From contig OZ260663.1 of NCBI GenBank assembly GCA_965285935.1, forward strand, positions 82,646,001-82,710,000: a DNA stretch of 64,000 nt, read 5' to 3'. The position numbers were made by a program, and so were the translations under genes. Below, piece by piece: positions 1 through 64,000 of the stretch. How positions within the stretch are numbered: position 1 is the first letter of the stretch; the number at the start of each line of letters is the position of its first letter. Below the pieces are notes generated by a model. It was not told the origin of the DNA and did no database searches. It saw nothing but the letters and a program-made list of their open reading frames with translations. Origin of the DNA: Ophelia neglecta (taxonomy: Eukaryota).

Positions 1-647
1 AACACTGCGGGTATGAAGATCATGTTAATACGGTGCCTTGGGGTTCCGCCATTTCATCACTTCGGTTATAATGACCTTGCTAAATAATATGGATTCATAG
101 ACGTTTTTATGATGGATCTTATAACTTTCAAAAGGGTAGTTGTCTAAATGATAAAACATTCCAGAGTATAATCATTCACAAGTTGAATTCTCATTAAATG
201 ATCATTATTGCCGCGTTTTACAATCTCTTGCTTTAAGAGCGTGTATTCGAAGATATCGTCCTCTCAGCATCAAACACAAGGGGGGTTCTGACAAATCATT
301 GACGGTTATAGGATTGTGTATTTCAAATTATCATAGTTTTTATACGCACATTAGCTAGCTGCAGTTAATTTCAAGTCAAGGCATGCATTGTCGAAAACGC
401 GATAGAGATTAAGGACACCAAAGAGGCTTGTGAAAGGCGAAGGAGCGCATTTCATAATCGTTTGAGATACCTCAAATAAGCATGTCATTTTAATATTTTA
501 CATAAGTTCCACGATGTTTCCCTTATCACATAGCAGTTTTATTATTTGTTTGGCTCTTATGACCACGTACGTACCACACGGCTGGCCAAATATATTGAAC
601 CCCTCTTTGCGAAAAGACAGAAGATTCTAGAAAATAATATATATATA

Positions 648-825
648 CAGTGAAACCTGGAAATAAGGGACAGGCAATGGACTGTCTTAAAGTGCCCTGT
701 TTTCTAAGGTGCCCCTAATTTCAAGGTTCTTTTACATACAAAACGAAATGTTGGGTCCTAATGTGGCTGTCCCTAATTATCAGGTGCCCTTAATTTCCAG
801 GTGCCCTTTAGACCAGGTTTCACTG
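648..825. mobile_element. Tc1/mariner-pogo-type MITE
   Basis: TIRs CAGTGAAACCTGG / CCAGGTTTCACTG, TA on both flanks, internal GTGCCCT repeats. Confidence 0.85.
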
Positions 826-3800
826 TAGTTCAAATTAACCTGGTTAAAATAGTGGGTTACAAACCTGGAGATGCTTCATCATATTTTTCTGGTTGTCCAA
901 CGACTGTGTGTGTAAACGCCCAAGGTTCTGTGTTTATGTAAATGTGAAAATTGCATTGCCTTGTTATTTTCTTCTAGTTGTCAAGCAATTGTGGGTGTAA
1001 TACCTTATGTTTGTATACATAATACTGAATGTTACACCATACATGTAGTTCCACTGAATGGAACTTGTGTTTTCACTTGCTTATATTTTTTTCTTTTTGT
1101 GTAACGTTACCTTTTAATATTGTCAGAAATGACTAGAACTAAATACACAGTAAGGCTGGCATTGTTTTATCCTCTCTGCGGGCTTAGTTTCTTGCCCACC
1201 CACCCACCCCCACCCCTACCCCGCCCCTCCTCTCTGGAAGCCCTAGGAGAAACCCATCCCTTAATTGAGATTCTCTCTGAAACCACTTACGGAGAGTAAA
1301 GGCCGGGCCATATCCTTCGTGACCCTCGTCTAAATATTATTCCTAGAGCTGCTGTATAAACTAATAGTTTCCCAACACATATCACATACCAGAGACTAAC
1401 ATCATCACATAGTTTAAGAAGTTAACCCGTGTTTCTTGTAATAGTATCAACAGTATTACTTGGCTGTTTAGATTTCAGAGAAACCAGAAACGGCAAAGGC
1501 AAACATACTTGCAGCAAGTAAACATATATTGCCGATATTACTGGCACTTACAGAGGAAGAAGCGACAGATCCATGTCGATTAAAGAGTAGCTAAGAGGTA
1601 TAATTAGTTAGATTCCATGTCCCTCTTCGCGCTTAATTAGTATAGTTTAGGTTAGATTACGACAAGAAAGCGGGCATGCATGTGCATGCTAACTCAAAGC
1701 TAACTTACATTCTTGCAGAATAGCTTATATATTACATAAATATGCTGTTTGATGTTGGCCGTAGGTGTGCTGGTTGGACTACCGTTTGCTCCAATAGAAC
1801 GTTTAATCCATGCACTATACTTTTAGAAGGGGTTTCCTTTTGAAATCAACATCGATATCAGGTTAAACAATAGAAAATTTGAATCAATTTGCTTCTGCTA
1901 ATATTAGCTGTACTTAGTAACCTAACTAATTTTTTTAAATAAATATATATGCATTCTGAAGTTTAAAAAGATATTAACCTGTGACAATTTTGTGTTTGTG
2001 CCATGTGATAACAACATGGAATGTTTGCGAAGGCACAATAGACTGGTTTGTCGGAATTAATGAGAAAAGACAAGTCAGAGAAAGATTTATTCCAGCCACC
2101 ATGGTTTCCCGACATATAATGAAAACTGCGACTATGTAAGCTACATTAAAACTATGTTAGATGTCGTCTGCTGCGGCTTAACAGTCTTTGTGATAAGTCC
2201 TCAGGCAAGTATTGGTGGCGCCTAGATATCGCTGTGACGATGTGCAACAATCTGGACAGTGTATATCCCAGTACCTCCCTGAAAGATTAAATAGTCATAG
2301 AAAGTAAGAGTTTGTGAACTTTCATATTCTAGCGTTTGCAATTTGCTGATTATAAGAGCATAATACCCTGCTGAAGGTTGAAAAACTCGTAAAATAAACT
2401 TTTTTTGTGAACAGCTAGAAGTTTTCCCAAGAAGATATACACTTTACTATTTATTTTCTGAAAACACAACTTTAATCCATTCTCATTTTTGCGAATTTGT
2501 AATAGTTGCAGTTGTGGAGCAGACGACTGATGTTTGTGACTCTTCGGTTACCAGTTCTTGATTATTTTGGAGCATTTAAATGAATTTATACTATTTCCAC
2601 ATTTTTTGGTTTCTCTGCACATACTTAAGTTTGGCCAGTGTATTTTGCGAACAACGTACTACACAACGTTAAGATCGTTTATGAGGCCACGTTACTCGTG
2701 AGCTGCCGTTTACTTCAAGCCTAAGACAGGCAAATAAATCCAGTTCAACCCCAAAAAGCTCACTGCGCTAAGATCTTTTGAATAGAATGACGGTTATTGG
2801 TGCAGTTGAGAATTCTCTGTCCAAATATGTATTATGACCTTTTCCCTCAAGGTGGCTTATATTTATTACAACGCGTCGAATTTGTCAACGATGGTGTCCC
2901 ATGACTAGTGCCCAACCTCCAAACGACATAAAAAAACCGGTTGTGAACAGTTTTTACATCTTAATTCTTGTACACCGGAACTGCTAATCCAGCTCTTGTC
3001 ATTTTGTAATTCTGGCAATGATTTAATGTTTAGCAGCCCTATTATCAATTTTGACTGGAACACTGTCTTTGGCTTTGTGTACCGGAACCCTTTCCCAGAA
3101 TTGATGAACTATGAAACTCGTGTATCACAATGGATTAACAATTGAAGTGGAGAGTATACCTGAATAGGCGCATACTGAAGCAGAAAAATTAAATACAAAA
3201 TGAAGCGGATGTACGCAGACAAACATTATTATGTGTCAATCACAAAATTGTCCCATGGACAAAAAAACAGAAGGGCGGGGGGTATTCTGAGCGTGGCAAC
3301 CTGTCTTTTAGTCCGGTGTCGTTGTCCATGGAAAGAGTCACAAATATTAGTGGCGCCTGTTTTTTCAATTTGTAAATCACTGTAGCGAAATATCAGATGA
3401 AAATCTCACCCGCGGCTGTTTCATTTCATTTGTACTGATCTTCCCAAACTTATTTTCCCGCTGACAGACTCCCCTTGAATGGAGTGTTCTATAAACCACC
3501 AATTAAAAGAATCCAAGAAATCTCCGGTAAAGCTTAAGCAACATTTAGATCCTTTATCTACCCGAGGACGGGCGGTTGTTGTCGTTTTTTTCCTCTGAGT
3601 AAGATATCATCGGATGTGGTCCAAAAGGTACAGGTTTTATTTAACTTTTGGACCACTGCCGAACGACCACTGATTTCCCACATCAACTCTCCTATAATCA
3701 TACGAGTTGTATATGCTTATCGATTGCATTTAAGTGGGGTAAGAAACATTTAGGATGAAATCAAAATCTACGTGATTGGGTGTCTTGAGTTGGATTGCGT

Positions 3801-4479
3801 TCTGCTGAACAGAATGTAGTCCCATTCCAAGAAAGGAGGATATCGTGACTAGTTAGTTAGTGTGGCGGTCACGGACGTATACCTACTGGATGGCTTTGTT
3901 AGCAATACATGTAGTTGGTTATAGAATCGGTATATATCACAGTAAACGCTTCAAAGAAGAACCCAGACGAAGCCATCATAGCAACGTACTTCTTAGGTGG
4001 GGGTTATGCCGAGAGTCACCTCCTTATTGTATGCTAAAAGTGCTTTAGCTTACCGATTGTGTTGTTACTTAGGTTTTCATTTCCCACAGTTTTTATAGAA
4101 ATACCTAGCACTTTCACCATAACAAATTGACATTTAAAGAAATTCGGGCTTAAAACTTTCATATAGAAGATAAACATCAATTTAAATCTATACATTTAGA
4201 TCTGAAACCAAACAAAACTTGATGGGTATGCTAAATGTTAAAAATATAGAGATATGGGGGAGAGTGTACCGGCATGGATATATATAAAAATGAGTGTAAA
4301 TTTGTATATTGCTTAACCAATGCAGAAAGTGGAGTTTTCGCAGTATAAAGGCTTCAAACGTTGTAAATAGTTTTGAGTACAATTCAATGCTTTGGAAATA
4401 TTGCTTCTCGAAATGAAAATATTTGGTAATTTGTACATATGACCAAGTTGAGGCAGTGCCTGATGTAGTTTATATGCTC

Positions 4480-4900
4480 CTTGTCACATTATATTTGAGT
4501 TTGATGTAAAGAGCGACACCTTCTCATCGATATCTTTCAGCACATGCCAACATAAATGGTTCTGAAATGGTGCATAGTTGCGCAAAGAATGTCAACATTT
4601 GTATAGAGCGTGGTTGGCTGTCAGCAGTCTCTACCTCCGGGGTGGTGGTGTGTGAAGCGAGTTAGTAATATGGCTATTTTGTTGTGTCGCCCTAGGCCGA
4701 TTTGTGACAAACAGGGAATGCCTGGTGTAACCGATACCAGAGAATATAAAAGCTCCCCTAATTGATGACTTGGGAGAAGGTTTCTGACTTTCATATCTAA
4801 TGTTATGCACGTGTTCGTGGCCACACCGAAACTACTGTGTTATAATTGAACCCTGAGGGATCATGTGAGGGTGCGAGCTAGAGGGTAACTGATACACTAA
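4480..4900. promoter_or_regulatory. Paralogous conserved non-coding element I, left inverted copy
   Basis: 4480-4556 is 76/77 identical to the reverse complement of 52814-52890; similarity continues to about 4900. Confidence 0.7.
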
Positions 4901-5363
4901 CGGCGTTCATTTTGCAAAAATATCATAATACGTAAAAGGTGTGAGGTATTTAGAGATGAACTCCCGTAAGAACTTTGCTGGAAACATATTTAACCAATTT
5001 ATTTGATAAAAGCAATGATATACTCAGATGAAGATGCATGGTTATTTTTTGTTTACTTCAATAGTATAAGTACTAGTCATCACAATCACATATACAGGTA
5101 TATATGTAAGGATGAGATTACCTCATGAAATACAGTCAGTATGATTTGAGGGACATATAATAACTCTGTGGTGTTGATGCACTCTGATATGTTTAACATA
5201 TGTGACGATTATGTATAATACAATACGTCATAGTCATTTCACTACATTATGAACTATACAAAGTTCTTGAATGTGTACATTGATTGTGTGAATCATATTT
5301 GTTCAATGAGACCTTCAGTAGAGGTTTCTCATGTAAAGATAACAAGATTATGAGTTAAAAATA

Positions 5364-5576
5364 ACACGATTTGAATATCTAATAATCCTTTGTATGAATC
5401 TGTATTTCCGATACTGTTTTGTGACCAAGTTATAACGGCCTTGTCATGGTATCCCTTTTACGACAAATAACACCACGATTTGAATATTTAACAGTCCTTT
5501 GTATGAAATCTGACTTTACGATACTGTTCCTGTGACTCTGATTAACGGCATTGTCGTGTCACTGTCTTTACGACAT
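5364..5576. repeat. About 110-bp diverged tandem duplication
   Basis: CACGATTTGAATAT..TCCTTTGTATGAA..CGATACTGTT..TAACGGC.TTGTC..TTTACGACA twice. Confidence 0.8.
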
Positions 5577-6532
5577 TGTCATTGACACTGGGCATTAGCA
5601 ACCTTTGTCCTACAATGTTGGCGGTCTCTTTTGTGAATAGAACATGATACATATTTCATCCGTTACGATCCTGTCTGCATATTTAAAGGCAAATACTTCA
5701 ATAACAGTAATTATATATGGTCTATATGTGTGCTTTCATTGAATTTTTTGCTTAACTGCGAATAATATAGATACGAATTGGAAAGAGGAGTAATCATCAT
5801 CTTCTCAGTAATTTATTGTTGTCTTCAGAAGTCGTCACTGCTCGTCTTGTAGATACCTTGTCATTGTGAGAAATTGATACTCTGCAGGTGTGAAATAGTG
5901 TGTGTTTCAATATAATCAATCTTATGTCTTCTGTGTAATTTTCTTTGGCTGTTTGACTCGCAATCATCCATTGATAGACGGGCCAGGCCTCAGGACAGAG
6001 ACGCTTTGAACGATCCTCATTCCAGTACCTCTACGGTAAACTGTCCCGGTGATATAGGCGTTATTTCTTTCATCATCGGAAGTGTCCATGTTTCTATAAC
6101 ATAAAATTTAACAAATCGCTTTAAATAAACAGGTAATTGCAACCTTTGACTTTACGACCGATGTCGGAATGAATCGGATCCTCAAAGTTATATGTTGAAT
6201 CTGTACCTCGACCGTATTATATTGGTCTTAAAAAAAGGCAAAATGATTATGTACGTTTTGCAGCATCGTGTGATAATAGACTGGTATTGCTTGTTAACGC
6301 CTGTTACGGCCAATAAAAAAATTGAACGCTTCTGTTTATCTTGCGGGTCCCCCATATGATAACATAACATATTATGAATATCAGCAATGAAAAATTGCCT
6401 CTTTTTATCAATTCCGGATAAACATTTCCTAGACAGAGTGCAACACTTCTTAGAAGGTACTTAATTTTTATTAGCAACTTCTTACAACAATACTGATTAA
6501 AAAGCTATAGGGTTTTGACAAGCAAATGTTCG

Positions 6533-6536
<4 letters not shown>

Positions 6537-6608
<72 letters not shown>
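6537..6608. repeat. (TC)36 microsatellite
   Basis: Perfect dinucleotide run. Confidence 0.98.
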
Positions 6609-6611
<3 letters not shown>

Positions 6612-7880
6612 GAAGCGCGAGCAGTGCCATTTTTAGACTTCGGGCAAGTATTTATCACATTTCTCTGTGGAATCCAACATATCATGGTTAGAAGAGGTAT
6701 CACCAGTGTCAGTAATTTCCGCTATCTGTCAATGACAAACTGCCACCTCTCGACCGGTCATTAAACCACTTAGATAGTAGTTGTCAAACAGTGAACACAC
6801 GCCCAGGTGATCGCAGTACTTGAGACTGCATTAGTAAGTCAACAGATAGCTTCCTACGCCATTCCGGTGTATGATAGACCAGGAGATGGACACCAGATCC
6901 AAACATCTGTCCAATCCGTATCCATAACTCCATCTTGCACTTGAGTACTCTTGAGACTTAAGGACACTCAGGAGGTATAGTCTTCGGTTCCCTATTTTAA
7001 TATCCTATTGTTTTATCAAGACCATCTTGCTCTCATTCAGTGGTGACTTCTTCCAGTGACCGGAACCTATGCAGGATTATGGGTTAACTGACTTTTTCCC
7101 ACATGCGCTATTCGATGGGATAAAGTGTTATAGGGTATTAATCTCTTTGTCGTCTGCTTCAGCCGATCGTCCACCCAGGATTCATGCAGTAACTTTTCAT
7201 CTGTGGGCACCAAACAGTATTGCGAGTCGTTTTCTTTTCATGTAATCGCTTTATTGAGCATTTGCCAAAATCAAAGGCTTTAAAATCGCATGTGATGCTC
7301 TACTCCGGAACCTTTATTCAAACCGCCACCGATTAACTTTTTGACATAATGTTAAAGAAGAACAAACCTCAGGCAGCAAAGCTAGCACATACATTCTATG
7401 ATATTTCCCTTTTTAATTCCCCGTTTTATTTACTCAGATTGGCGTTAGGTCATAAACGCATTTAAGAGTAAAAGTCCTTCGAAAAAATGAAGTGTCAGAC
7501 ACGAGAACGAGAGTTTATGAACATCATATGTTAATCACGTCGAATTAAGGGTGATAGGTAATGTTGTTTATGTCGGAAATTATTTGCGACGGTTTTTGTG
7601 AACTGGGTGGCTCTAATAAATACAGAACATTGGGTTTTGCTGTTTGTCGACTCTTTACATTAATTGCTTTTTAGTGGCTTCCATAAATCCTCTATTATCG
7701 ACGATTTATTAGCGCCTCTTTTTCAGCCAGAACTGTTTATCGCGGGTTAAACAGCTTTTGCGGCGAGACGTTCTCAACAGCGCGTTCCATTCCCCTCACT
7801 GCGCATAAACTACCGGAGTGATATGCTGGCTTCTGATAACTGATAATCACAGGGCCATTGGCTTCCCTACTATACAACCT

Positions 7881-8092
7881 CAGTGGCGGATTTAGGGGTG
7901 GCCAGGGGGCCCGCCCCACCCCCCCCCCCTTGCCAAAAAGTGGGCCCAGACCAGGGCCTATTTCCGGACCTAAGCAAGATGGTTTCAGAGGGTAGGTACC
8001 CGGGACAATCCAGACATTGGCCTTGTCAACTTTGGAAAATTTGCCCCCCCCCCCCCCCCCCCTCCCTTCCTGAAATTCTGGATCCGCCACTG
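7881..8092. mobile_element. Non-autonomous DNA transposon (MITE)
   Basis: TIRs CAGTGGCGGAT / ATCCGCCACTG, flanking 5-bp direct repeat AACCT, internal poly-C tracts. Confidence 0.85.
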
Positions 8093-11000
8093 AACCTCCA
8101 GTTATTCCAAGGCAATAACCTAGAAGATGATTAAATCACATATGTATGTAATGTACCTTCTTGTATGGCGCGCACTTGTAATATCGATACGGAATTATCA
8201 TAAACAGGACTTACCTGACAAGCTATATAAAACAATAACGTAGCTTATTTTATTCCTGAAAACTAGTTTAATTGTAATTCCGAGTGTTAAGAAAATAAAG
8301 TACATTTCATTGATACATAGCAACATGGATGGAGTTGTAATTTCTGGTGTTTTCAGTTTTCATACTCTCTCTAAATCCTGGAACATCCCCTTTATTACTA
8401 GAAGGTATTGCACACATAATTGAATACTGACGAATATTTTCAACTGAGTATAGACACATATTGGTGTACTAATTTGGGGCCTATCTTCGTAAAAGCCAAC
8501 TGTTAAACCCTACAAGTTCCGAGAAGTTTTTCATTTGAGCATATCTTGGGCTAGAAATACAATTGTTTAGACAGGTACACAATGACTTATAAAGTCATTA
8601 TCATGTGTAAATTGTCATGCGAGATTTCCCTTCACGGACAAAACTGTCAGACTATCACGTATAAATTACAACACAGTTCCCTGAATTACCACAATTTCAG
8701 CTTGGAGAAAAGCCGTCAGACAGTCTTTGTTGACATGAGACTTACTCTGTCTGAATATTTCTAGATTTATGTTTCCTTACGAATTAATAGCAGGCAACAA
8801 TTAGACAAAAAACCAGGAGAAATGAATCTCTTTGCATAATCGTCTTGACAAATTCGTAAATCACGTGGTTTTATGGCACCGTCCCAGGTGTGGATGGGCC
8901 GCATTGTCGTCTGCAGGCGAAAAACGAGTATTAATACGCCGAGACCTAACATCTATCATCACTGACGAGCCGAGGGAAAAAAGAGTCGCGCCGACTGGAG
9001 ATCAGGATAATAAAAAAATCAATATGTGGATTGAGACATTAGCCCGCCTTTATTCACTGATGCAATGCCCTGTTTATCTAATTAATGACAAAATAAATAA
9101 TGATACAAACATCTGTGGAACATTCAAGATTAACTTTGTCTGGGTCTGTTATTAATAACAGAAATGATACAAATCCTAGTATGAAAGAAGCATCTAAAAA
9201 TGAATATTCATATATTCAACATTCGATGCACAATAATCCTGTTTGTCATGAGCACGGCAGAAGTAGGAGGGCATGTACGCTAAAAATGCGACTAGGGCAA
9301 AACTATGTAGGAGAGCATACGGTTGTTTCAAGTGCCCGAATATAATAGTCAGCTTGCTTGATGTACAGTCTTAGACACGAGAAACATTCCGCTAAGCCGC
9401 GAAGTAAGCCGCATGGTAACCGCGGCAGTATAGGCAGACGATTTGTGTGAGCTTAGGGGTGCGTTTATTTGGGGTGTGTTTCTTAGGCGTGCCTTTCTAA
9501 TGGTTTCTCGTGAGCGTTGATGAGACACTGAGAGTTGCAGAAGATTACTCATCATACAGCTTCCCTCCTAAAAGAATCTGATAGTTGATACCTAGTGTAC
9601 AATTCAGGGAACGTTCATTACCTCGCTCCAATAAACCAGACAGGACCCGTCAGCTGCAGGCCCCCAAATAACAAACTAGAAGATACAGTGGACATTGAGG
9701 CACATCAGTCTTGGGTCTTGTTTTTTCAGGTTATCAATAATGGTTTAATGAGCTCATTGCCGTTATGGAACAACAGTCCATCACACATAGGGAAAAGATA
9801 AATTTCACAGAAAGTCTTTACAATCGAGATTAAACCACTATCTTTTGGAATAAATAAGGATTTTATATATCCTTTCAAAACAATTTGGTTTGTCAGCCAA
9901 CCATGAGTGCTTTGAGTGAAATTATATGCTGTATTTGTTACAGTGGGACCGAAGTTCCCACCCGAGGGAGGAATCGCTTACTCACATAAATTAACTTCTA
10001 ATGTCTGACACATGTTTCGACAAATTCGAGATAAAAATAGAGGGTTTGTAAAACGATATCGCCTAAAACAAAACGTGTCCTCTTAAGTTTGTACCATAAT
10101 AGCTCCCGATAGACTGATCCTTTAAATGAACTATAAGCACACTGAGTGCAATTTATACTACCTATAGTGCACCCAATGGTTACACAGTTTCGTTGATTAT
10201 AGAACATTTCAGTGTATATGATGTTACTCTAACAATTTGTGGTGGGCTGCTAGTCAGATTAGTTAAAACAACACACTAAAAAATGACAGCTACAACCTAA
10301 GGATTGGCCATAAACTACCACGGTTTGAAGCCTAGATGTTTGTAGACAATATAATAATTACTCCTTTATCACGATTTATGACGTGGTGTTGTTTTCCAGC
10401 CCATGGCGGATCAACACAAATTTTCGTTTCTAGGTTAAATTGAAGTAATTGACTGGCTGGAGCCCTGGAGTTTCGTTTCGTTCTGCAAGTTGATATCTTT
10501 TCTAATATTGTAGGTTACAGCCGGGTCAAGGACCACCCTATGATGACAACAATAGTGGATTTGCTTAGCTATAACGAGGACCAAAACAATTTAACGTTGT
10601 TTCTTTCAATGTGGGCGTGAGTATTATACAGCTCGAGAAGATCAGTTGGGTTGATACACAAACAAGATTGGCCATAATAATATGTATGTTTTGTCTGGGC
10701 AGACAGATAAAACAAAAGGCTACGTCACTAATGGACTGTACTCTCAGGTAAGCTATATATGTATTAGAGATCACACACGGTTGAAAGAGTGGAAATGAAG
10801 ATGTCATTGTTAACAAAATATATAAGTCAGAAATACATTCAACTTAGAAACACTCCCCAGAAATATTTGGATACTTCTGCAATCAGTAAGAACTGATCGC
10901 AGTTATGTTAGACTCCAAGTTGCGCTGTGTCGCTTCCACTCAGCATCCAATCCGTCAAAGATTGTAATAATGTCGAGGCTTCTCTGTCTAACATTCAGAA

Positions 11001-11494
11001 TGGTCTCTAAAAGGGTGGCAATCTGATAATTGAAGATCGACAGACGACCTTTGGGTGGTCTCTGGCGGGATATACCAAGTTAAACCCGACTATAAACGGC
11101 TTACAGACGACTTAAGGTCAAAGGTTGACAGTTATAATACAACAATCTCTGGCGGAAAATCCCAAATTCGTATCCGAAAACCCGGCTAATGCTTATTATC
11201 CGACAATAAATACCAACTTAAGTAAATAGTTTGTTTGGTGCGCCTTGGGTTAGGTATTAGGTTTTATTCAACCTATCTGTAAGCCATTTGTGGGAATCTA
11301 CTTTTTTACCCAATGGTAAAAATATTTGCCTAATTCGTCACACAAAAAATTCAGAGGAATACAAAATCTATATATATATATATATAAAGCTTCAATTGCC
11401 TTTTCTGTGGAAATCTGATCAAAGGCGAGATCATTAAGTGTAGCCATTATATATTTCTTCTATAACTGGAATTTCGTACATATATGTATATATA

Positions 11495-11597
11495 GGCGCT
11501 TTTACTTTCTTCTAGACACCGGGGCAAACGATTCATCTGTTTCGTGCAGACGGATGAATCGTCTGCCCGAGTCCAGAAGAAAGTCAATTGCACCTGT
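11495..11597. repeat. About 100-bp imperfect palindrome (hairpin; MITE-like)
   Basis: ACTTTCTTCTAGAC..GGGCAAACGATTCATCTGT pairs with ACGGATGAATCGTCTGCCC..GTCCAGAAGAAAGT. Confidence 0.75.
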
Positions 11598-12509
11598 ATC
11601 TAAAAGGGTGGCAATCTGCTGATTGAAGATCGACGGTTGTACTGGTTCACTAAGCATTTAAAGCCTTTTTTGCACTATTCACACTGTGCAATAACAAATG
11701 ATCCTCTTTTTTAATAGCAATGGTTGAAAGAAATCGGTTAGTAGTTCAATTTATAAGACCACGAGGTAACGATTCGAAGCCTAATTTGATTTGCAGATGG
11801 TAATCTGATGAAGGACGTTCAGACGGTTGGGTGTAGTATTTATGGCTCTGGCCTCAAATGGCGCTCTGGCGGGTAATTTCATTAAGACCGGTAAATAGTT
11901 ATAATCAGGTTAGCTTACAGTCTCGAGAGGCAAAAAAATTACACGTCACAAATAATAAGGTTTAAATCAGCAAACAGCAGGCGTATTGTTGTATGTTGAT
12001 TAGTCTTATTGCACATTGCTGACTAAACACCGTTAGACATTGAAACAAAAAATTAAAATTCATTTATAACAAGAATTGTCCTATACTCTTTCATTCAAAC
12101 TGTACTTTTCATTTAGCATTGGAAACGTTCTAGTTTTGTCATGCCAACTTCTCTTTAGAAACAATATCCATCTGTAATGTAAAATGACCACCACATTCCT
12201 TGATTTCTATTTGTATCAGAGCCGAGAATAGCAAGAGCAGTATATGCCTTATAGCATCCGCTTCGAAATGATAACCTTTATGTTTATAAAGTTTCATATT
12301 GGTTGGTGAATTGCTAAAGACTAGCTAGTAAAAATGATAATGTGCATATTACTTAACTGTGAACTAAGCAATTCGCTGTTTAACCGCGGGTGTCAACTTG
12401 AAATATCTAAGAACCTGACCAAGTGGTCCTTTAGAATCATGCATGGGCTATCGTGATTCAAATTTATCAACTGACCCCCAGCTTAATGAACTTTGAATAT
12501 GCCCTTCAT

Positions 12510-12930
12510 ATTGATTGAGTCATAACTACGATTGTCTGAAGCCAATCTTAATTTGCTGTCCGTCGGGGTTGAGCAATATATGACCCGCTCACCCCCGCTG
12601 TCCTCATATCTCTGGATCCTAACTCAGATACCTCCCCGGGCAACCAATCACCCAGTCCCTGCTAACAATCTCCTGATACAGTCTGCCAACATTATGACCG
12701 CTCTTCGGGATTTTATCGGTACTTGGCCTGATGAAGCAGACGTGATGGTGGCATGTCTTGCTAGACGATGGGTGAAATTTGTCACTCCTGTTTTATTAGT
12801 CTGTTTATTTCAGAGTTCAGAGTGGTAGGTCTCGGGAACAAGGTTAAGATTACTAACAAGGACCTCATAATTCACATTCTGTCACAGACAGATAAGACCC
12901 ATAGGCAGTGAAAAATTAACCGTTAATATT
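12510..12930. promoter_or_regulatory. Element B, inverted copy
   Basis: CCGCTCTTCGG..ACTTGGCCTGAT.AAGC..TGAAATTTGTCACTC..GGTTAAGAT..TAACAAGG.CCTC.TAATTCACATT.TGTCAC matches the reverse complement of 63.4-63.6k. Confidence 0.65.
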
Positions 12931-12964
12931 CTTTACAAGTTACAATCATCGAAATATTACACAA

Positions 12965-13090
12965 ATATTGAAGAGGAAGCAATATGAAGGTATATTGGCC
13001 TAAAGCGAGTAATATTTTTTGCGGCTATAAGCCAGAGGAAAATATCATTTGCTGCAGGCCAATATACATATTGACTCCTCAGAATACTAA
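12965..13090. repeat. About 125-bp imperfect palindrome (MITE-like)
   Basis: GAGGAAGCAATATG..GTATATTGGCCT..AATATTTT pairs with AAAATATC..AGGCCAATATAC.ATATTGACTCCTC. Confidence 0.65.
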
Positions 13091-16000
13091 TTATTGTCGT
13101 ATTATGTTTGTCTGGTATGTTTGATAAAACCCTTTATAGTTCCATCTCACCCCACGTTGGTGAATTGTGTTATCTAAACCGCAATATGCAAACAAGGAGC
13201 CTGTCATCTGATCATACTACTTCAGTAAATAAAATACTCCTCTTTGCTTCAATACATTTTTTCAGAAACTTCATATGTGGATAGTAATGCGGTATTTGAT
13301 ATAAAACTTACCAATGTTATGTTGCTTGTTAAAATATATCAATAAAGTGGGAAATCCCCTTCTATCTCTCGAAACCAATGCAATACGAAAAGTTAATAAA
13401 CGCCCCAAGCATAATACGAAAATTCAATAATAGGAAGGCAATATAATATATATTGTCAATACAAGTTACTAAGTGAAGGTGTTATATATCGTACACTTAA
13501 ACAAAATCAAGTTGGACCCATAAACGGCATGGATATCCAGAAGTCAAAGCAAGATCGCGTATGATTGTGAGGAAAGTTCAACCATAACCCCAACTTCCTG
13601 AAGCCATTCTCAATATTCTGTCTGTGGTGTGAACACAATACGACTCACTCACCCTCGATGTCCTTGTAACTCTCAGTCCTACCTCTGATAACTCCAATGA
13701 CAACCGATCACCCAATAATCGTATGAATCAGTCCGAATTACTTGGAGTTTGTCAAGTATAAAATAGCCTGATATCCCTTACACTGAAAATAAAAGTTTAG
13801 TAAACTAAAAGTTAAACGGGTAAGATTACAATTGCAAGTGAAGCAATAAAATGTAAACCGGCTATTGTATGAATATTATAAAAATTGATAGGCTTTGCTA
13901 TGGCGGATACGACAGCTGCCAACTCATAAAATCTTCACTTTGTTTAAATTTTATCTTACCTTTTGCTTTGTTAACTGTTTTGATAAGCAGGTATGAATTA
14001 AGTATATACAAATGTTTATCTTGGTAAGTACACTAGTTTATACACATACCTCATTCCACTTGTCATAAAAGTCGGGGTGGTCGAATAATGCAGGTGTCAT
14101 TTACATCGGAATGAATTGGAATTTGATTTCTCTTTTCACTTGAGGAGGGAATCTTGTTAACCGCATGGACTATTTTTGATGGCGGCCAACACTGCTTTTG
14201 AGATGTTCCAGATAAACTCTTTCAATAATTTGAATCGATAAGATATATCATGTGTCATATACCCACGGGTATCAGAAAAAAAGTTATAATTCTTTTGAGA
14301 TTTATCTCCGAGATTGTCGTCCAAATTCGAAAGTACAGTGTGGTAAGAAAATTGGAAATTAAAGGGCTGAAAGTAACCCACGACACCGGACACATTCTGT
14401 GGGTTATCTCTACTGGGAATACCAAAATAGAGGGGTAAATAAAATGATGGTTCAACAATACGACCATAATATATCTGACGATGGTATGATACACATGTAA
14501 CTTTGTCAAAGATGAAAACTGTAGTTCCACAAATATGGCAAACTAGTCAATAGGAGTTCGTGTATCAGATGAAATGTCTGAACTCTTAATGGTTGGTTGA
14601 TGACACAGCCTACTTAATTATATCAATTAAATTAAAGCAAGTGGCTGCCATAGTAATTTGAAAAGCCGGCCCACACAACCAGTTCATTGTTGCGAATAGA
14701 GACATTAAGAATTGATACTGATAAAAAATTTAATTGGGCAACGTTAATGAACTTATTGTCAAGAGAACAAACTGGTGAAGTTTGACCGAATGCTTTCATG
14801 GATATGTCACTTGATAACTAATCTGGTTTCTCCACTTTTTGTTATAACGCACAACGAATGCTGCCTTCTAATGCCTGCCCAAGTAGACATTGTCGTTCTT
14901 ATGGATTATGGCTGCCAATAAGTGTTAGAGCTGATTAATAAATGCTCCCAGACAATATGCGAATGACTATTCATATATTTGCAACAGTGAAGGAATGCGA
15001 TCATATGTTTTAGGTGTTGGGCATTCGTCTCCCAATCAGAATTAACAACACCTTTGAACACCATTCCATAACTTTCACACTTGGAAACAAGCATTCATTT
15101 CTAATAGGGTTTTCCAGCTGTTGGCACGGTTATGATGGCTTCATTGGTCAAAGAGACTTTCAAATTTGGCTGAATAAAGATTATATTTTATTAACGACGC
15201 ATTGACCTCCGAGGTATCAGTGGAATATATTTATATATCATATGATTACTTCGATCACGGATGATATTACGGTATTACATGATTGTGCGTGGTGGCTTTA
15301 ACCAGGCAGCTGATCTTTTTACCTAGCTGCTTTCCGGTGTACTTTAAAACAAACTAAACAACCAATACACAAACTGTGAATGAAGCTTGGTCATCTCTTC
15401 ATTTTATTCAGTTAGCGCCTTGTACCAGGCTTTCAAGGAACCCCACAAATCGACCAGCAATACGACCGTTGAGGGACTACAAGATTAACATAGCCACAAA
15501 TTCTCACCCCTATGGTACTCTAGAGGGAGATCAGCTCAACGAACTGCAAATAACAAGTTGTTCGTCTGCTCGTCTGAATTTTTTCCTCGCCATTTCTTCT
15601 GTCTGCAGGCGGGTTCCCCAGACAGCAATTGCTGACAGTGAAGCCCACGATCTGCTGTTACTCACGACGATGCTGGTCCGTTGAGACTACCAGTCCGTAT
15701 TTGGGCGATGACACAAGGGTCACGGCTGCCTAATCCGGCAATAGAAATATTGTTTGCATATCACATGAATTAAGAAAGAATTGGCTTCCATGACATCGGA
15801 CCATTTCCTTTGGTTGCCAGAAATGTCCAGATGACCGACATGAAACTGGTCTGGGAATTCTTAGCACCAAAACTGTAAACAAAAAAAAAAGACATTTTCC
15901 ACTATCATGTCCATATATATGTGTCTTCTGCATAATGCATGCAGACCCAATTGGCTTTATCATAATGTTACACAATTATACAGGTTAACAACGGCTATAA

Positions 16001-19000
16001 GCCTAATAAAAAAAAACACCATCCAAAACACAGACACCTGTCAATGTGAGAGATGTATTGTTAAATATCTAAGTAAAGAAATATAACAAATTATTTAGAA
16101 GAAAACGTTTTAGCGTGATATTAATTATGAGTTACATGAGTAATATATGCTTATCGCGAAGACCGGCTAGACCTTTATCAATAATGCAATAACATGTTTT
16201 TCAGCTGAGTATGACGTTTGTGAGTAAAAACCAAATAACACAATCCAAGAACAAAGCCGGCCAAAGTGTATGTTTACAATACTTGAAAAATCGCGGTTGT
16301 CATTATCCTCCGTTGACTAAATTGGCCCAGACTTTCATATTGGAAAATTCAAATTTTGTTCAGTTTGGCCACTTTTTTTGCGATCTTAGTAACTTAATGA
16401 TTCATTTAAAGCAAACCAAACAAACAATTGAAATAAGAATAGAGGGAAGGGCCTTGTCATCGGCTGTTTTGATTGAGCGTGACGGAGTCAATCATGCGGG
16501 TAATAAATGGCGTCTGCTTAGATGTGCACAGCGGTTTGGATGGCAGTTGTTTAATATTGATATTCCGCCTTTAAACACCCGGTGAAATGGCGGCGTGTGC
16601 CACATTATGGAATCATGGAACCTCCTGGAAAGGTCGCGGGTCAATCAATCGAATGGTGTCCATCTGCAGGGCACCAGAAAGCTATTCGTTCACACGATAG
16701 GCGGGCATTATAAAATACCTTATGTTTACCTTCCACTTGCCAAGTCCAAAGTCCAAATTTACTCTTAACAAGTAATAACCATAAAATTGTAGGCCTGCCT
16801 TAATTCCTATATGATTGTCCTATCACTTCCTCTGCTTATACAATAAAAGCATGTGACATTGCAAAGCTAAGTAACGTGTAACCCAATCCTTAAGGTTTTT
16901 AACAACCACAACTTTGCTTAAAAAACTTGACATGGACGGGGCAGACGAGCATTGTATAATGACCATAATTATTGCTGATGAAAGAACACTCGTGATTTCG
17001 ATGTTTCTCTCAGTGAAACATGACACGCGAATATATTATATATATCTGGTGAGGGCCATTACAATAAGCAACGCTCGCGTCAATAGCTCTACCTCCTGAG
17101 TTATCACATCAGTTTCAGTGAATACAGCTATTATTTAAGTTCTTGTTTCGCCTTCTCCAAGGTATCTATTTGATGTCTCATTAATCTTCTGCTTGAAGTA
17201 AACTACAGAGTTCTTCTCCCTCCTCTTCGTAAGATGATCTTTTGTCGTAGGGCGGAGTCCCCATGTAAATAGGACCCACGATTCAACCTTTTTTATACTG
17301 AAGAAGAAAGTTGATGAAAAAGCGCTCCTTTGCAAATTCCTAACAATATAGACAGATGGGAAAATTACAAGGTACATCTTCCTCTGGCTAAACTGCCAAA
17401 TAGCTCAGCTGGGGGTCCAATCGTCTTCAGACACCGAGACGGCAAATTCATTGTAATTTACTCTCAAACTGGCGACTTTAAACAATTTTTTCTGTCACCA
17501 ATCACAGATGTTACTTGAAGGGTTTGACTTGGTACCCTTTTCAACAGATATCCAACACAGTAGGTGAAAACGACGAAAGCTGGACAAGGTGTCACGCCCT
17601 CAAGCAGCAGACGACATTAGAAGCTCGACTTCAGGAAGAATGGCAATCACGCTGTGATGACAACCACGATTTACCCTTACCCGAGAAATGTCAGTGATTG
17701 GTCTGATTGATGTCAGGAGAAATTAACTCGAACTCGCCGTTTGATACATGATTATTAAGCTTTATTTGCACAGCAGGGGTGTATCAGTGTTTTCTTGTGG
17801 CCTATTATAGACCCGTGATCAGCATCCGTCCGCGGAGTGAGTTGTGATGAATACATCCCGAGACAAATGAACTTATAGACTAGTTTTGGTTGAACCGGAG
17901 AGGTCACATTTCAATGAAGGCATTTAGTACAATTCAAAAGCCTTCAAAGAGTTAAGAAAATCAGAGCAATTATCCCGGGCAGAAATCTTAAACAAGGTTG
18001 ATTAGAAACACGGGCTGAGAGTACAATTTATTACATTGCAATGGAATAGTTGAAATATTTAAAATTCAAACATGAGGGACAAAATTATAAGCAGATGAAT
18101 ATATAGAATGTATATCTATAGAGCGCACACGATTCGGTGTACCCGATGTTTCAAGTTCCATATCTCAGCTATTATCAATCGTAGTATCCTTAAAATAAGT
18201 TACTTGCTATGATAAAAAATGGCCTATACACTTAACTTACGCCACAATTTCTTTAGGCCACGAGTCTCCGGTAAAAAGGAGGGATTTAGACATAGAATTC
18301 GGAGCTGATGGCGAACAAACCGAATGACCTGACCGAGCCAGAAATGTCTATTGTATTAAATTGACATATGCTTGAAATAGTTTGAGATATGCACTGCTAG
18401 TAGATGCCACAGATCAATTTATGCAAATGCCGGGGGTTGGGTGTACTTTGAGACTCCCCAAGCTGCTACTCATTGACAGGCCATAAAGACAAAACTATGG
18501 TACTCTTTGACGCTAGGTAAAATACTGAATTGGGCTGAGATTATTAGTACATTGGTATCAATGACAAAGATTGAGGTATCGCTTCTCCCCGATGTAGATT
18601 TGCCCTGCAAACTTGTGTCAGGCACCTGATGAAGTGTTCCACTTAAAATAGCCTATAACATTGTTAAAGCTATGCCTATAAACATATAAAGGAAAGGAGT
18701 TTCAATATACCGGCTCTAAGCCGCTGACAGAATAGTGTGGCATAGCCCTCTCCCCCCTGTCACTACAGTTCATCACCTAATACATCAAATCTCGCGGTAT
18801 TGTCCCCTATTTGTGGTATAATCTCGGCAATACCCACAAGAAGGGGATTAAAAGGCGGCAAGCTGATAATTTGACGTCGGCAGACGACCTAAGGCTGAAT
18901 ACTTGTAAGATTTCAGCAATCCAGGTGGCCACTGAACATGATGATACGTCACGTGGTTACCACTAAAACATGGCAATAATAATTCAAAGTATAATTCAAA

Positions 19001-20840
19001 GTTGGTCTTTGGAAAATATATATTTACAAATTTACACGGACGTATTTCACATATTGAAGTAACAACAAAGTAATCAGTTACAGTTAAATACGTATTTCAC
19101 TAGACCAATGAGGATTGGAGTCCTAATGTGTATAGATACCCTCCTAATAAATGATCTTCGATAAAAATATTATAATAATTTAATAATATTATATCAATGA
19201 TATACATCTATATAAAAATCTCGCGTGAAATCTCGAGATTTTTCCCCTATTGCTCATCTTCCAAGTTTAACTAAGGCATTTTTCACCTAAATGTTTTGTC
19301 AGAATGTGTTGTGAATTTCGTCCATACATAGATTGTGTCAGGAAAATCTGCGATTACAAGGCGCAGTCGGGGCTGAGAATTAAATTAATAGCGGCGTATC
19401 TGCAGTAAATTGAGGTTTTACTGAAGGCTATTGAGTTGTAACTATAGCTGTGAATGCCTTCAACACAATATTGATTAACTTCAGTATATATACGGATCCA
19501 AAAATGGAGTCATTACACAGAATCTTACTCCACCTGATGGCGTGATCGCGAACTCTAGCTAGTGGTGAGTTCTTCCTCTTTCGAGTAATGGCGGCATTTC
19601 CTTCGAAATGTGAAGATTACTCAGCCAGCATTAAACGATTCGATTCGAAGGCCAATAAGGCCATTTTAGAAAATAAGGTATGCGTAGAGTTTAACGAGAC
19701 TGCAGTCGTTTAAGGTGATCCACTTACCAAAGGTGATACCACGTGAAACTTTATAATAAAACAAATCTAATTAAAATAAGTCCTTGAGAAGGAGGTGAGC
19801 AGCGATTAAACGTGGCCAAAAGCAAACAGTCACAGATCTAAACTTTGGTACTAAACTGTTCTCGCTTGTTAACCAAGTGGCTTCAAAACGATAGACTACT
19901 TGTAATTTGTAATTTGTCGGAGGCAGTCACCTCCTTCTCCGTTTGACGGCAAATTATTTTCAGTCGGATAACATCTTCGCCTTTTTCGATTTGCTCCGCG
20001 GTCGGAAGATGGCAGTCCTGCATCTGATAGGGGGCAACTCGAGTCTCAGGGGTTTACCACTTCGTGAGAGCAATTTCAACTTGCTAAAGTGTCCATAGCT
20101 GCAGTAATAGCTCGCCGAATAAAGTGCTTATCAGCGCCACCGTGAATACAAAAAGGCCGGAGATGGCGAGAGGGGATTTGCTGGGAGCTGATATCGGTTG
20201 TGGTTATTAGGCGAACTTCGAGCCGGATCAGTATATCTGGGGTATCTATAATTGGCGAGTTGGTCGCCGACACCTGGGTCTGAGATTGAACCACAGATAG
20301 GGGTGGGTTGCATGCCCGTGGCACTGCCTCCTCCTTCCCTACCATCCCCTGTCACCTCCCTATCTCAAATCACCATCGACCTTTGCTGAATTGTAGATCA
20401 GAGCAAGGGCAATAAATACATATCATATTGTCTGATTGGGGGCCCATCGGAATCAACATCCATAAGACTGAGTTATTACTCAGCGCACATCCCCGCCTTA
20501 CGCTGATCACTGTACTGAGAATGACCTCAGACCATCGTTGTTAAAGTATAATGGGAGTCTCCGTGTTTGAATGTCCACCAAGGCCCCGATGACAAACACT
20601 AACCCTTAACAGAGAGCCCCACTGTCTTATAACTCTATAAAGTATATAGTAAGTCAGCCGGACTATATACAGATATTCTAGTAGGCTATATGGGATTCGT
20701 CCTCGAAATCCTGGTTAGTCACGTCCCTCGGTATAAAAATACCGATATATTATGTCCCCCCGTCTTTTAACTATAGGCAGGGTACTGACTCAATGGGACT
20801 TGATAAAATGTTACATCCAGGGTCGCAATATCCCTAACTA

Positions 20841-21009
20841 CCGTGAAACCTGCTAATAAAGGCCGCCCCAGGGAATGAAAAATACTGGCCTGATTTTAGA
20901 GACGGTCTGGTTATTTAAAAGTGAAAACATAAACATTGTGTTCATAAGTGTTGTCTCAATCGACAGAGTGGTCTTAATGTAGAGGTGATCTTTAAAGCAC
21001 GTTTCACTG
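20841..21009. mobile_element. Related, degenerate pogo-type MITE
   Basis: Imperfect TIRs CCGTGAAACCTGCT / AGCACGTTTCACTG, TA on the left flank, similar length to 648-825. Confidence 0.7.
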
Positions 21010-24000
21010 CATGTATGTACACCAAAATACCACTGGAATTAAACATATCAAAGTGTTTGTATAAGCTTTATAACACCAATAAAAGGGCACTTTTTAGCCA
21101 ATTAGTCGTGCTTTAAGAGCTACAATCTTATTAAGTCATTAACAAGGATACAACAGCTAGGCCTAGTTTGTATAAAATTATGCTTATCCATCCTTTACGG
21201 AAGAAAACTTGAAAATTTCTACGGCACTACCCGAACTCATTTGACTTTATTCCCTTTGCCTTGTGTTCATCCCCACGTCGGCGACTGACTCTAGGTTTAC
21301 ATGCAACGAGGTGCAGAACACACAATTATCCAACCCGTTACATTGTGCCGGGCAGAGCAGCTTTTTTTAATTGGCGCCAACCAAGCCTTAATGGATTCAC
21401 CTTCCATCCATTTGGGAATAAGATTAATTACACAATTAATAATTAGACATCCAAGTAAACCTGATTTTTAATATATAATTAAAAGCCATGCTAAAAGAGA
21501 GGGTATTTAGGTTATACGATATTTCAATGCGGTAGGGAAATATAAATTACAGGTGCGAAATATTACAACTCGTCACATAGCATATTATAAAACAAGACTA
21601 TCAGAAAATATCGTTTTTCATTTTAATGTGTCAAAAAGGCAAACGTGTCAGCATAAAAACTGTGAATAATGACTGAAAACTTGATAATACAAGGTTTTTA
21701 AACATCATAAAATGTATCCAATATGGCGGCTTTCGGTCCAATTTCCGGCTATCAGTAGTGTATGATTAGCTGTCATATCATCATAAAACCACCTAGGCAT
21801 CAAGTATCCCAGCGTCTGTGGCTATCGGGGTGGTCCGATCTAGGCAGAGGGATCTTTTACACCAAAGTGAATTGAAACTTTATTTCCCCTTTCAAAACCG
21901 TTTAACGCTTATCTGGAAGCAGCCTAAACAGGTGTGTACCCAATACAAAACAGTCCAGGCGCGAAATAAGCGTCCACGGATATAACCATTTGTCTGACAT
22001 TTAACAAAAGGCACCATTTAAACGTCACCCACCGTACTGATGGAAGGCGGATAAGCTAAAATTTTAATAGATGAAGTCAAAACTGGCGAGGCACTTCACC
22101 TATCGTATTTATACATGTCCCTTACCGCGGAGAATAAAACATTTAGGTGCATATTATCTGATTAAGGTTGGTATTTTAATTGAGCTATGTTGATTGATGG
22201 TTACACTGTAATTGTCGTATTTTGATTAGATTATGACAAGGTTAATTAGTTCTATCAAAGATGCGTACAACAAGTATTATTGATGATATAAGCATCTCAG
22301 GCGCATTTAAGTCTATGGTACAACTCAATTGATACTTGGTACACTTGACAAATATTGCTGATTAATGAATTTCATTGTTAAAAAACACATAGTTTTCCAT
22401 CCTATTTTAAAAGAGAAATTTATCAGCTGCATCAACATTTTTTTTTTCAAAATGGCAGGAATAAATGAACATAAAAGTTTACAGGAATATTTCACTATCC
22501 TGCATTCTATATATTTTATATTTATATTTGCTGTCAAATGCTTGCCAAGCTAGAATGCGTTTATACGATACTCCGCCTTTTGTTTAAAATCTCTTGTGGC
22601 TTTAATAACAAACCAATAAGTTACAAGCTTAAAGAATTCATAGTTTATTCGTTCAAATACAACAGGCGACATGGGCATATATAAGTCTTGAATACAAAGA
22701 ACGAGACGAGCCAGTTAATAAGAATGCAGACGACTTACACCGCTTTTAACTTAAATCAGTAAAGTTCTTAAACGATGGTAAATACAACACAAGTCTGCTC
22801 AGCTGTCGATGACTGTCAATACTAATTTATCATTCATGTTCTGCCGAGTACTGATGCTAAACAGTTTCCTCAACATGGCAGCATCGAGTCGTTAACGTCC
22901 CGGCATCCACCAGAACGAATCACATAACAATGTTTGACCAAGCGACCATCTGTTCCACTAATTCTAATGACAAATTAGCGAAGCCAACGTGTTGTGTTTC
23001 TGGATTTCTATATGCCTTTTAAATGAAATAGGTACAACAGACGGTGTTCAGATTGGCTTCCAAGGTGATTTGAAATAAGCCATCGCCAATCACCGACTTT
23101 CTGGAGGCTAAATATAAATGTTATCAGCTGCTCCCGTGGTCAACGAAACAGGAAAGTCGAAAGTCGAATGACCTGGTATTTGTACATGAATATCTCTGCG
23201 TGTTTTGCCAACACAAATAACCAAATGCAAAAGCTCTACAATCTTGCTATAGTGCTATATTGATGTTTATTTATTTTAAAAATTGAAATAATACGCCTAT
23301 AAGTTAAATTTGGTCCAATGGTCCAAAGATTTAAATATTTCTTCAACCAAAAGGGTACCCATGAGTCGGATCGGCTTTAAGTATTTTCAGTCATTGTAAC
23401 ATCTATTACTATCGGCCTAATGTGTGAATGCGGGAGAAAAAGCTGTAGCCTGCTTATTCTTGAAGGTACTTGCTTCACTTTAATTTATTCTTCCATAAAT
23501 AAATGCAATTCAACTTAACTGTATTGATAAAAGTCCCTGCTGTCCCCTTTTCCTTTTCAACAATAATTTATATCTTCTGTTTTATCAATATACTTAGTTT
23601 ACTTCAAAAACCTATTTAACGTTATGGGCTACTAATCAGCGAATTAAAAGCAATAAAATGGCTAAAAAATACTAAATGTTTTGAGCAAAGCCTTCGGATT
23701 CTACTAAATCATTGAAGCAGTTAACCGTTTTTAAATCCGCGCCAGGATCGATCACCCACCGACTGCTGGGTTATAACAAATGACCAGCTATCTCATTTCC
23801 CGCCCTAGCCGACACTATCGTCTGTCTCCTAATAAATCACTGTCGTGTAAAATTCTCTATTTGTCTTTCACTGGTCTTAATCAAGCTTTAAACAGTGTAA
23901 CAACGAAATAGGGAGGACACGAGAGTTCAATAGCCTATCAGTATGAGAGCTTAGCCGCTCCTACATATCACCCCACGCTAATCCGCAGTCTCCAACGAGC

Positions 24001-25640
24001 CGGGTAGCGGCTTCACAAATCGTGGTCGGTCTAGTTTATTACCCGTACTTTGGATAAAATACGGATTAGCCCGGCTCTGTCTGGTTTATCGACCATCGAC
24101 CGCTGTCATTTCGCGCCAGGCTGAGGCTTAATTGACTGAGGGCCCGGTTGGCCGGACTACCCCACTCGCCGGTCCAGGGGACGAATATTCACAAGCCCAT
24201 GGCGTGGTTCATGAAGAGTAATTCGAAAATAAATTTAGAATATAGAGACACTTAACCTCTTTATCCAAACAGCCCGTTTGCCTCAGCATGTAAGCAACTG
24301 CCCAATATCATTGGCCATTGGAGCGCCTCGCTGCTCTTTGTAACTGAACGCGGCAATAAAATGTAACTGCAGAAACCACCAGTAAATACTTGTAGGCATA
24401 TACCCCTGAACAAATCATTGAAACCATTGGGCATTAAACAGTTTAGAAATTAAAAAATGACATCATTATTATTTTTTCTGTGCGCTCGGCCAATGTCCTA
24501 TCAAAACAGATAAACACCGATTTATCCTTGAACAGTTACCATATCGGGCACTATGACCTTTTCGTGCCCCTTAACTGACATCCACTCAAGGCACCGAGAG
24601 AATCCTATTTATTCATAGACCTATTTGTTATCCATTTCCATAATCCATAAACGGATTTGTGTCTGATTGCCTGTCGAAGGAGCACAATAAGAAGTGACAT
24701 GAAGGAATATTGGCTAAATATGCTCTTGACTAGAGGCCCTTCCCATATCCTGTTCACATTGTTCTTACCCTTTGGGAATTGCTTATTTAGACCTTTGCCT
24801 GTCTACCAAAAACAAAATAATAAGCAAGTATTTATGGAAATAATTAATAAATTATATTGTCTATGCTCCCGGGACATTGCGAATGTAATGTCATTTGTAT
24901 CATGCTTAAGCCATAATTATTTCAAAAAAGGCCAAATAAAATTTATTATGTGTTTCCGGTAACCCTACCGACCGTCCAAAATGGGCAAAATGAAAATTTT
25001 ATTTTATTTTCTCGTACTGAATTTCATGGCATGCAATTCACTACCAGAAATACCACAAACCCATCGGTTTATGTAATAAAAAATTACAAAAAAGTATTTT
25101 TTTTAATACTATTTTAAATGGAGTGAATTGTCAGATTTGTTCATCAGAAATAAACAACTATTTGTCCTGTTAATACTGTTACATGTTGCTTTAACATATG
25201 TTGACAGAAGCCCGAAAAAGTTACAGCGAAAAAACATTAAACATTATATAATAAGTTTCCTTTTACTTCTAAATATGAAGTCCGTCCTCAAACAGCCCCC
25301 CCCCCCCCCCAGCGCTGCAGCCGGACATGCGTCACCGGAAGCCGGGCATGTTCAGTCCGCAGGCAGCCGCTCTCGCAGGCCTGCGCTTATCGTGTGGGGA
25401 CTTACAGATACGTTTGGGGGTGTGTGAGCACATTTCAATATACATGTATATGCAGGTCAATGCCAAAGAAGCATTGGCATATTATTGTCTTTTTCGCTTA
25501 CCATATATCCATTTCTCGAGCAACATTGTAAATTGTTTACTTATCAGGAAACATGTGAATTATTAAATATTTTCATAGGTTCCAATATTTTGACCAGGTG
25601 TTGAAGTATGAAACTCGTGCGATGAACTGTTGTTATTATG

Positions 25641-25646
25641 TTTATT
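25641..25646 (-). terminator. Candidate polyadenylation signal of Tbx20
   Basis: AATAAA on the minus strand about 490 nt after the stop; other candidates lie near 24.9-25.0 kb. Confidence 0.35.
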
Positions 25647-26130
25647 ACGAAGGCTACCAACGTACATAACGACACAACCAATGTACATAACGATTCAACC
25701 GAGAGTGTTTGTACAAACAAATAAGTTAAGTTTAACATAAACTGACATAACACTGGCGTCACCACTTATTATTAATATCATTACATTGTCTATTGGCTCT
25801 ATTGTCTCAATATGCAAAAGTAGAAGCAATAAGTGACAGTCGCAAATGGGCGATATTAGAATGTCTGGATATACTGAAATTAAAGTCACACATGCGTTCA
25901 CATATCAGAATGATCCAATGACCCAAATGCGTACACGATGAGATTAGCATAGCCCAGCCTGCTAATATGTCCCCAGTGTACAGTAATGACAGTTTCCGCA
26001 AAGGCATGTAAAGTTGATTTTGTGTGTGAAAAGTCTGCAAGATGACACTAAAGTTCCATCAACTAGCCATTAACACAATTCCACTGTTTCACCTCTTTAC
26101 ACATTAAAAAAATGCTGTTTCCTTGGTATC

Positions 26131-26528
26131 TCAATCCAGAATTGGCGAGTCTAACCGTTTTCTGTGCTGGCTGGCCATGGCAGCAGACGACAGATACGGA
26201 TGGTACCGATGAGCATACAAACTGGACGGATATATATTTCCCGCTCCAACATTTCCTGGAGAATCCTGGGAGGCGTAAAATCCAGCTGTGGGGCCAGCTG
26301 CTAGACTAGAAGGTAGCGTCCCGGAAGTAAATGGGTTCAAGGTGAAGGTCGGCAGTGTCCCCGCGGTGCTGCTGAGGCCGTACAGACTATTGTACATGCT
26401 GTACATACTACGGTCTGGGAGGTAGGCGCTGTGAGGGAGCTGCATCAAACGACCAGCTGTCACAGGGCGCCAAACTGGAAACGGAGACTGTAATCCACCG
26501 GCTCCAAGTCTTTCTAGACCATTCTCAT
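26131..26528 (-). CDS. TBX20: Tbx20 terminal coding exon 8 (S/P/Y-rich C-terminus)
   Basis: TATTTCAG acceptor, in frame with ORF 26131..26463, contains HRYHPY, ends at TGA 26133-26131; total CDS 1464 nt is divisible by 3. Confidence 0.9.
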
Positions 26529-27495
26529 CTGAAATAAATATGGCGATTTAATTCAAAAACAGTTTTGCTGGTAGGGCTAACGCTAACCACTACTTTGGGC
26601 ATTCAAAAATAAAACACATGAGGCAAGGGCGGAAGCGCGGGGGGGGGGGGGGGGGGTTACGAGTTCCCAATACTTTTTTTTAGTAATGCATGAGCTTTTG
26701 TACATTTCTAGGTCCAGGCCTGAATACAGCTTTAATCAATGACCAGCAAATAACACAATACCACTATATAACCTGATGTATAAATCTCCTTTTCAATGAA
26801 AAAAGGTCCCCTTGTTCTAACAAATAGGCCACACTGCCATGAAGATTGGCTTAGCCTTGGCCCGAATGACTTATTTATAACGATTGGTTCCCCAGTGAAG
26901 CGGGCTGCAGTCTGAAGGCCTGCTCACAGAATTGATGGTTACAGATCTGTGGTTGCAGAGACATGTAATTTAACGCGTCACTTGGCCGCTTATAGCCACT
27001 CGAACAATTAAAGTCAAGTGGACGACAAGTGGGGAGAGGACGAAATAAGATCAATATTTGTACTTGGTACTCAAATCTCTTTATTTTATAACGACTATTC
27101 ATTGTCCCAATTATATATATTTGTCCCAATTATAAAGGTTTTACGGATTTATTTAACCCACCGCAGACTCATAAAATGTACATAAACACACACATTTACA
27201 GATGGGAATATGAACTTCAGAAAGATTGAGGACAATGGTATATGTCAATTTAGAGAATGCTACCCACAACACCCTAGAGGAGTTCCCAATTTATTATACA
27301 AATGGCAGAGGCTCAGAAAGTACACACACAGAGCATCAAAAACACACTATTTTAAAAGCAACACCACAATGTGAAAATGCCTACTTTTTACGGGTTTAAA
27401 GTACAAGATGAAATATGTACTTATAGTTAAATTAAAGCTTAAACGTTTAGAAAATAACATTTGGTTTTCATAGAGGAGACACATAGTTTACACAC

Positions 27496-27608
27496 CTTTG
27501 CAGGTTCCTAGGTGCGCCTTAATCGACTCCTCGAATTCCGTGTCAGTGTAGGAGCGTAGCGGCGAGCGTGCGTACGTGTGCTGCTGCATCAGACTCTCCA
27601 TGCTGTCC
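27496..27608 (-). CDS. TBX20: Tbx20 coding exon 7
   Basis: TTACAG| DSMESLMQQHTYARSPLRSYTDTEFEESIKAHLGTCK |GTGTGT; resembles human ESVESLIQKHSYARSPIRTY; 113 nt keeps frame with exon 8. Confidence 0.92.
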
Positions 27609-28245
27609 CTGTAATAAATCATTGATTTTAGTATTGGATAATACAACGATTTATACGTGTACCCATTTATTTACGTTTATTAAGAGAGTTGTTGTGCAAG
27701 AGAATTTATCAATATGTACCGTCTGGTTCCTATATAGAGCAAATGTTACAATTACATATGTACTGTCTAATTAGGCCTACAAATAATTAATTGAACTTAC
27801 ATCACGGAGCCGGGCGGGAATGGGCCACTGAAAAAACAAAGGGACTTAGTTAGATTACATATATTGCGTGGTCAATTCATAACAAACAGGTTCTATGCAG
27901 GCCTATACAGGTGTTTAGAATAGCCTAAAGGAGGCTGTCACGTGTGCATCATTTATGTTATCGCTATGCGCGTTTGTTTAGATAAAAAGATGGCTTCGGA
28001 AAAAAAGTGTCAAGGCCGGAATTTGTGCAGAATTCCCCTCATAAGAAGTCCCCCCCCCCCACCCCACCCCACCCTCCCTCTCTCCGCTTTCCATACCCGA
28101 ATACGTTCTGACACATCAGACCTGTGCCTTGGAAAGAATCAACTATATTAAGACTGGTGTAACTCCTTGGGTTTATCTAAAGAGCACATTGGCATATGTA
28201 ATTGTCCCCTAAAACTGGAAGTTAAGCATAAGATAAACAACTTAC

Positions 28246-28322
28246 CTCTCTAGTTCGGTCAGCCGTGAGGAGTCCCGGAAACCCTTAGCGAACGGGTTGC
28301 TGTCTATTTTCAATTTGGTGAT
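28246..28322 (-). CDS. TBX20: Tbx20 coding exon 6 (end of T-box)
   Basis: TTTCTTAG| ITKLKIDSNPFAKGFRDSSRLTELER |GTAAGT; 77 nt; GFRDSSRLT is typical of Tbx20. Confidence 0.97.
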
Positions 28323-28721
28323 CTAAGAAAACAAATGAGAAGAAATGAGTCACAATACCGAATTTCTGACATGCATAGCATACATTAGGATGAGAATGAA
28401 AATGCTATCTGCAATTCTAGAAAGGACGAATATATCGCTCAATTCATTAAATTATACTAAAAGGAACCAATTGGGTTTTCACTATATATATTAGTATATA
28501 TAAATATAGTATCAAGTAGGCCTACTACATGTATTCACAACAGGTCTATTTTCATTGGATTCTGACTCCCAGAAAAAACTAAAGTAATGGGTACTTCTAA
28601 AGATACAGTCCCAGGCAAGGTGTAGGGCAGCCGCGGCTTTCTTTCGGCTGGGCCATGGCTTCAGCCGTACGTTTTTGTGGAAGGGACAGCAGGACTAAAA
28701 TGTGAATGTTAACTTGCTTAC

Positions 28722-28877
28722 CAGTTGGTTTTGATATGCCGTCACTCCTATGAAGGTACTTTCGGTGAAGATGAAGGTCTTAAATTCCTCGGCGTCCAGG
28801 TTTTGTATGGAGCTTGTGTCACGCTTCTTGACTATATGAATCCTGGGTTGATATTTGTGCATCGAATTTAAAATGAT
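28722..28877 (-). CDS. TBX20: Tbx20 coding exon 5 (T-box)
   Basis: CCTTACAG| IILNSMHKYQPRIHIVKKRDTSSIQNLDAEEFKTFIFTESTFIGVTAYQNQL |GTAAGC; 156 nt. Confidence 0.97.
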
Positions 28878-29086
28878 CTGTAAGGAAACAATGTTAATAA
28901 ATCAATTAATCAAGAAAATAATATTATATAATCAACCAATCAAGATTAATTGGCGTTACTCGTTTTTAAACATACCTAATCTAAGGTCTGGTGGTGGACA
29001 ATATGATACTGTATCTTAATACAGACTATATGCAAACGATTCCAATATTTATTTCACTTATGATGTTATTATATGATTATTCTCAC

Positions 29087-29258
29087 CTGTCCGTTTTTAT
29101 CGAGCATGTTGTTGGTGAGTTTGACTTTCTCGAAGCTGACGGTCTGTTTGGCGAGTTGCTCGCCGGTGTAAGGGGAGTCGGGGTGCATGTAGAGCCGGGT
29201 GGGTAGGGCCGGGTCTGCCTTCCCCGCCACCAGCCACGACGACCGGTGATAAGCGTAC
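29087..29258 (-). CDS. TBX20: Tbx20 coding exon 4 (T-box)
   Basis: [57 protein letters not shown]; acceptor TTTAAG, donor GTGAGA; 172 nt. Confidence 0.97.
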
Positions 29259-29384
29259 CTTAAATTACAAAGACGTATACCTCGTTACACACTAACAATA
29301 TTACCGGTACTTGCATCTTCCCATTCATTGAATATCAGAATATATTAGCTACTTTATAACAAAGGCCAGCGATAGATGACATAC

Positions 29385-29486
29385 CTGTATCTCTTGTTGT
29401 CGACAGGTACGATGTCCATGAGAACGGCGTATTTCGTGTCCGGGTCCAGCCCGCTAAAACTCACACGTAACGTCGGAAACATACGT
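29385..29486 (-). CDS. TBX20: Tbx20 coding exon 3 (T-box)
   Basis: TTTTTCAG| [34 protein letters not shown] |GTATGT; 102 nt. Confidence 0.97.
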
Positions 29487-29942
29487 CTGAAAAATAACAA
29501 TAATATTTCTATATGTGGGGGAAATTTATCGAACACATTTACATGTGCTGGAGTATTTGACAGTAAATATCACTTTTGTTGACTTTCAATGAAGGCCGTA
29601 GCCAGGCCGCGTAATGCCGGAGCTAAGTCGTGCATTTGTCGAGGCAGGGACTGTACACATGTAGGATGTTCATAAGAACAGTTAAGTTCCCACAGGACTT
29701 TGTTTTCATAGATTTTATTATCAAAGCACTGATCTACGCACAAACCGTTTCATATATAGTACAACAAGCTTAGGCCTTATAGTAGCATTTGAAGTAAAAA
29801 ATCAATAACTTAAGCTAACCATGGGTTTAGGCCTTAGGTTGGGCCTATCTATAGGCCTATATGCAGTCTCGTTCATTTTTAAATAACTGACAAAGTTAAC
29901 AAGACAAGTCCCATTCACTGTTTTTAGTTTGTTTTGAAAACC

Positions 29943-30207
29943 AACAACAGGTTCGCGGTATCGAGAGCCCGGCCGACACACCTCTGCTTACGGAGAGATG
30001 TCCCCACTCTATAGAGCGTTGGTGGGGCATGATGTTTGGGCGGAATCAACACATTATCGTGTTTGTTTTTAAAATCACCAGCTCGGCCATGTTTGAATTG
30101 ATCTGCTGTGATTTGTGAAGTGGCAGACGAGACCGTTTGGCGCTGGTTGTATATCTGGACGCCACCTGTGATGGGTCTTCCAGCGTCTGATTTCGTCCAC
30201 CTGGCGT
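29943..30207. promoter_or_regulatory. Tbx20 intron 2 conserved element J
   Basis: About 265 bp alignable with 54672-54939, e.g. TGATTTGTGAAG(T/A)GGCAGACGAGACCGTT. Confidence 0.65.
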
Positions 30208-32704
30208 TGGAAACATCAACAATGACCTCACTGGGTCTTTTACCAGCCCTATTTAAACGTATAAACTAACTATATTATTTTGTTGATATTTTATTCCAAC
30301 ACAATGATGTTCAACCGAATATATGTACGCAAAAAAGTGTGATACACGAAAGTATTAATTATTTTTCGTTTTAACAGTGACGTCAATCAAATTACCGATG
30401 AAACCAATACTATAGAAAGAATATATTTCTGTTAGTTCATGGGGGGGGGGGTAAAATTCAGATCAGTTAGTCCAACTCTGGGCATAGAAAATGATAAGCC
30501 TAGAAATTGACTTAAGAGAAAGTGCAGAACTATATGGTTTAGTTTGCTGACATGTCCTTGTGGTAACCGCGAAGGTTTGATATTATTGAAGCCTACATGC
30601 AGTTGCTATGGGAACCGGGCAATAGGTTGAATGGAAAAGTGGGAAACAGACTGCAGTTGAATCTGTGTGGTTTTTCGCCGCCAAGCCCGCTAGAAGACTG
30701 TAACAAAATTAATCCTCCATCGCTAGAACCACGAGCAATGTCGATTTTAATACCAACTAGATCTGGGAGCACAATATTCGTCATGCAAATCAGGTAACAG
30801 CTAGTGCGGGGGGGGGGGGGGGGGCTTGGAGGGATTTTCCTAACAGTGAGGCCACATGTAAAGAAATTAGAAGGGTTGGTGATCCCAAAATGGCCACCAG
30901 TATGTTCAACAAAGCATAAAAACCACAATTTCACAGTCAGACGGCGGCCATTCCGTGAACTACATTTCACCACAGTGACAAAGAAATACAAATCTCTCTT
31001 TCATCAGTAAGTAAATTGGCAAAACAAGCATCACTATTAATGTCGCCCTCATTGAAAATGGCATTCTTTCCCATGACGTTTTATTAATAATACTGGTCTA
31101 ACTTAATATTTACGAGTTTTCAATATACACTGGAAGTGATTTAGTCCTGATAAAATACTTTTGTTTGCCTAAAAGTGCTTGTATGGTGATGAACGTTTAA
31201 TATTAAAATTGCATAACACCGAGAGATTCACAATTAGAATAATCAATTTTCTTCCAATAACAGATATATCTATTTTAGCGAAAGCCGAGAAAATAAAACA
31301 TTTTACACAATAGCCACATTTACTCATAAAAAAGATGGCCCATCAATTTAGTTACCCACAAAAAATCACAGTTGACAATGCTTGTTTAGTGTCAAATAAA
31401 TTATATCATCAACTACAGCCGTTTTATTAAAATGACATTCAGCTAAATGTCTCTCAGCTTTTTATCATCTCGGTGCATATGTAATGATTTGATAATGCAC
31501 TGTTAAGTTGTAAATTGCAGTAGATTTATTTACAATAATGGGAAACAGATTGTACTATGTTAATCCAGCTCAGTGATGTATTGCCATCTATGAACTAAGC
31601 AGATAAAATACATCATAAACGATATCATATTCCATTGATTCTTAGTTTCAAAAGCGAACAGAATAACTAATTTATCATCTAATAGTCTAGTCATTTGCAC
31701 AATAGAATATGTTGAATTTGACGATTCAAATCAACTGCTACATTAATATATATGACATTAAAACAAGTCATTTACATATTGGTGTGAATGCGGCCTTTGA
31801 AGTCATTGAAAGCCTTTTTTGACGACAAAAAGATTGAGTTTGAAAATCTGATATCACACCTGGTGTCCAATTAACCTGAGAGTTAAAAAACTAACTCCTA
31901 AATTATATTCCCCTGTATAAACAGGGCGACATGACCTTTTACATCCACACTCTAATAGTTTATATGCTTTAATTTAAATCTTTTAAATATAAATTCGGAA
32001 TGTTAATAGGGTCCTGGCATGTAGGGCTGTGTGCCATGCACTCTTCATATATTTATTATTATGCAAATATATATGTGTGTGTAATTATGTATGTGTGATA
32101 TCGAGTGTGGAGTCCGGTGCTATATGAACAGGCAGTGAACGTGGTAAACCTATAGCCGTTACGAGTATACTATAAGTTAAAATTCACGAATTAAGCGGTT
32201 GAAACAAAATCGCGAAAATTATGAGTGGCGAAATTTTTCTGACTTACATCTTAAAGGTACTAGTCTCATTCCAGCGACAAGCTCTAGGACAGTCTACACT
32301 GACCACAGTTAGTATCACGAAGCTAGCTAAAATACCGAGAATGAGGATCTAGACTAGCCATGTACAGGAAAATATTCATCGTTTCGTTATCCTTTCGTGG
32401 ATTCTCGAACTTTATGTGTGGCAAATTAAAGAATCTAGGAACATTTCTGCGGCAAGTGAGATGTAGGACTATACCACAAACAACTATAGGGTCGCTGTAG
32501 TCTGTACATGAATTTCAACACAACTCAATACGACGTTTTTACCAGTCTTTAGAATGATTCTTGGAAGTAATCACGAAACATTGCACTGAGGACTAGCTAT
32601 CATGCTGGACGATGGTAGACCTAGAGGTTTTTATATCTATATAGCATTAATACCAGCCTTATTAACGTGAAAATGAGGCTGTCATCTAGAATAGGATAAC
32701 TTAC

Positions 32705-32939
32705 CGTCCTGTCTTGGTGATGATCATTTCTGTGCCGAGTTCATGGAACTTGTCCCAGAGGTCTTTGGTCTCCAGACGACACTGAATGTTGGCCAGTTCC
32801 TTACAGCCGTCGACCGAAGTTCGGCCGCTGGAGGCGCCGGGAGAGACCGGGGAGGGACGGGTCTTGAATGCGCTCAACCCCTTACCGGCCGGCACATCTA
32901 GTCCGTCAAAGGTGCTGGTCGCAGATTCCACGAACTTCT
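32705..32939 (-). CDS. TBX20: Tbx20 coding exon 2 (start of T-box)
   Basis: Acceptor TTTCTTCAG; the splice gives PLEKFVE (human PLEQFVE) ...[24 protein letters not shown]; donor CG|GTAAGT; 235 nt. Confidence 0.96.
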
Positions 32940-33324
32940 CTGAAGAAATAAATACACAAAGCGACGTTTTAAATATCTGTAGATAAATCTGTAAACAAAT
33001 CTGATGAATGGCATCTGAGACTTTAGCTGGTAACGGTTTCAGTCATTTTTGGTTTCGTATATATAGCATATACTTGTATATGTCTATAGAGAAATGTGCT
33101 ATAAAACGCACGCAAGCGACCCAGAAGACAACCAGTTTTTTGTCTTAGGTTAAATACTTTTTGGGTACGTTGTGGGTTGAATGAATTTCGCCTGAAGCGT
33201 TTCCAGATGAAAGTCAGCCGAGAGTGCTGAGTATTGAATTTATGAAGACCACATGTTTACAAGAAATTGGACCCACTGCCTCGGGCGGGCGATAAACACT
33301 TTCGATATACTGTTGTTTTATTTC

Positions 33325-33425
33325 ATCTTTCAGGGTGGTAAACAGGAGTTTACACTGTCCAGAGCTGTAAATGTCGACGACTTGACATTTCGGCGGCGCC
33401 ATTTTTGTGTGCAAGGCACATCTTT
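33325..33425. promoter_or_regulatory. Tbx20 intron 1 conserved element K
   Basis: ATCTTTCAGGG..TACACTGTCCAGA..CTTGACAT..GGCG shared with 55127-55220 and, inverted, with 2200-2293. Confidence 0.65.
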
Positions 33426-34108
33426 GATATATACGTATGGTAAACTTTACCCAACATGCCTTGATGCTTTTCCATTTCGGAGGATGCTGGGAGTTTACTA
33501 GACTTACGACAAGGCACAACAGACGACCTCATGACCCTGGGGTGCTTTGTGGTGGCACAATTGGCGGCAGTATGAACTCCCACATTTTTCCTGTCCTTTT
33601 CCATCAAATAAGAAATATTGTTTGACCTTTGAAGAAAGGAACCTAGCGCTGTTAACCATAGGCCTACTCATACCCCGAGATATTGCCACCAAAAATAACC
33701 TTAACGGAAAGCATCATTGTCAAGACGGATAATTATATGCATTCGAATCACTCTATGGCGGTACAGATATGATGGAATATTGCTAATGATGATGAATACT
33801 AGTCTGACTGGTATTAATAGGCCTGTGAATTCAATATTAAGTATAAATGTTGCATTTTACTCTATTGCTTGCTGCAAGCAAAAAACTTCATGGAAATAAT
33901 TTATGGTTGGGGCCTAAACATTGTGCTGACAACTGGGTTAGAAAATTAATGGGTGGAATGGCAGTAAGTATAATAATGGAAGGGCGATTTCGCCTCAATG
34001 GAAATGTTTAAAGAAGATTAAAAAGAAAATCTGGGCAAACCGCTGACCGTTTCCTGGGATGATGTGAAGGGTAAGTCAGATTATTAAAGTGAAAAATTGT
34101 TTGCTTAC

Positions 34109-34319
34109 CTAGTGGAGTGATGACTGTTTCCGGGGGTGCGACGGGGGAGGGAGCCGGGCTGGGTGTCCTTGAGCCCCCGGGTCGCCCGCCCTCTCGTCCC
34201 TCCGACGAGGAAGAAGCAATCAAGGAAGCGATTGAGAAGGCCGAAGCCTTGCTGGACAGCATCGTCTTGGGCGGGGTGGTAGGAGGAGAGGAAACTCGCT
34301 GTTGTAACTCTACGGACAT
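34109..34319 (-). CDS. TBX20: Tbx20 (H15/midline-like) coding exon 1, with eh1 Groucho-binding motif FSIASLI
   Basis: ATG at 34319; MSVELQQ...LSSKASAFSIASLIA resembles vertebrate TBX20 LSSRANAFSIAALMS; donor G|GTAAGC at 34108; 211 nt, phase 1. Confidence 0.9.
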
Positions 34320-34559
34320 TGTGCTATCACTATATTCCTAAAAGATATCCAGGTGATTTGCCAGAATCATTAAACAGCCCCTTTACTCCTATGGTGCTTG
34401 AATGATTCTTCAAAGTGCGGGATGTGAGGTACAGATGAAACTCGACAGATTCAATGTCCACTCTGCATTGCTAGTCGGCATGTGTGTTCAGCCTCTTGTC
34501 CACTCCCGTCCTCTGACCGCAGCGATGTGACGTATGTAAAGTGCCTGTCTGTTGATATA

Positions 34560-34810
34560 TCCCTAGCATTGCTCACTTGGCGGGTTCCTGACATGATAAT
34601 TAGACTAGAAGCAACCACGGGGCGTCCGTGTTCCCCCAGGAAGCGCCCGCTGACGGATTGACAACATGTCGTCTATGCTTGGCTTGCTTTGCCGTGGTTG
34701 TTTGAGACGAGGCTTTCTATTGGCTATGGCTATAGGCTCTCATCCAATGTGATTGATGAATGGGCGTTCCCAGAGCCTTACGCAGAGTCATTCGCCGCCC
34801 AGTTTACATG
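34560..34810 (-). promoter_or_regulatory. Probable Tbx20 proximal promoter
   Basis: GC-richer segment 250-500 bp upstream of the ATG with CCAAT boxes at 34719-34723 (minus) and 34744-34748 (plus); TSS not determinable from sequence. Confidence 0.45.
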
Positions 34811-37800
34811 GCTATTCGAAATAATTAACAACCAAAGAATGATTTTAGCATTACGGGCTTCCAGGCGAGCTTGTAAACATCCATAGGTTTTAAGATGGTG
34901 TCACGTATCGGGGTAAAATATGAGAAGTGTTTAGCACTATGCCCTGGGAGCATAGTGTAGTGCTTTGCTATGATTCAGACAAGCTTGTAGGGCGGCAATC
35001 ACGGTTGTCGAACATTTTGTGCTGTATCTGTCATTAGGGAAAAAGGTATTTGTCGACTTGTGGCCCAACTAGATGATAGATTTGTCGACATTTTGAGTAA
35101 TATCAATACCTTGTCAGTGAGAGAACGTACTCTATGGAAAATATGTTATCTTTTTGAATTATGTAAAGGGCTGGTACATAATTACCGAAGGTTCTCCACT
35201 GGAATATGGTCTAATGGAAAAAAATCCCCTCTTTGATCTCGACTTGGCACCATTTTCAAATAAAATCTACAAAAATTCGAAACCAAAGGCTCGCTCTCGA
35301 CCCTCAGATTGCTTCTTAATAGACTTTCACGTGAACCACCCTCTAACCCCTAACAACTGCAATCCAATTTTAATCCTAAGAAGGTAAATCTACACAGATC
35401 ATTTAACAATAGCGTTGTTAATTATATAGGTTTCGAATGGATCTTGTCAGCAGGAGGTGAACAATGTGTAATTTATATGTCACAAGTGTAATTACTGTTG
35501 ACTTATACAGGGTATAAATGACTGCGGTCTACCATAAACAAATCATAGCCAGAGTTGGTTCAAATTACAAGTAAAGTAATAATAACACTATTTTAGGGTA
35601 GTGATGGTGGTGGGGCGGGGGGGGGGGGGGGGGGGCTGATAAAAGGGAATGATTTAAGTGACAGGCGGAAATAAATCAACAGCTGATTGGCCTATAAAAC
35701 GACACATCAACTGCGCCACAGTTAATCAAATGACCCTAGCTACACGGTAAAAGAGGGAGTTGGCCGACCAAAAAAGAAGTTCGTAAAAGAGAAGAAACGA
35801 AGAAGATGTAAAAAGGATGCAACAAGCACTTGAAACCGCACTAGAAATGTGCACTCCACTTTCTGTTCACTTTAAATTAAGGCTGATGATAACAAGAGTT
35901 GATTCTATAGTCATTTCTGAGTCACGGTTTGGGCGGCAAGTTATATACTCTCACCATGGCCCATATATACACCCTTTAGGAAACTCCTAACTCATAACCC
36001 AGAGTTGATCAAGGCCAATGAACAGCAGACGGTTACATTTTTCTGACTGTTAGTCTATCATTTTATTTTATTCTAGAACTTTTTCTTTTCGTTTATTATT
36101 AGACTGGATATAGTAAATCGACAGTTTTTTTTATTTTAGTAATTATTATGATGATATTGTTACTAATTTGCTAATAACATCACTGTTGAGAAAAGCAAAG
36201 ATGGCGGAACATTTGCCATAGCCGGATGTGTCCATCTATTCTCTGTTATAATGAGCATAGGCCCTAAAACCGAGGCACTTCTGGCCACAAATCATTATAT
36301 TCTCCACCGGGAGTCTCGACTTCGACTATATTTCCCGTTTTCATTACATTTACTGCTGTGCATAACATATTGGCTGCCTTGTTTTATCACTAAAATCAAC
36401 AATTGAAATGATCTTCTGTCTTTTAACGCACGGAGGCAGTATCGCGGTTCAATCATATTGTGAGAAGGGTCGACCTCAAAGATCGTCTGGTGATCTGGTA
36501 ATCAGTGATCACAAAACCTTAGGATGTCCTCTTATAATATCCCAGATCCAAACGGCTGCGTATGGCCCAGGGAGGACAATACACAGACTTGAAGCCCAAG
36601 CCCACCCCAGGCCACATATCAAATTGTCTATGGATTCCCTCTACATTATATACAGCTTATATCGGTTTGCAGCTCTTGCCGTAGACATGCCCGGGAGGGA
36701 CCAAGTTTCCTGGCAGCAAAGTAGGCCTTGTCGCATCGTAATGAGCTTTTAATCCATCGGGAACACTCGAGATGTGATAAGGTGTGAAAAATCGAAGCGT
36801 GCGGCGGCATAAGAGTGTGAAGGCCGCTAGGCGACTTGACGAGTCCCAGCCGCCTCCATTATACCATTCTCGATAGACGGGGCCGAGATAAAACACTCAT
36901 TATGTTACATTTAAACTGATCAGCTTGCAAAGCTATATTGATATACTCACTGTACTGTGGAATTGAGTTATTCACGAGCAGCCGCCAATGCACTTAGACC
37001 CCACAAGTATATATATACATGTAGTACAAATAACCCGCCTTTAACAGAAGCTTCAAGCATATGAACGCACATCAACAATCAGACTCAATCATTTATTATT
37101 AAGGCCCTATCCACGCCGTAAAAGTAACTTAAAATTTATTTTAGCATTGCCATATTCATAAAAACACTAATAGTCACGACCCTTACTGTTAGCTGCTGCT
37201 ATTGTTGCGGTTAATGTCGAAATTAGCATTAGGCCTATATATGCTTTTTACCACCTAATATTGCCCACGCTCATTTTCTAGGAAAGTATGCCTTCTAGAT
37301 CGCCGGTACTTGGGGAGGAATTTAAGAGAGATAATTCACGGTTCTCTTATTTGGCCCTGACAGTTGAAACCACATGAAATATATGTTGAAATCGTGCACC
37401 TATCCCTATCGCGACAGTCTGCGGGAGAACCACGGCTAAGCCATGGATTTTCTTTAAAGTGGGATCGCTTCTATGTATTTATATTATCTCGGCGTATTAC
37501 TAAATTCTCCTAAATCAAGAGAATGTCTCTGATTAATGAGACAATGAAATTAGTTGTCACATATTGAAACACAGTGGTCTCGCGAGATTTGCCGAGAGAT
37601 GTATCCCGATTAGCCTGGAATGAATAGGCTGTCGCAAGGGTTGATGGGATCGTCAGGTCTTTTAAATTAGCGGCGTCTCAGAATAAATCAACGACCCACC
37701 CCGTCCTAAGCCTGATAATTGAAATTGCTCTGGCACGATCGCACTACTTTTTTGTCCTGTTTTTATAACGCCACAGGAATGGCGCAGTACCACTGAGATA

Positions 37801-38862
37801 AAAATGATTCATTATTTTTGAAACCGATTCTGATACTCATTGTAAAGGGTCATCTGTGAATCCCCTGGGGGATTTTCAGCCGGCCACATAAACCGTTAAC
37901 GTAGATCCCATCATCTAAACGATCAGCCTGCTTCTGTCGGAGGGATATCTAACATTTTAGATATGAATCCCCTTGTCTATTTTTTGCTTATTTATAGATG
38001 TATAACTCCCACACTATCTCTGGATATCGTAATTGCTTTTAGCCTCTGAGGTTACTGGTTGTGTTCGTAAGGGATGGGGTAGGAGTTAAAGTCGAGAAAA
38101 TAATCTACCTCGGATCTGTTATTTATATCATAATGCATTACGTTATGTTGATATCAAACAGAACAAATATACGTTTTATCCTATGCTGGCCTTTGTGGCA
38201 AAATGGCGGAGTACTTTGAATAAGTGAAGAAGTTACCTTTATGACCCCCCGTCGGTTTTAGGTAATGTTTTAATCAAACAAATATTTATATGTGACAACC
38301 AACAAGAGTATCATCGGATCCACCATTCGTGATCATCTGTAGGTGGGAGACCGTATAGTCGGCAATCAAACCTGTATCAGACAACTCTCTTTGTAAGATT
38401 GCGAAGGAACGGATCCTTAATTATAAAGTTAAAGTTTCACAATAACCATGATGAACTACTGCCAGTATCATATACACAGCATGACAACTTCCTCTACCCA
38501 TACCTTCCATGGTGACCGTAGAGAAAAGTCAATTTTCGCTGGGACCCTGGGGCTATTCACGAGAGTGGTGTTAAATGACCACGAGGGGCGATCCGACCTG
38601 AGCCGTATGTTTGTTTACGTTTTGTCCGGCCCAGACCGTATCTAACACCGCCGTATTATGGGCCTTTGTCTCCGGGCCATGAGGTGTAATAGACTGACAG
38701 GTCTGATTCCCGGCTGATGGAGGGTCTTCATCGCCATTCTATCCCCTCTGTGCTAATTTCAGGCTTGATATCTGTCTTCGGGGTATGTGCAAACATTAGA
38801 TTACTTGATTAACACACTTTAATGAGTACCACTTCCCGAGCTGCTACAGTGATTGCGTAGAC

Positions 38863-39175
38863 TGAATTAAACAGTGGTCCCATGTGGCGCGATTCAGCGG
38901 GTCGCCTGGGAATTGACGTGTCTCGAGGCGATGTCGTTTTTGTTACATTGTCTGGCAGTATCACTGAGGCTGATGATAGGGAAGCCTTAATGCCGTGCTT
39001 TTAATCGCCATTGATTTTGTGTAATAAGGACCTGCTTGGAGTTAATGACTTTACGAATCAGGTGCAGCAATGACTGTGTAGCCAGCTCGTTATCAGATCG
39101 TCTGCCTCCCACAGTAACAGTGGTTAAAGGTGCGTTAAATTGAGTTCAATGTTCAGCTTTTATCGCAGAAATTAA
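38863..39175. promoter_or_regulatory. Upstream conserved element A (candidate enhancer)
   Basis: Ordered motif blocks shared with 59052-59355. Confidence 0.65.
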
Positions 39176-39523
39176 ATGTGTTGAAAGTGACATGTGCACT
39201 GTTGTACTTTTCAAATAGTCAGTTTATTGACCAAGATAACATCTTTTCCCATCATGTTTTCACGCCAAAGACGTGAATAGTTGATTTAAGATCCAAAAGG
39301 ACATAATAAGTTCTTTAGTACATGTCATTCTGTAGCAGTTATACCTATTTGATAGTTTATTGATCCAGGTATACTGCTATTTACAATTTGTTAAATGACA
39401 ATAAGTTAAATGACCATTTAATGTTAATAAATATATGTAGACCCAAAAGATGCAAACATGTCGAATACTGGATACATTATTTTGTTTTCACTCATATATT
39501 TCGGGACAGAATTTTTTATTTAA

Positions 39524-39595
39524 GCTCACGGACTTAGATAGGAACAGGGCAGTCATTTTGCTCACAGACTTAGATAGGAACAGGGCAGTCATTTT
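39524..39595. repeat. 36-bp tandem duplication
   Basis: GCTCAC(G/A)GACTTAGATAGGAACAGGGCAGTCATTTT twice. Confidence 0.92.
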
Positions 39596-41783
39596 AAGAC
39601 TACAAATGGGGCTTTTTTTTCGTGGGGGAGGGGGGGGGAGCTATTTTTGCAATATATTTGAATAACATATCTGACAAGCGTCACAGCTGTTTACTATAAT
39701 CAACGGTCTTATTCTAATGATTTTATCATCGGCTGCCGCTATGAAATGAAAAAGAACTCGAAGTAAGGCGTGATTTCCTCCGATATCGATTGGTCGCGTG
39801 ACATTAACTAACGTTAGACGTGAGTCGAGTCGGAGGCAGTTGATATGGACTTGACCCATGAGACCTGTGGTGGTACTCGGAGAAAACCACCATGTCAACA
39901 GACTGCTAAGATAGCAGTGAGGTGAAAGAAGACACACGTCTTCCGGGACGACACCGACAAGGAAAGTCAGAAAGTATGGAGATTCTGTGTAAATATTAGA
40001 GTCACAATGTAAGACGGACTGAGGTTTTGTATGATATAGACAAGATTTATCGCAATTATTTAACTTATCTAAAGGCCAACCAGGGTTAAAATAGCATAAT
40101 ACTATCTATAAGTGTTTTTTGCCCTTATATTTCGGACAACTAGTCCTAAATAGTTAGTTATTTTCTTTGGCGCCAAATAAACGTCAGTTGCTACATGCAT
40201 GGTTCAACAAGCCATCTTTGGTGTTAGTAGGGCCTATATGTGTATATGTACATCATTTTAGTTTTTCACACTTTCAATGTATTTTATTTGGTCTCGTTGA
40301 GTTTCGTTAAGATATTAGCGAGGCTGCTATACTTGGTTATAAAAACAGACACCTTTTTGGGGTTAGACAAGACAAGTTATTTTTTTTCTAAATGTACAAT
40401 AGATAGCCTAATAGCCCAAATAGGTCTGCATGCTGTGACTTGGGGGGGGGGGGGGGGGTTGCCCCTGACTAATGCGATTATTAACAGTATTAGGCACTCA
40501 AACGAGACTAAATCAGTTATCAATTCTGCGATATTTATTAGAGTAATGTTTTAAATATGGTGAACTTCTTTGAAAGGGAGGGAATCCTGAAGGGCTACCT
40601 AGAGTAAAAATATTGAGACAAAAACTTATAGGTCTAACACACTACTGATGATACCGTCTGTTATAGGCCTACAATAAAACCAAACTCAGTAATTATGCTT
40701 GTGACAAGCGTTAAACTTTTTTCTCTTTGTAGAAATCAGAAATAAGCACTTCAATGAAACGGCTAATCTGAAATAAATTGAATTGTCCCTTGCTAATGAT
40801 TTCTATAGGGTATCATTTTAAGGGACTATAGGGCGATGTCTCTCCCAGACGACTTATAAGCATGCTCGTTTCTCAATCCCATTCCCCTAACCCTTGAAGC
40901 GCGGCATTTGCGTGAGGATTGTCCTTGTTCAGTGACTCCATGTCGTCTGCCGTAGTGGCCAGACAAATCGCCATCAATATTCTAGGAGTAACAGCCGAGA
41001 ATCTGAGAGGCTAGAAAAAAGGTCGGCCGCGATAAGGCGAGAAATATCGACAATGTAACACCGACCCCCGAGCTATGGGCCGTGAAATTAGACTGCTGTG
41101 GAAGGTGGCTCATAAACTCTCAAACGACTCCCAGAATCGAGTGTGACCGATTTATTGGGGACCAGGGGTACGGCGACAGCATACTGATTAGGCTCTCAGT
41201 CGACTGGCGGTGGAGTACACTGGAAAAATAGTTCTAGGTTTAATTGACAAACTGTTTTATCCCATATAGCCTACCATACATCAGGCACCAGTTCAGGGAA
41301 TAACACTGACTGCAAAGGAAAAAAAAAAGTATTACTCAACTTTGTCACTTTAGAAATATATGAATATTGTTTTTTTTTGCAAACTTGTAATTATTATTTT
41401 TTAACCGAAGTGGGTTTCCAAGCACAAGACTGAGGCGGTTTGGGAGGGGTCGAATTCATTTTGTCGTTCGTCCCCATGAGAGAGCAGACGTCTTTAAAAG
41501 GAGAGCGGCGTTCTAACGCTTCATGTGTCGCTGGCTATTACGATAATCGTCACGTTTGTAGGAATTTCACGCTGTTTTTATCGCTTCATTATAACTATTA
41601 TGCCACCAGATGGCCTATCAGGACGATCTGCTGCTCTGCTCCGCTAGCGAGATGCAAATGAAGAATTAATCACAAGTTGTGATCTTGTCTTGATAATTTT
41701 GCTGATGAAATGTGTGCAAAGCTTGCGAGATAATTAAGCTTCAGTGGTGAAGAAAATCTTTAAAACATAACCATGACCGCTGC

Positions 41784-41835
<52 letters not shown>
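41784..41835. repeat. (AG)n microsatellite
   Basis: Dinucleotide run with one interruption. Confidence 0.97.
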
Positions 41836-41836
<1 letters not shown>

Positions 41837-42744
41837 GTCTTCTCCTCGGCGACCGATCTTCTCCTTTCCAAGGACTACTACAAGGCGTGGACAGGTTCTT
41901 TTTCCGTAGTAATTGTGGATATTGACCGCAATTTTAGCAGTCAATTGCCAAAATACGGATTTAGATGCAATGTATCCTATCCTGAGTCTCAATCAGGCGT
42001 CTAATGAGACAATCAGTGGCTTGGGTCGAACCATTGGCCGAGATCGACCACGTAATAGACCTGTCAATGTTATATAAAATATGGAGCTAGAGAGTTAACG
42101 CTGGAACTCACTGAGTATGGTTATGTCCGCTATGGTCTCTATGGCAAAAATGGCATTTGCACTAGGGAGGCCTATCACATTGCTGCAAATGTACGTTGAC
42201 AGAAATTGTCGATGGTTGAGGGGTGAACGCGAGTGTTTGCTGCTGGTTTACAAGTTGTACAGTCATGGTGTGAAAATAAAAAGCTGAAAAGAGGCAAGTA
42301 AAGTTATATGGCACTCTTTTGTGCTTAAAAGTTTATTCGGCGTGGCTTAAATTGATCCAATCAACCAAATGTATGAAGTAAGAGTAAGGAGCGAACGATT
42401 TGGTTTTCTGTTCAGGGTATACAGTCCCGCGTTTAGAATAGGTTAATCTATTATTATATGCGACTTGCAGAGTTTTTTTTAGTCTTGTCTTCATACAAGA
42501 GTCGACCGAAAGCCACAAAATACCCCAGTTTAAACCTTTCTTTAAACCTTTCTCGGCGAAAAAAAAGATATTCCATTGTTCCTAATAGTGCCATTGGACG
42601 CCAAAGGGAGGATATAAATGTCTGTCTACCTTTTGCAGACGAACTAGAATTATCATGAATAGACGCCTTTCCATAGACAAATTTAGGTTAAAAATGCCGG
42701 CAATAACTCAGACAACTAAAATCAGTAAAGTCTGTCAAACCACA

Positions 42745-43140
42745 TCACTGCTATCTGGATGTCAGCTATCTACCAGTGACAAAATGTGAATTATTCGCGG
42801 CCTGTTAACATTCTTAACACGGAATCAAAGAGATGAAGATATTTCTTTAGAATGAAAGTGCATGCATAAAACGAAATAAGCACTCCTTCCGTTTTCTGCC
42901 GAGTCGTGATACCAACATGTGACCTTCATCCGGGCAAGTGGTTGATAACCACGGCCTGTATACTTCAGACGAGTAGTGCTATTGTCGGCAGGACGATGCT
43001 TGGGCAGGGCTGGTTGTTTGGATACTCGAGGAGATGGAGTTACCGATCGTGTCAGATAGGTGCAGGCGGGTCAAGAAGGTCCCGCCCGCCGGACGGCAGA
43101 TGGAGTGGCCAGAGATCAACCGGCGATAACTGTGATTATG
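42745..43140. promoter_or_regulatory. Element B, copy upstream of live Tbx20
   Basis: TATCTACCAGTGACAAAATGTGAATTA, CAAGTGGT..ATAAC and CCAGAGATCAA..GATAAC.GTGA shared with the 63.4-63.8k copy. Confidence 0.65.
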
Positions 43141-43314
43141 TCTCCATCCGTCAGGAAATCAAGCGAAAATTTGTTTTGGTGAGCTGGACGAATTGTCAGG
43201 GCTAGGATGGTTTCTTGGCTATCATTCTTAGCATCCGAGTAGTTGTTTATTCCAGATGCATTGGAAAGACAATAACCGTCCCCATTACAAACCGGGTTTA
43301 TATAGAGAAGTAGA

Positions 43315-43880
43315 CCTGATTTCATGTTACTGATCTGACATTTCTGTCATTTTCAACTGACCTGAATTCTCTGCCATGTTTACTAACATGATATTTTCGT
43401 CATGTTTAATGACCAGGGATCATTTTCCTGTTAATTGGCAAGACAATTCTGTCATGTTGACTGACGTGGGGGCGTCTTATATTGACCGACCTGACATTAC
43501 TCAAGTTACCTGACCTACCATCACTGACATGTTTATTGACCTGACATTTCAGCCATGTTTCTTATCTCTGTCATGCTTCCCGACCGGATATCACTGTCAT
43601 GTTTTCTGACCTGCAAACTCTGTCATGTTTACTAACCTTACCTCTCTGTAATGTTTACCGAACTTACATCACTGCCATGTTTTCTGACCTGACATCACAT
43701 AATCTTTACTGACCTGATATCTCTGTCATGTTTACCGACCTGACACCTGTGTCGTATTTACTGACCTGATTTCTCCGTCATGTTTACTGACCTGACTTCT
43801 TTGTCATGTTTACCGACCTGATATCACTGTCATGTTAACCAATCTGACATCTGTGTAGCGTTTTCTGATCTGTTCTGTAA
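43315..43880. repeat. Degenerate minisatellite, unit about 29 bp
   Basis: Many tandem variants of CTGTCATGTTTACTGACCTGACATCT. Confidence 0.9.
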
Positions 43881-44859
43881 CCTGGCATAATATCTGCCAG
43901 AAGGTTTCATGGACCCATACGGATAAGAGGGCCCCGGGAGGAGGAATAATATTATTTGATTTACACGAAGAGAACCAGCTACAAATGACCGTTTGTTAAG
44001 AAAATTCGTTTTGTTTGTCAAATGATATTATAGGGGAATTACCGGTAATTGAATTTACAATACATTATACTGGAATCCTGACAATGTACCCCGCCCCTCT
44101 CCACTTCTATCCGTACTCCTGTATAACCTCTGGTGATCACTCAATCAACAATGGACATCTAGAGGGAAGCGACCCGGCCCCCATCATGTAAAAAGGGTGT
44201 GAAGTCAATTTTTGGCCGTCCAAGAAGTAACGCCCTTTAGTCCGCCTATTAATATATCACAAAACTTTCAATTTCCTTCCTTTGTCCGTAAATCTGTGAA
44301 AAGCTTATCAGAAGTCCAGTTAATCTACTACCAAGCCTAAGTTATGAATAAAGATGACCCAGTGTGTTAGAGTGATGGGTGTACTAGAGCACGGCGAGTT
44401 CAAATACTCCCTATTGGAAACATTGAGGCTTCTGAGAGGTCACGTGGACAATCTATCTTCTAATGGCCTTCGCTAAAATGGGACAGGGGGTATTACCTCA
44501 AACGCTGAAACGGACAATTGGTTCATGGCTATAATCAAGTAGCGGAAATATTGTGGCTAGCTTATCAAATACAGACAGACCGACAGACTCAATAACAACG
44601 CGTTTAAAACAAACTCTCATTTGACCCTAATGGCATTATGTTACAATGGATTCATGTTTTTCTTTTTGACATTTCACAGTAATCTGACTGGTCTACAAGT
44701 TATGGTTACTTTGTTTAACATTTGTTCCTTTTCAAGCTAATGTTCTTCTACTGTAGATTTATTTCCTCCATCTGCTATGGAAAGAGAGTAAAAAATATAC
44801 AAGGATGGTGGAGAAAATTGTTATCACACAGAGAACAGTTTAAATCTAATGCGATTTTA

Positions 44860-44950
44860 TTTTTCACACATTCTTCATTGACTACCTAAAATTTCACACA
44901 TTCTTCATTCACTCCCTAAAATTTCACAAATCCTTCGTTCACTATAGCTA
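44860..44950. repeat. About 29-30 bp tandem triplication
   Basis: TTTCACACATTCTTCATT.ACT.CCTAAAA three times, third copy diverged. Confidence 0.8.
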
Positions 44951-47877
44951 AAATAGTTTATGGCAGTGTTTCAATGTTGTTACTTGCATCTTTTCTAACA
45001 CTATGCACATCTGTTCTTATCTCTACGGTGCTAGTATCTTCGCGAACATTCATGTAAGTCTATCTTACCAAAACAGACGGGGCTCAAAATTGTCCTTTTC
45101 AAATATATTTGTAGTATACATGTCAGACTACAATAGAAACACCGCAACTGCCAATCATTGGTCTAAATGGTGGTAGATTAGCTGATATATATTCAAAGGG
45201 GAAGTGAAAAGTCAATTCATCTAGATGTAAATAATCTCTATGCCACATTAGACCACCCTGAATGTTACTAGATTCATGTATTTGTTCAACTTTCATAGTG
45301 GTATGACCATCAATAAAACCTTACTAAACACCAACACTCGGATTACACCCAGCCATATTGTAAGAAAATGTACAACGAATTACGCCCCAAGGTGTCAATT
45401 CATCATCCAATTTTTCCTGTTGACTGCTGTGACCTCAGAGTTAGGCAGCGAGGAAACACAATCCCTTACTTAATAGACCCGTCGTATTTCTGTTCTTGTG
45501 GTGATTTGCTATCTTTAACACTTTATGATGTATACTACCTACCGCAGGCAGCATTAAATACAGTTCGTCGAACGACTGCTTTTCTGCAGCCTGTAAAGAG
45601 TAACTTTATTAAAACTCATAAATAGCGAGTGGGCGAACTGTTTTGCAAAGAGAGTTGTTGTTCGCATACCTTTAAGTGAAACATGAAAACCCATTCCGTT
45701 GTTTTTCCTAAACTTTTTAAAACAACTTTACATGATTAAGTAAGGTCGCTGTATAAAAAGGCTCTAAACAGTGTCAGCTTCAATTTTATAGACGAATCAA
45801 AACAGAGAGGCACCTGCAGGTTACAACCATATCTCATTCCAAGAGTGAACTTGGACCCACAAACAAAATGACATGCCGTGTTGTATATGGTTTTCTGTTT
45901 AAGGAAACGCTGTACGGATCTTACCATAAATTGGTGGGTCTGTAGCTGACGGTCCATTACGTATTCGGACTGAATTAATTTATTATGATCGATAAATAGC
46001 TATGCATTGCTGTTATAATATGGCCTGATCCGAGATGAAACTAAACTGGGGCTGTAACAGATATAGGGAAAATCTAGTTTGTGCTTACACTAGTAGAGTT
46101 GCACCAAATTGTGGTGTAATAGTTTTGAACAGGGTGAAGATTTCTACGATCTTAATAACAGTAAGTCAGTTCTATCCCCTGACAATGTGTTAATTGGATG
46201 AACATCATATTTGAAACTAATCGTTCATTTTGTCAAGAGCTTTTTCCATCGTATCTGCCTCACATATTAAATAAGTGTGATGTTATAGGAGGAGAACTAA
46301 AAACGAGTGACACACTTTGTATAAGTAGGGAAGACGGTTCAAAGAATCTCCACTCCCTTTTGTCACACTGCACACAGTTATGCAATAGAGTAAGTGCTGA
46401 AAATCAAATCACAAAACAACGGGAGTAGTTATACGCGGACAAAGCTGATCATTGATCTGAAATAACCATTAAATCAAAAATTCTATTTTCTGATGTGATC
46501 GGTGGTTCGGCTGTTGGTTCCAGTTGATTTCGTACCTATTTAATGGAACGTTCTTGAATAGTGATTTGCCTTTATCTGCCTGGTCTCTGTTCCGGTTTTT
46601 ATTTATTAACCAAGTATAGTCTATAAAGCTAATTATCTCTTATCTTATTGACAACGTCCATTCAATAAAACTCGAAATACCAGTTGTTGCTATTGTTAGA
46701 AGTGTTCACAGGAGGATATATGTAGCTGTAGCTATAGTCATCAAAATCCTTGTTAAGGCAGTTTTCTACTGTCATCGTGGACTGAGTCAATAAAAGAAAG
46801 TACCAATTGTTGTTGTTAAGAATTCAGAGTGTATGCGCATAATCAGACTATCTATTAACATGTTATCGATAAACCAGTGTATCCAAAGGGAAGCTACATT
46901 GGAGTCAATAACAATTTCAAATTATTGGCTGTAACATGGCTGGGTCTATAAAAACGACAAATCACTTGTCGTTAGCTGTGTATATAAATAGTGCGCGCAC
47001 AGTGGGTGCATTTGAAAAAAGGCATGCCAACAGAGAATTGAACCTTTTTAGAAGATATTTAAATTGTTTATTGTATGACAACAACGACACATATTCTAAA
47101 CCTGATCTCTTTATAATGCAAAGTTTCGCCAGCGTAGGGTGGACATCAATGGGTTGCCAACAACCCACTCTCTTCGACATCCCACATTTGTTTGGTCAAT
47201 GTATTATCACTCAGTCGCTTCCGTTTGTTTACCCATAAATATACAGATTTGCTCAAGGGGCTTCTATTTGGTGTTGAATGTTCCTGTGTTTACTTCGGGT
47301 AGCAACTTTTGTTATGTCTGTGACTTCAGTTCATTCTTGTACCCAAGCATTCTGCCGACCTGTTTTATCCAAAAAGAGGGACAAACACATATGTTTCCTT
47401 GAAGGACTATCCCCACTCCCAAAATAACCCTTCTCCGCTCATATGTTGGTCTGGTTTTCTTTCTCAACAAGACTCTTATGTTTCCTGTTATTGAAGAACC
47501 TTATGGACCAATCTTGATTTTTTTGACGTGGGGTGGATGGCATATTTTGTTGAAAACTGGTACTAAAAGTCCCCGTAACCCTAATAAAACAGCTCTGTTA
47601 AGAAAAAACAAGATAACCTCATGATGATAGACAATTTATGGATTTTGCTTATTGGTTGAAGCGTGGAAAATTATAAATGTTGGTGTTTGTGTCTCTTTTG
47701 TGCATGGAACAAAATATTTCCACATATGAAACCACTTTGAATACAAGGATTAAGTATGTTTATATGAATTTAATTTAAACTATCTTTAGCCAATATGTGT
47801 GTGAACGCAGTTCGAGGGAACGGGCAAACTTGCAGAGTTTATAGACTGCCTGGGAACCTCCCCAGAGCCGGCCGAGT

Positions 47878-48290
47878 AAGTGTTATCTTGGTGCCGGAGA
47901 TCAGCTCCAACAGCCAACGATTTACTGCTGTTGTTCCTCCGCTATCTGTGTGTCAGACAACTTATCTACCAGTGAAAAAATGTGAATTACGAGGCCCTTG
48001 TTGGTTATCTTAATCCATGCCCGAGAATATGGCATACTGACTTAAGAAATAAACAGGTCCATAAAGCAGGGTGACAAATACTTCTCATCGTACCAGCTTA
48101 ATGATAAAAAACCTCCGATTAAATTTCAAACAGCGGCCATCAGTGTGTCAGTCTATATATAAGCGTCTTATGTTAAAATATTTATTTTGTATTTTTGAAC
48201 TTTTCAGATTGATAACGAGGTGGTGGGGGGGGGGGGGCGTGGACGGAGGCTGACGGTGGCCAGATATCAATCACTGACACCCGCGTTACG
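47878..48290. promoter_or_regulatory. Element B, second direct copy
   Basis: First about 200 bp roughly 80-85% identical by eye to 63337-63540. Confidence 0.65.
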
Positions 48291-51200
48291 TTTAAGTATT
48301 CTACGAGAGGTCATACCTGAAGGAAGCAGAACAGCGAAGGAGGGTATTATAGGGTAACAAAAGGGCTGGTTGACTGAGATTAGATTCAATTTAAAACAAA
48401 ATATAAATGAGCCATTATAAAAACGGCACCTGATGAAAAGGATTTAGGGAGACATCTGTTAAGTTACTAGTGCACTGTTTCAACTGATATAGTTTCTTGC
48501 AATAGGTGTGTTTAATCGGTAAAACTCCAACTTGAGTATTCTGTTGACTGTTCGAGAGGTGGCAGTTTGTCAATGACAAAACTAGGAAGCTAAAGGAGTC
48601 TGGCGGATAAGGCGCGTGCTGTAAGTCATCACTGTCACTAATCACGATTCCTTGGATATCTCAACATACGTATAAAAATACGGAACTCGAGAAACGTGCA
48701 ACTAATGAAAACACGCTCTGTGGATGGTACTATTGGGATTTGACTTCTTTTACAAATAAAGAACGCACTGTAACCACTCGATGGACTTATAGGTCTCCGT
48801 ACTATGATACCAAAACTGTTTCGAAATCATGGATATTAGGGCACAAGCTAACTTTAGTATAAAGTCCTTGCATCGACAACAATTAAAAAGCACGCTTCAA
48901 AAAATTGAATCACTCATGTGTTGGAGATGCATTAAAGACTTGACAATAAAAAGTGATAACTAAGAAGCGAGTAAAGTCAAGATTAATGTTTTAAAAATCA
49001 AACAAGAGGAAGAGGCGCGTTAAATCACACATACTGTTTTAAAAACTAAAAACAGGCAGGTATCGTGTCCTAAAATATTAGGCCAGCATCATGCTTTTTC
49101 TTGATGGCTGGTGGCTCCTAGTCTCTGATTATCTGGTGATTCCTGATTTCATTTTGGTTGGTGGTGCTTTATAATTTCAGATCGAATTTATTGATTATTC
49201 CTGATAAATGATTGAGATTTGTCTGGCGGGTATCCACTCCCCTTTTTATGGCTCGAATGTTATTACCTCGACATGACCTATAGACATGGGTTCAATTCCT
49301 TTTAGTAAGGATATCAATCTCTGACTTAATGTGACCAACATCTGGCTTGTGCAAACACACGTGATCCAAATGTTTTAAAACTTGACTACCGGTTTTCACC
49401 CCTATTTTAAGTAAATAACTTATCATGTGTGTGGTGTTGTAGACATTTTCAGCTGAACAAAATCTTTTGTTGAACGCCTACGAGAAGAAGTATGCATTGG
49501 CAGATATTTTCGTCCAAACAGCTGGAATCTATATGTTTTGGTAGTCAATTCATGTATTGAGATTCAAGATTTATATGTATATTATATGAATATATTTATG
49601 GCATTTGTTTTGATGGTAAAAGATAATAAACATACTGCAGACAAATGTTCTCAAAATCGACGATTCTTCTATATAGGATGCCTGAACCATATTTAACTGA
49701 GAAATCACAATCATCTTAACACTTTTAGTTAACATTGTACAATGTTGGCTGATTTTCACGATTTTCAAATTAAAATCTTTTCATAATGCGATAACAATCA
49801 GTGTTCAATTTCTGAAGGAATTCTCGGCGGTCTTATTTAAAATGTCGACTATGGTGAGACGCTGAGAAGGCGGGAAGATTCAGGCACACGACGTCCCGGC
49901 AGCCGACAACTGATTACTGATTCCAGGTTTATTACTTGTGACGGCTCATTTTTCTGCTTCCTCCTCAATCTGCATCAACAGAATTATAACCACCAGTGGG
50001 GTCGTAATGAAATTACCGGCCTGTGAAGTTTAGGAACCAAGCGCCAAGATATTCCACGCCATATCGCCGTAATTCGATAATGATCTGTTAATCAAATAAG
50101 GCGAGGAGACCGTTCTTTAAAATGAATTGGATAAAGTGCCTTGTAGAATGTTACCATGGAAAGCTGGTGAAACTTGCTTTTCAGCCGATTTGTGATGGAA
50201 GGGCTGTTAAGAATTGAGATAGGCACGATTTATCATCTGAAAGGAGCCACTGAAGCCGATGAAGCTAAGGGTGTCCGCTAATCATATTAAAGAGAGGCAC
50301 CAGTCGAACAAGTGATCGTTCGTTGCAGCATACAGTGCCAGATGAGATGATCGCACCGCAAAGCCAAGACGTAACTGCGGCTTTTGACTGCGGCTTGAAG
50401 ACGCGATAACCTCGCTGCCTGGCCGCGATAACACCGCGCTTCAGCCATGTGTTAACCACGGGGATGCCGCGATAACGCCGCGGCCTAGCCTTGTCTCTAC
50501 CACGGACTGGATTGTAACGTAATATCGCTCTGCTAGGCCAAGCCACTCAACGAGAAAGTTCCACATTCTTTAGGCCTATATGATGCACCTTTTTTACCTG
50601 CAACGGTCGAAACATTATTTGAGAGCAGACACGACAAAAAATACATCGCCGATTAGTTCATACTCGTTAATTGAGGATCGTAAACTCCGTCAAAGCCATT
50701 ACGACACTAAAATTATGTGCAAAAGCAAATTCAAAAAATATAAATAAGAGTTGATCTAATAGGATAAACGGGTTTCATGTTAGGTTTCAATATGCCAGTG
50801 GTCAAACAAAAGGAGGCTTGCAGTCGTTCAAAGGGCGACTAATCATGATGTTGACAAAGCCATAAGATGGTGTGTCTTCGATGTCTGACACGAGGCTTGT
50901 ACAATATAACATCCTAGGGGATTACAGAAGAACATCATGCCCGCCATTAAAGATGAAATTGGTGTATGGATTTTGTTTTTTACCTTTGCTACAACGGTTG
51001 AAAAGGCATTATGTAATTTAACAGGCTGAGTCGACTATAGTTTTTACTGAGTTTAATTTGCATGTACAATAACCAGGCAAATCAGGCGGAATTCAGAAGT
51101 GGGCCTCAATCCCTTTACCCGGGCGATGGGCGATTGTCAATACGTTCTATGGAAAGTAATAAAAAATGGCTGCTGAATTGTAATTAAATGTATGAACAAT

Positions 51201-52489
51201 TTTGCCCGGGATTTTAATTTTGTAAATTGGTATGGCCGTGATTTTTAATCATGCGATTCTCTTCCTGGAGAGTTAGTTTTCTTTACTGTGTAAATATAAA
51301 GGACATTGTCCTCTGGGTGTCATTTTCTCGCCACCTCTCTAAGCTTGGTCGTCTGTCGTTTTCTGTTGTTATCAGATTGTCATCCATTTAATACCAATCA
51401 TTGGTATGGGTGTCAAAAATCTACAAGAAAATTTCGAGACTTGACATATTATGTGCTGAGCGACTGTGACACACTCAACTTGGCCACATTGTCACCACGT
51501 TCAAACAGCTGAAAGCTACGGCCTCGACATGAAACACCACTATTAGAGGAAAACATTCCTTTACACCGGCAATCGTCACAGTAGTAAATACAAAGGTAAC
51601 TTTGCACATTTCTTAACCAAAAATAACGAACAACACAGCCACTATAATATAAAGATCTTTATCTAATAGCCTTACCGCCATACATATTTATGTTATTGTG
51701 GATGACACAAGTGTCTCATAGCTGGCTCTAGGTGTTATCTAATAGTCCACTAAAACAGCAGACGACAGGATGTGAGAGTCAAACGCCAAGGAATATAAAG
51801 GACGCAGACAATTTATTGTGATGAAACATCCAGGTTTTAACACCTGGGAGGTGACATTTACACTTAATAACAAGGAGTGCTCAATAAAGAGCAAATGGCG
51901 GTTTTTCAAAGCCAAGCCTAGTCCAATGCTATTATTATTTCGTAGCGTGTCGGTTTTCAAGCATCCAAAAAGCTGTCACCCATGCAGTTGGAGACGGGGG
52001 TAACCGGCTGGGAGGGGTGAAGTTTTTGGAGCGGAGGTGGTGTCAGTACCCTCCTTTTATTCCCCTAGTTGCTCCACTAGCTTGGGGTGGGTGTCCATTC
52101 CGAGAGGGAGGTTCGGGGCCCTAGTTTCCTGACCCATTTTTGGCAGTAGACACACTGTCCTCCGATTTTCAGGATTAATAATGAATACCAATGTAAAGGC
52201 CTACTACGCTGATGTCGAGATTTGATGAAGTAAACAGTATCCTATTGAAGCTGCATATCAATGTTCCGCTGAACAATATGCCATTTAACTCTTTGACACA
52301 CGAGACCACTAAGCACTATATATGTATACATATGTATATATATATGTTATATATATTCATGTATACAAAGGCCTTGGCAATGCACATTTATGCAGTTTCT
52401 TGTTTATCATTTATTTCCGATGGATTTCAAAACGGGTGTAGCTTTAACAGGGTTATGTGTTAGAAAATACCTAACAGGTTGAAACATTA

Positions 52490-52890
52490 AATGCCAATTA
52501 CCATTCGTCATTTAGCTCCACCACACCCCGCAGGGCGCAATTACAGCACAACGGTGTCGCTTTCCACTAGAACACGTGCGACTTTACCAATCTATCATAG
52601 CAGTAAAGCTTTCATACACCCTGCTATCAGTTACACCATTTGTTCTCTGTTTGTCACAGATCAGATTTTGTTACTGCAGACGGCGAAGTGACAAAATGGC
52701 GGCAACACTTACTCCCAATGTGCCGCCACCCGGAGGTAGAGATTGCTGACAGGGAACGACGCTCTATCCAAATGTTGACATTCTTTGCGCAACTTTGCAC
52801 CATTTTAAAACCTTTTATGTTGGCATGTGCTGAAAGATATCGACGAGAAGGTGTCGCTCTTTACATCAAACTCAAATATAATGTGACAAG
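52490..52890. promoter_or_regulatory. Paralogous conserved non-coding element I, right copy
   Basis: Inverted partner of 4480-4900; carries T-box-like AGGTGTCGC, TCF-like ACATCAAAC, GATATC and TGACA motifs. Confidence 0.7.
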
Positions 52891-55800
52891 AATTTATTTT
52901 GCCAGTCGGACCATGTCAACGGTTAGTTATTTGCAAATTAACTAGTATTTCGACTATTCGATGCCGTGGCACATGTAAATCGGTTTGCTTTATATAGCCA
53001 ATACTTGTAACACGAGTTAACTGTAAGAAATCCTAAATGTGAACCAGTTAGTGCCTTGCATTATTGGAATCGGGGGTGGGGGAAGGGGGGGGGGGGGGTC
53101 CACTGAGGGGCCGGCGAAATTGTGTGCTTTATAACAGTGGTAGCGGGCTACCATCCGACGACCTCTACAGCCTGTCTGTAGAAACATTTTAAAAACGGGA
53201 GTGTACATCCAACACACAATGCCACATAATCAACCGATTACAGTCTTTACGATCGGGCCGAAATTACTGTCAGACCCACAAATATCAATCCCCGTTTCTC
53301 TAACTGCAAATAAACTCAGATTGATAATAACAAAAATACATATCGACATCACTTGCCCTTTAAAATTTTCCGAAGATGCGAGATGTGAGCACAAAACAAA
53401 CTGGTCAGGATTTAATGTACGACCGAGATGAAATATGTTATGGGTCAGAGGTAAGCCCTGCATAGCAGTTATTCACCAGACACGATCTAACACTAATAGC
53501 TAGTATATGATTTTAATGTCCACTGGAAATTGGTATGAGATGGTTTGTCCCTTGGACACTTTGTCCAACTTTCCTACTACACAGTATTATTCCAGGAATG
53601 CCTGTGACATGAACTCCTCATCCTATGATATCTAATCTGCTGACAGACGACAGAAAGTCGTCTGCACTCGGCCAGATAATTACAGATATGGTTCCGGATT
53701 TATCTTATTTGTTTTCTTATTTTCCCACGATTAGTGGTTAATACAACGTTCCATTGAGAGAGTCTGTCAGCGGGGAATTTTTTTGAGATAGACAGCATAC
53801 AAGAAATGTAACAGGCAGCGGTTACATTTCTATTTCAAAACCGCATTGGCTGTGTTCAACACAACAAAAACATTTGAGTGATAGGCCTACAACGCGAGCA
53901 GTGGTCGTGAGCGCAGCCACGGACGTAAACTTATAAAGATTACTGGCTACGGACGCAATTTGATAGTTGTAGACTTCATGGCAGAGGGCTAAGGCTCAAA
54001 TACCACGCTACATTTTTGCTGTTTTCAATGAGCAATGTTAATTCCAGATATATGTATAATTATAAATCTATTTTGTTCCTCGGAACCAGGACACAATGAA
54101 ATGAGAAAGTTTATATTTATTCGGATATCTTTTGCTCGGCCACAGTGTCGACCCTTTGTACCACTTGTACTTAAGAGAATTGTCAATACATGGGATTCTG
54201 TGAGACATTGCGGGGTGGGGGGGGGGGGGCTTGCCATTTCTGGGGGGGGGGGCTTGCCATTTCTAAAACCAAAATATAGAGTAAGGACATTACTCGGGCT
54301 ACTATTCAGAAAAGGGGTGTCGGTTGTGTGGATACTGGCTTGCCTGCTGCTTTAAAGGGCTTTACGTTGATGACTTTCATACAAAAAGTGAACAAGTAAA
54401 ATTATCAGCCATATATTTTTGTTCACATACTAAAATGCAACATGGTCACTAGTGAAGCATCATTACTTCTCTTATGGTATATTCTCCCAACTTTGCCTGT
54501 GGTTTGGTAAAATATGTGCACACACAATTTGATTTTTCATCTGCCCCTGTGGGTGGAAGTAGTAAATGTTTCCAGTCACTTAGTAGATCAAGTGATGTGT
54601 GTATAGTGATAGAGCATTCTTCACGTGGCACAAATGATCTGAGTAGTTTGCAGACGACCAACTTACACTCGACAACAGGCGATGTAGCGATGATTGCCAG
54701 CCTTACTCACCTCGGCTAAGGAGTTAAGTTCTTACCCCAAGGCATTGGTGAGAAAACTTCTGAAGAAATCAGCGCATCGTCGTAGTTGTTTTTAGACATC
54801 ACCAGCTTCTTGGATTTAGGTTTGTTTGAAATGATCGGCTATGATTTGTGAAGAGGCAGACGAGACCGTTCGGGGCTCACTGTTAATCCACACGTCACAT
54901 GTGATGAGCCTTCAGGTGTTTAATCCCCTTCACCTGGCGGCAGTGAGCGGCAAGAGTAATACGGGATGATGGCTTCGAGTGCACTAGCATGATCCTTAGA
55001 ATATACTTTCGAATTTCGAAAAGTGTGCTCGAATATTTATGTTCAATTAAAAAGTTTCAATCAAGTGTTTGCCTGTGTTTTTAATTCAAGGCTGATAGAT
55101 TTTGTATACCTTTTCTCATTTATTCAATCTTTCAGGGAGGCACTGGAACATACACTGTCCAGATTTTTACACTTCAACGCCTTGACATATTGGCGCCCCA
55201 TATATTGCCAGGCGACATTTTAGAATGCCCTTTCAACCGGAGCAGACGACAATTTCCATACATGTTACTTAGCAGACGACACCAGCGTGACCTAACTGAG
55301 CGACCTCAAGAATTAAATCTCGTAACACAATTAATGCCAGAAACAAAGCTCTCGGCAGTCTGTCCGGTTCAATTTAAAATGACACAGCCCATGATTCGCA
55401 GAGCACCGATGTCATATAGCCGAGTCATTAAGAAGCACTTGATAGCTTCTCTTTAAATTCCTCTACGTAGGTTTTCAAGCCTGGGTTACTTTTCCACAAG
55501 CTGGTCGTGGCCGCAGGATGGCGTGCTGACAAGAGCATGTACACTCCTCCTTGGTGGAGTATCAATCCACCATCCATTTTGTTATGTGAAAGGCCAGAAT
55601 CACAATATTATACATTTTAGCCTGTGATATACTGGTTAAGTTGTCCTTGGTGTAAGTCGCATAGGAAAGGACAAGAATTAGTTTGTACGATGATTGGCAT
55701 TCGCCAGCCTATTTCTGATAAAGGCAGACAAGAGCATACAATAACAGTATGGTTCCGTACTAACTTACTCAGCCGGGTAAAAACATAGACACAACACAGA

Positions 55801-58800
55801 GTTTGGAGAAATTAGCTCTGAGCGGTCCAAAGCAAATAAGATGGCTGACAGTTTCTGTACAAAAAAACAATTACGTGTACAGTAATGTTTTTTAAAGGCA
55901 AATAACTCATTACGTATAATAATTGAATGATCATACGCACTAAAAGAGGACAAAGGCTTTGAGCGATTTTTCCCCTCATCCTAGGGCTATAGGACCCATG
56001 TGAATCTGCTACATACTGATAGAAACTCGATTATTTCTGATTAATGTGTTCAGTCGCAATAAAAGTATGACTGGTTCACTACACAATTATCATTGCAATA
56101 TCGAGGACATTTAACCGACTACCTTGTCCTGGAGGTTATCAGGGCAAATCCATATATGGTCTCACATTAGGGGACAGTATTTCACAGCCCCATTCTTCTC
56201 ATGGGGCCTACAATTGGTATTTATGGTAATTAATAGTTTGCAGGCTGATTTATAATTGCACTTGTCATGCAGTTGGTCCACGTGGTGAGGTCGTTGTTGT
56301 GAAGTACATCAGAAAATATGAAAATTGCTGTTTTTTTACCCTAGCGTAGCGGGTCTGAAATTGCATATCGAATTTTGGACTTGCATATTATTTCAGAATT
56401 ATATATTTATATTAGATTACCAAATGGCTTCATATTCCTGGCCAATGATGATAATACACTCTTGTTTGACCTTTCTGGCCCGACAGATTACATTCACAGT
56501 AGTGTGTTGTGGGTAATAACCTGGTGCTGACATCTGTGGGCAGTAGACTAATCTACAAGCGTTCCTACCTGTAAGAAAACTTATCTATTATTAATCTCAT
56601 TACCAGCTTATATACAGTTTGAAACATGCGACTTATGTGTGTGCGGTGATAGCTGACGGTTCCTGCTAATTTTGGACTAATTTATTGAACTTTACTAGCT
56701 TAATAATCTTGCTGAGTCTCCAAGGTATCCACTCTTTTGTGTGTTTTTTGGGCCCCACCCTTTGCCTAGCTCCCTCTCTCTCCTCTTGAGGAGCTGTGTC
56801 TTCTTGATCATGCTGCGGTTCTTCCCCTTGAAGAACACTCCTTCCACCAAAGCAAAATCCCCTATACTATTTCTGTTCTCTGCTCATTTGACTACTCTAC
56901 CCCCTCGCCCTATGAAAAACCCTTATCAATTTTCCCGAAACTGACTCCCCTTACTACATATGTACCCTGAGCTCGCCCCTTGCTTACTTCCGCCATCTAC
57001 CGGACGTAACCTTTTTAAACTCTAAGCAAGCCTCCCCTACCGCAGCTGTTCTCCACGGCGATTAAATCTCAATCCACTCGTATCCTCTTACTATAATATT
57101 TGCATTGCAAATTAGGTTTCAACAGAAGGCTGTCAGCGGGTGGTGTTAAATTAATGTTTATGTGTTTAGTCTTGAAGCGTAAATAATGAAAACAAATGAC
57201 AGTAGAATAAAAAACCGATTATGCGCCTGGGTGACAAGCCCCCAACACTCCCTTATGTTTAAGTATTATGAAATAACCTTATCGAGAATATTTAATGTTG
57301 GCCAATCTCATTCAAACGTGACTATCTGTGAAGGACTTTAAGCAGATGACATAAGTGTTAATATAATTATAGGCTGACTTGAAAGAATATATTTAAGAAA
57401 TGTTTCAACATATTTGTTTCTGGTGTCATTGGGGTGCCTTTATCACAAAAGTTCCATAAGAAAAATATATCATGTACTTATTTGTTGTTTTGTTCAAAGA
57501 TAATACATTGTCTCGGAGCACTGAGGAGGTGGCGGGGATCCTTTTGTACTGATATAACTTTTTTCATTCGGCCAACTTATAAGGTCATGTGGTCCTCTAC
57601 CGGTTAGTGGCTCGAACGCCAGTAATGTTTTGCCCTGTACGCTTGAAGACCTTATCTTCGGTTTATGTGATTCCATAGTCCCGAGTGACCTGGCTATTCT
57701 GGATGCAGCCCTTTGAACGTGATAAATTATCCCCGGTGGTAATTCGCCATATAGGGCTCCTCTCTCTTAATAATCAGTGTCATCATCCCCGCCCTCGTGG
57801 GGGTCAGGAGCATTAGGGTAGTCTCTCTCCTCGGGGGTGGGGGGGGGGGGGTTGTAGACACTACCTAGCAGTCCTTTTTCTTGAAGCATTGTTGTCTCCG
57901 TTATCAATAATTGGTTCACGAAGACATATAACTCGCATTCTTCTTACGTGATTTGCCCTTTGTACGTATCCACTGATTTCTTGTCGACACACGAGACAAT
58001 GAGTTAAAGTGTAAGTTACGCTGGAGCCACCCCCCGCGCAGTTAGCCCTTTATTCCTCAGTTTGACTTAAGAGGTGATTTTCTTCACGTATTGTGTCCAA
58101 GGCATCACAGCAGGGACGCGCAGACGTGTAGGACATTGTCATTATCTACGGGTTGTTAGTCGGGAGAGGGGTCCCTAGCTTCTAGACAGAGACCCTTAAA
58201 CACCGTAACACTCTCCTGGACATACATCATTGTAGAGAGGCCGTCGACCATATGAACCCATTTTCTGCTCCTGAATACTGATTGATGTATCATAGGTGTT
58301 CTTGTGTCAAACACTTCATTACAGAGTCAATAGATCTGCCCACCACCCACTGCGGGCCGAAAGGCTCTTCACTCCTCTACGGGTGAATTATCGCCTTGAT
58401 TTGTAATTTACATTTATTTCAAATTCCAGCATTTCCAATATAAAATAAAGAAACGACAAACCCTATGCTGTGGCGACGTATGAATGGTTTTGAGGATTTC
58501 CGTAATGTGTGCAGTTATTTTGGTGTTAGAAAGTCTGCACTTGTACCAAAGGTAATAGTCCTTTGCAAATTACGGAAAGGTTGGGGGTGTCTCAGAGCCC
58601 CCTTCCCCCCCCCCCTCTATTTAATTTACCATTATAGTGTACTCTGCCGGTCTCTTGAGTCTGCATGCCTTCTATCGGTAATTTATTGAGACAAACCAAC
58701 AAAAGTTCACACATAAAGTCCTATCATACCTAGAGTGATTATCTTAAAATTCATTTTCAGTATAGATCTGTTTGGGTCATGGACATTCTCACTATGTTAG

Positions 58801-59051
58801 CACCAAGTTATCATTATTTATAGAAAACCATTGCATAAACTCCCCTGTCCAATCGCTTAAATATAATTGTCTACACATTGATGGTTTTGGAGGGAGGGGG
58901 AGGGGGTGGCCTGGGGGGAGGGTTGATGGGTGGGTGCTGGTGTTGGGCGGAGGGGGGGGGGTACACATGGAGTCACAAGAATAATACTTTATAATAGTAA
59001 ATAGATGATAATGGTTCTGGTAAGCATGACAACGACATTGTTTGGAGATAA

Positions 59052-59355
59052 ACTAATCAAACTGTGATCCCCGGCGGCTTGAATTTGTTTCGAGTCTGGA
59101 AAATGTCATGTCTCGAGGCGATGTCGTTCTCTGTAGCAATATCAGTCTAATATCGCCCATGTTGATGATACGGTAGCCGCGTTATCGGTCCACGGCTATT
59201 TATAAAGGGACCTGTGTTGAGTTAATGAGTCTTTGAATCAGGTGTGTTGATGGTAATTTAACCCGGGCATTATCAGGTCGACAGTTTTAAACAGACACGG
59301 TGGTTAAATAGCCGTGAAATTAGAGTTGATGTTCAGTTTTTATCGCTGGAATGAA
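59052..59355. promoter_or_regulatory. Element A, ghost copy
   Basis: TGTCTCGAGGCGATGTCGTT, GGACCTG..GAGTTAATGA, GAATCAGGTG, GTGGTTAAA and ATGTTCAG.TTTTATCGC occur in the same order as at 38.9-39.2k. Confidence 0.65.
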
Positions 59356-60636
59356 ACATGGTACATCGGGATGGCGATCTGACAGCCTCAAAGAAGAATT
59401 GGCAACTCGTCGGTGTAATTACTCCTATATATTATATTCAAATCATGTTAATGGTTTTATCATGCCTTCCAAGCGATCGACAATGAGATAACTGCGAATG
59501 TGACACGTTTTATGTCAAGGATAAATTAGGTTTTTATAATCAAACAAGTCAAACATCCGACTATTGTTCATTTGTTCATCAAAGCATATGTACAGTCTAG
59601 GTAGTAGGACCAACATTTTGAATATCTTCAATGAATAGCTAGGTTACTCCGGCCAATTTTTCAATAAAAGTAACTGAACAACTCATTTCGTACAAAAATC
59701 GCAGACGTAAGGCTATTGGACACCTGGCCGACAATACGGGAGTAGGTCTATGTACGGAGATGGCTTATATAAAGATATATAAATACATTTCTCCTATCAG
59801 GATACATATTGCATATTGTAATTGATAATATCTTTCAGTTGCCCTTTCAAATCCCAATACAGTATTAATTTCGGCAATAATCATAACATTGCATGTACAT
59901 TGAAGCAGCTCGCCCTCATCAAGACAGTGTTGCTATTAACACACGTACACTTGATTGCTGTAGCTATTGATTGATAATCATTCGTATCATATCGACACAC
60001 CATTTTAAAAGAAGATCGTGGTAAAAATGTATGTATCTTCTATATATATATTTTATAGTATACGCTGACTAGAAACTCAAGTGAAATGAATAGGTTTCAA
60101 GGCCAAGCGAAAACTTGAATAGATTGTTGTTGGGGCACAAGTATTGACAACTTAAGTAGAAGCCTTTCCTATAATACCGAGGAATTCCATTTAATATTAT
60201 AAATCTATGCCAAGTCAGGAATAATTACAATGACACACTTCTGAATCAGGCGCGAGTGGAAACTGACAATATGTCAGTGGCAATTCGCCATTTTGTAAAC
60301 AGATTTGCCGAGTGTACGTGTCAAATGATATTTATTGAAGGCCTGATCAGCGTTTGAGCCGGCGAACGGTAAGACGGATTGACAGGTTTGTAAGAAGAGT
60401 GGAAGAAGGGAGATTCTCTGAGACGAGAGGAGTAAGGGGCATTGACATTTGTGGAGGCCATGTGGGGTGGGCTATCGGAGATGTATACAAGTCGAATATA
60501 TAGTCGCGCTGCTTGTTGACAATGTGTACATCCTCAGGAGGGTCAAAACGGTGCCAGAACATCGCTATCTGTTTGAACCGCTTCATAATGATCAAAAGGT
60601 TTGATTTCTCGATGTGGTAATCTCTCATAGAAGCAC

Positions 60637-60755
60637 GGGGTAGGTGAGTGGGTACTGAGCAGGGGTGTGGGTGTAGGCTGGGGGTTGGGGTGGGGTAGGT
60701 GAGTGGGTACTGAGCAGGGGTGTGGGTGTAGGCTGGGGGTTGGGGTAGGGTGGGT
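60637..60755. repeat. G-rich 55-bp tandem duplication (G-quadruplex-prone)
   Basis: GGGGTAGGTGAGTGGGTACTGAGCAGGGGTGTGGGTGTAGGCTGGGGGTTGGGGT twice; explains the Pro-rich ORFs on the minus strand. Confidence 0.9.
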
Positions 60756-63336
60756 GCTGAAGATGGCATATCTATTCCACGATATTAATCGACATTTGAT
60801 TCGACAAGTCATCATAACCATGAGTAGTTCTGCGGGTCTATCCTTTCCAATTGATACCATGGACATAGCTCTCGTTCTTGTCATAAATCCTCTGTGTGCT
60901 ATTGACCGAAAGGAATTATCAAACACAATTCTACATTCCTGACACTTGCTCAACGCCAGTTGAGTATGTGCCAGGCGTTTTTGATATGTGGTTGGTCAGA
61001 CAAATCGGCCTGCATATCTGAAGCAGCCGAATTTCGGCAGACGTATTCTAGGCCTGAAAGACGATGCCGCCATTGCTATCGTTATTCCATATCGGTGTGA
61101 GACGACGCCCCTTGTTTTGACTTTTGTCAGCGAGGGACCACAGCCAATTTAGCGCCTGTCACAGCGACATCGTTCTCAGCACCCAGCCACAGACGAAAGT
61201 CCCTCGTGGGACAGACTGACTTCAGAAAACTAACACAGTATGTCAAATATCGGAGATTTGGGAGGCTGGCGTTAATGCAACTGTCAACGCATGAATATGG
61301 TCTCCTTGTCCTACGGAGTGATTTGATGAAAGTTTTGCAGGCCCGCAGTTGCTCAAATGGCCGTCTTGGGAAAACATCGTCCGACATCTTATTAAGATGG
61401 CGAAAAGGCAATATTCTGATACCCTGCTCACCATCCTGCTCTGTCCTTCGCTCCGCCAAGTTATTTCTTCAGCAAGATAAATGCCCGTGGGAGGATACAT
61501 TCTGGAGCACGTCCGAAAAAGCTAGAATGAAATTTTGAAGACAGGCCTAAAATGGATTCGTCTTTCTCGCATTGCTTGCATTGATGAAAGTATCATTGCG
61601 AGCAATGTCCGAGGTGGTACTACACTAGATAATTAACCCCTGAACAGGACTTACAAACTGCAGAAAGTAGAAAGACAGTCGTTTTATATACACACGAACT
61701 AATATCGATTCAAGCGCGTGCAATAATAGGAAGTGATGAATGGGAAATGGCAAAGTCAAGTCAGTTGACCTCTAGAGTGGTGTGATGAACTGGTGCCCAA
61801 GATATTTGGTCACCTTAGATACCTCATCTATTTCTCACTCCCCATGGGGAAATATTGTATTAGGCTATCATATTATCATGCGTGCTATTTTATATCTCTA
61901 AAAGTGCGCGAAGTTGGGCAAGGGCGTAACACCCTTTTTATTTTGCATTAAGAATATGTTCTTCGGTCACAATTAATCAATATAGGGGCTGGTTTGATAG
62001 AAAAATATCCCTATTTTCCCACGCTACACTACTTTCTCACCTAACTAACACTGCCTAAGCATGGCTGAGGCCGCAAGCGAACCTTGCGAAAAAGTGCGCG
62101 AAGTTAGGCGGTCTTCCCCTATCACATAATGATATTAAGATTCCTAAGCATACTGTATGGTATATGGCACCCACCTTTGCCCTTTTTATGCCTATTTTAA
62201 GGTTGTTTTAAGACTGTCCAGTGCTTGTTTATTAATCGAGTGACCGTAAAGGCGTTACGTATGGGGCGGGTGGTAGGTGGGGTCCTATTTCATGCAGGCA
62301 TCTGTCCACATAGAGGAGTGCAGACAACCTCTCCTTATGGTCACAGCACGCCCGGCCAGGGTTCTTGTTCTAAGCCGCCTATCAGGTCCATTTAAACACC
62401 TTCACGCGTCCTGAAAGAGTGTGCATTTAGCCTAAAAGTAGCAGATGGCCCTTCCTCTAACGAGCTTCACTGGGCAGGCTGCAGACGACCACTGATGTTG
62501 TGATAGTACATGGGAATAGCATAACTAGTACCGTGATGGCATGGCTCGATGGCGTGTAGCAAATAGCGTCTGTTCGAGCGTAACTGATTAATTACCAGTG
62601 CTGATCTGAGACAGGGAGCCTAAATGAAGTGAAGCGAAAACATCGGAAAATAGCCTTCTTATAGGGCACGATCGGGGTGGAGTTACACAACGGCACTATT
62701 TAATGAGCAATTAGACAACATTCCCGTCAGCCCGGTGCTCATCACAGATATCCTGGTTTTCTGCCACAATAATATCAGGACCAAGTTTGCCTTTAGTCCT
62801 CTGTAATATAAATAAGTCTGTTCTTATATTTGTTGAATTATTGACTGAACGTTTTCTCTACTAACACTACTCACTACGATTCGAATACAAACTGAAGAAA
62901 ACAACAAGACAAAAAAGTTCTTCATTAGCACCCGACACGAGAAGACAAGAACCGTGTCCACGTGGTCAGCGTGAGGATAATCCTGCATAAGAAGTATCAC
63001 ACAAGTCTGTGTGTCAAATTCTGTTTAACGGAGCCTTTAATCCACCAGGCATACTTGGCGAAGATTTATACGTTGAAAATGTTATGTGGAATGAAATCCG
63101 CTTTATTTTTTTAAACCATTCAGCAAGACTAGTCTTTCCCTCGATAAAAGCTTTAGGTTAGTGATAACTCCTGGAAAAATAAGATTTATAGAACCGGTAA
63201 GAAATAAAACAACGCTTAAAAAGTCGTTTTTCAATTGAAAATAGTTTCACCTTTATCGCGCTGGGGATGTTATGGGGAGATAGAAGTCTGATTTGTCGGA
63301 AGTCGTCTGCATATTGTACAAATGTCGGCTGAGGAA

Positions 63337-63810
63337 GTGATAACTTGGTGCCGGAGAGCAGCTCCAAGAGACTACGATTTACTGCTGTTGTTCCTCCGCT
63401 ATCTGGGTGTCAGAAGACTTATCTACCAGTGACAAAATGTGAATTACGAGGCCCTTGTTACTTATCTTAACCCGAGCCCGAGAAGATAGCATTCTGACTC
63501 CAGAAATAAACAGCCACATAAAGCAGAGTGACAAATTTCATCCATCGTCTGCTCCTGGTCCCATCGTGTCGGCTTGATCAGGCCAAGTGGTAATAACACA
63601 CCGAAGAGCGGCCATAAAGCAGACAGAATGCTCTGGGAGTCTGGCACCAAGACTGCGGATGTTGTAAAGGGATCTTCCATGGTAAATAACGCCCGTGCAT
63701 CGGGGGAAAATGGGAGAGCGACTTCTAGCAGCCTTGCCCCAGCCGATATCAGATGAAATGACCAGAGATCAATCACAGATAACCGTGACCAAGCGGCAAT
63801 CAATCAAGGA
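63337..63810. promoter_or_regulatory. Element B, third direct copy
   Basis: Aligns with 42.7k, 47.9k and, inverted, 12.5-12.9k. Confidence 0.65.
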
Positions 63811-64000
63811 GACCCAGCTGCAGCCTTATACAATGTTTAACAATGGGAGGTGACCAGAGTTTGAAGTCGTAGAGTCTATGGGGATTATACGGTAACACTA
63901 GTGAATAATGGGATACATGAGAAGGGATCTGTTGTTGGTCTGTCTCTATATCAGTCATTGAGGTAGCTATATCTGTTGACTTACTATTGTACCTTGTCAA

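What the first reader, a model, noticed from the sequence alone, without database searches (positions are those of the whole stretch)
88..12930. Second, inverted ghost copy on the 3' side of Tbx20 that shares the exon loss
Seen: reverse-complement matches in strict mirror order: 88-212/56.06-56.16k, 2030-2293/55.12-55.36k, weak 2.7-3.17k/54.45-54.83k, 3395-3635/53.60-53.83k, 4480-4900/52.49-52.89k, 6655-6870/48.43-48.70k, 12510-12930/element B. The intron-1 element here is closer to the right ghost (41/45 identical, 2249-2293 vs 55121-55165) than to the live intron, and again no exons lie between the blocks. Inference: the already exon-less regulatory block was itself duplicated and inverted, so the live gene is bracketed by mirror-image enhancer arrays that were multiplied without the gene.
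Basis: partly seen in the sequence, partly recalled or inferred. Interest (0 to 1): 0.88.

Follow-up and report, generated by a model that had tools for sequence, protein, structure and literature searches.

The report
Inverted exon-less Tbx20 relic in cluster
The left end of this window holds a real, inverted, exon-free relic of a Tbx20-type gene, but it is one of at least seven decayed copies in a 300-kb cluster of duplicated Tbx20 loci and was copied together with a gene, not as a free-standing enhancer block.

Summary
The mirror-order matches are largely real. Five of the seven claimed pairs are far above chance (z 22-103, or E 1e-9 to 1e-55). Two are not: 88-212 and 2.7-3.17k. No T-box exon trace lies between the blocks.

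The window is the middle of a Tbx20 cluster of at least 320 kb on contig C5. The cluster has three intact genes: A, B (in the window) and C. It has four copies of one exon-less "ghost" (G1-G4) and three other relics (D, E, G5).

The left ghost (G3, window about 1.9-6.0k) is not a direct copy of the right ghost (G2, 51.8-55.6k). Element N groups G3 with G4, which lies 3' of gene C outside the window. It groups G2 with G1, which lies 3' of gene A. Support is 100%.

Window -2.0..22.1k is a 10-block inverted copy of w 101.5..80.9k. It continues into a truncated gene copy (E) that mirrors gene C. The ghosts were therefore multiplied with genes, not alone.

The blocks are confined to this locus and show no coding or RNA-structure signal. 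They are conserved very unevenly: the N core is 76/78 identical between G2 and G3, while its flanks are near random. Enhancer function is plausible but untested. Gene conversion is a live rival.

The parts
1934..2385 (+). K' of left ghost G3: copy of the intron-1 element K of the Tbx20 genes
   Evidence: Matches G2 55107-55277 (E 2e-19) and gene C w121880-122137 (E 1e-21). Seven-copy alignment with invariant motifs.
3317..3685 (+). M of G3: ghost-specific block with five copies in the cluster
   Evidence: Matches w98510-98874 at 67% (E 6e-36), 53597-53872, and w-102.3k and -96.8k.
4407..4872 (+). N of G3; its core at 4482-4660 is the best conserved piece
   Evidence: Four copies, all in this cluster. 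G3-G4 75% over 449 bp, G3-G2 73% over 374 bp. Core 76/78 identical to G2. Tree (G3,G4)|(G1,G2) 100%.
5740..6001 (+). O of G3
   Evidence: Matches w95251-95513 at 72% (E 2e-33) and weakly 51768-51909. A weak O-like piece lies 3' of gene A at w-133.67k.
6707..6901 (+). Q: element repeated within the cluster, usually next to 'element B'
   Evidence: Copies at w-131.9k (90%), 73.1k (83%), -116.8k, 48.5k and 63.9k only.
12479..12898 (+). 'Element B': repeat confined to this locus, not a dispersed transposon
   Evidence: Best copy w88854-89273 (83-95%). All genome-wide hits lie in C5:82.47-82.74 Mb.
17027..17928 (+). Colinear block of the inverted arm (E unit against gene C's flank)
   Evidence: Matches w84260-85102 inverted, 63% over 919 bp, E 4e-67.
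21511..22118 (+). Z: last block of the inverted arm; the arm ends here, 4 kb from gene B's last exon
   Evidence: Matches w80929-81506 inverted at 76% (E 3e-105) and weakly 45190-45546.
20715..21073 (.). True dispersed repeat of about 180 bp; other copies at 499-836 and 10848-11163
   Evidence: 1074 first-look candidates across many contigs. Family of 16 copies within the 320 kb.
26134..34337 (-). Live Tbx20-type gene B. Open stretches holding exons: 1 (34011-34337), 2 (32704-32892), 3 (29357-29569), 4 (29072-29284), 5 (28698-28901), 6 (28245-28322), last (26134-26547). Intron elements: K (33228-33427) and L (29942-30222).
   Evidence: PF00907 hits. Open exon stretches. pN/pS about 0.13 against A and C.
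38610..39297 (-). P: upstream element of gene B, five copies in the cluster
   Evidence: Matches 58998-59428, w67972-68753, w-126.8k and w-110.8k.
51768..55592 (-). Right ghost G2: K' (55090-55592), L' (54480-54940), M (53582-53882), N (52482-52954), O-like (51768-51909)
   Evidence: Colinear with G1 (w-105.3..-100.2k) at 66-85% and with G3.
45190..45546 (-). Z-like end block of the D unit
   Evidence: Matches 21528-21897 inverted, 58% over 378 bp, E 1e-10.

Best explanation
**Cluster.** The window lies inside a lineage-specific cluster of at least 320 kb. The cluster was built by repeated tandem and inverted segmental duplication of a whole Tbx20 locus. The proto-unit runs P, exon 1, K, exon 2, L, exons 3 to last, N, O, Q, element B.

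**Copies.** Three copies kept open exons under purifying selection: A, B and C. The others lost their exons, mainly through deletions that compacted the locus.
- One old relic (K'-L'-M-N-O) was later copied along with neighbouring genes. It now exists four times: G1 and G2 form one pair, G3 and G4 the other.
- Three further relics are D, E and G5.

**The finding.** It describes G3. G3 is part of a roughly 49-kb arm (w -51.6k to 22.1k, net of a 23.5-kb satellite inside it). This arm is an inverted copy of gene C plus its 3' flank (w 119.4k to 80.9k). Its mirror match to the right ghost G2 is the older, cousin-level relationship.

**Shown here:** the map, the pairings, the absence of exons, the restriction of the blocks to this locus, and their lack of coding or RNA-structure signal.

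**Inferred (about 40%):** the surviving blocks are cis-regulatory modules kept by selection because they still serve the live Tbx20 genes.
For: - **Three T-box loci on C5.** Found by PF00907. All exons are open in A, B and C. pS is 0.26-0.30 against pN 0.03-0.04.
- **Map.** A 320-kb self-comparison and element map give 57 families whose order recurs unit by unit.
- **Colinear chains.** The E flank against the C flank gives 10 blocks and 1897 bits. E-left against C gives 13 blocks and 2892 bits. The A flank against D gives 23 blocks and 4650 bits. G3 against G2 gives only 554 bits. Reversed-subject controls give 0 hits.
- **N tree.** (G3,G4)|(G1,G2) at 100%. G3 and G4 share indels in N, as do G1 and G2.
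- **Ghosts are colinear with a whole locus.** P, K and L occur in order, and weak N-like and O-like pieces lie 3' of gene A in the same order.
- **Recurrent exon loss by deletion.** In D, the K-to-fam6 distance is 581 bp against 1059 bp in A, and there is no exon 2. In E, the L-to-exon-6 distance is about 0.7 kb against 3.0 kb, and exons 3-5 are missing.
- **Blocks occur only in this cluster genome-wide**.
- **No codon periodicity.** Indels are not in multiples of three. There are no Pfam domains and no Rfam hit. Fold z-scores are near 0.
- **Uneven conservation.** The N core is 76/78 identical between G2 and G3. The N flanks are 53-58% alike between the two ghost pairs. K and L have invariant motif blocks across 7 copies.
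Against: - The order of units is not that of one simple inversion. Left to right on the plus strand the units run D-like then C-like. A single mirror copy of C plus D would give the reverse order. Several events or rearrangements must be assumed.
- Identity along the E/C arms drops from about 80-92% left of the satellite to about 55-83% right of it. The arm may therefore be composite, or partly homogenised by gene conversion.
- The K tree does not resolve where G3 sits.
- Long-range orientation rests on the assembly alone. The reads check used short contigs that tile 20.6-26.5k but do not bridge it.
- Constraint on the blocks is inferred within one genome. There is no cross-species, chromatin or expression evidence.
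- Gene conversion is demonstrably active in the cluster: A and C are a mosaic of 97-98% and 75-86% segments.
Confidence: 0.7

Rival explanations
1. An already exon-less regulatory block (the right ghost G2) was itself duplicated and inverted, without a gene, to give the left ghost. Gene B is thereby bracketed by a private mirror pair of enhancer arrays.
For: Strict mirror order of K', M, N, O, Q and element B between 2.1-14.1k and 55.3-45.2k. The N core is 76/78 identical between G2 and G3. The K segment is 41/45 identical.
Against: The N tree and shared indels pair G3 with G4 and G2 with G1. The chain to gene C's flank is more than three times stronger than the chain to G2. The arm runs on into a truncated gene copy, E, that keeps exon 6. 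G3 lacks L', which G2 has.
Confidence: 0.08
2. Neutral debris. The blocks are ordinary leftovers of old local duplications with no regulatory role. They stay similar because gene conversion between cluster copies keeps refreshing small islands of homology, and because deletions happened to spare them.
For: Gene conversion is evident between A, C and E: exons 3-4, 6 and last are 96-98% alike amid 75-86% neighbours. G2 is a mosaic in N, resembling G3 up to alignment column 417 and G1 after it (permutation p<0.0005). G1's N core carries an 11-bp deletion and G4's many changes, so not every copy is kept. This scan judged a similar 'exon-stripped twin' elsewhere in this genome to be ordinary (s1-733641; not checked here).
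Against: Conversion should preserve exons at least as well as introns, yet exons are missing from all seven relics while L survives in G1, G2, E and G5 and K in G1, G2, G3, D and weakly G5. The invariant positions form short motif-like blocks shared by up to 7 copies, including the live genes. Distances in the N core are additive on a star tree with zero-length G2 and G3 branches, which equally fits constraint.
Confidence: 0.3
3. Assembly artefact. The inverted copy comes from a mis-joined or duplicated haplotype contig.
For: A 23.5-kb satellite lies just left of the window, and the region is rich in duplications, which are hard to assemble.
Against: The copies are only 55-92% alike, while alleles in other runs differ by about 1%. 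There is no N in 320 kb. Short-read contigs from three runs tile 20.6-26.5k at even single-copy depth, and X1 matches exactly.
Confidence: 0.03
4. The blocks are exons of an unannotated transcript (protein-coding or long non-coding), or pieces of a transposon family.
For: They are discrete blocks of 200-900 bp with sharp edges. No RNA data could be found to exclude transcription.
Against: Mismatches show no codon phase and indels are not in threes, whereas a real exon used as control gives p=3e-6. There are no Pfam domains in the six ORFs of 90 aa or more in 1-23k, no Rfam family and no stable fold. No copies occur outside this cluster apart from one 180-bp dispersed repeat.
Confidence: 0.05

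Closest known systems
Birth-and-death tandem gene clusters with relic copies (for example the PDZ-RhoGEF array noted earlier in this same genome, s1-733641)
   Same: Repeated local duplication. A few copies stay intact under purifying selection and the others decay. Gene conversion acts between members.
   Different: The relics here contain no recognisable exon debris at all, apart from exon 6 in E. They do keep the same non-coding blocks, so they are not classical pseudogenes.
Duplicated conserved non-coding elements (dCNEs) around paralogous developmental genes in vertebrates (CONDOR, PMC2020477; Fugu regulatory subfunctionalisation, PMC1896008)
   Same: Paralogous non-coding blocks of 100-500 bp are kept in order near a developmental transcription-factor gene, while the DNA between them is unalignable.
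   Different: dCNEs are defined by cross-species conservation and sit beside retained paralogous genes after whole-genome duplication. Here conservation is shown only within one genome, the duplications are local, and most copies have lost their gene.
Shadow or redundant enhancers (own knowledge, not tested)
   Same: Several similar regulatory modules lie within reach of one developmental gene.
   Different: No evidence of activity here. The copies arose by whole-locus duplication rather than by local enhancer duplication.
Tandem Tbx20 paralogues such as Drosophila midline/H15 (own knowledge); two TBX20-like genes listed in Acropora (PMC12360431)
   Same: Lineage-specific duplication of Tbx20.
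   Different: Three genes plus at least seven relics, in both orientations, in an invertebrate described in earlier scan notes as lophotrochozoan (not verified here).

Membership tests
T-box gene (Pfam PF00907) | T-box DNA-binding domain over the curated cut-off | tested here: met
   Gene B exons at C5:82674710-82678778 score 33.8-70.8 bits against a cut-off of 26. Genes A and C score likewise.
Tbx20 subfamily | Orthology to Tbx20 in a T-box family tree | not tested
No reference T-box proteins were on hand, and exons may not be joined for a search. An atlas search with exon 4 gave no usable hit.
Inverted segmental duplication | Several colinear reverse-complement blocks, above chance | tested here: met
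   6-10 colinear blocks against 0 hits in the reversed-subject control. z is 22-103 against shuffles.
   N tree (G3,G4)|(G1,G2) 100%. Quartet sites 28 against 14 against 5. In K, (G1,G2) has 99-100% support and G3 lies outside that pair.
Classical (unprocessed) pseudogene | Recognisable decayed exons with stops or frameshifts | tested here: not met
   tblastn with each exon of A, B and C finds nothing better than E 0.3 in G1-G4 or D. Only E keeps exon 6, and G5 a doubtful trace.
Transposable element or dispersed repeat | Copies scattered over the genome | tested here: not met
   K', M, N, O, Q, element B and Z hit only C5:82.47-82.77 Mb. The exception is the 180-bp repeat at 20836-21020.
Conserved non-coding element or enhancer | Conservation across species | not testable with these tools
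   No genome of a related animal was available.
Conserved non-coding element or enhancer | Regulatory activity | not testable with these tools
   No RNA or chromatin runs were found.
Conserved non-coding element or enhancer | Slower change than neighbouring DNA between paralogous copies | tested here: met
   N core 76-97% alike among copies against 53-58% in its flanks between the two ghost pairs. Only 9-34% of unit length is alignable. Gene conversion could mimic this.
Structured RNA gene | Rfam match, or a stable conserved fold with covariation | tested here: not met
   No Rfam hit. N core z is 0.2 to 1.0, K z is -2.0. The K consensus fold is -6.3 kcal/mol with an unfavourable covariation term.

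The most novel reading that the evidence does not exclude
Dead Tbx20 paralogues persist as exon-free cassettes of cis-regulatory modules that selection keeps because they still act on the surviving genes. The two relics flanking gene B (G2 and G3) would then be its working 5' and 3' enhancer sets. That would explain why their N cores are 76/78 identical while the other two copies drift. This would be enhancer retention after gene death, readable within a single genome.
Probability: 0.25. Interest if true: 0.75.

Novelty: new member of a known kind. Interest (0 to 1): 0.45.

Why it matters
Tbx20 is a conserved developmental regulator that is single-copy in many animals. A cluster with three live genes and at least seven relics at different stages of decay is a natural series. 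It shows which parts of a developmental locus outlast the gene. If the retained blocks prove functional, the locus would show that regulatory DNA of lost paralogues can be inherited by the survivors. It would also offer ready-made candidate enhancers (K, L, M, N) defined by paralogue footprinting alone. If they are not functional, the locus is a clear example of how gene conversion and deletion can imitate conserved non-coding elements.

Tried and rejected
- The claimed pairs 88-212/56.06-56.16k and 2.7-3.17k/54.45-54.83k are at chance level.
- I looked for K' and L' in G4 (w98.8-100.2k) and for L' in G3 (2300-3400). None was found, best E 0.06-0.5.
- I looked for M, N and O inside genes A, B, C and E. 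Only weak N-like and O-like pieces 3' of gene A turned up.
- Rfam on the whole window gave nothing. RNA folds of the N and K cores show no signal.
- Pfam on six ORFs in 1-23k gave nothing.
- The atlas search with exon 4 gave no usable hit.
- A single-breakpoint max-chi-square test for G3 against G2 and G4 was not significant (p=0.15). Conversion between G2 and G3 is therefore neither shown nor excluded.
- The sequencing-run search found only three DNA runs of one coded sample and no RNA. Their short contigs confirm local sequence but cannot test long-range orientation.
- Two literature searches for Tbx20 duplications in invertebrates found nothing specific to this case.


Full report
**Coordinates.** The window is G000:C5:82646001-82710000. 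I write w for window coordinates. Negative values lie to the left of the window and values above 64000 to the right. I fetched 156 kb on the left and 100 kb on the right and analysed the joined 320 kb. It contains no N.

**Observation.** A self-comparison of the window shows reverse-complement matches in mirror order:
- 2136-2306/55107-55277
- 3358-3638/53597-53872
- 4417-4777/52583-52950 (E 3e-55)
- 5824-5969/51768-51909
- 6713-6856/48445-48592
- 12765-12896/47961-48091
- 14066-14140/45191-45267

A sensitive search adds 21528-21897/45190-45546. Two pairs are at chance level: 88-212/56.06-56.16k (z 1.9) and 2.7-3.17k/54.45-54.83k (z -0.3). The 41/45 identity is correct, but the same 45 bases are 40/45 identical to gene C's K and 37/45 to gene B's.

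**Context.** PF00907 finds three T-box loci within 270 kb on C5:
- gene A, w -147.8..-137.0k, plus strand
- gene B, window 26.1-34.3k, minus strand
- gene C, w 115.6-123.3k, minus strand

All three have open exons 1-6 and an open last exon. Over exons 4-5, pS is 0.26-0.30 and pN 0.03-0.04. A and C are a mosaic of 97-98% and 75-86% segments, which is a sign of gene conversion.

An element map of the 320 kb gives 57 families. It shows a recurring order: P, exon 1, K, exon 2, L, exons 3 to last, weak N and O, Q, element B. Besides the three genes there are:
- four copies of one compact, exon-free ghost, with order P'-K'-(L')-M-N-(O): G1 at w -105.3..-100.2k (+), G2 at window 55.6..51.8k (-), G3 at window 1.9-6.0k (+), and G4 at w 98.9..95.3k (-)
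- relic D (w 74-80.6k), which keeps a promoter-proximal block, fam4, K and fam6
- relic E (w -51.6..-49.8k), which keeps L, an intact exon 6 and a conserved block that lies beside exon 7 in the live genes
- relic G5 (w -126.8..-117.2k), which keeps P, a weak K, L, a decayed exon-6 region and the same exon-7-adjacent block

**Where the left ghost belongs.** Window -2.0..22.1k is colinear, inverted, with w 101.5..80.9k, the 3' flank of gene C. The chain has 10 blocks, 5.2 kb and 1897 bits. Its chain to the right ghost's unit has 6 blocks, 1.4 kb and 554 bits.

Left of a 23.5-kb, 484-bp-period satellite, the same arm continues. There, w -51.6..-28.3k mirrors w 119.4..101.7k, that is gene C itself and its proximal flank, in 13 blocks at 65-92%. 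Likewise the 3' flank of gene A (with G1) mirrors w 74.9..49.8k (with G2) in 23 blocks. Relic D is the gutted counterpart of gene A, and (A,D) group together in the K tree.

Element N gives (G3,G4)|(G1,G2) with 100% bootstrap and 28 informative sites against 14 and 5. G3 and G4 share indels, as do G1 and G2. In K, (G1,G2) is supported at 99-100%. G3 sits unresolved beside gene C and that pair.

The in-window mirror pair are therefore cousins. Each ghost was copied together with a gene: A+G1, D+G2, E+G3, C+G4.

**Exon loss.** tblastn with every exon peptide of A, B and C, each on its own, finds nothing better than E 0.3 in G1-G4 or D. The ghosts share a compacted layout. K' to L' is about 250 bp in G1 and G2 against 2.6 kb in gene A. 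L' to N is 1.5 kb against 8.2 kb. A single early exon loss is thus the simplest reading. Later losses were independent: G3 lacks L', and G4 lacks both K' and L'. D and E show the same process again, by deletion.

**Nature of the blocks.**
- They occur nowhere else in the 762-Mb genome. The exception is one 180-bp dispersed repeat.
- They show no codon phase and no three-base indels, while a control exon gives p = 3e-6.
- There are no Pfam domains, no Rfam match and no stable or covarying fold.
- K and L carry short invariant motif blocks across seven copies, including the live genes. Examples are two CAGGTG boxes in L and GGCGCC in K.
- Conservation is very uneven. The N core is 76/78 identical between G2 and G3 and 63-78% in other pairs. 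N's flanks are 53-58% alike between the two ghost pairs. Only 9-34% of each unit aligns at all.

This pattern fits selective constraint. It also fits gene conversion between G2 and G3. The distances cannot tell the two apart, and the breakpoint tests are mixed.

**Mechanism.** Shown: whole-locus segmental duplication in both orientations, gene conversion, and recurrent deletion of exons. Inferred: the surviving blocks are regulatory modules retained for the live genes (about 40%), against neutral islands maintained by conversion (about 30%).

**Artefact check.** The copies are 55-92% alike, whereas alleles differ by about 1%. Short-read contigs of three runs tile 20.6-26.5k at even depth. Long-range orientation was not independently tested.

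**Limits.**
- The organism is coded. Earlier scan notes call it a lophotrochozoan invertebrate, which I did not verify.
- No RNA runs were found.
- No related genome was available.

**Earlier scan notes.** The scan had already noted the right ghost, the N element and the prediction that the array continues beyond the window. My results confirm those observations. They revise the model built on them.

Noticed in passing
w -27.0k to -3.45k (C5:82,619,000-82,642,550; loci L013-L016): A 23.5-kb satellite with a 484-bp unit, about 49 copies, 97% alike. It is flanked by ~500-bp inverted repeats (w -28193..-27699 against -2747..-2245, 92%). It interrupts the E unit exactly where gene C's flank is continuous, so it is an insertion or expansion.
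   Followed up: partly
w -88.8..-78.8k against -65.5..-54.7k (loci L007-L011): A separate local palindrome: nine colinear inverted blocks at 69-87% identity around a spacer of about 13 kb, lying between the A and E units.
   Followed up: no
gene A (w -147.8..-137.0k) against gene C (w 115.6-123.3k): Mosaic identity. Exons 3-4, 6 and last are 97-98% alike, while exon 1, K, exon 2, L and exon 5 are 75-86%. Relic E's exon-6 block is 96% alike to both. This points to recent gene conversion across 260 kb and between opposite orientations.
   Followed up: partly
window 24737-25428: A very high-copy element with a poly-A tail (word depth in the thousands). Contigs of runs X2 and X3 skip 24915-25428 and have 165 other letters there, so the insertion is polymorphic in the sample.
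   Followed up: no
w 74.0-80.6k (loci L017-L018): Relic D is the counterpart of gene A. It keeps a promoter-proximal block, fam4, K and an intron-2 block, but has no detectable exon 1 or 2, and the whole gene body is deleted (3.3 kb in place of about 12 kb).
   Followed up: partly
w -51.6..-49.8k (locus L011): Relic E keeps L, an intact exon 6 (25 of 25 aligned residues as in gene A) and a conserved block that lies beside exon 7 in the live genes. It lacks exons 1-5 and the last exon.
   Followed up: partly
window 43322-43872: A degenerate tandem array of 26/78-bp units (about 74-78% matches) upstream of gene B. A 55-bp G-rich repeat lies at 60637-60756. TC and AG microsatellites at 6537-6608 and 41784-41835 produce a spurious inverted match.
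   Followed up: no
C5:82474397-82480471 (left of the fetched region): Further copies of element B and of window 20058-20287. The cluster therefore extends beyond w -156k, and more units may exist there.
   Followed up: no

What the first reader, a model, noticed from the sequence alone, without database searches (positions are those of the whole stretch)
4480..4900. Near-ultraconserved paralogous element (76/77 bp) 48 kb from its inverted partner
Seen: 4480-4556 differs at one base from the reverse complement of 52814-52890, with high identity continuing to about 4648, while the flanks are hardly alignable. It contains a T-box-like half site (AGGTGTCGC), a TCF-like site (GTTTGATGT), GATATC and TGTCA. 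Inference: the most constrained enhancer of the locus, possibly autoregulatory or Wnt-responsive, or else a gene-conversion tract.
Basis: partly seen in the sequence, partly recalled or inferred. Interest (0 to 1): 0.75.

Follow-up and report, generated by a model that had tools for sequence, protein, structure and literature searches.

The report
Gene-conversion tract in duplicated Tbx20 non-coding block
Two inverted copies of a non-coding block left over from duplicated Tbx20 genes are almost identical over about 100 bases, most likely because one copy recently overwrote the other and not because that stretch is an exceptionally constrained enhancer.

Summary
Window 4480-4556 matches the reverse complement of 52814-52890 at 76 of 77 bases, inside a 162-nt, 94% inverted pair.

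The block has four copies in the 762-Mb genome, all within 200 kb on one chromosome, in exon-less remnants of a triplicated Tbx20 gene. A fifth, decayed copy lies 3' of one intact gene. It is not a transposon, a known RNA or coding.

Flanking collinearity pairs A (here) with C, and B (the partner) with D. Only in 4481-4580 does A group with B: 22 sites to 1, against 48 to 71 outside. There, A-C is 58/77 and C-D 42/66, so this is the family's least conserved part. Right of 4602, A-C (38/40) again exceeds A-B (34/39).

I read the 76/77 as a recent interlocus gene-conversion tract. A separate 65-nt core (4577-4641; all pairs 84-95%) is the part conserved family-wide and is the better regulatory candidate.

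The scan had already noted the ghost copies in this same window (s1-741932).

The parts
4480..4556 (+). Near-identical stretch of copy A (76/77 to copy B). It is the youngest part of the inferred conversion tract.
   Evidence: A-B 76/77, A-C 58/77, B-D 51/66, C-D 42/66.
4480..4601 (+). Largest extent of the A-B conversion tract as seen from A and C. The smallest extent is 4481-4580. It is bounded by the A=C sites 4479 and 4602.
   Evidence: maximum chi-square: inside 22:1 (A=B not C: A=C not B), outside 48:71, permutation p 0.001. A-B 117/122.
4577..4641 (+). Deep core conserved in all four copies. It is the best candidate for a constrained cis-regulatory core.
   Evidence: all six pairs 84-95% (C-D 56/65). 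4-way invariant columns are 18/20, 13/20 and 17/20 in 4580-4639; the same four copies and nothing else in the genome.
4417..4870 (+). Whole homologous block, copy A.
   Evidence: nhmmer envelope 4380-4901.
52483..52989 (-). Whole homologous block, copy B. The near-identical arm is 52729-52890.
3361..3635 (+). Neighbouring conserved block of the same ghost unit. It is shared with copies B, C and D at the expected, unremarkable identity.
   Evidence: 72% to C; 3416-3503 against 53814-53730 at 75%.
2162..2293 (+). Block homologous to the region just upstream of the first T-box exon of the intact genes. It marks copy A's unit as Tbx20-derived.
   Evidence: 74% to copy B's unit and 76% to intact gene 3.
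26131..34319 (-). Intact Tbx20 gene of the window, given as context. It lies between the two inverted copies.
   Evidence: ORFs (first exon 34008-34319, last 26131-26463). T-box exon matches at window 28710-32778.

Best explanation
The element is one of four copies of a roughly 450-nt non-coding block. The block belonged to the 3' flank of an ancestral Tbx20 gene unit. It now survives in four exon-less duplicates of that unit around three intact Tbx20 genes. By descent, copy A (window 4417-4870) is the partner of copy C, and copy B (window 52483-52989) is the partner of copy D. The near-identity of A and B over 4480 to about 4580-4601 was produced by interlocus (non-allelic) gene conversion between these two inverted copies, 48 kb apart on the same chromosome. 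One copy was used as a repair template and overwrote about 100-120 nt of the other. The event was recent enough that the tract differs by 1 in 77 to 5 in 122 bases. Its left edge is sharp at 4479/4480. Direction is unresolved. Independently of that event, a 65-nt core (4577-4641) is kept in all four copies. That core is the part most likely held by selection as a protein-binding cis-regulatory module. Shown: the copy number, the duplication history, the phylogenetic discordance and the conservation profile. Inferred: the conversion mechanism itself and any regulatory function.
For: Copy number and place: 4 of 4 genome-wide matches lie on C5 at 82.545-82.743 Mb. The three T-box gene copies on C5 sit at 82.50, 82.67 and 82.76 Mb.

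Duplication history: 9 collinear inverted blocks join A's segment to C's, and 17 join D's to B's. Only 3 short blocks join A's segment to B's.

Discordance: core 4480-4641 is A-B 151/161, A-C 134/162, B-D 115/150. Downstream 4701-4870 is B-D 110/145, A-C 111/159, A-B 97/144. AC|BD informative sites number 26, only 1 of them in the core. B and D share indels to the right of about 4685.

Maximum chi-square places the tract at 4481-4580: 22:1 inside against 48:71 outside, permutation p 0.001. A permutation test on runs of concordant polymorphic sites gives A-B p 0.0007.

The tract is the part least conserved in C and D (C-D 42/66). In the family's best conserved 40 nt (4602-4641), B is 34/39 identical to A while C is 38/40. 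The B-side changes there are at 4602, 4612, 4616, 4617 and 4627. Selection on A and B alone would not predict this pattern.

Conversion is visibly active in this cluster. Intact genes 1 and 3 are 84/87 and 92/92 identical in intronic stretches, but only 81/97 and 71/88 in a T-box exon between them.

The published signature of interlocus conversion is high identity with conflicting, low-identity flanks. It occurs in either orientation between linked paralogues of moderate divergence (PMC3966223, passages read).
Against: No other species or population sample could be reached. The classical test (paralogues more alike within than between species) was therefore not done.

A model in which A and B are both strongly constrained while C and D are relaxed fits some numbers. 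A-C core divergence (17%) is about half the A-C flank divergence (33%).

The count of AB|CD against AC|BD sites, inside the core versus outside, is only weakly significant (4:1 against 10:25, Fisher p 0.043).

The permutation tests cannot separate conversion from copy-specific relaxation of constraint.

The right edge is ambiguous. From the B and D side, B stays closer to A than to D as far as 4753 (53:13 against 36:52). More than one event, or D's decay, may therefore be involved.

The tract still holds 5 differences in 4480-4601, four of them in 4557-4575.
Confidence: 0.68

Rival explanations
1. Selection only. 4480-4641 is an enhancer under very strong purifying selection in copies A and B, which flank the middle intact Tbx20 gene. 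Copies C and D have lost that constraint and drifted.
For: A-C core divergence is about half of flank divergence, as expected if only C drifts. A and B flank the intact gene almost symmetrically, with their midpoint at 28685 beside the T-box exon 28710-28883. The block as a whole carries a family-wide conserved core.
Against: The 76/77 stretch is the least conserved part in C and D (C-D 42/66). Yet B differs from A at 5 of 39 aligned positions in the family's most conserved 40 nt, where C is 38/40. The A-B identity jumps from 33/60 to 76/77 at one position, while A-C shows no such step. The named T-box and GATATC motifs are absent from C and D.
Confidence: 0.17
2. A transcribed element: an exon of a non-coding RNA, a small structured RNA, or a remnant of the Tbx20 3' UTR acting at the RNA level.
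For: The fifth copy lies 1.9-2.4 kb 3' of the last conserved coding block of intact gene 1, in sense orientation. That is compatible with a long 3' UTR. A splice-acceptor-like string precedes 4540 in all four copies (seen by eye in the alignment).
Against: Rfam gives 0 matches at gathering threshold on the window and 0 at E up to 1 on 4300-5000. Folding z-scores are -0.10 and +1.19. The RNAalifold covariation term is unfavourable (+3), with 4 of 50 pairs compensatory. No RNA run holds the stretch (0 of 3 listed runs are RNA), although that is weak evidence. The only frame open in both A and B changes the amino acid at each codon where they differ (read by eye from the translations). Pfam gives 0 families for the 101-aa ORF of copy B.
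Confidence: 0.07
3. A young transposon, or an assembly artefact that copied sequence between the two places.
For: The left boundary at 4480 is sharp.
Against: There are only four copies genome-wide, all in one 200-kb cluster and embedded in collinear paralogous segments. Separate contigs carry each copy with its own flanks.
Confidence: 0.02

Closest known systems
Interlocus (ectopic) gene conversion between linked paralogues, as reviewed for Caenorhabditis (hsp16 inverted modules, col-12/col-13, fog-2/ftr-1; PMC3966223, passages read)
   Same: A short stretch is near-identical, is embedded in much more diverged flanks, and conflicts with the duplication history. The partners are linked and may be inverted. 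Tracts of tens to a few hundred bases occur between moderately diverged copies.
   Different: Here the tract lies in non-coding DNA of exon-less gene remnants, not in coding sequence. The partners are 48 kb apart. No between-species confirmation is available.
Duplicated conserved non-coding elements around paralogous developmental regulators in vertebrates (PMC2781166 and PMC1896008; search listing and start of abstract only)
   Same: A non-coding block is kept in several paralogous copies beside a developmental transcription-factor gene. Retention differs between copies.
   Different: Those elements are defined by cross-species conservation and come from whole-genome duplication. Here the copies are local segmental duplicates in one genome, most sit in units that lost their exons, and cross-species conservation is unknown.
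Arm-to-arm gene conversion in large palindromes (recalled from general knowledge, no call)
   Same: Inverted repeats on one chromosome are homogenised by intrachromosomal conversion.
   Different: A and B are not arms of one palindrome. By flank evidence their true duplicates are C and D, and only about 100-160 nt is homogenised.

Membership tests
Interlocus gene-conversion tract | Tract groups two paralogues against the relationship shown by their flanks | tested here: met
   Flank collinearity pairs A with C (9 blocks) and B with D (17 blocks). Within 4481-4580 the count is 22:1 for A=B, against 48:71 outside.
Interlocus gene-conversion tract | Run of identity longer than expected from the spread of variable sites (GENECONV-type test) | tested here: met
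   For A-B the longest run is 16 concordant polymorphic sites, p 0.0007, and the score test gives p 0.0009, each from 10,000 permutations. Caveat: copy-specific relaxation of constraint could mimic this.
Interlocus gene-conversion tract | Paralogues more alike within a species than orthologues between species | not testable with these tools
   No related animal genome is reachable. The metagenome scan with a 21-nt core string gave 0 matches.
Interlocus gene-conversion tract | Identifiable donor and recipient | tested here: inconclusive
   Tract to C is 58-59/77 and tract to D is 51-52/66. Both directions fit.
Duplicated conserved non-coding element / enhancer | Non-coding | tested here: met
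   There are stops in five of six frames. The one frame open in both copies differs non-synonymously at each codon where A and B differ (read by eye). Pfam gives 0 families.
Duplicated conserved non-coding element / enhancer | Conservation among paralogues above background | tested here: met
   In 4577-4641, C-D is 56/65 against 50-64% in neighbouring stretches. The binomial P for 56 or more of 65 at 0.60 is 4e-6. Repeated conversion could also produce this.
Duplicated conserved non-coding element / enhancer | Conservation between species | not testable with these tools
   No related genome is available.
Duplicated conserved non-coding element / enhancer | Enhancer activity or open chromatin | not testable with these tools
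   None of the 3 listed runs is on record as RNA, and no chromatin data were available.
T-box- or TCF-responsive element | Binding motifs kept across the paralogous copies | tested here: not met
The T-box half site is present in 2 of 4 copies (C is changed at two bases, D has it deleted). GATATC is present in 2 of 4. The TCF-like string is exact in 2 of 4, with D one base off.
Transposable element | Many dispersed copies | tested here: not met
   4 of 4 matches lie in one 200-kb cluster.
Known RNA family / structured RNA | Covariance-model match or structure beyond shuffles | tested here: not met
   Searches gave 0 matches. Searches gave no covariation support and z-scores of -0.10 and +1.19.

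The most novel reading that the evidence does not exclude
The 65-nt core (4577-4641) is a working cis-regulatory module, either a spare enhancer or a paired boundary element. It has been retained in four exon-less Tbx20 duplicates, while the copy beside one intact gene has decayed and none was found 3' of the other two. The ghosts would thus survive as regulatory scaffolding for the intact genes. The two copies that face each other across the middle gene would be kept matched by conversion. This would be enhancer retention after gene death, with concerted evolution, in a local invertebrate gene cluster.
Probability: 0.25. Interest if true: 0.6.

Novelty: new member of a known kind. Interest (0 to 1): 0.35.

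Why it matters
Within-genome near-identity of a non-coding block is easily mistaken for ultraconservation. Here the comparison with two further paralogous copies shows that the most identical stretch is the least conserved one family-wide. The motif-based enhancer reading would therefore have targeted the wrong 77 bases. It redirects any reporter or deletion experiment to the 65-nt core at 4577-4641. It also adds direct evidence that short-tract conversion operates across tens to hundreds of kilobases in this Tbx20 cluster. That must be allowed for when dating the duplications or when arguing that the ghost copies are under selection.

Tried and rejected
Coding exon: rejected. There are stops in five frames. 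In the remaining frame every A-B codon difference is non-synonymous (read by eye). Pfam gave 0 families for the 101-aa ORF in copy B.

Known or structured RNA: rejected.

Transposon: rejected.

Assembly artefact: rejected.

Expression: none of the 3 listed runs is on record as RNA. They come from one sample and one study. Transcription therefore stays open.

Allelic diversity as a constraint signal: uninformative. Heterozygosity reaches 14 differences plus 2 gaps in 170 nt at 3646-3815. However, the whole of 4085-6200 shows no allelic variant, so the core is not distinguished from its flanks.

Cross-species evidence: none. A scan of metagenome contigs with a 21-nt string of the deep core found 0 matches. 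The other public collections hold no animal genomes.

Direction of conversion: unresolved.

Literature: searches for Tbx20 tandem duplicates in invertebrates and for conversion in paralogous enhancers listed nothing on this locus. In the Acropora paper PMC12360431 I read the Tbx20 passages. They are expression tables with no bearing here. PMC3924837 and PMC4467073 were seen only as listing and start of abstract. I opened no supplementary files, and I do not think any bears on these claims.

Organism identification by the large protein search was left out as not needed for the claim.

Full report
**Observation.** Reading both places and the repeat finder confirm an inverted pair. The arms are 4480-4641 and 52729-52890, 162 nt long, 94% complementary and 48,087 nt apart. 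Within it, 4480-4556 is identical at 76 of 77 positions. A sensitive self-comparison of the window extends the homology to 4480-4754 against 52890-52607 (79.4% over 287 columns, E 5.8e-67). The pairwise alignment shows scattered similarity to about 4870. Upstream of 4480 the two copies are 33/60 identical.

**Not an artefact.** Contigs of three public runs (one sample, one study, possibly the assembly's own sample) bridge the left edge (4353-4509) and the right edge (4600-6200) of copy A with no difference. A separate contig lays on 4496-4641 with exactly copy B's differences and runs off into copy B's flanks on both sides.

**What it is not.**
- Rfam gives nothing at gathering threshold on the whole window, and nothing at E up to 1 on 4300-5000. 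There are no tRNAs.
- Single-strand folding is no better than shuffles (z -0.10 and +1.19).
- The consensus fold of the four copies has an unfavourable covariation term. Only 4 of 50 pairs show a compensatory change.
- Five of six frames carry stops. The one frame open in both A and B changes the amino acid at each codon where they differ (read by eye).
- The 101-aa ORF on the opposite strand of copy B is closed in A by the single tract difference and hits no Pfam family.
- It is not a transposon. The whole 421-nt block and its 74-nt core each find the same four places in the 762-Mb genome and nothing else.

**Where the copies are.** The window is C5:82,646,001-82,710,000. The four copies are:

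| Copy | Position on C5 | Strand |
|---|---|---|
| D | 82,545,352 | + |
| A (the finding) | 82,650,480 | + |
| B (its partner) | 82,698,607 | - |
| C | 82,743,067 | - |

T-box exon matches on the same chromosome define three intact Tbx20-type genes. They lie at 82,500,524-82,504,798 (+), 82,674,710-82,678,778 (-, in the window at 28710-32778) and 82,764,034-82,767,502 (-).

- A's surroundings are collinear, in inverted order, with C's: 9 blocks, 82,644-82,668 kb against 82,747-82,727 kb.
- D's surroundings are collinear with B's: 17 blocks, 82,512-82,551 kb against 82,721-82,696 kb.
- A and B share only three short blocks.
- In each unit the element follows, in the same order and orientation, blocks that in the intact genes lie just upstream of the first T-box exon and in the following intron. 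The exons themselves are missing.
- A profile of the four copies finds a fifth, decayed copy at 82,510,896-82,511,350 (+). It lies 1.9-2.4 kb beyond the last conserved coding block of intact gene 1, in sense orientation. Restricted search gives E 7.4e-6 and 0.014 for two collinear pieces.
- Nothing comparable was found in 8 kb 3' of genes 2 and 3.

The block is therefore an ancestral 3'-flank (or 3'-UTR) piece of the Tbx20 unit.

**The key result: discordance.** By descent the pairs are A-C and B-D, and the flanks of the element say so.

| Interval | A-B | A-C | B-D | C-D |
|---|---|---|---|---|
| 4480-4556 | 76/77 | 58/77 | 51/66 | 42/66 |
| 4480-4641 | 151/161 | 134/162 | 115/150 | 108/151 |
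| 4602-4641 | 34/39 | 38/40 | 31/39 | 32/40 |
| 4642-4700 | 35/57 | 46/59 | 34/69 | 36/59 |
| 4701-4870 | 97/144 | 111/159 | 110/145 | 80/139 |

- B and D share two indels to the right of about 4685.
- 25 of the 26 AC|BD informative sites lie outside 4480-4641.
- A maximum chi-square scan puts the A-B segment at 4481-4580. The count is 22 A=B sites to 1 A=C site inside, against 48 to 71 outside. The flanking A=C sites are 4479 and 4602, and the permutation p is 0.001.
- A permutation test on runs of concordant polymorphic sites gives p 0.0007 for A-B.
- To the right of 4602 the true relationship returns. There B differs from A at 4602, 4612, 4616, 4617 and 4627.

**Conversion or selection.** A selection-only model, with A and B constrained and C and D relaxed, fits some numbers. 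A-C core divergence is about half of A-C flank divergence. Two features argue against it.
- First, the 76/77 stretch is the least conserved part of the block in the other copies (C-D 42/66). The stretch that all four copies keep is 4577-4641: pairs at 84-95%, C-D at 56/65, and 4-way invariant columns at 18/20, 13/20 and 17/20.
- Second, B has drifted precisely in that best-kept stretch while being a near-perfect copy of A immediately to its left. A decaying copy whose left part was recently overwritten explains both features. Selection does not.

Conversion is also demonstrably at work nearby. Intact genes 1 and 3, 260 kb apart and inverted, are 84/87 and 92/92 identical in intronic stretches. 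Yet they are 81/97 and 71/88 identical in a T-box exon between them.

The tract's divergence is 1/77 to 5/122. That is at or below the allelic difference seen in this individual a few hundred bases away (14 differences and 2 gaps in 170 nt). The event is therefore young.

The pattern matches the published signature of interlocus conversion between linked paralogues in either orientation (PMC3966223, passages read).

Two caveats remain. Seen from B and D, B stays closer to A as far as 4753 (53:13 against 36:52), so an older or second tract is possible. Direction cannot be told.

**Motifs.** The TCF-like string is exact in A and B, one base off in D and lost in C. The two TGTCA-containing strings and an 8-nt palindrome-like string at 4578-4585 are kept, or changed by one base, in all four copies. 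Short strings of this kind occur every 250-2,000 nt in the window. That these strings bind particular factors is recollection, not a result.

**Function.** None is shown. My best reading is that the 65-nt core is a protein-binding cis-regulatory piece, inherited from the 3' flank of Tbx20 and retained in the ghosts. I give this about 40%, because repeated conversion among the four copies could also keep it alike. The 76/77 identity itself carries no information about constraint.

**Comparison with the known.** The mechanism is ordinary interlocus gene conversion. The substrate resembles the duplicated conserved non-coding elements described around vertebrate developmental genes (PMC2781166, PMC1896008; listing and start of abstract only). 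It differs in being local, in sitting in exon-less units, and in lacking any cross-species test. I file it as a new member of a known kind. Interest is moderate to low, 0.35. The finding is real and instructive, but the striking identity has a mundane cause. The scan had also already flagged the ghost copies and the selection-or-conversion question in this same window.

Noticed in passing
L022-L024 (C5:82,619,004-82,643,256), just left of the window: A satellite of about 484-nt units, roughly 50 copies 96-99% alike. It sits between two halves of a large inverted segmental duplication.
   Followed up: no
L010/L011 (C5:82,498-82,509 kb) against L030 (C5:82,769-82,761 kb): Intact Tbx20 copies 1 and 3 are a mosaic. 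Intronic stretches are 84/87 and 92/92 identical, beside a T-box exon at 81/97 and 71/88. This indicates conversion between intact genes 260 kb apart.
   Followed up: partly
L011 (C5:82,510,896-82,511,350, +): A fifth, decayed copy of the element lies 1.9-2.4 kb 3' of the last conserved coding block of intact gene 1. It carries a roughly 160-nt insertion inside the core. None was found 3' of genes 2 and 3.
   Followed up: yes
window 47869-48079 and 63326-63536 (also 12679-12896): A second block family is restricted to the cluster. The two direct copies are 88% alike. All 5 of 5 own-genome matches lie on C5 at 82.47-82.71 Mb, and local BLAST shows more diverged copies in most units.
   Followed up: partly
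window 43322-43877: An imperfect tandem repeat of 26-nt units, at least 9 register-shifted copies.
   Followed up: no
window 60637-60746: An exact 55-nt tandem duplication in a G-rich stretch.
   Followed up: no
window 3646-3815: Two haplotype contigs differ by 14 substitutions and 2 indels in 170 nt, so allelic diversity in this individual is very high. No variant is seen in 4085-6200.
   Followed up: no
window 4480 / 52890 against 28710-28883: The midpoint of the inverted A/B pair (28685) falls beside a T-box exon of the intact gene between them. Such a pair could mediate inversion of the 48-kb segment, but no joint was seen in the contigs.
   Followed up: no

Follow-up and report, generated by a model that had tools for sequence, protein, structure and literature searches.

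The recurrence of a non-coding repeat of about 450 bases (400-500), here called element B, beside a Tbx20 gene of Ophelia neglecta raises the question of whether the repeat is mobile, a relic of gene duplication or regulatory DNA that was kept for its function. Within the 64,000-nucleotide stretch that we analyzed (the window), four copies had been proposed, and homologous copies were indeed found at 12506-12899 on the minus strand and at 42748-43156, 47869-48289 and approximately 63313-63808 on the plus strand, with self-BLAST E-values of 9e-71 (48k/63k copies), 3e-33 (12k/63k) and 2e-9 (42k/63k). The number four holds for the window but covers only 4 of the 12 full copies in the Tbx20 cluster, which also contains 2 fragments, one of them a local duplicate of the 3' part at 13598-13716 (minus strand). 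A profile built from 8 seed copies, whose own matches hold by construction, scored the copies at 277-414 bits and the best stray match at 2.3 bits.

The fullest copy in the window is that at 63k, which has an inverted partner at C5:82,529,419-82,529,867. The 48k copy is 88% identical to it over its first 211 bases, beyond which a 26-base deletion and a decayed center are followed by a retained 3' tail. The initial annotation described this copy as lacking a CAAGT-containing block, which is accurate to the extent that CAAGT, present in 3 of the 4 window copies (CAAGTG in 2 of 4), was removed by the deletion and decay, but remnants of the block persist. The 42.7k copy, which lies upstream of the Tbx20 gene in the window at a distance of 8.4 kb, has diverged furthest among the four (51-62% core identity to the other three). 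Loss of much of B's left arm was initially ascribed to this copy, but the 12k copy, which lacks that arm, has lost more of it: homology to the 63k copy begins at offset 74 there and at offset 54 in the 42.7k copy. The 12k copy lies in the left arm of the cluster inversion and is 95% identical across 296 bases to a copy at C5:82,734,856. The core pattern first quoted for the element is exact in 3 of the 4 window copies and has one mismatch in the 12k copy.

The Tbx20 gene in the window (gene B, minus strand, 26131-34319) has a 496-aa open frame in nine exons (34319-34109, 32939-32705, 29486-29385, 29258-29087, 28877-28722, 28322-28246, 27827-27801, 27608-27496 and 26528-26131) and is one of three intact Tbx20 genes (A, B and C) in the cluster. 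PF00907 was detected above its cut-off with 3 of the 4 exons queried, named best matches were mostly TBX20/H15-like (the top one, from Owenia, at 60%), and the three genes formed one clade (SH-aLRT 100) in a quick tree of 24 sequences hand-picked from 120 listed matches, without a designated outgroup. A homology search with the C-terminal exon returned no homologue, and Atlas searches returned nothing above 0.82. The ordered block map places the center of a large inverted arrangement in a polarity-flip interval at 24758-26131, and collinear inverted chains of 5-12 blocks occur in the cluster. All 12 B copies lie in collinear duplicated segments, have a neighbor common to another copy and share the same unit polarity. 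Thus, the 12k copy, listed originally as the one inverted copy beside three direct ones, is on the minus strand because of the cluster-wide inversion centered near window position 25 kb, and its polarity within the unit is that of the others. The B tree groups four inverted pairs, with support of 99 (128k/332k), 98 (143k/323k), 100 (272k/349k) and 87 (167k/206k), and merging these pairs leaves 8 lineages; the proposal of at least four ancestral units was therefore right about duplicated units around Tbx20 but too low in number, given 12 copies. At least 32 block families recur in the cluster, including block G, B's usual neighbor (48445-48616; also 63962-64000 and 6713-6900), which accompanies 7 of the 12 B copies at a distance of no more than about 1 kb, block E (49818-50236; also 11762-11982), which is part of an E-G-B module, and block H (38663-39301; also 58986-59418), which in the repeated unit separates B from the promoter that follows.

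At least five of the duplicated gene units in the ordered block map are without their exons: only 1 of 35 exon slots is retained in these dead units, compared to 12 of 30 intragenic non-coding slots by our own count from the map (Fisher P = 2.8e-4, or 0.007 with one defining block per unit removed). One dead unit, on the minus strand at 54516-57167, consists of the promoter-side block P (57063-57167), block F (55091-55472), which carries a strict BMP-AE site, and block D (54516-54940), and no exon was found in it; its F-D gap measures 151 bases versus 2.6-3.1 kb in live genes. In a second unit, on the plus strand at 1958-4826, blocks F (1958-2300), K (3362-3635) and L (4418-4826) were identified, again with no exon found. 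Exons decayed by 0.7 or more per site would mostly escape this search, and several dead-unit gaps are too short for the missing exons. In the live gene, part of block F lies in intron 1 (33301-33422) and block D in intron 2 (29939-30206), both on the minus strand.

We consider it probable (roughly 0.68) that B multiplied with units comprising the Tbx20 gene and its flanks and that, once most extra gene copies had been lost, selection retained it as a shared enhancer. Such a unit would have multiplied through tandem and inverted segmental duplications, most extra Tbx20 copies would later have disappeared while B was selectively retained, and the B copies are predicted to serve the three Tbx20 genes as redundant or partly diverged enhancers. 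We infer both the order of duplication and the action of purifying selection on B; that B acts as an enhancer is a plausible prediction.

B is more conserved than the neighboring neutral DNA of the same duplication. In the 128k/332k pair, B aligned at z 17.4 versus -0.6 to 1.6 for all 4 adjoining spacers. Across all pairs, every one of the 8 comparisons of B gave z 7.4-21.3, with only the unconverted parts used for 2 pairs inflated by conversion, whereas 12 spacers ranged from z -0.8 to 5.7, with 3 of the 12 retaining weak alignment (z 3.9-5.7). Four-fold sites in exons 5-7 of gene B have diverged from those of genes A and C by 0.9-1.65 per site, whereas the cores of B copies in different units are still 46-80% identical. 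The 167-180k/197-207k block pairs, tried as a neutral control, turned out to consist of exons from a pair of nested genes and therefore provide a non-enhancer control instead.

Gene conversion can hold patches alike without selection, and it probably homogenizes some copies here, presumably between the inverted arms. The 63k copy and its inverted partner are identical across 162 bases (63313-63474), the 12k copy and its partner share a 101-base conversion tract, and conversion is also indicated in Tbx20 genes A and C by intron 3, where 106 of 109 bases are identical (97%), and by exons 3-4, where four-fold sites differ at 0-1 of 47-48. These tracts would fit a functionless duplication relic whose copies are reset by conversion between inverted arms while the spacers have drifted past conversion, as would the lack of a significant word-level footprint in B itself: no word passed the family-wise null in B alone (64 of 120 nulls reached the best 5-mer and 47 of 120 the best 6-mer), and a rate-heterogeneity test for constraint in B was negative (gamma shape 3.7 vs 1.3 in a dispersed repeat). 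Since no word passes and rates vary less among sites in B, site-level constraint within the element is weak. Nevertheless, we regard a relic as unlikely, because B cores from different units are mostly only 46-80% identical, which is too low for ongoing gene conversion, yet align far above their spacers; because exons, the best templates for conversion, are precisely what the dead units lost; and because a cluster-wide TGACA footprint and a BMP-AE site with a variable spacer, both presented below, are not expected from conversion. Subfunctionalization of the copies, as first proposed, is one possible reading of the differences between them, which could also reflect decay, and some copies are being homogenized instead.

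If B is a shared enhancer, as we favor, it would be expected to read putative GATA, homeodomain, TALE-type and Fox-type inputs. The words best kept among the 12 copies are TATC, which occupies the same column in 11, AATTA, present in 10, and TAAACA, present in 8. The richness in GATA and TGACA motifs noted in the initial annotation was confirmed for B as a whole, with 27 WGATAR sites versus 9.6 +/- 2.8 (10 of 12 copies; a count reached by 0 of 500 shuffles) and 22 TGACA sites versus 8.4 (10 of 12 copies), although these counts are not independent, given the common ancestry of the copies. Across the 32 local block families, TGACA scored z 4.0, a value that the best word did not attain in any of the 120 nulls, although the single-word tests were picked after the data had been seen and the best 6-mers were reached by 7 of 120 nulls; for 14 control families, the best word was reached by 92 of 120. 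The suggested NK2 input was not upheld: CAAGTG is not preferentially kept, being reached by 14 of 120 nulls cluster-wide and by 9 of 120 in B, and B is without the conserved CAAGTG sites of an NK2/tinman-responsive element. The association that had been invoked between GATA and NK2 factors and Tbx20 concerns proteins partnering Tbx20 (PMC7876368) and does not show that these factors regulate Tbx20 through B.

A BMP/Smad input is predicted for sister block F. Strict matches to the BMP-AE consensus GGCGCCANNNNGNCV, as given in PMC6344883, occur 5 times in 464 kb, each time at the same homologous position in block F and never within B, and both half-sites persist there around a variable spacer. 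Published work describes Tbx20 as a target of Smad in both vertebrates and Nematostella, and its control by BMP is likewise reported in vertebrates and a sea anemone; the conserved BMP-AE site in Tbx20 intron 1 predicts that this control reaches a spiralian. The BMP silencer composite GRCGNC-N5-GTCT was rejected, as it showed no spacing peak (5 at N5 vs 1-6 at other spacings). The cluster shows enrichment of both CAGAC and CAGACG (the latter at 65.8 vs 19.8 per 100 kb), but neither is preferentially kept (34 and 26 of 120 nulls, respectively, reach them). Tentatively, and at somewhat less than even odds, the locus could be a regulatory landscape made of dead genes, in which the Tbx20 unit went through eight or more duplications, the majority of coding copies disappeared, and intronic and flanking enhancers were retained and pooled as a conversion-refreshed super-enhancer for three surviving genes, with an input code (TALE, Smad/BMP, GATA, homeodomain, E-box) that would be readable from one genome via paralogue comparison.

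Constraint on B might also reflect something other than enhancer activity, namely a boundary, tether or silencer organizing the cluster or an exon of an unannotated non-coding transcript. The presence of one copy per unit in fixed polarity would equally suit an architectural element, B evolves fairly evenly along its length, and its 12 copies exceed those of any other local block (E 9, F 8, G 8, D 7). However, the consensus RNA structure of B contains 0 pairs, Rfam gave no match at threshold (two at E 0.39, far under gathering scores, fell outside B), and the best-kept words resemble ordinary transcription factor sites, making such a role, in our judgment, quite improbable. A coding exon was ruled out, as the 12 copies share no open frame and their gap lengths modulo 3 are distributed 18/25/17.

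Finally, all genome matches to B fell within about 260 kb around the three intact Tbx20 genes, a locus restriction that agrees with the earlier proposal of duplicated ancestral units. The cluster accounted for 11/11, 5/5, 6/6 and 2/2 matches of B DNA queries and for 8 of 8 matches in an exact pattern scan of the genome (reversed control, 0), while a dispersed-repeat control yielded 1,041 candidates; 11 of 11 matches to sister blocks K, D and F were also local. These single-sequence and pattern searches, which miss copies with less than about 72% identity (the 63k copy, for example, was not recovered with the 332k query), placed no copy outside the cluster with any of five DNA queries, the outside matches covering a GA microsatellite alone. 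The core pattern had 0 matches in metagenome contigs, an uninformative result. None of the 12 copies contains a self-inverted match that could represent terminal inverted repeats (TIRs), flanking direct repeats of 5-8 bases are the same as in random DNA, loose matches to Pol III A/B boxes are scattered and unshared, with no copy having both, and ARAGORN found 0 tRNA genes in the window. Thus, B has neither the TIRs, target site duplications (TSDs) and dispersed copies of a MITE or DNA transposon nor the A/B boxes or tRNA head and dispersed copies of a SINE, and a search for many unlinked copies with such structures, which the initial annotation had named as evidence against its proposal, did not reveal them. 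Although a 400-500-base repeat in both orientations might suggest a MITE, SINE or Helitron fragment hopping locally, and dispersed copies below about 72% identity could evade the search, these results and the shared neighbors, unit polarity and collinear flanks of 12 of 12 copies make a mobile origin very improbable indeed.

Judged by its sequence, B can be classed as a putative variant of the duplicated conserved non-coding elements (dCNEs) in which each surviving gene is matched by some four copies: it is non-coding, not an RNA gene, and has paralogous copies only near paralogous developmental genes. In the amphioxus Irx-Sowah locus (Maeso et al. 2012), a regulatory block was reportedly duplicated in tandem, lost its coding exons and left several paralogous non-coding elements, said to number about four copies, in a transcription factor cluster, the exons having come from a bystander gene. 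In contrast, the exons lost from the B cluster belonged to duplicates of the target gene itself. The amphioxus Irx-Sowah CNE names 1a-10d are tabulated in PMC5010895. Vertebrate dCNEs, as presented in PMC2020477, are likewise paralogous non-coding elements near paralogous developmental genes and are interpreted as shared or partitioned regulatory input, but they arose by whole-genome duplication, lie on different chromosomes and retained both element and gene, whereas duplication of B was local and elements outnumber genes. The vertebrate Hmx uCNE/dCNE pair, with a core of about 500 bp (10.1101/2020.09.07.281501), is similarly a non-coding enhancer tandem-duplicated with its developmental transcription factor gene and retained in the cluster; that pair provides 2 copies for 2-3 genes and is conserved vertebrate-wide and reporter-tested, whereas B, known from sequence, outnumbers its 3 genes with 12 copies, many of which lie in units that have lost their gene. 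Duplication is also a source of redundant shadow enhancers, accounting for 18.3% of the sets in fly and 33.9% of those in mouse, and more commonly for large sets (PMC13345019), although those sets are defined by activity, while the B set is defined by sequence and arose from whole gene units. Amphioxus Pax3/7a-b resembles the Tbx20 cluster in that a developmental factor was duplicated in tandem within one lineage and its DNA-binding domain is suspected of having undergone gene conversion, but PMC6010424 reports no CNE recurring between paralogues, as opposed to at least 32 block families here.

If our interpretation is correct, the cluster would be a clear example from nature of regulatory DNA that has outlasted the gene copies duplicated with it, and would illustrate how enhancers can become redundant and regulatory landscapes can grow without added protein-coding dosage. 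The 12 diverged B copies beside three paralogues would provide a series for comparing redundancy, role-splitting and decay. Weakly against constraint on B, there are signs of variation within the sample: in three contig sets from one sample, compared over window positions 37001-52250, at least 8 differences from the 42.7k B copy were found among those listed, one of them within the core.

Element B, a non-coding repeat of ~450 bases, is restricted to one locus. A profile search of the 464 kb read around the window (C5:82,646,001-82,710,000), in a genome of 762 Mb, recovered 12 copies and two fragments. With k positions outside the window counted from C5:82,386,000, the copies lie at 88k, 93k, 128k, 143k, 167k, 206k and 272k (the 12k copy of the window) on the first arm of a cluster-wide inversion, and at 302k, 307k, 323k (the 42.7k, 48k and 63k copies of the window), 332k and 349k on the second. 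Genome matches to B, sought with five individual copies as queries and with an exact pattern scan, a search that misses copies under ~72% identity, were confined to C5:82.474-82.735 Mb; one query also gave matches outside the cluster, but these align solely to a GA microsatellite carried by the copy used. Since an old dispersed repeat used as positive control (~190 bases, window 20830-21020) returned 1,041 genomic candidates at ~75% identity, this search does detect dispersed families. All four copies claimed in the window by the initial annotation are present where it placed them, although the core pattern it quoted matches only three, and CAAGTG, offered as a motif of B, occurs in two and is absent from the other two. 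The loss of much of the left arm, attributed to the 42.7k copy, is greater in the 12k copy, and the central block said to be lacking from the 48k copy shows a 26-base deletion and decay rather than a clean absence. The reported richness in GATA holds (27 WGATAR sites in 10 of 12 copies versus 9.6 +/- 2.8 expected; 0/500 shuffles reach 27) but, because the copies are related, reflects a GATA-rich ancestor. A degenerate tandem repeat directly follows the 42.7k copy (window 43313-43872), where same-sample contigs skip 78 bases.

The locus has grown by collinear duplication. Self-comparison yielded chains at 108-123k/386-376k, 126-136k/335-326k, 143-161k/324-310k, 258-282k/361-341k and 167-179k/207-198k, and the repeated unit runs from a promoter block through a gene that carries blocks F, D and i6 in its introns to blocks K, L, E, G, B, M and H. 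In the ordered block map, unit polarity is + over 88k-285k and - over 286k-386k; all 12 B copies keep it, each shares a neighbor with another copy, and G lies within ~1 kb of seven. The copy first described as inverted does have that orientation, but simply sits on the other arm. In the B tree, the four inverted pairs were each united with support of 87-100, and merging these leaves eight older lineages. The pattern of B fits segmental duplication, not transposition. Nested in the cluster are two multi-exon protein genes forming a divergent pair (C5:82,557,000-82,566,000 and 82,583,000-82,592,000), with ~50-70% amino acid identity in exon matches and a B copy downstream of each; six exon pieces gave no Pfam family over the cut-off and no Atlas lead.

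Three Tbx20 genes of the cluster are live: gene A (112-123k, + strand), gene B (distinct from element B; window 34319-26131, - strand) and gene C (383-375k, - strand), with open frames of 490, 496 and 500 amino acids, respectively. In a quick tree built from 24 sequences hand-chosen among 120 listed matches, they form one clade (SH-aLRT 100), joined with support of 95 to Owenia, an annelid, and Tubulanus, a nemertean. This placement makes the host a spiralian, probably an annelid. A 27-base micro-exon (window 27827-27801), in frame with AG/GT borders, is common to all three. In five further units, the non-coding blocks that lie inside Tbx20 persist in order while the exons are missing: 135-141k (J, F, D, exon-6 flank, i6), 152-156k with a twin at window 54516-57167 (P, F, D), window 1958 (F), 340-338k (P, i1a, F) and 208-211k (D, exon 6, i6). 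Outside the three genes, exon profiles found nothing but exon 6 at 209k, in a search that would mostly miss exons decayed by at least 0.7 per site. These units retain 1/35 exon slots versus 12/30 non-coding slots (Fisher P = 2.8e-4), or 7/25 non-coding slots (P = 0.007) after removal of one defining block each, the 5' half of the 208k unit being scored absent for both classes. Since F and D lie 151-259 bases apart in the twin units versus 2.6-3.1 kb in live genes, and i6 and n64 444 bases apart versus 4.5 kb, the missing exons could not fit there.

B diverges more slowly than spacers: against unrelated DNA, its alignment z was 7.4-21.3 in 8/8 comparisons versus -0.8 to 5.7 for 12 collinear spacers, and in the 128k/332k pair 17.4 versus -0.6 to 1.6. 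B cores are 46-80% identical across units, whereas divergence at four-fold sites in exons 5-7 between gene B and genes A/C is 0.9-1.65 per site. Counting against constraint are an among-site rate variation lower in B than in a dispersed repeat (gamma shape 3.7 versus 1.3) and at least eight differences, at least one in the core, among those listed between the 42.7k copy and same-sample contigs. The main rival to selection on B is gene conversion, which is active between the arms, as indicated by tracts of high identity: the 63k copy and its partner, 180 kb distant, share 162 identical bases before identity drops to ~73%, the 12k copy is 95% identical to its partner across 296 bases, and genes A and C agree at 106/109 positions in intron 3, their intron 8 being unalignable. 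That B is a relic kept alike by such conversion is nevertheless unlikely, as it does not readily explain B pairs at 46-80%, the exon loss or the motif footprints. In exons 3-4 (gene B: window 29486-29087) the three genes differ at 0/47, 1/48 and 1/47 four-fold sites, in contrast to a gene B intron 3 only 74% alike, reflecting either exon-limited conversion or exonic regulatory constraint. A 742-base block (C5:82,611,910-82,612,650 and 82,737,208-82,737,950) is 98% identical between arms, far above its neighbors, through either recent conversion or insertion.

We consider it probable (roughly 0.68) that the B copies are shared enhancers of the three Tbx20 genes, as predicted from sequence. Selection would have preserved the non-coding blocks as extra copies of the gene decayed or were deleted, and some B copies may have been refreshed by conversion. 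Subfunctionalisation of the copies is not separable from decay or redundancy. An architectural or RNA role is quite unlikely, the RNA version facing the lack of an RNA structure or Rfam match in B. The copies of B share no open frame. A local mobile element is very improbable given collinear duplication with constant polarity and no TIR, TSD or Pol III boxes found in B.

Motifs were tested among diverged paralogues only (copies of at least 88% identity were merged, which left 32 of 34 local families) against 120 nulls in which the substitution pattern was shifted along each family. TGACA (z 4.0) exceeded the best word in 120/120 nulls, and TAATT, CAGGT(G), TGACAG, GCAGAC and TAATGA were each reached by none. 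GATA words were reached by 3-7 nulls, and neither CAAGT and CAAGTG (46 and 14) nor CAGAC and CAGACG (34 and 26) were favored. Because single words were picked after a first look at the data, the family-wise result alone is unbiased; the best 6-mer was reached by 7/120 nulls, 14 control families had no favored word (best reached by 92/120), and in B alone no word passed family-wise (64/120). The kept words are presumably TALE/Meis, Snail/E-box, homeodomain, Fox and Smad sites. The available part of PMC4597108 does not spell out TGACA. Words at one column in the 12 B copies were TATC (11), AATTA (10), TAAACA (8), CAAGT (8) and TGACA (7). Block F of Tbx20 intron 1 (window 55091-55472, 33301-33422 and 1958-2300; C5:82,525,008, 82,540,802, 82,724,184 and 82,767,967) outranks B as an enhancer candidate. 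All five strict BMP-AE matches in the 464 kb (consensus from an excerpt of PMC6344883) fall at one homologous site of F with varying spacer, and GCAGAC(G) sites are repeated in it. According to a review (PMC7876368), cardiac elements of Tbx20 contain Smad sites, and tbx20.1 is listed among the pSMAD1/5 targets of Nematostella (PMC10849676).

Judged by its sequence, the B repeat is real and more extensive than first seen, yet of a known kind, the duplicated CNE. Amphioxus Irx-Sowah is reportedly one such case. Its CNE names are tabulated in the accessible part of PMC5010895, and the accessible parts of other papers document duplicated CNEs at Hmx (10.1101/2020.09.07.281501) and near vertebrate paralogues (PMC2020477), shadow enhancers arising by duplication (PMC13345019), recurrent transcription-factor clusters (mentioned in PMC3342872 and PMC3514665) and a tandem pair without a shared CNE (PMC6010424). 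Compared with known duplicated CNEs, this case differs in scale, each live gene being matched by roughly four copies of B, and in that the exons lost come from duplicates of the target gene. In the literature searched, which took in few subscription journals, no comparable Tbx20 cluster was reported from a spiralian. The B/Tbx20 case is directly testable. The left arm also holds a satellite of ~484 bases in roughly 50 copies (C5:82,618,000-82,643,500), and across the cluster (C5:82,472,000-82,774,000) CAGACG is 3.3 times denser than in the flanks and CpG observed/expected is 0.77 versus 0.63.

Follow-up and report, generated by a model that had tools for sequence, protein, structure and literature searches.

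The Tbx20 cluster and its intact genes

The DNA analysed here (the window) is a stretch of 64,000 nucleotides of Ophelia neglecta. Coordinates without a prefix are window positions, and C5 denotes the contig that carries the window. C5 carries a Tbx20 cluster of about 300 kb. Its intact members are three Tbx20-type genes (A, B and C), of which only gene B is placed inside the window (Table 1), and the cluster also contains at least eight units that are degenerate. The cluster is built through repeated tandem and inverted segmental duplication. G3 is the sole degenerate unit that keeps an exon (exon 6, with 24 of 25 residues identical), and further copies of the distal upstream module R are present at C5 82.474-82.479 Mb.

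The Tbx20 exons were searched one at a time, each as a separate query. Exons 2-6 of gene B matched the T-box family (PF00907) and covered profile positions 2-182. Among the 120 hits listed, 'T-box protein 20' (P0041, P0086 and P0103) was the only subfamily name. Exon 1 of the live genes encodes an eh1-like motif (FSIASLI, within ...AFSIASLIA...), a stretch that we take to resemble the N-terminus of TBX20. The exon-8 ORF gave just sub-threshold, unrelated matches in the protein atlas search. As judged from their sequence, the live genes A, B and C are Tbx20-type.

Table 1. Positions of the genes, conserved blocks and other features in the window.
Feature	Position	Strand	Remarks
Ghost unit G5	2153-4872	+	orientation opposite to G1; E1 2153-2305, Y 3391-3634, X 4483-4872; exons none
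Live Tbx20-type gene B	26134-34337	-	eight exon ORFs
Exon ORFs of gene B	34011-34337, 32704-33042, 29357-29569, 29072-29284, 28698-28901, 28245-28322, 27491-27670, 26134-26547	-	
E2 of gene B	29939-30206	-	intron 2
E1 of gene B	33317-33421	-	intron 1
U1 of gene B	38844-39179	-	4.5 kb upstream of exon 1
R of gene B	42747-43148	-	upstream of gene B
Second R copy	47867-48100		
Block Z of G1	49818-50236	-	3'-flank element, 3' end of G1; 88% identity to G2, 97% over 49900-50139
Block X of G1	52482-52949	-	ghost-family-specific: in G1, G2, G5 and G6, absent from live genes; substitution pattern non-coding
Block Y of G1	53591-53851	-	ghost-family-specific: in G1, G2, G5 and G6
Block E2 of G1	54516-54940	-	homologous to the element in intron 2 of A, B and C
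Collapsed junction of G1	54941-55088	-	A/T-rich spacer of about 150 bp; 2.5-3 kb including exon 2 in live genes
Block E1 of G1	55089-55462	-	homologous to the element in intron 1 of A, B and C; also in G4 and G5
Block V of G1	57062-57168	-	common to G1 and G2; weak copy near G4
Block W of G1	58011-58358	-	G1 and G2 only; 145-bp twin-identical run at 58208-58352
Block U1 of G1	58998-59424	-	homologue of U1 upstream of gene B and of units GH and H'
Block T of G1	60214-60437	-	G1 and G2 only
Block S of G1	61104-61371	-	common to G1 and G2; copies in GH and H'
Insertion of a young, high-copy interspersed repeat in G1	61900-62122	.	copies of 97% identity on 7 or more contigs; outside the conserved array
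Block Q of G1	62222-62308	-	common to G1 and G2; two more cluster copies
Block R of G1	63231-63808	-	distal upstream module, marker of the 5' end in every unit; 10 or more copies, none outside the cluster

The exon-less unit G1 and its inverted twin

The interval 49818-63808 (G1) is very probably the remnant of a duplicated Tbx20 gene unit without exons. About 28% of its length is kept as 12 non-coding blocks, discrete, of about 90-580 bp each and of one polarity. Those with counterparts in the live gene follow its order: R (distal upstream), U1 (upstream), E1 (intron 1), E2 (intron 2) and Z (3' flank). The order R-S-U1-E1-E2-Z recurs in other units of the cluster (nhmmer), and a copy of Z is located 3.6 kb downstream of gene C (C5:82757723-82757990; nhmmer). 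The ordinary pseudogene pattern is reversed in G1, as had been proposed. Intronic, upstream and 3'-flank blocks stand in gene order and the exons are absent.

Six same-strand collinear pairs between gene B and G1 had been put forward in the preliminary description. The pairs were tested using blastn and local alignment against shuffled sequences, and four were significant: 29943-30207 with 54672-54939 (72-77% identity, z 42), 33325-33425 with 55127-55220 (72-75%, z 22), 38863-39175 with 59052-59355 (64-68%, z 31) and 42745-43140 with 63337-63810 (63-78%, z 28). The other two proved spurious. The pair 36388-36591 and 56076-56464 gave a z of 1.7, with the reverse complement scoring at least as well, and in the pair 40956-41200 and 60993-61180 only 25 bp aligned, at 80% identity (z 5.3; blastn E 7).

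The reported collapse of the exon 2 interval was reproduced, with 3.1 kb between the intronic blocks in the live gene and about 150 bp in the ghost. In G1 and G2, E2 and E1 stand 150-260 bp apart, versus 2.5-3 kb in A, B and C. The exon-less junction was bridged by independent contigs from three DNA runs (one sample). The interval of exon 1 and the promoter had been given as about 0.9 kb in the ghost; this value was based on the false pair 36388-36591 and 56076-56464, and the true E1 and U1 anchors give 5.4 kb in the live gene versus 3.5 kb in the ghost.

G2 (C5:82529420-82550715) is the mirror (inverted) twin of G1 and lies about 150 kb away. The collinearity survives proper alignment: 12 blocks are strictly collinear between the twins, at 76-90% identity. 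The spacers are saturated, and those that have similar lengths in the two twins align like shuffled sequences (z -0.9 to 5.5). G2 has the same exon-less layout as G1, including the collapsed E2-E1 junction. Since both twins are without every exon and share this junction, the loss of the exons predates the duplication that separated them.

Rates of change differ between the twins, E2 and Y having evolved faster in G1 and X and S faster in G2. Lineage-specific changes in E2 were counted at 20:6 (G1:G2), and the GC-box of the conserved E2 core is missing from the E2 of G1. There are thus hints of relaxed constraint on this copy of E2.

Gene conversion, probable constraint and non-coding nature of the blocks

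The alignments clearly point to gene conversion that is active in the cluster and ongoing between the twins. G1 and G2 share near-perfect tracts in R (228 bp), W (145 bp) and U1 (77 bp), set in sequence of 72-85% identity. In the R tract (63313-63540) the twins differ by a single mismatch, and this tract is just 59-86% identical in other R copies. Among the live genes, exons 3-4 have a dS of 0.02-0.08 in all three and exons 6 and 8 one of 0-0.07 in A and C; the unconverted exon 5 of A, B and C reaches 1.2-1.7. Because gene conversion is active, similarity alone is no proof of selection. The higher GC content of the blocks (0.45 versus 0.39-0.41) fits regulatory modules or GC-biased conversion alike.

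The E2 core comprises about 180 bp, with 78 columns invariant in six copies, including those in the introns of the three live genes. E2 as a whole is 63-84% identical among seven copies and contains no recent conversion tract. In run X2, 3-6 heterozygous differences were counted in 1377 bp of blocks versus 31-34 in 3179 bp of spacer (p 0.001-0.04), a 2-4-fold lower heterozygosity of the blocks in a count from a single sample with 40 of the 75 differences listed. The randomised spacers, the cores common to old paralogues and the lower block heterozygosity are moderate evidence for constraint. The blocks appear to be kept by selection, gene conversion or both, and some constraint on them is probable. 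In five contigs from distant species (L027-L031), E1, E2 and other blocks were not found by blastn or nhmmer, and the matches were to exons only (exon 2: 78-85% nucleotide and 58-83% amino acid identity). The missing blocks are uninformative because these species are too distant.

The strongest alternative, which we consider unlikely, is that G1 is a dead and functionless duplicate in which the blocks are islands upheld by recurrent gene conversion, without selection. Islands of this kind could sustain themselves and leave blocks recognisable without function. The near-perfect tracts of 145-228 bp in blocks of 72-85% identity would be accounted for, with the R tract unconserved in other R copies, as would the patchy homogenisation of exons (3-4 in A, B and C; 6 and 8 in A and C). 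The higher block GC is as expected of GC-biased conversion, and the E2 of G1 is accelerated and has lost a core motif. However, the same islands persist across far older paralogues, as the seven copies of E2 with no recent tract illustrate, and conversion cannot explain this because it requires prior similarity. It also leaves the lower heterozygosity of blocks versus spacers unexplained, and W, T and V have no donor besides the twin 150 kb away.

A coding reading of the blocks was rejected: they show no period-3 substitutions, their indels are not multiples of 3 and they have no block-wide shared ORF. A structured RNA or a miRNA host was rejected as well. Rfam gave no match over the whole window, and RNAalifold, applied to six E2 copies (215 columns), returned -15 and -17 kcal/mol and a covariation term that was positive and penalising, so that neither a conserved fold nor covariation was found in E2. 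A very unlikely reading is that the old duplicate gave rise to a transcribed gene for a non-coding RNA (e.g. a lncRNA), with the blocks as its exons or promoter. The blocks are indeed discrete, ordered and of single polarity, and the upstream modules that were kept could include a promoter. Against these points stand the intronic position of E1 and E2 in three live genes and the RNA results for Rfam and E2; moreover, splice sites that frame the blocks in a consistent way were not noticed in the alignments, and exon 1 and its immediate surroundings are unrecognisable in the ghost.

The earlier statement that the ghost holds no T-box ORF was borne out. PF00907 was absent from it in all six frames, and no Pfam family was found in its ten longest ORFs. 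Searches with tblastn (word size 2, E ≤ 5) returned no exon remnant, and hence no intact spliceable exon, in G1, G2, GH, H', G4, G5 or G6. A candidate exon-1 remnant at the expected position in G2 (C5:82538754-82538930; 31% over 62 residues, E 0.12) was non-significant, had no counterpart in G1 and was discarded. We give practically no credit to the view that the ghost is a live, very divergent Tbx20 paralogue with undetected exons: all that favours it is that the flanking and intronic blocks have kept their order, whereas the six-frame, tblastn and Pfam searches were empty, an A/T-rich spacer of 150 bp takes the place of exon 2 and the blocks are without a coding substitution pattern.

E2, E1, U1 and R are present in 5-10 copies genome-wide, all on C5 82.47-82.77 Mb, and the orientation of the block copies follows the duplication arms of the cluster. 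All matches to the 14-kb ghost lie in the same interval, except those of the young 223-bp repeat and of two short pieces with few copies. Dispersal over many chromosomes was seen for 61900-62122 only and for none of the 12 blocks. The notion that the matches are interspersed repeats or chance, with no ghost gene at all, is refuted in practice: several blocks do number 3-10 copies within the window or close to it, the 223-bp insertion is truly high-copy and two of the six pairs first proposed are at chance level, but the copies of every real block are confined to one 300-kb cluster, their orientation tracks its arms, the 12 blocks are collinear with the twin and the alignments reach z 22-42.

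Origin and possible role of the retained blocks

The explanation that fits best as a whole, and that we judge somewhat probable, is a degenerate, exon-less Tbx20 unit whose cis-regulatory blocks are retained by selection and conversion. A whole Tbx20 unit would have been duplicated and all eight of its exons then physically deleted. The exon-less unit would next have been duplicated in inverted orientation to give G1 and G2, the spacers being randomised afterwards as the blocks stayed 76-90% identical. The earlier picture of a dead duplicate beside the surviving Tbx20 is right as to the exon-less, collinear partial copy and wrong as to the survivors, which are three live genes and not one.

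From this arrangement we infer selection, an enhancer activity and a target gene. The blocks would most likely be DNA-level cis-regulatory modules (enhancers or silencers), preserved by purifying selection with the help of conversion between copies. Selection would keep them because they would still contribute to the expression of neighbouring live Tbx20 genes, and gene B, with its promoter 15-30 kb off, would be the likeliest target. The blocks may serve a live Tbx20 gene as enhancers, at slightly less than an even chance, and a shadow-enhancer role is plausible.

A broader proposal, tentative and somewhat unlikely, is that exon-less copies have been selected as 'regulatory-only paralogues'. 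It would involve at least three separate exon losses (in the G1/G2 ancestor, in the GH/H' ancestor and in G4), each leaving the same cassette of enhancers in order, R-U1-E1-E2-Z. The twins, degenerating complementarily, would then represent an enhancer-only subfunctionalisation that feeds the three live genes.

The concept of shadow or distributed enhancers comes from Drosophila, where such elements are defined by activity. The cluster resembles them in having related modules at differing distances from the same or paralogous promoters, which could give redundant input. It differs in that its modules are known from their sequence and that they would have originated, contrary to the common account, by whole-gene duplication followed by exon loss.

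In zebrafish, the hoxDb cluster has been reduced to a microRNA. There too the protein-coding part of a duplicated developmental locus has gone and a non-coding remnant, functional in hoxDb, stays at the syntenic place. The remnant of hoxDb is a known miRNA, whereas G1 consists of multiple blocks in which no RNA family or hairpin was found. One teleost Hox cluster has been secondarily lost (PMC2080641).

Vertebrate conserved non-coding elements (CNEs) have been partitioned between duplicates after whole-genome duplication (PMC1896008). Like these duplicated elements (dCNEs), the G1 blocks are non-coding and collinear in paralogous loci of a developmental transcription factor, and the surrounding DNA has diverged past alignment. 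Unlike them, they arose in an invertebrate by local tandem or inverted segmental duplication, and several copies are entirely without a gene. CNEs are usually defined by cross-species conservation, whereas the blocks described here are known from paralogous copies within one genome.

Drosophila midline and H15 form a tandem Tbx20 pair in one regulatory neighbourhood, in which Wg activates and Dpp/BMP represses (PMC4736030). Tbx20-family genes are likewise duplicated in tandem in one neighbourhood here, but both Drosophila genes are intact, and this cluster has, besides three intact genes and an inverted duplication, eight or more units that are exon-less or fragmentary. The E2 core contains a putative BMP/Smad-like composite (a GC-box, five bases and two GTCT), in our reading one mismatch from the textbook motif. 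Unprocessed pseudogenes share with G1 an origin by segmental gene duplication and subsequent loss of function, but they are recognised by a disabled coding sequence; none is found in G1, which consists of intronic and flanking elements only.

If gene conversion alone upholds the blocks, the locus is a caution that conserved-looking paralogous non-coding islands can lack function. The locus also brings together candidate regulatory modules of Tbx20 in a compact form, and because each module occurs naturally in 2-10 diverged copies, they amount to a mutational series ready for use in reporters. If the blocks are functional, the locus would be a natural experiment on the fate of enhancers once their gene dies. 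Redundant or 'shadow' input could then arise by way of gene duplication with exon loss, and over several rounds of duplication the regulatory DNA could outlast the coding DNA.

Ghost units around the live Tbx20-type genes

The exon-less Tbx20 unit of the window (the ghost, G1) is real, and the phenomenon is wider than the preliminary description had it. The region analysed comprised 320 kb (C5:82490001-82810000, the window and its flanks; C5 is contig OZ260663.1). The Pfam T-box model, run over all six reading frames, picked out three multi-exon T-box genes (A, B and C) on this contig within 270 kb. The exons of gene B were each searched singly; its eight exon ORFs all have counterparts in A and C. 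PF00907 is present on exons 2-6 of gene B, the product of its exon 1 contains FSIASLI, an eh1-like motif, and 'T-box protein 20' was the sole subfamily name among the database matches listed for its exon-2 piece. In another organism (ENA sample ERZ25073285), two contigs, L029 and L030, share one Tbx20 exon-2 product and show 93-94% identity across ~10 kb. The pair represents either haplotigs or, in that species as well, a recent duplication of Tbx20.

Six block pairs had been proposed between gene B and G1. Four were recovered as same-strand and collinear by window self-blastn and by local alignment against shuffles: the intron-2 element E2 (z 42), the intron-1 element E1 (z 22), the upstream block U1 (z 31) and the distal upstream block R (z 28). 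The pair 36388-36591/56076-56464 scored at chance level (z 1.7), and 40956-41200/60993-61180 was a 25-bp match (z 5.3). The proposed collapse around exon 2 was borne out, the E2-E1 distance being 3.1 kb in gene B and ~150 bp in G1. The exon-1 interval is also smaller (5.4 to 3.5 kb with true anchors), the figure first quoted having leaned on a false pair. The description of the ghost as a 'reverse pseudogene' holds. The exon-less E2-E1 junction of G1 was spanned by contigs of three sequencing runs and is thus not an assembly artefact. In run X1, contig joints and loose ends occurred at poly-G sites (~54230 and ~57833); low-complexity G runs probably tangled the assembly graph there.

Self-blastn of the 320 kb and nhmmer with block profiles revealed a recurring unit order, R-S-U1-(exon 1)-E1-(exon 2)-E2-(exons 3-8)-Z, where Z is the 3'-flank element; live gene C, too, is followed downstream by a Z copy, at a distance of 3.6 kb. 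No gene B exon was found in any ghost unit save exon 6 in G3 (tblastn, all exons, E<=5, word size 2). That copy carries 24 of 25 residues as in gene B, the 255 bp around it match gene C at 96% identity, and G3 is without exons 3-5, 7 and 8. The other long ORFs of the 320 kb are transposon debris.

Features of the Tbx20 cluster (positions without prefix are those of the window)
Feature	Position	Orientation	Content
Gene A	C5 ~82498-82509 kb (C5:82498245-82508985)	+	Pfam T-box, six-frame
Gene B	26134-34337	-	Pfam T-box, six-frame
Gene C	C5 ~82761.6-82769.3 kb (C5:82761632-82769305)	-	Pfam T-box, six-frame
G1	49818-63808		ghost, twelve blocks
G2	C5:82529420-82550715	inverted relative to G1	twin of G1, twelve blocks
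GH	82514.5-82528.8 kb		R, S, U1, E1, E2, Z
H'	82710.3-82718.9 kb	mirror of GH
G3	C5:82594489-82596175		diverged E2, exon-6 copy ~0.8 kb on, then intron-6 block
G4	82724.2-82725.1 kb		E1 and intron-1 element, 84% identical to gene A
G5	2153-4872	opposite	E1, Y, X; exon-less
G6	82743.1-82744.8 kb	mirror of G5
Z and R copies	11779-11982, 12510-12898	inverted	beside G5
Local inverted repeats	C5:82558293-82590572, C5:82617807-82643755		between left and right cluster halves; palindrome-like arms, 69-92% identical
E2 core	54822-54940, 30090-30206
ORF	L012:2485-3108		Pif1 helicase 2B domain, Helitron-like
ORF	L025:4885-5469		reverse-transcriptase fragment
Minisatellite	43564-43856		between R copies upstream of gene B; 26-bp units, ~11 copies, 74% matches; higher-order periods 78, 129, 155
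Perfect duplication	54219-54264		inside ghost; 23 bp, contains poly-G
Tandem duplication	60637-60756		inside ghost; G-rich, 55 bp, 2.2 copies, 96% matches
Interspersed repeat	61900-62122		inside ghost; young, short, ~223 bp

Inverted twins and the order of events

G1 and G2 are collinear through the blocks Z, X, Y, E2, E1, V, W, U1, T, S, Q and R. Together these cover 3.9 kb of the 14 kb, at 76-90% identity between the twins. Spacer lengths are similar in the two, but spacer alignments score no higher than those of shuffles (z -0.9 to 5.5), so the twins have been apart long enough for DNA without constraint to become random. In G2, E2 and E1 lie ~260 bp apart and exon 2 is absent; the exon-less architecture therefore predates the separation of the twins. 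The stretch 82499-82551 kb, ordered [A intron 1 - GH - G2], has its mirror image, [G4 - H' - G1], at 82696-82725 kb. Two ghosts therefore predate this inverted duplication, and the right-hand copy of the A-like gene lost its exons later. The left part of the window (G5 with the Z and R copies) also has a mirror counterpart, at C5:82726.9-82744.8 kb, identity reaching 95% over 296 bp.

Relative-rate counts (G1:G2) were balanced overall (157:140). G1 was faster in E2 (20:6) and Y (24:10), and G2 in X (22:42) and S (7:18). Either complementary decay or noise over eight tests could account for this.

Constraint, gene conversion and other accounts of the blocks

The conserved blocks beside randomised spacers favour constraint. 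In the E2 core, 78 columns are the same in all six copies, among them those in the introns of A, B and C, genes whose unconverted exon 5 has dS >1; 8 of the 12 blocks recur in older units (nhmmer). Among the differences listed for run X2 (one sample), heterozygous ones numbered 3-6 in 1377 bp of blocks versus 31-34 in 3179 bp of spacer, that is, 2-4 times rarer in blocks (one-sided binomial p 0.001-0.04).

Gene conversion is a serious alternative for part of the block similarity, and it is active in the cluster. A, B and C are all under purifying selection (exon 5 dN 0.04-0.05 versus dS 1.2-1.7) and show mosaic concerted evolution: dS is 0.02-0.08 in exons 3-4, 0.6-1.1 in exon 1 and saturated in exon 5, and A and C scarcely differ in exons 6 and 8. 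Perfect runs between G1 and G2 are also far above the expected length (W, 145 bp; U1, 77 bp); R matches over 228 bp with one mismatch, and Z is 97% identical over 240 bp. The remaining R copies share the R run at no more than 59-86% identity, which makes it a recent G1-G2 conversion tract rather than an ultraconserved core. The GC content (0.45 in blocks versus 0.39-0.41 in spacers) fits constraint and conversion alike.

The blocks are neither known nor evidently structured RNA: no Rfam match was found within the window, and RNAalifold on six E2 copies (215 columns) gave -15 and -17 kcal/mol for the two strands, and covariation lent no support. E1 and E2 have survived in units without exons to splice; a role in pre-mRNA processing is unlikely, and any function would more likely be exerted at the DNA level. 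Coding blocks were rejected, since substitutions between the twins lack a period of three and most indels have lengths not divisible by three; no ORF crosses any block in both twins, and no Pfam family was found in the ten longest ghost ORFs.

High-copy repeats, a check set beforehand, do not explain the blocks, because their genome copies (E2, 6; E1, 5; R, 10; U1, 5) are confined to the cluster (C5, 82.474-82.768 Mb). With the entire 14-kb ghost as query, all twelve blocks matched inside the cluster only; outside it, one high-copy element (the interspersed repeat) and two small low-copy pieces were matched. Copies of this repeat, 94-97% identical, occur on C1, C2, C5, C7, C8 and C9 among 39 scored of 357 first-look candidates, and older ~80% copies also on C15 among the matches listed.

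Candidate regulatory role

The zebrafish hoxDb cluster is a duplicated locus without coding genes whose non-coding remnant was kept. Such emptied loci, the shadow-enhancer idea and duplicated CNEs around paralogous developmental genes (PMC1896008) are among the closest patterns to the Tbx20 ghosts; one teleost Hox cluster has been lost (PMC2080641). Unlike in those systems, the origin here is local tandem and inverted duplication, and exon loss was repeated with the same ordered cassette retained. Those three are defined by cross-species and functional evidence, whereas the Tbx20 ghosts are described from sequence.

On the gene strand, the E2 core consists of a GC-box, five bases and two tandem GTCT boxes, with two CACCTG E-boxes and a CCAAT-type ATTGG further downstream; the GC-box is mutated only in the G1 copy. 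As a motif reading, the core may be a BMP/Smad-like composite, one mismatch off the textbook motif, and offers a lead on mechanism. Tbx20-family genes in flies are BMP/Dpp-regulated (PMC4736030).

G1 lies 15-30 kb upstream of the gene B promoter and ~52 kb past the 3' end of gene C. That selection keeps its blocks as enhancers with a shadow-enhancer role is plausible, unproven and close to an even chance. On the most likely reading, the blocks of the exon-less paralogous units would be cis-regulatory modules that serve the live Tbx20 genes.
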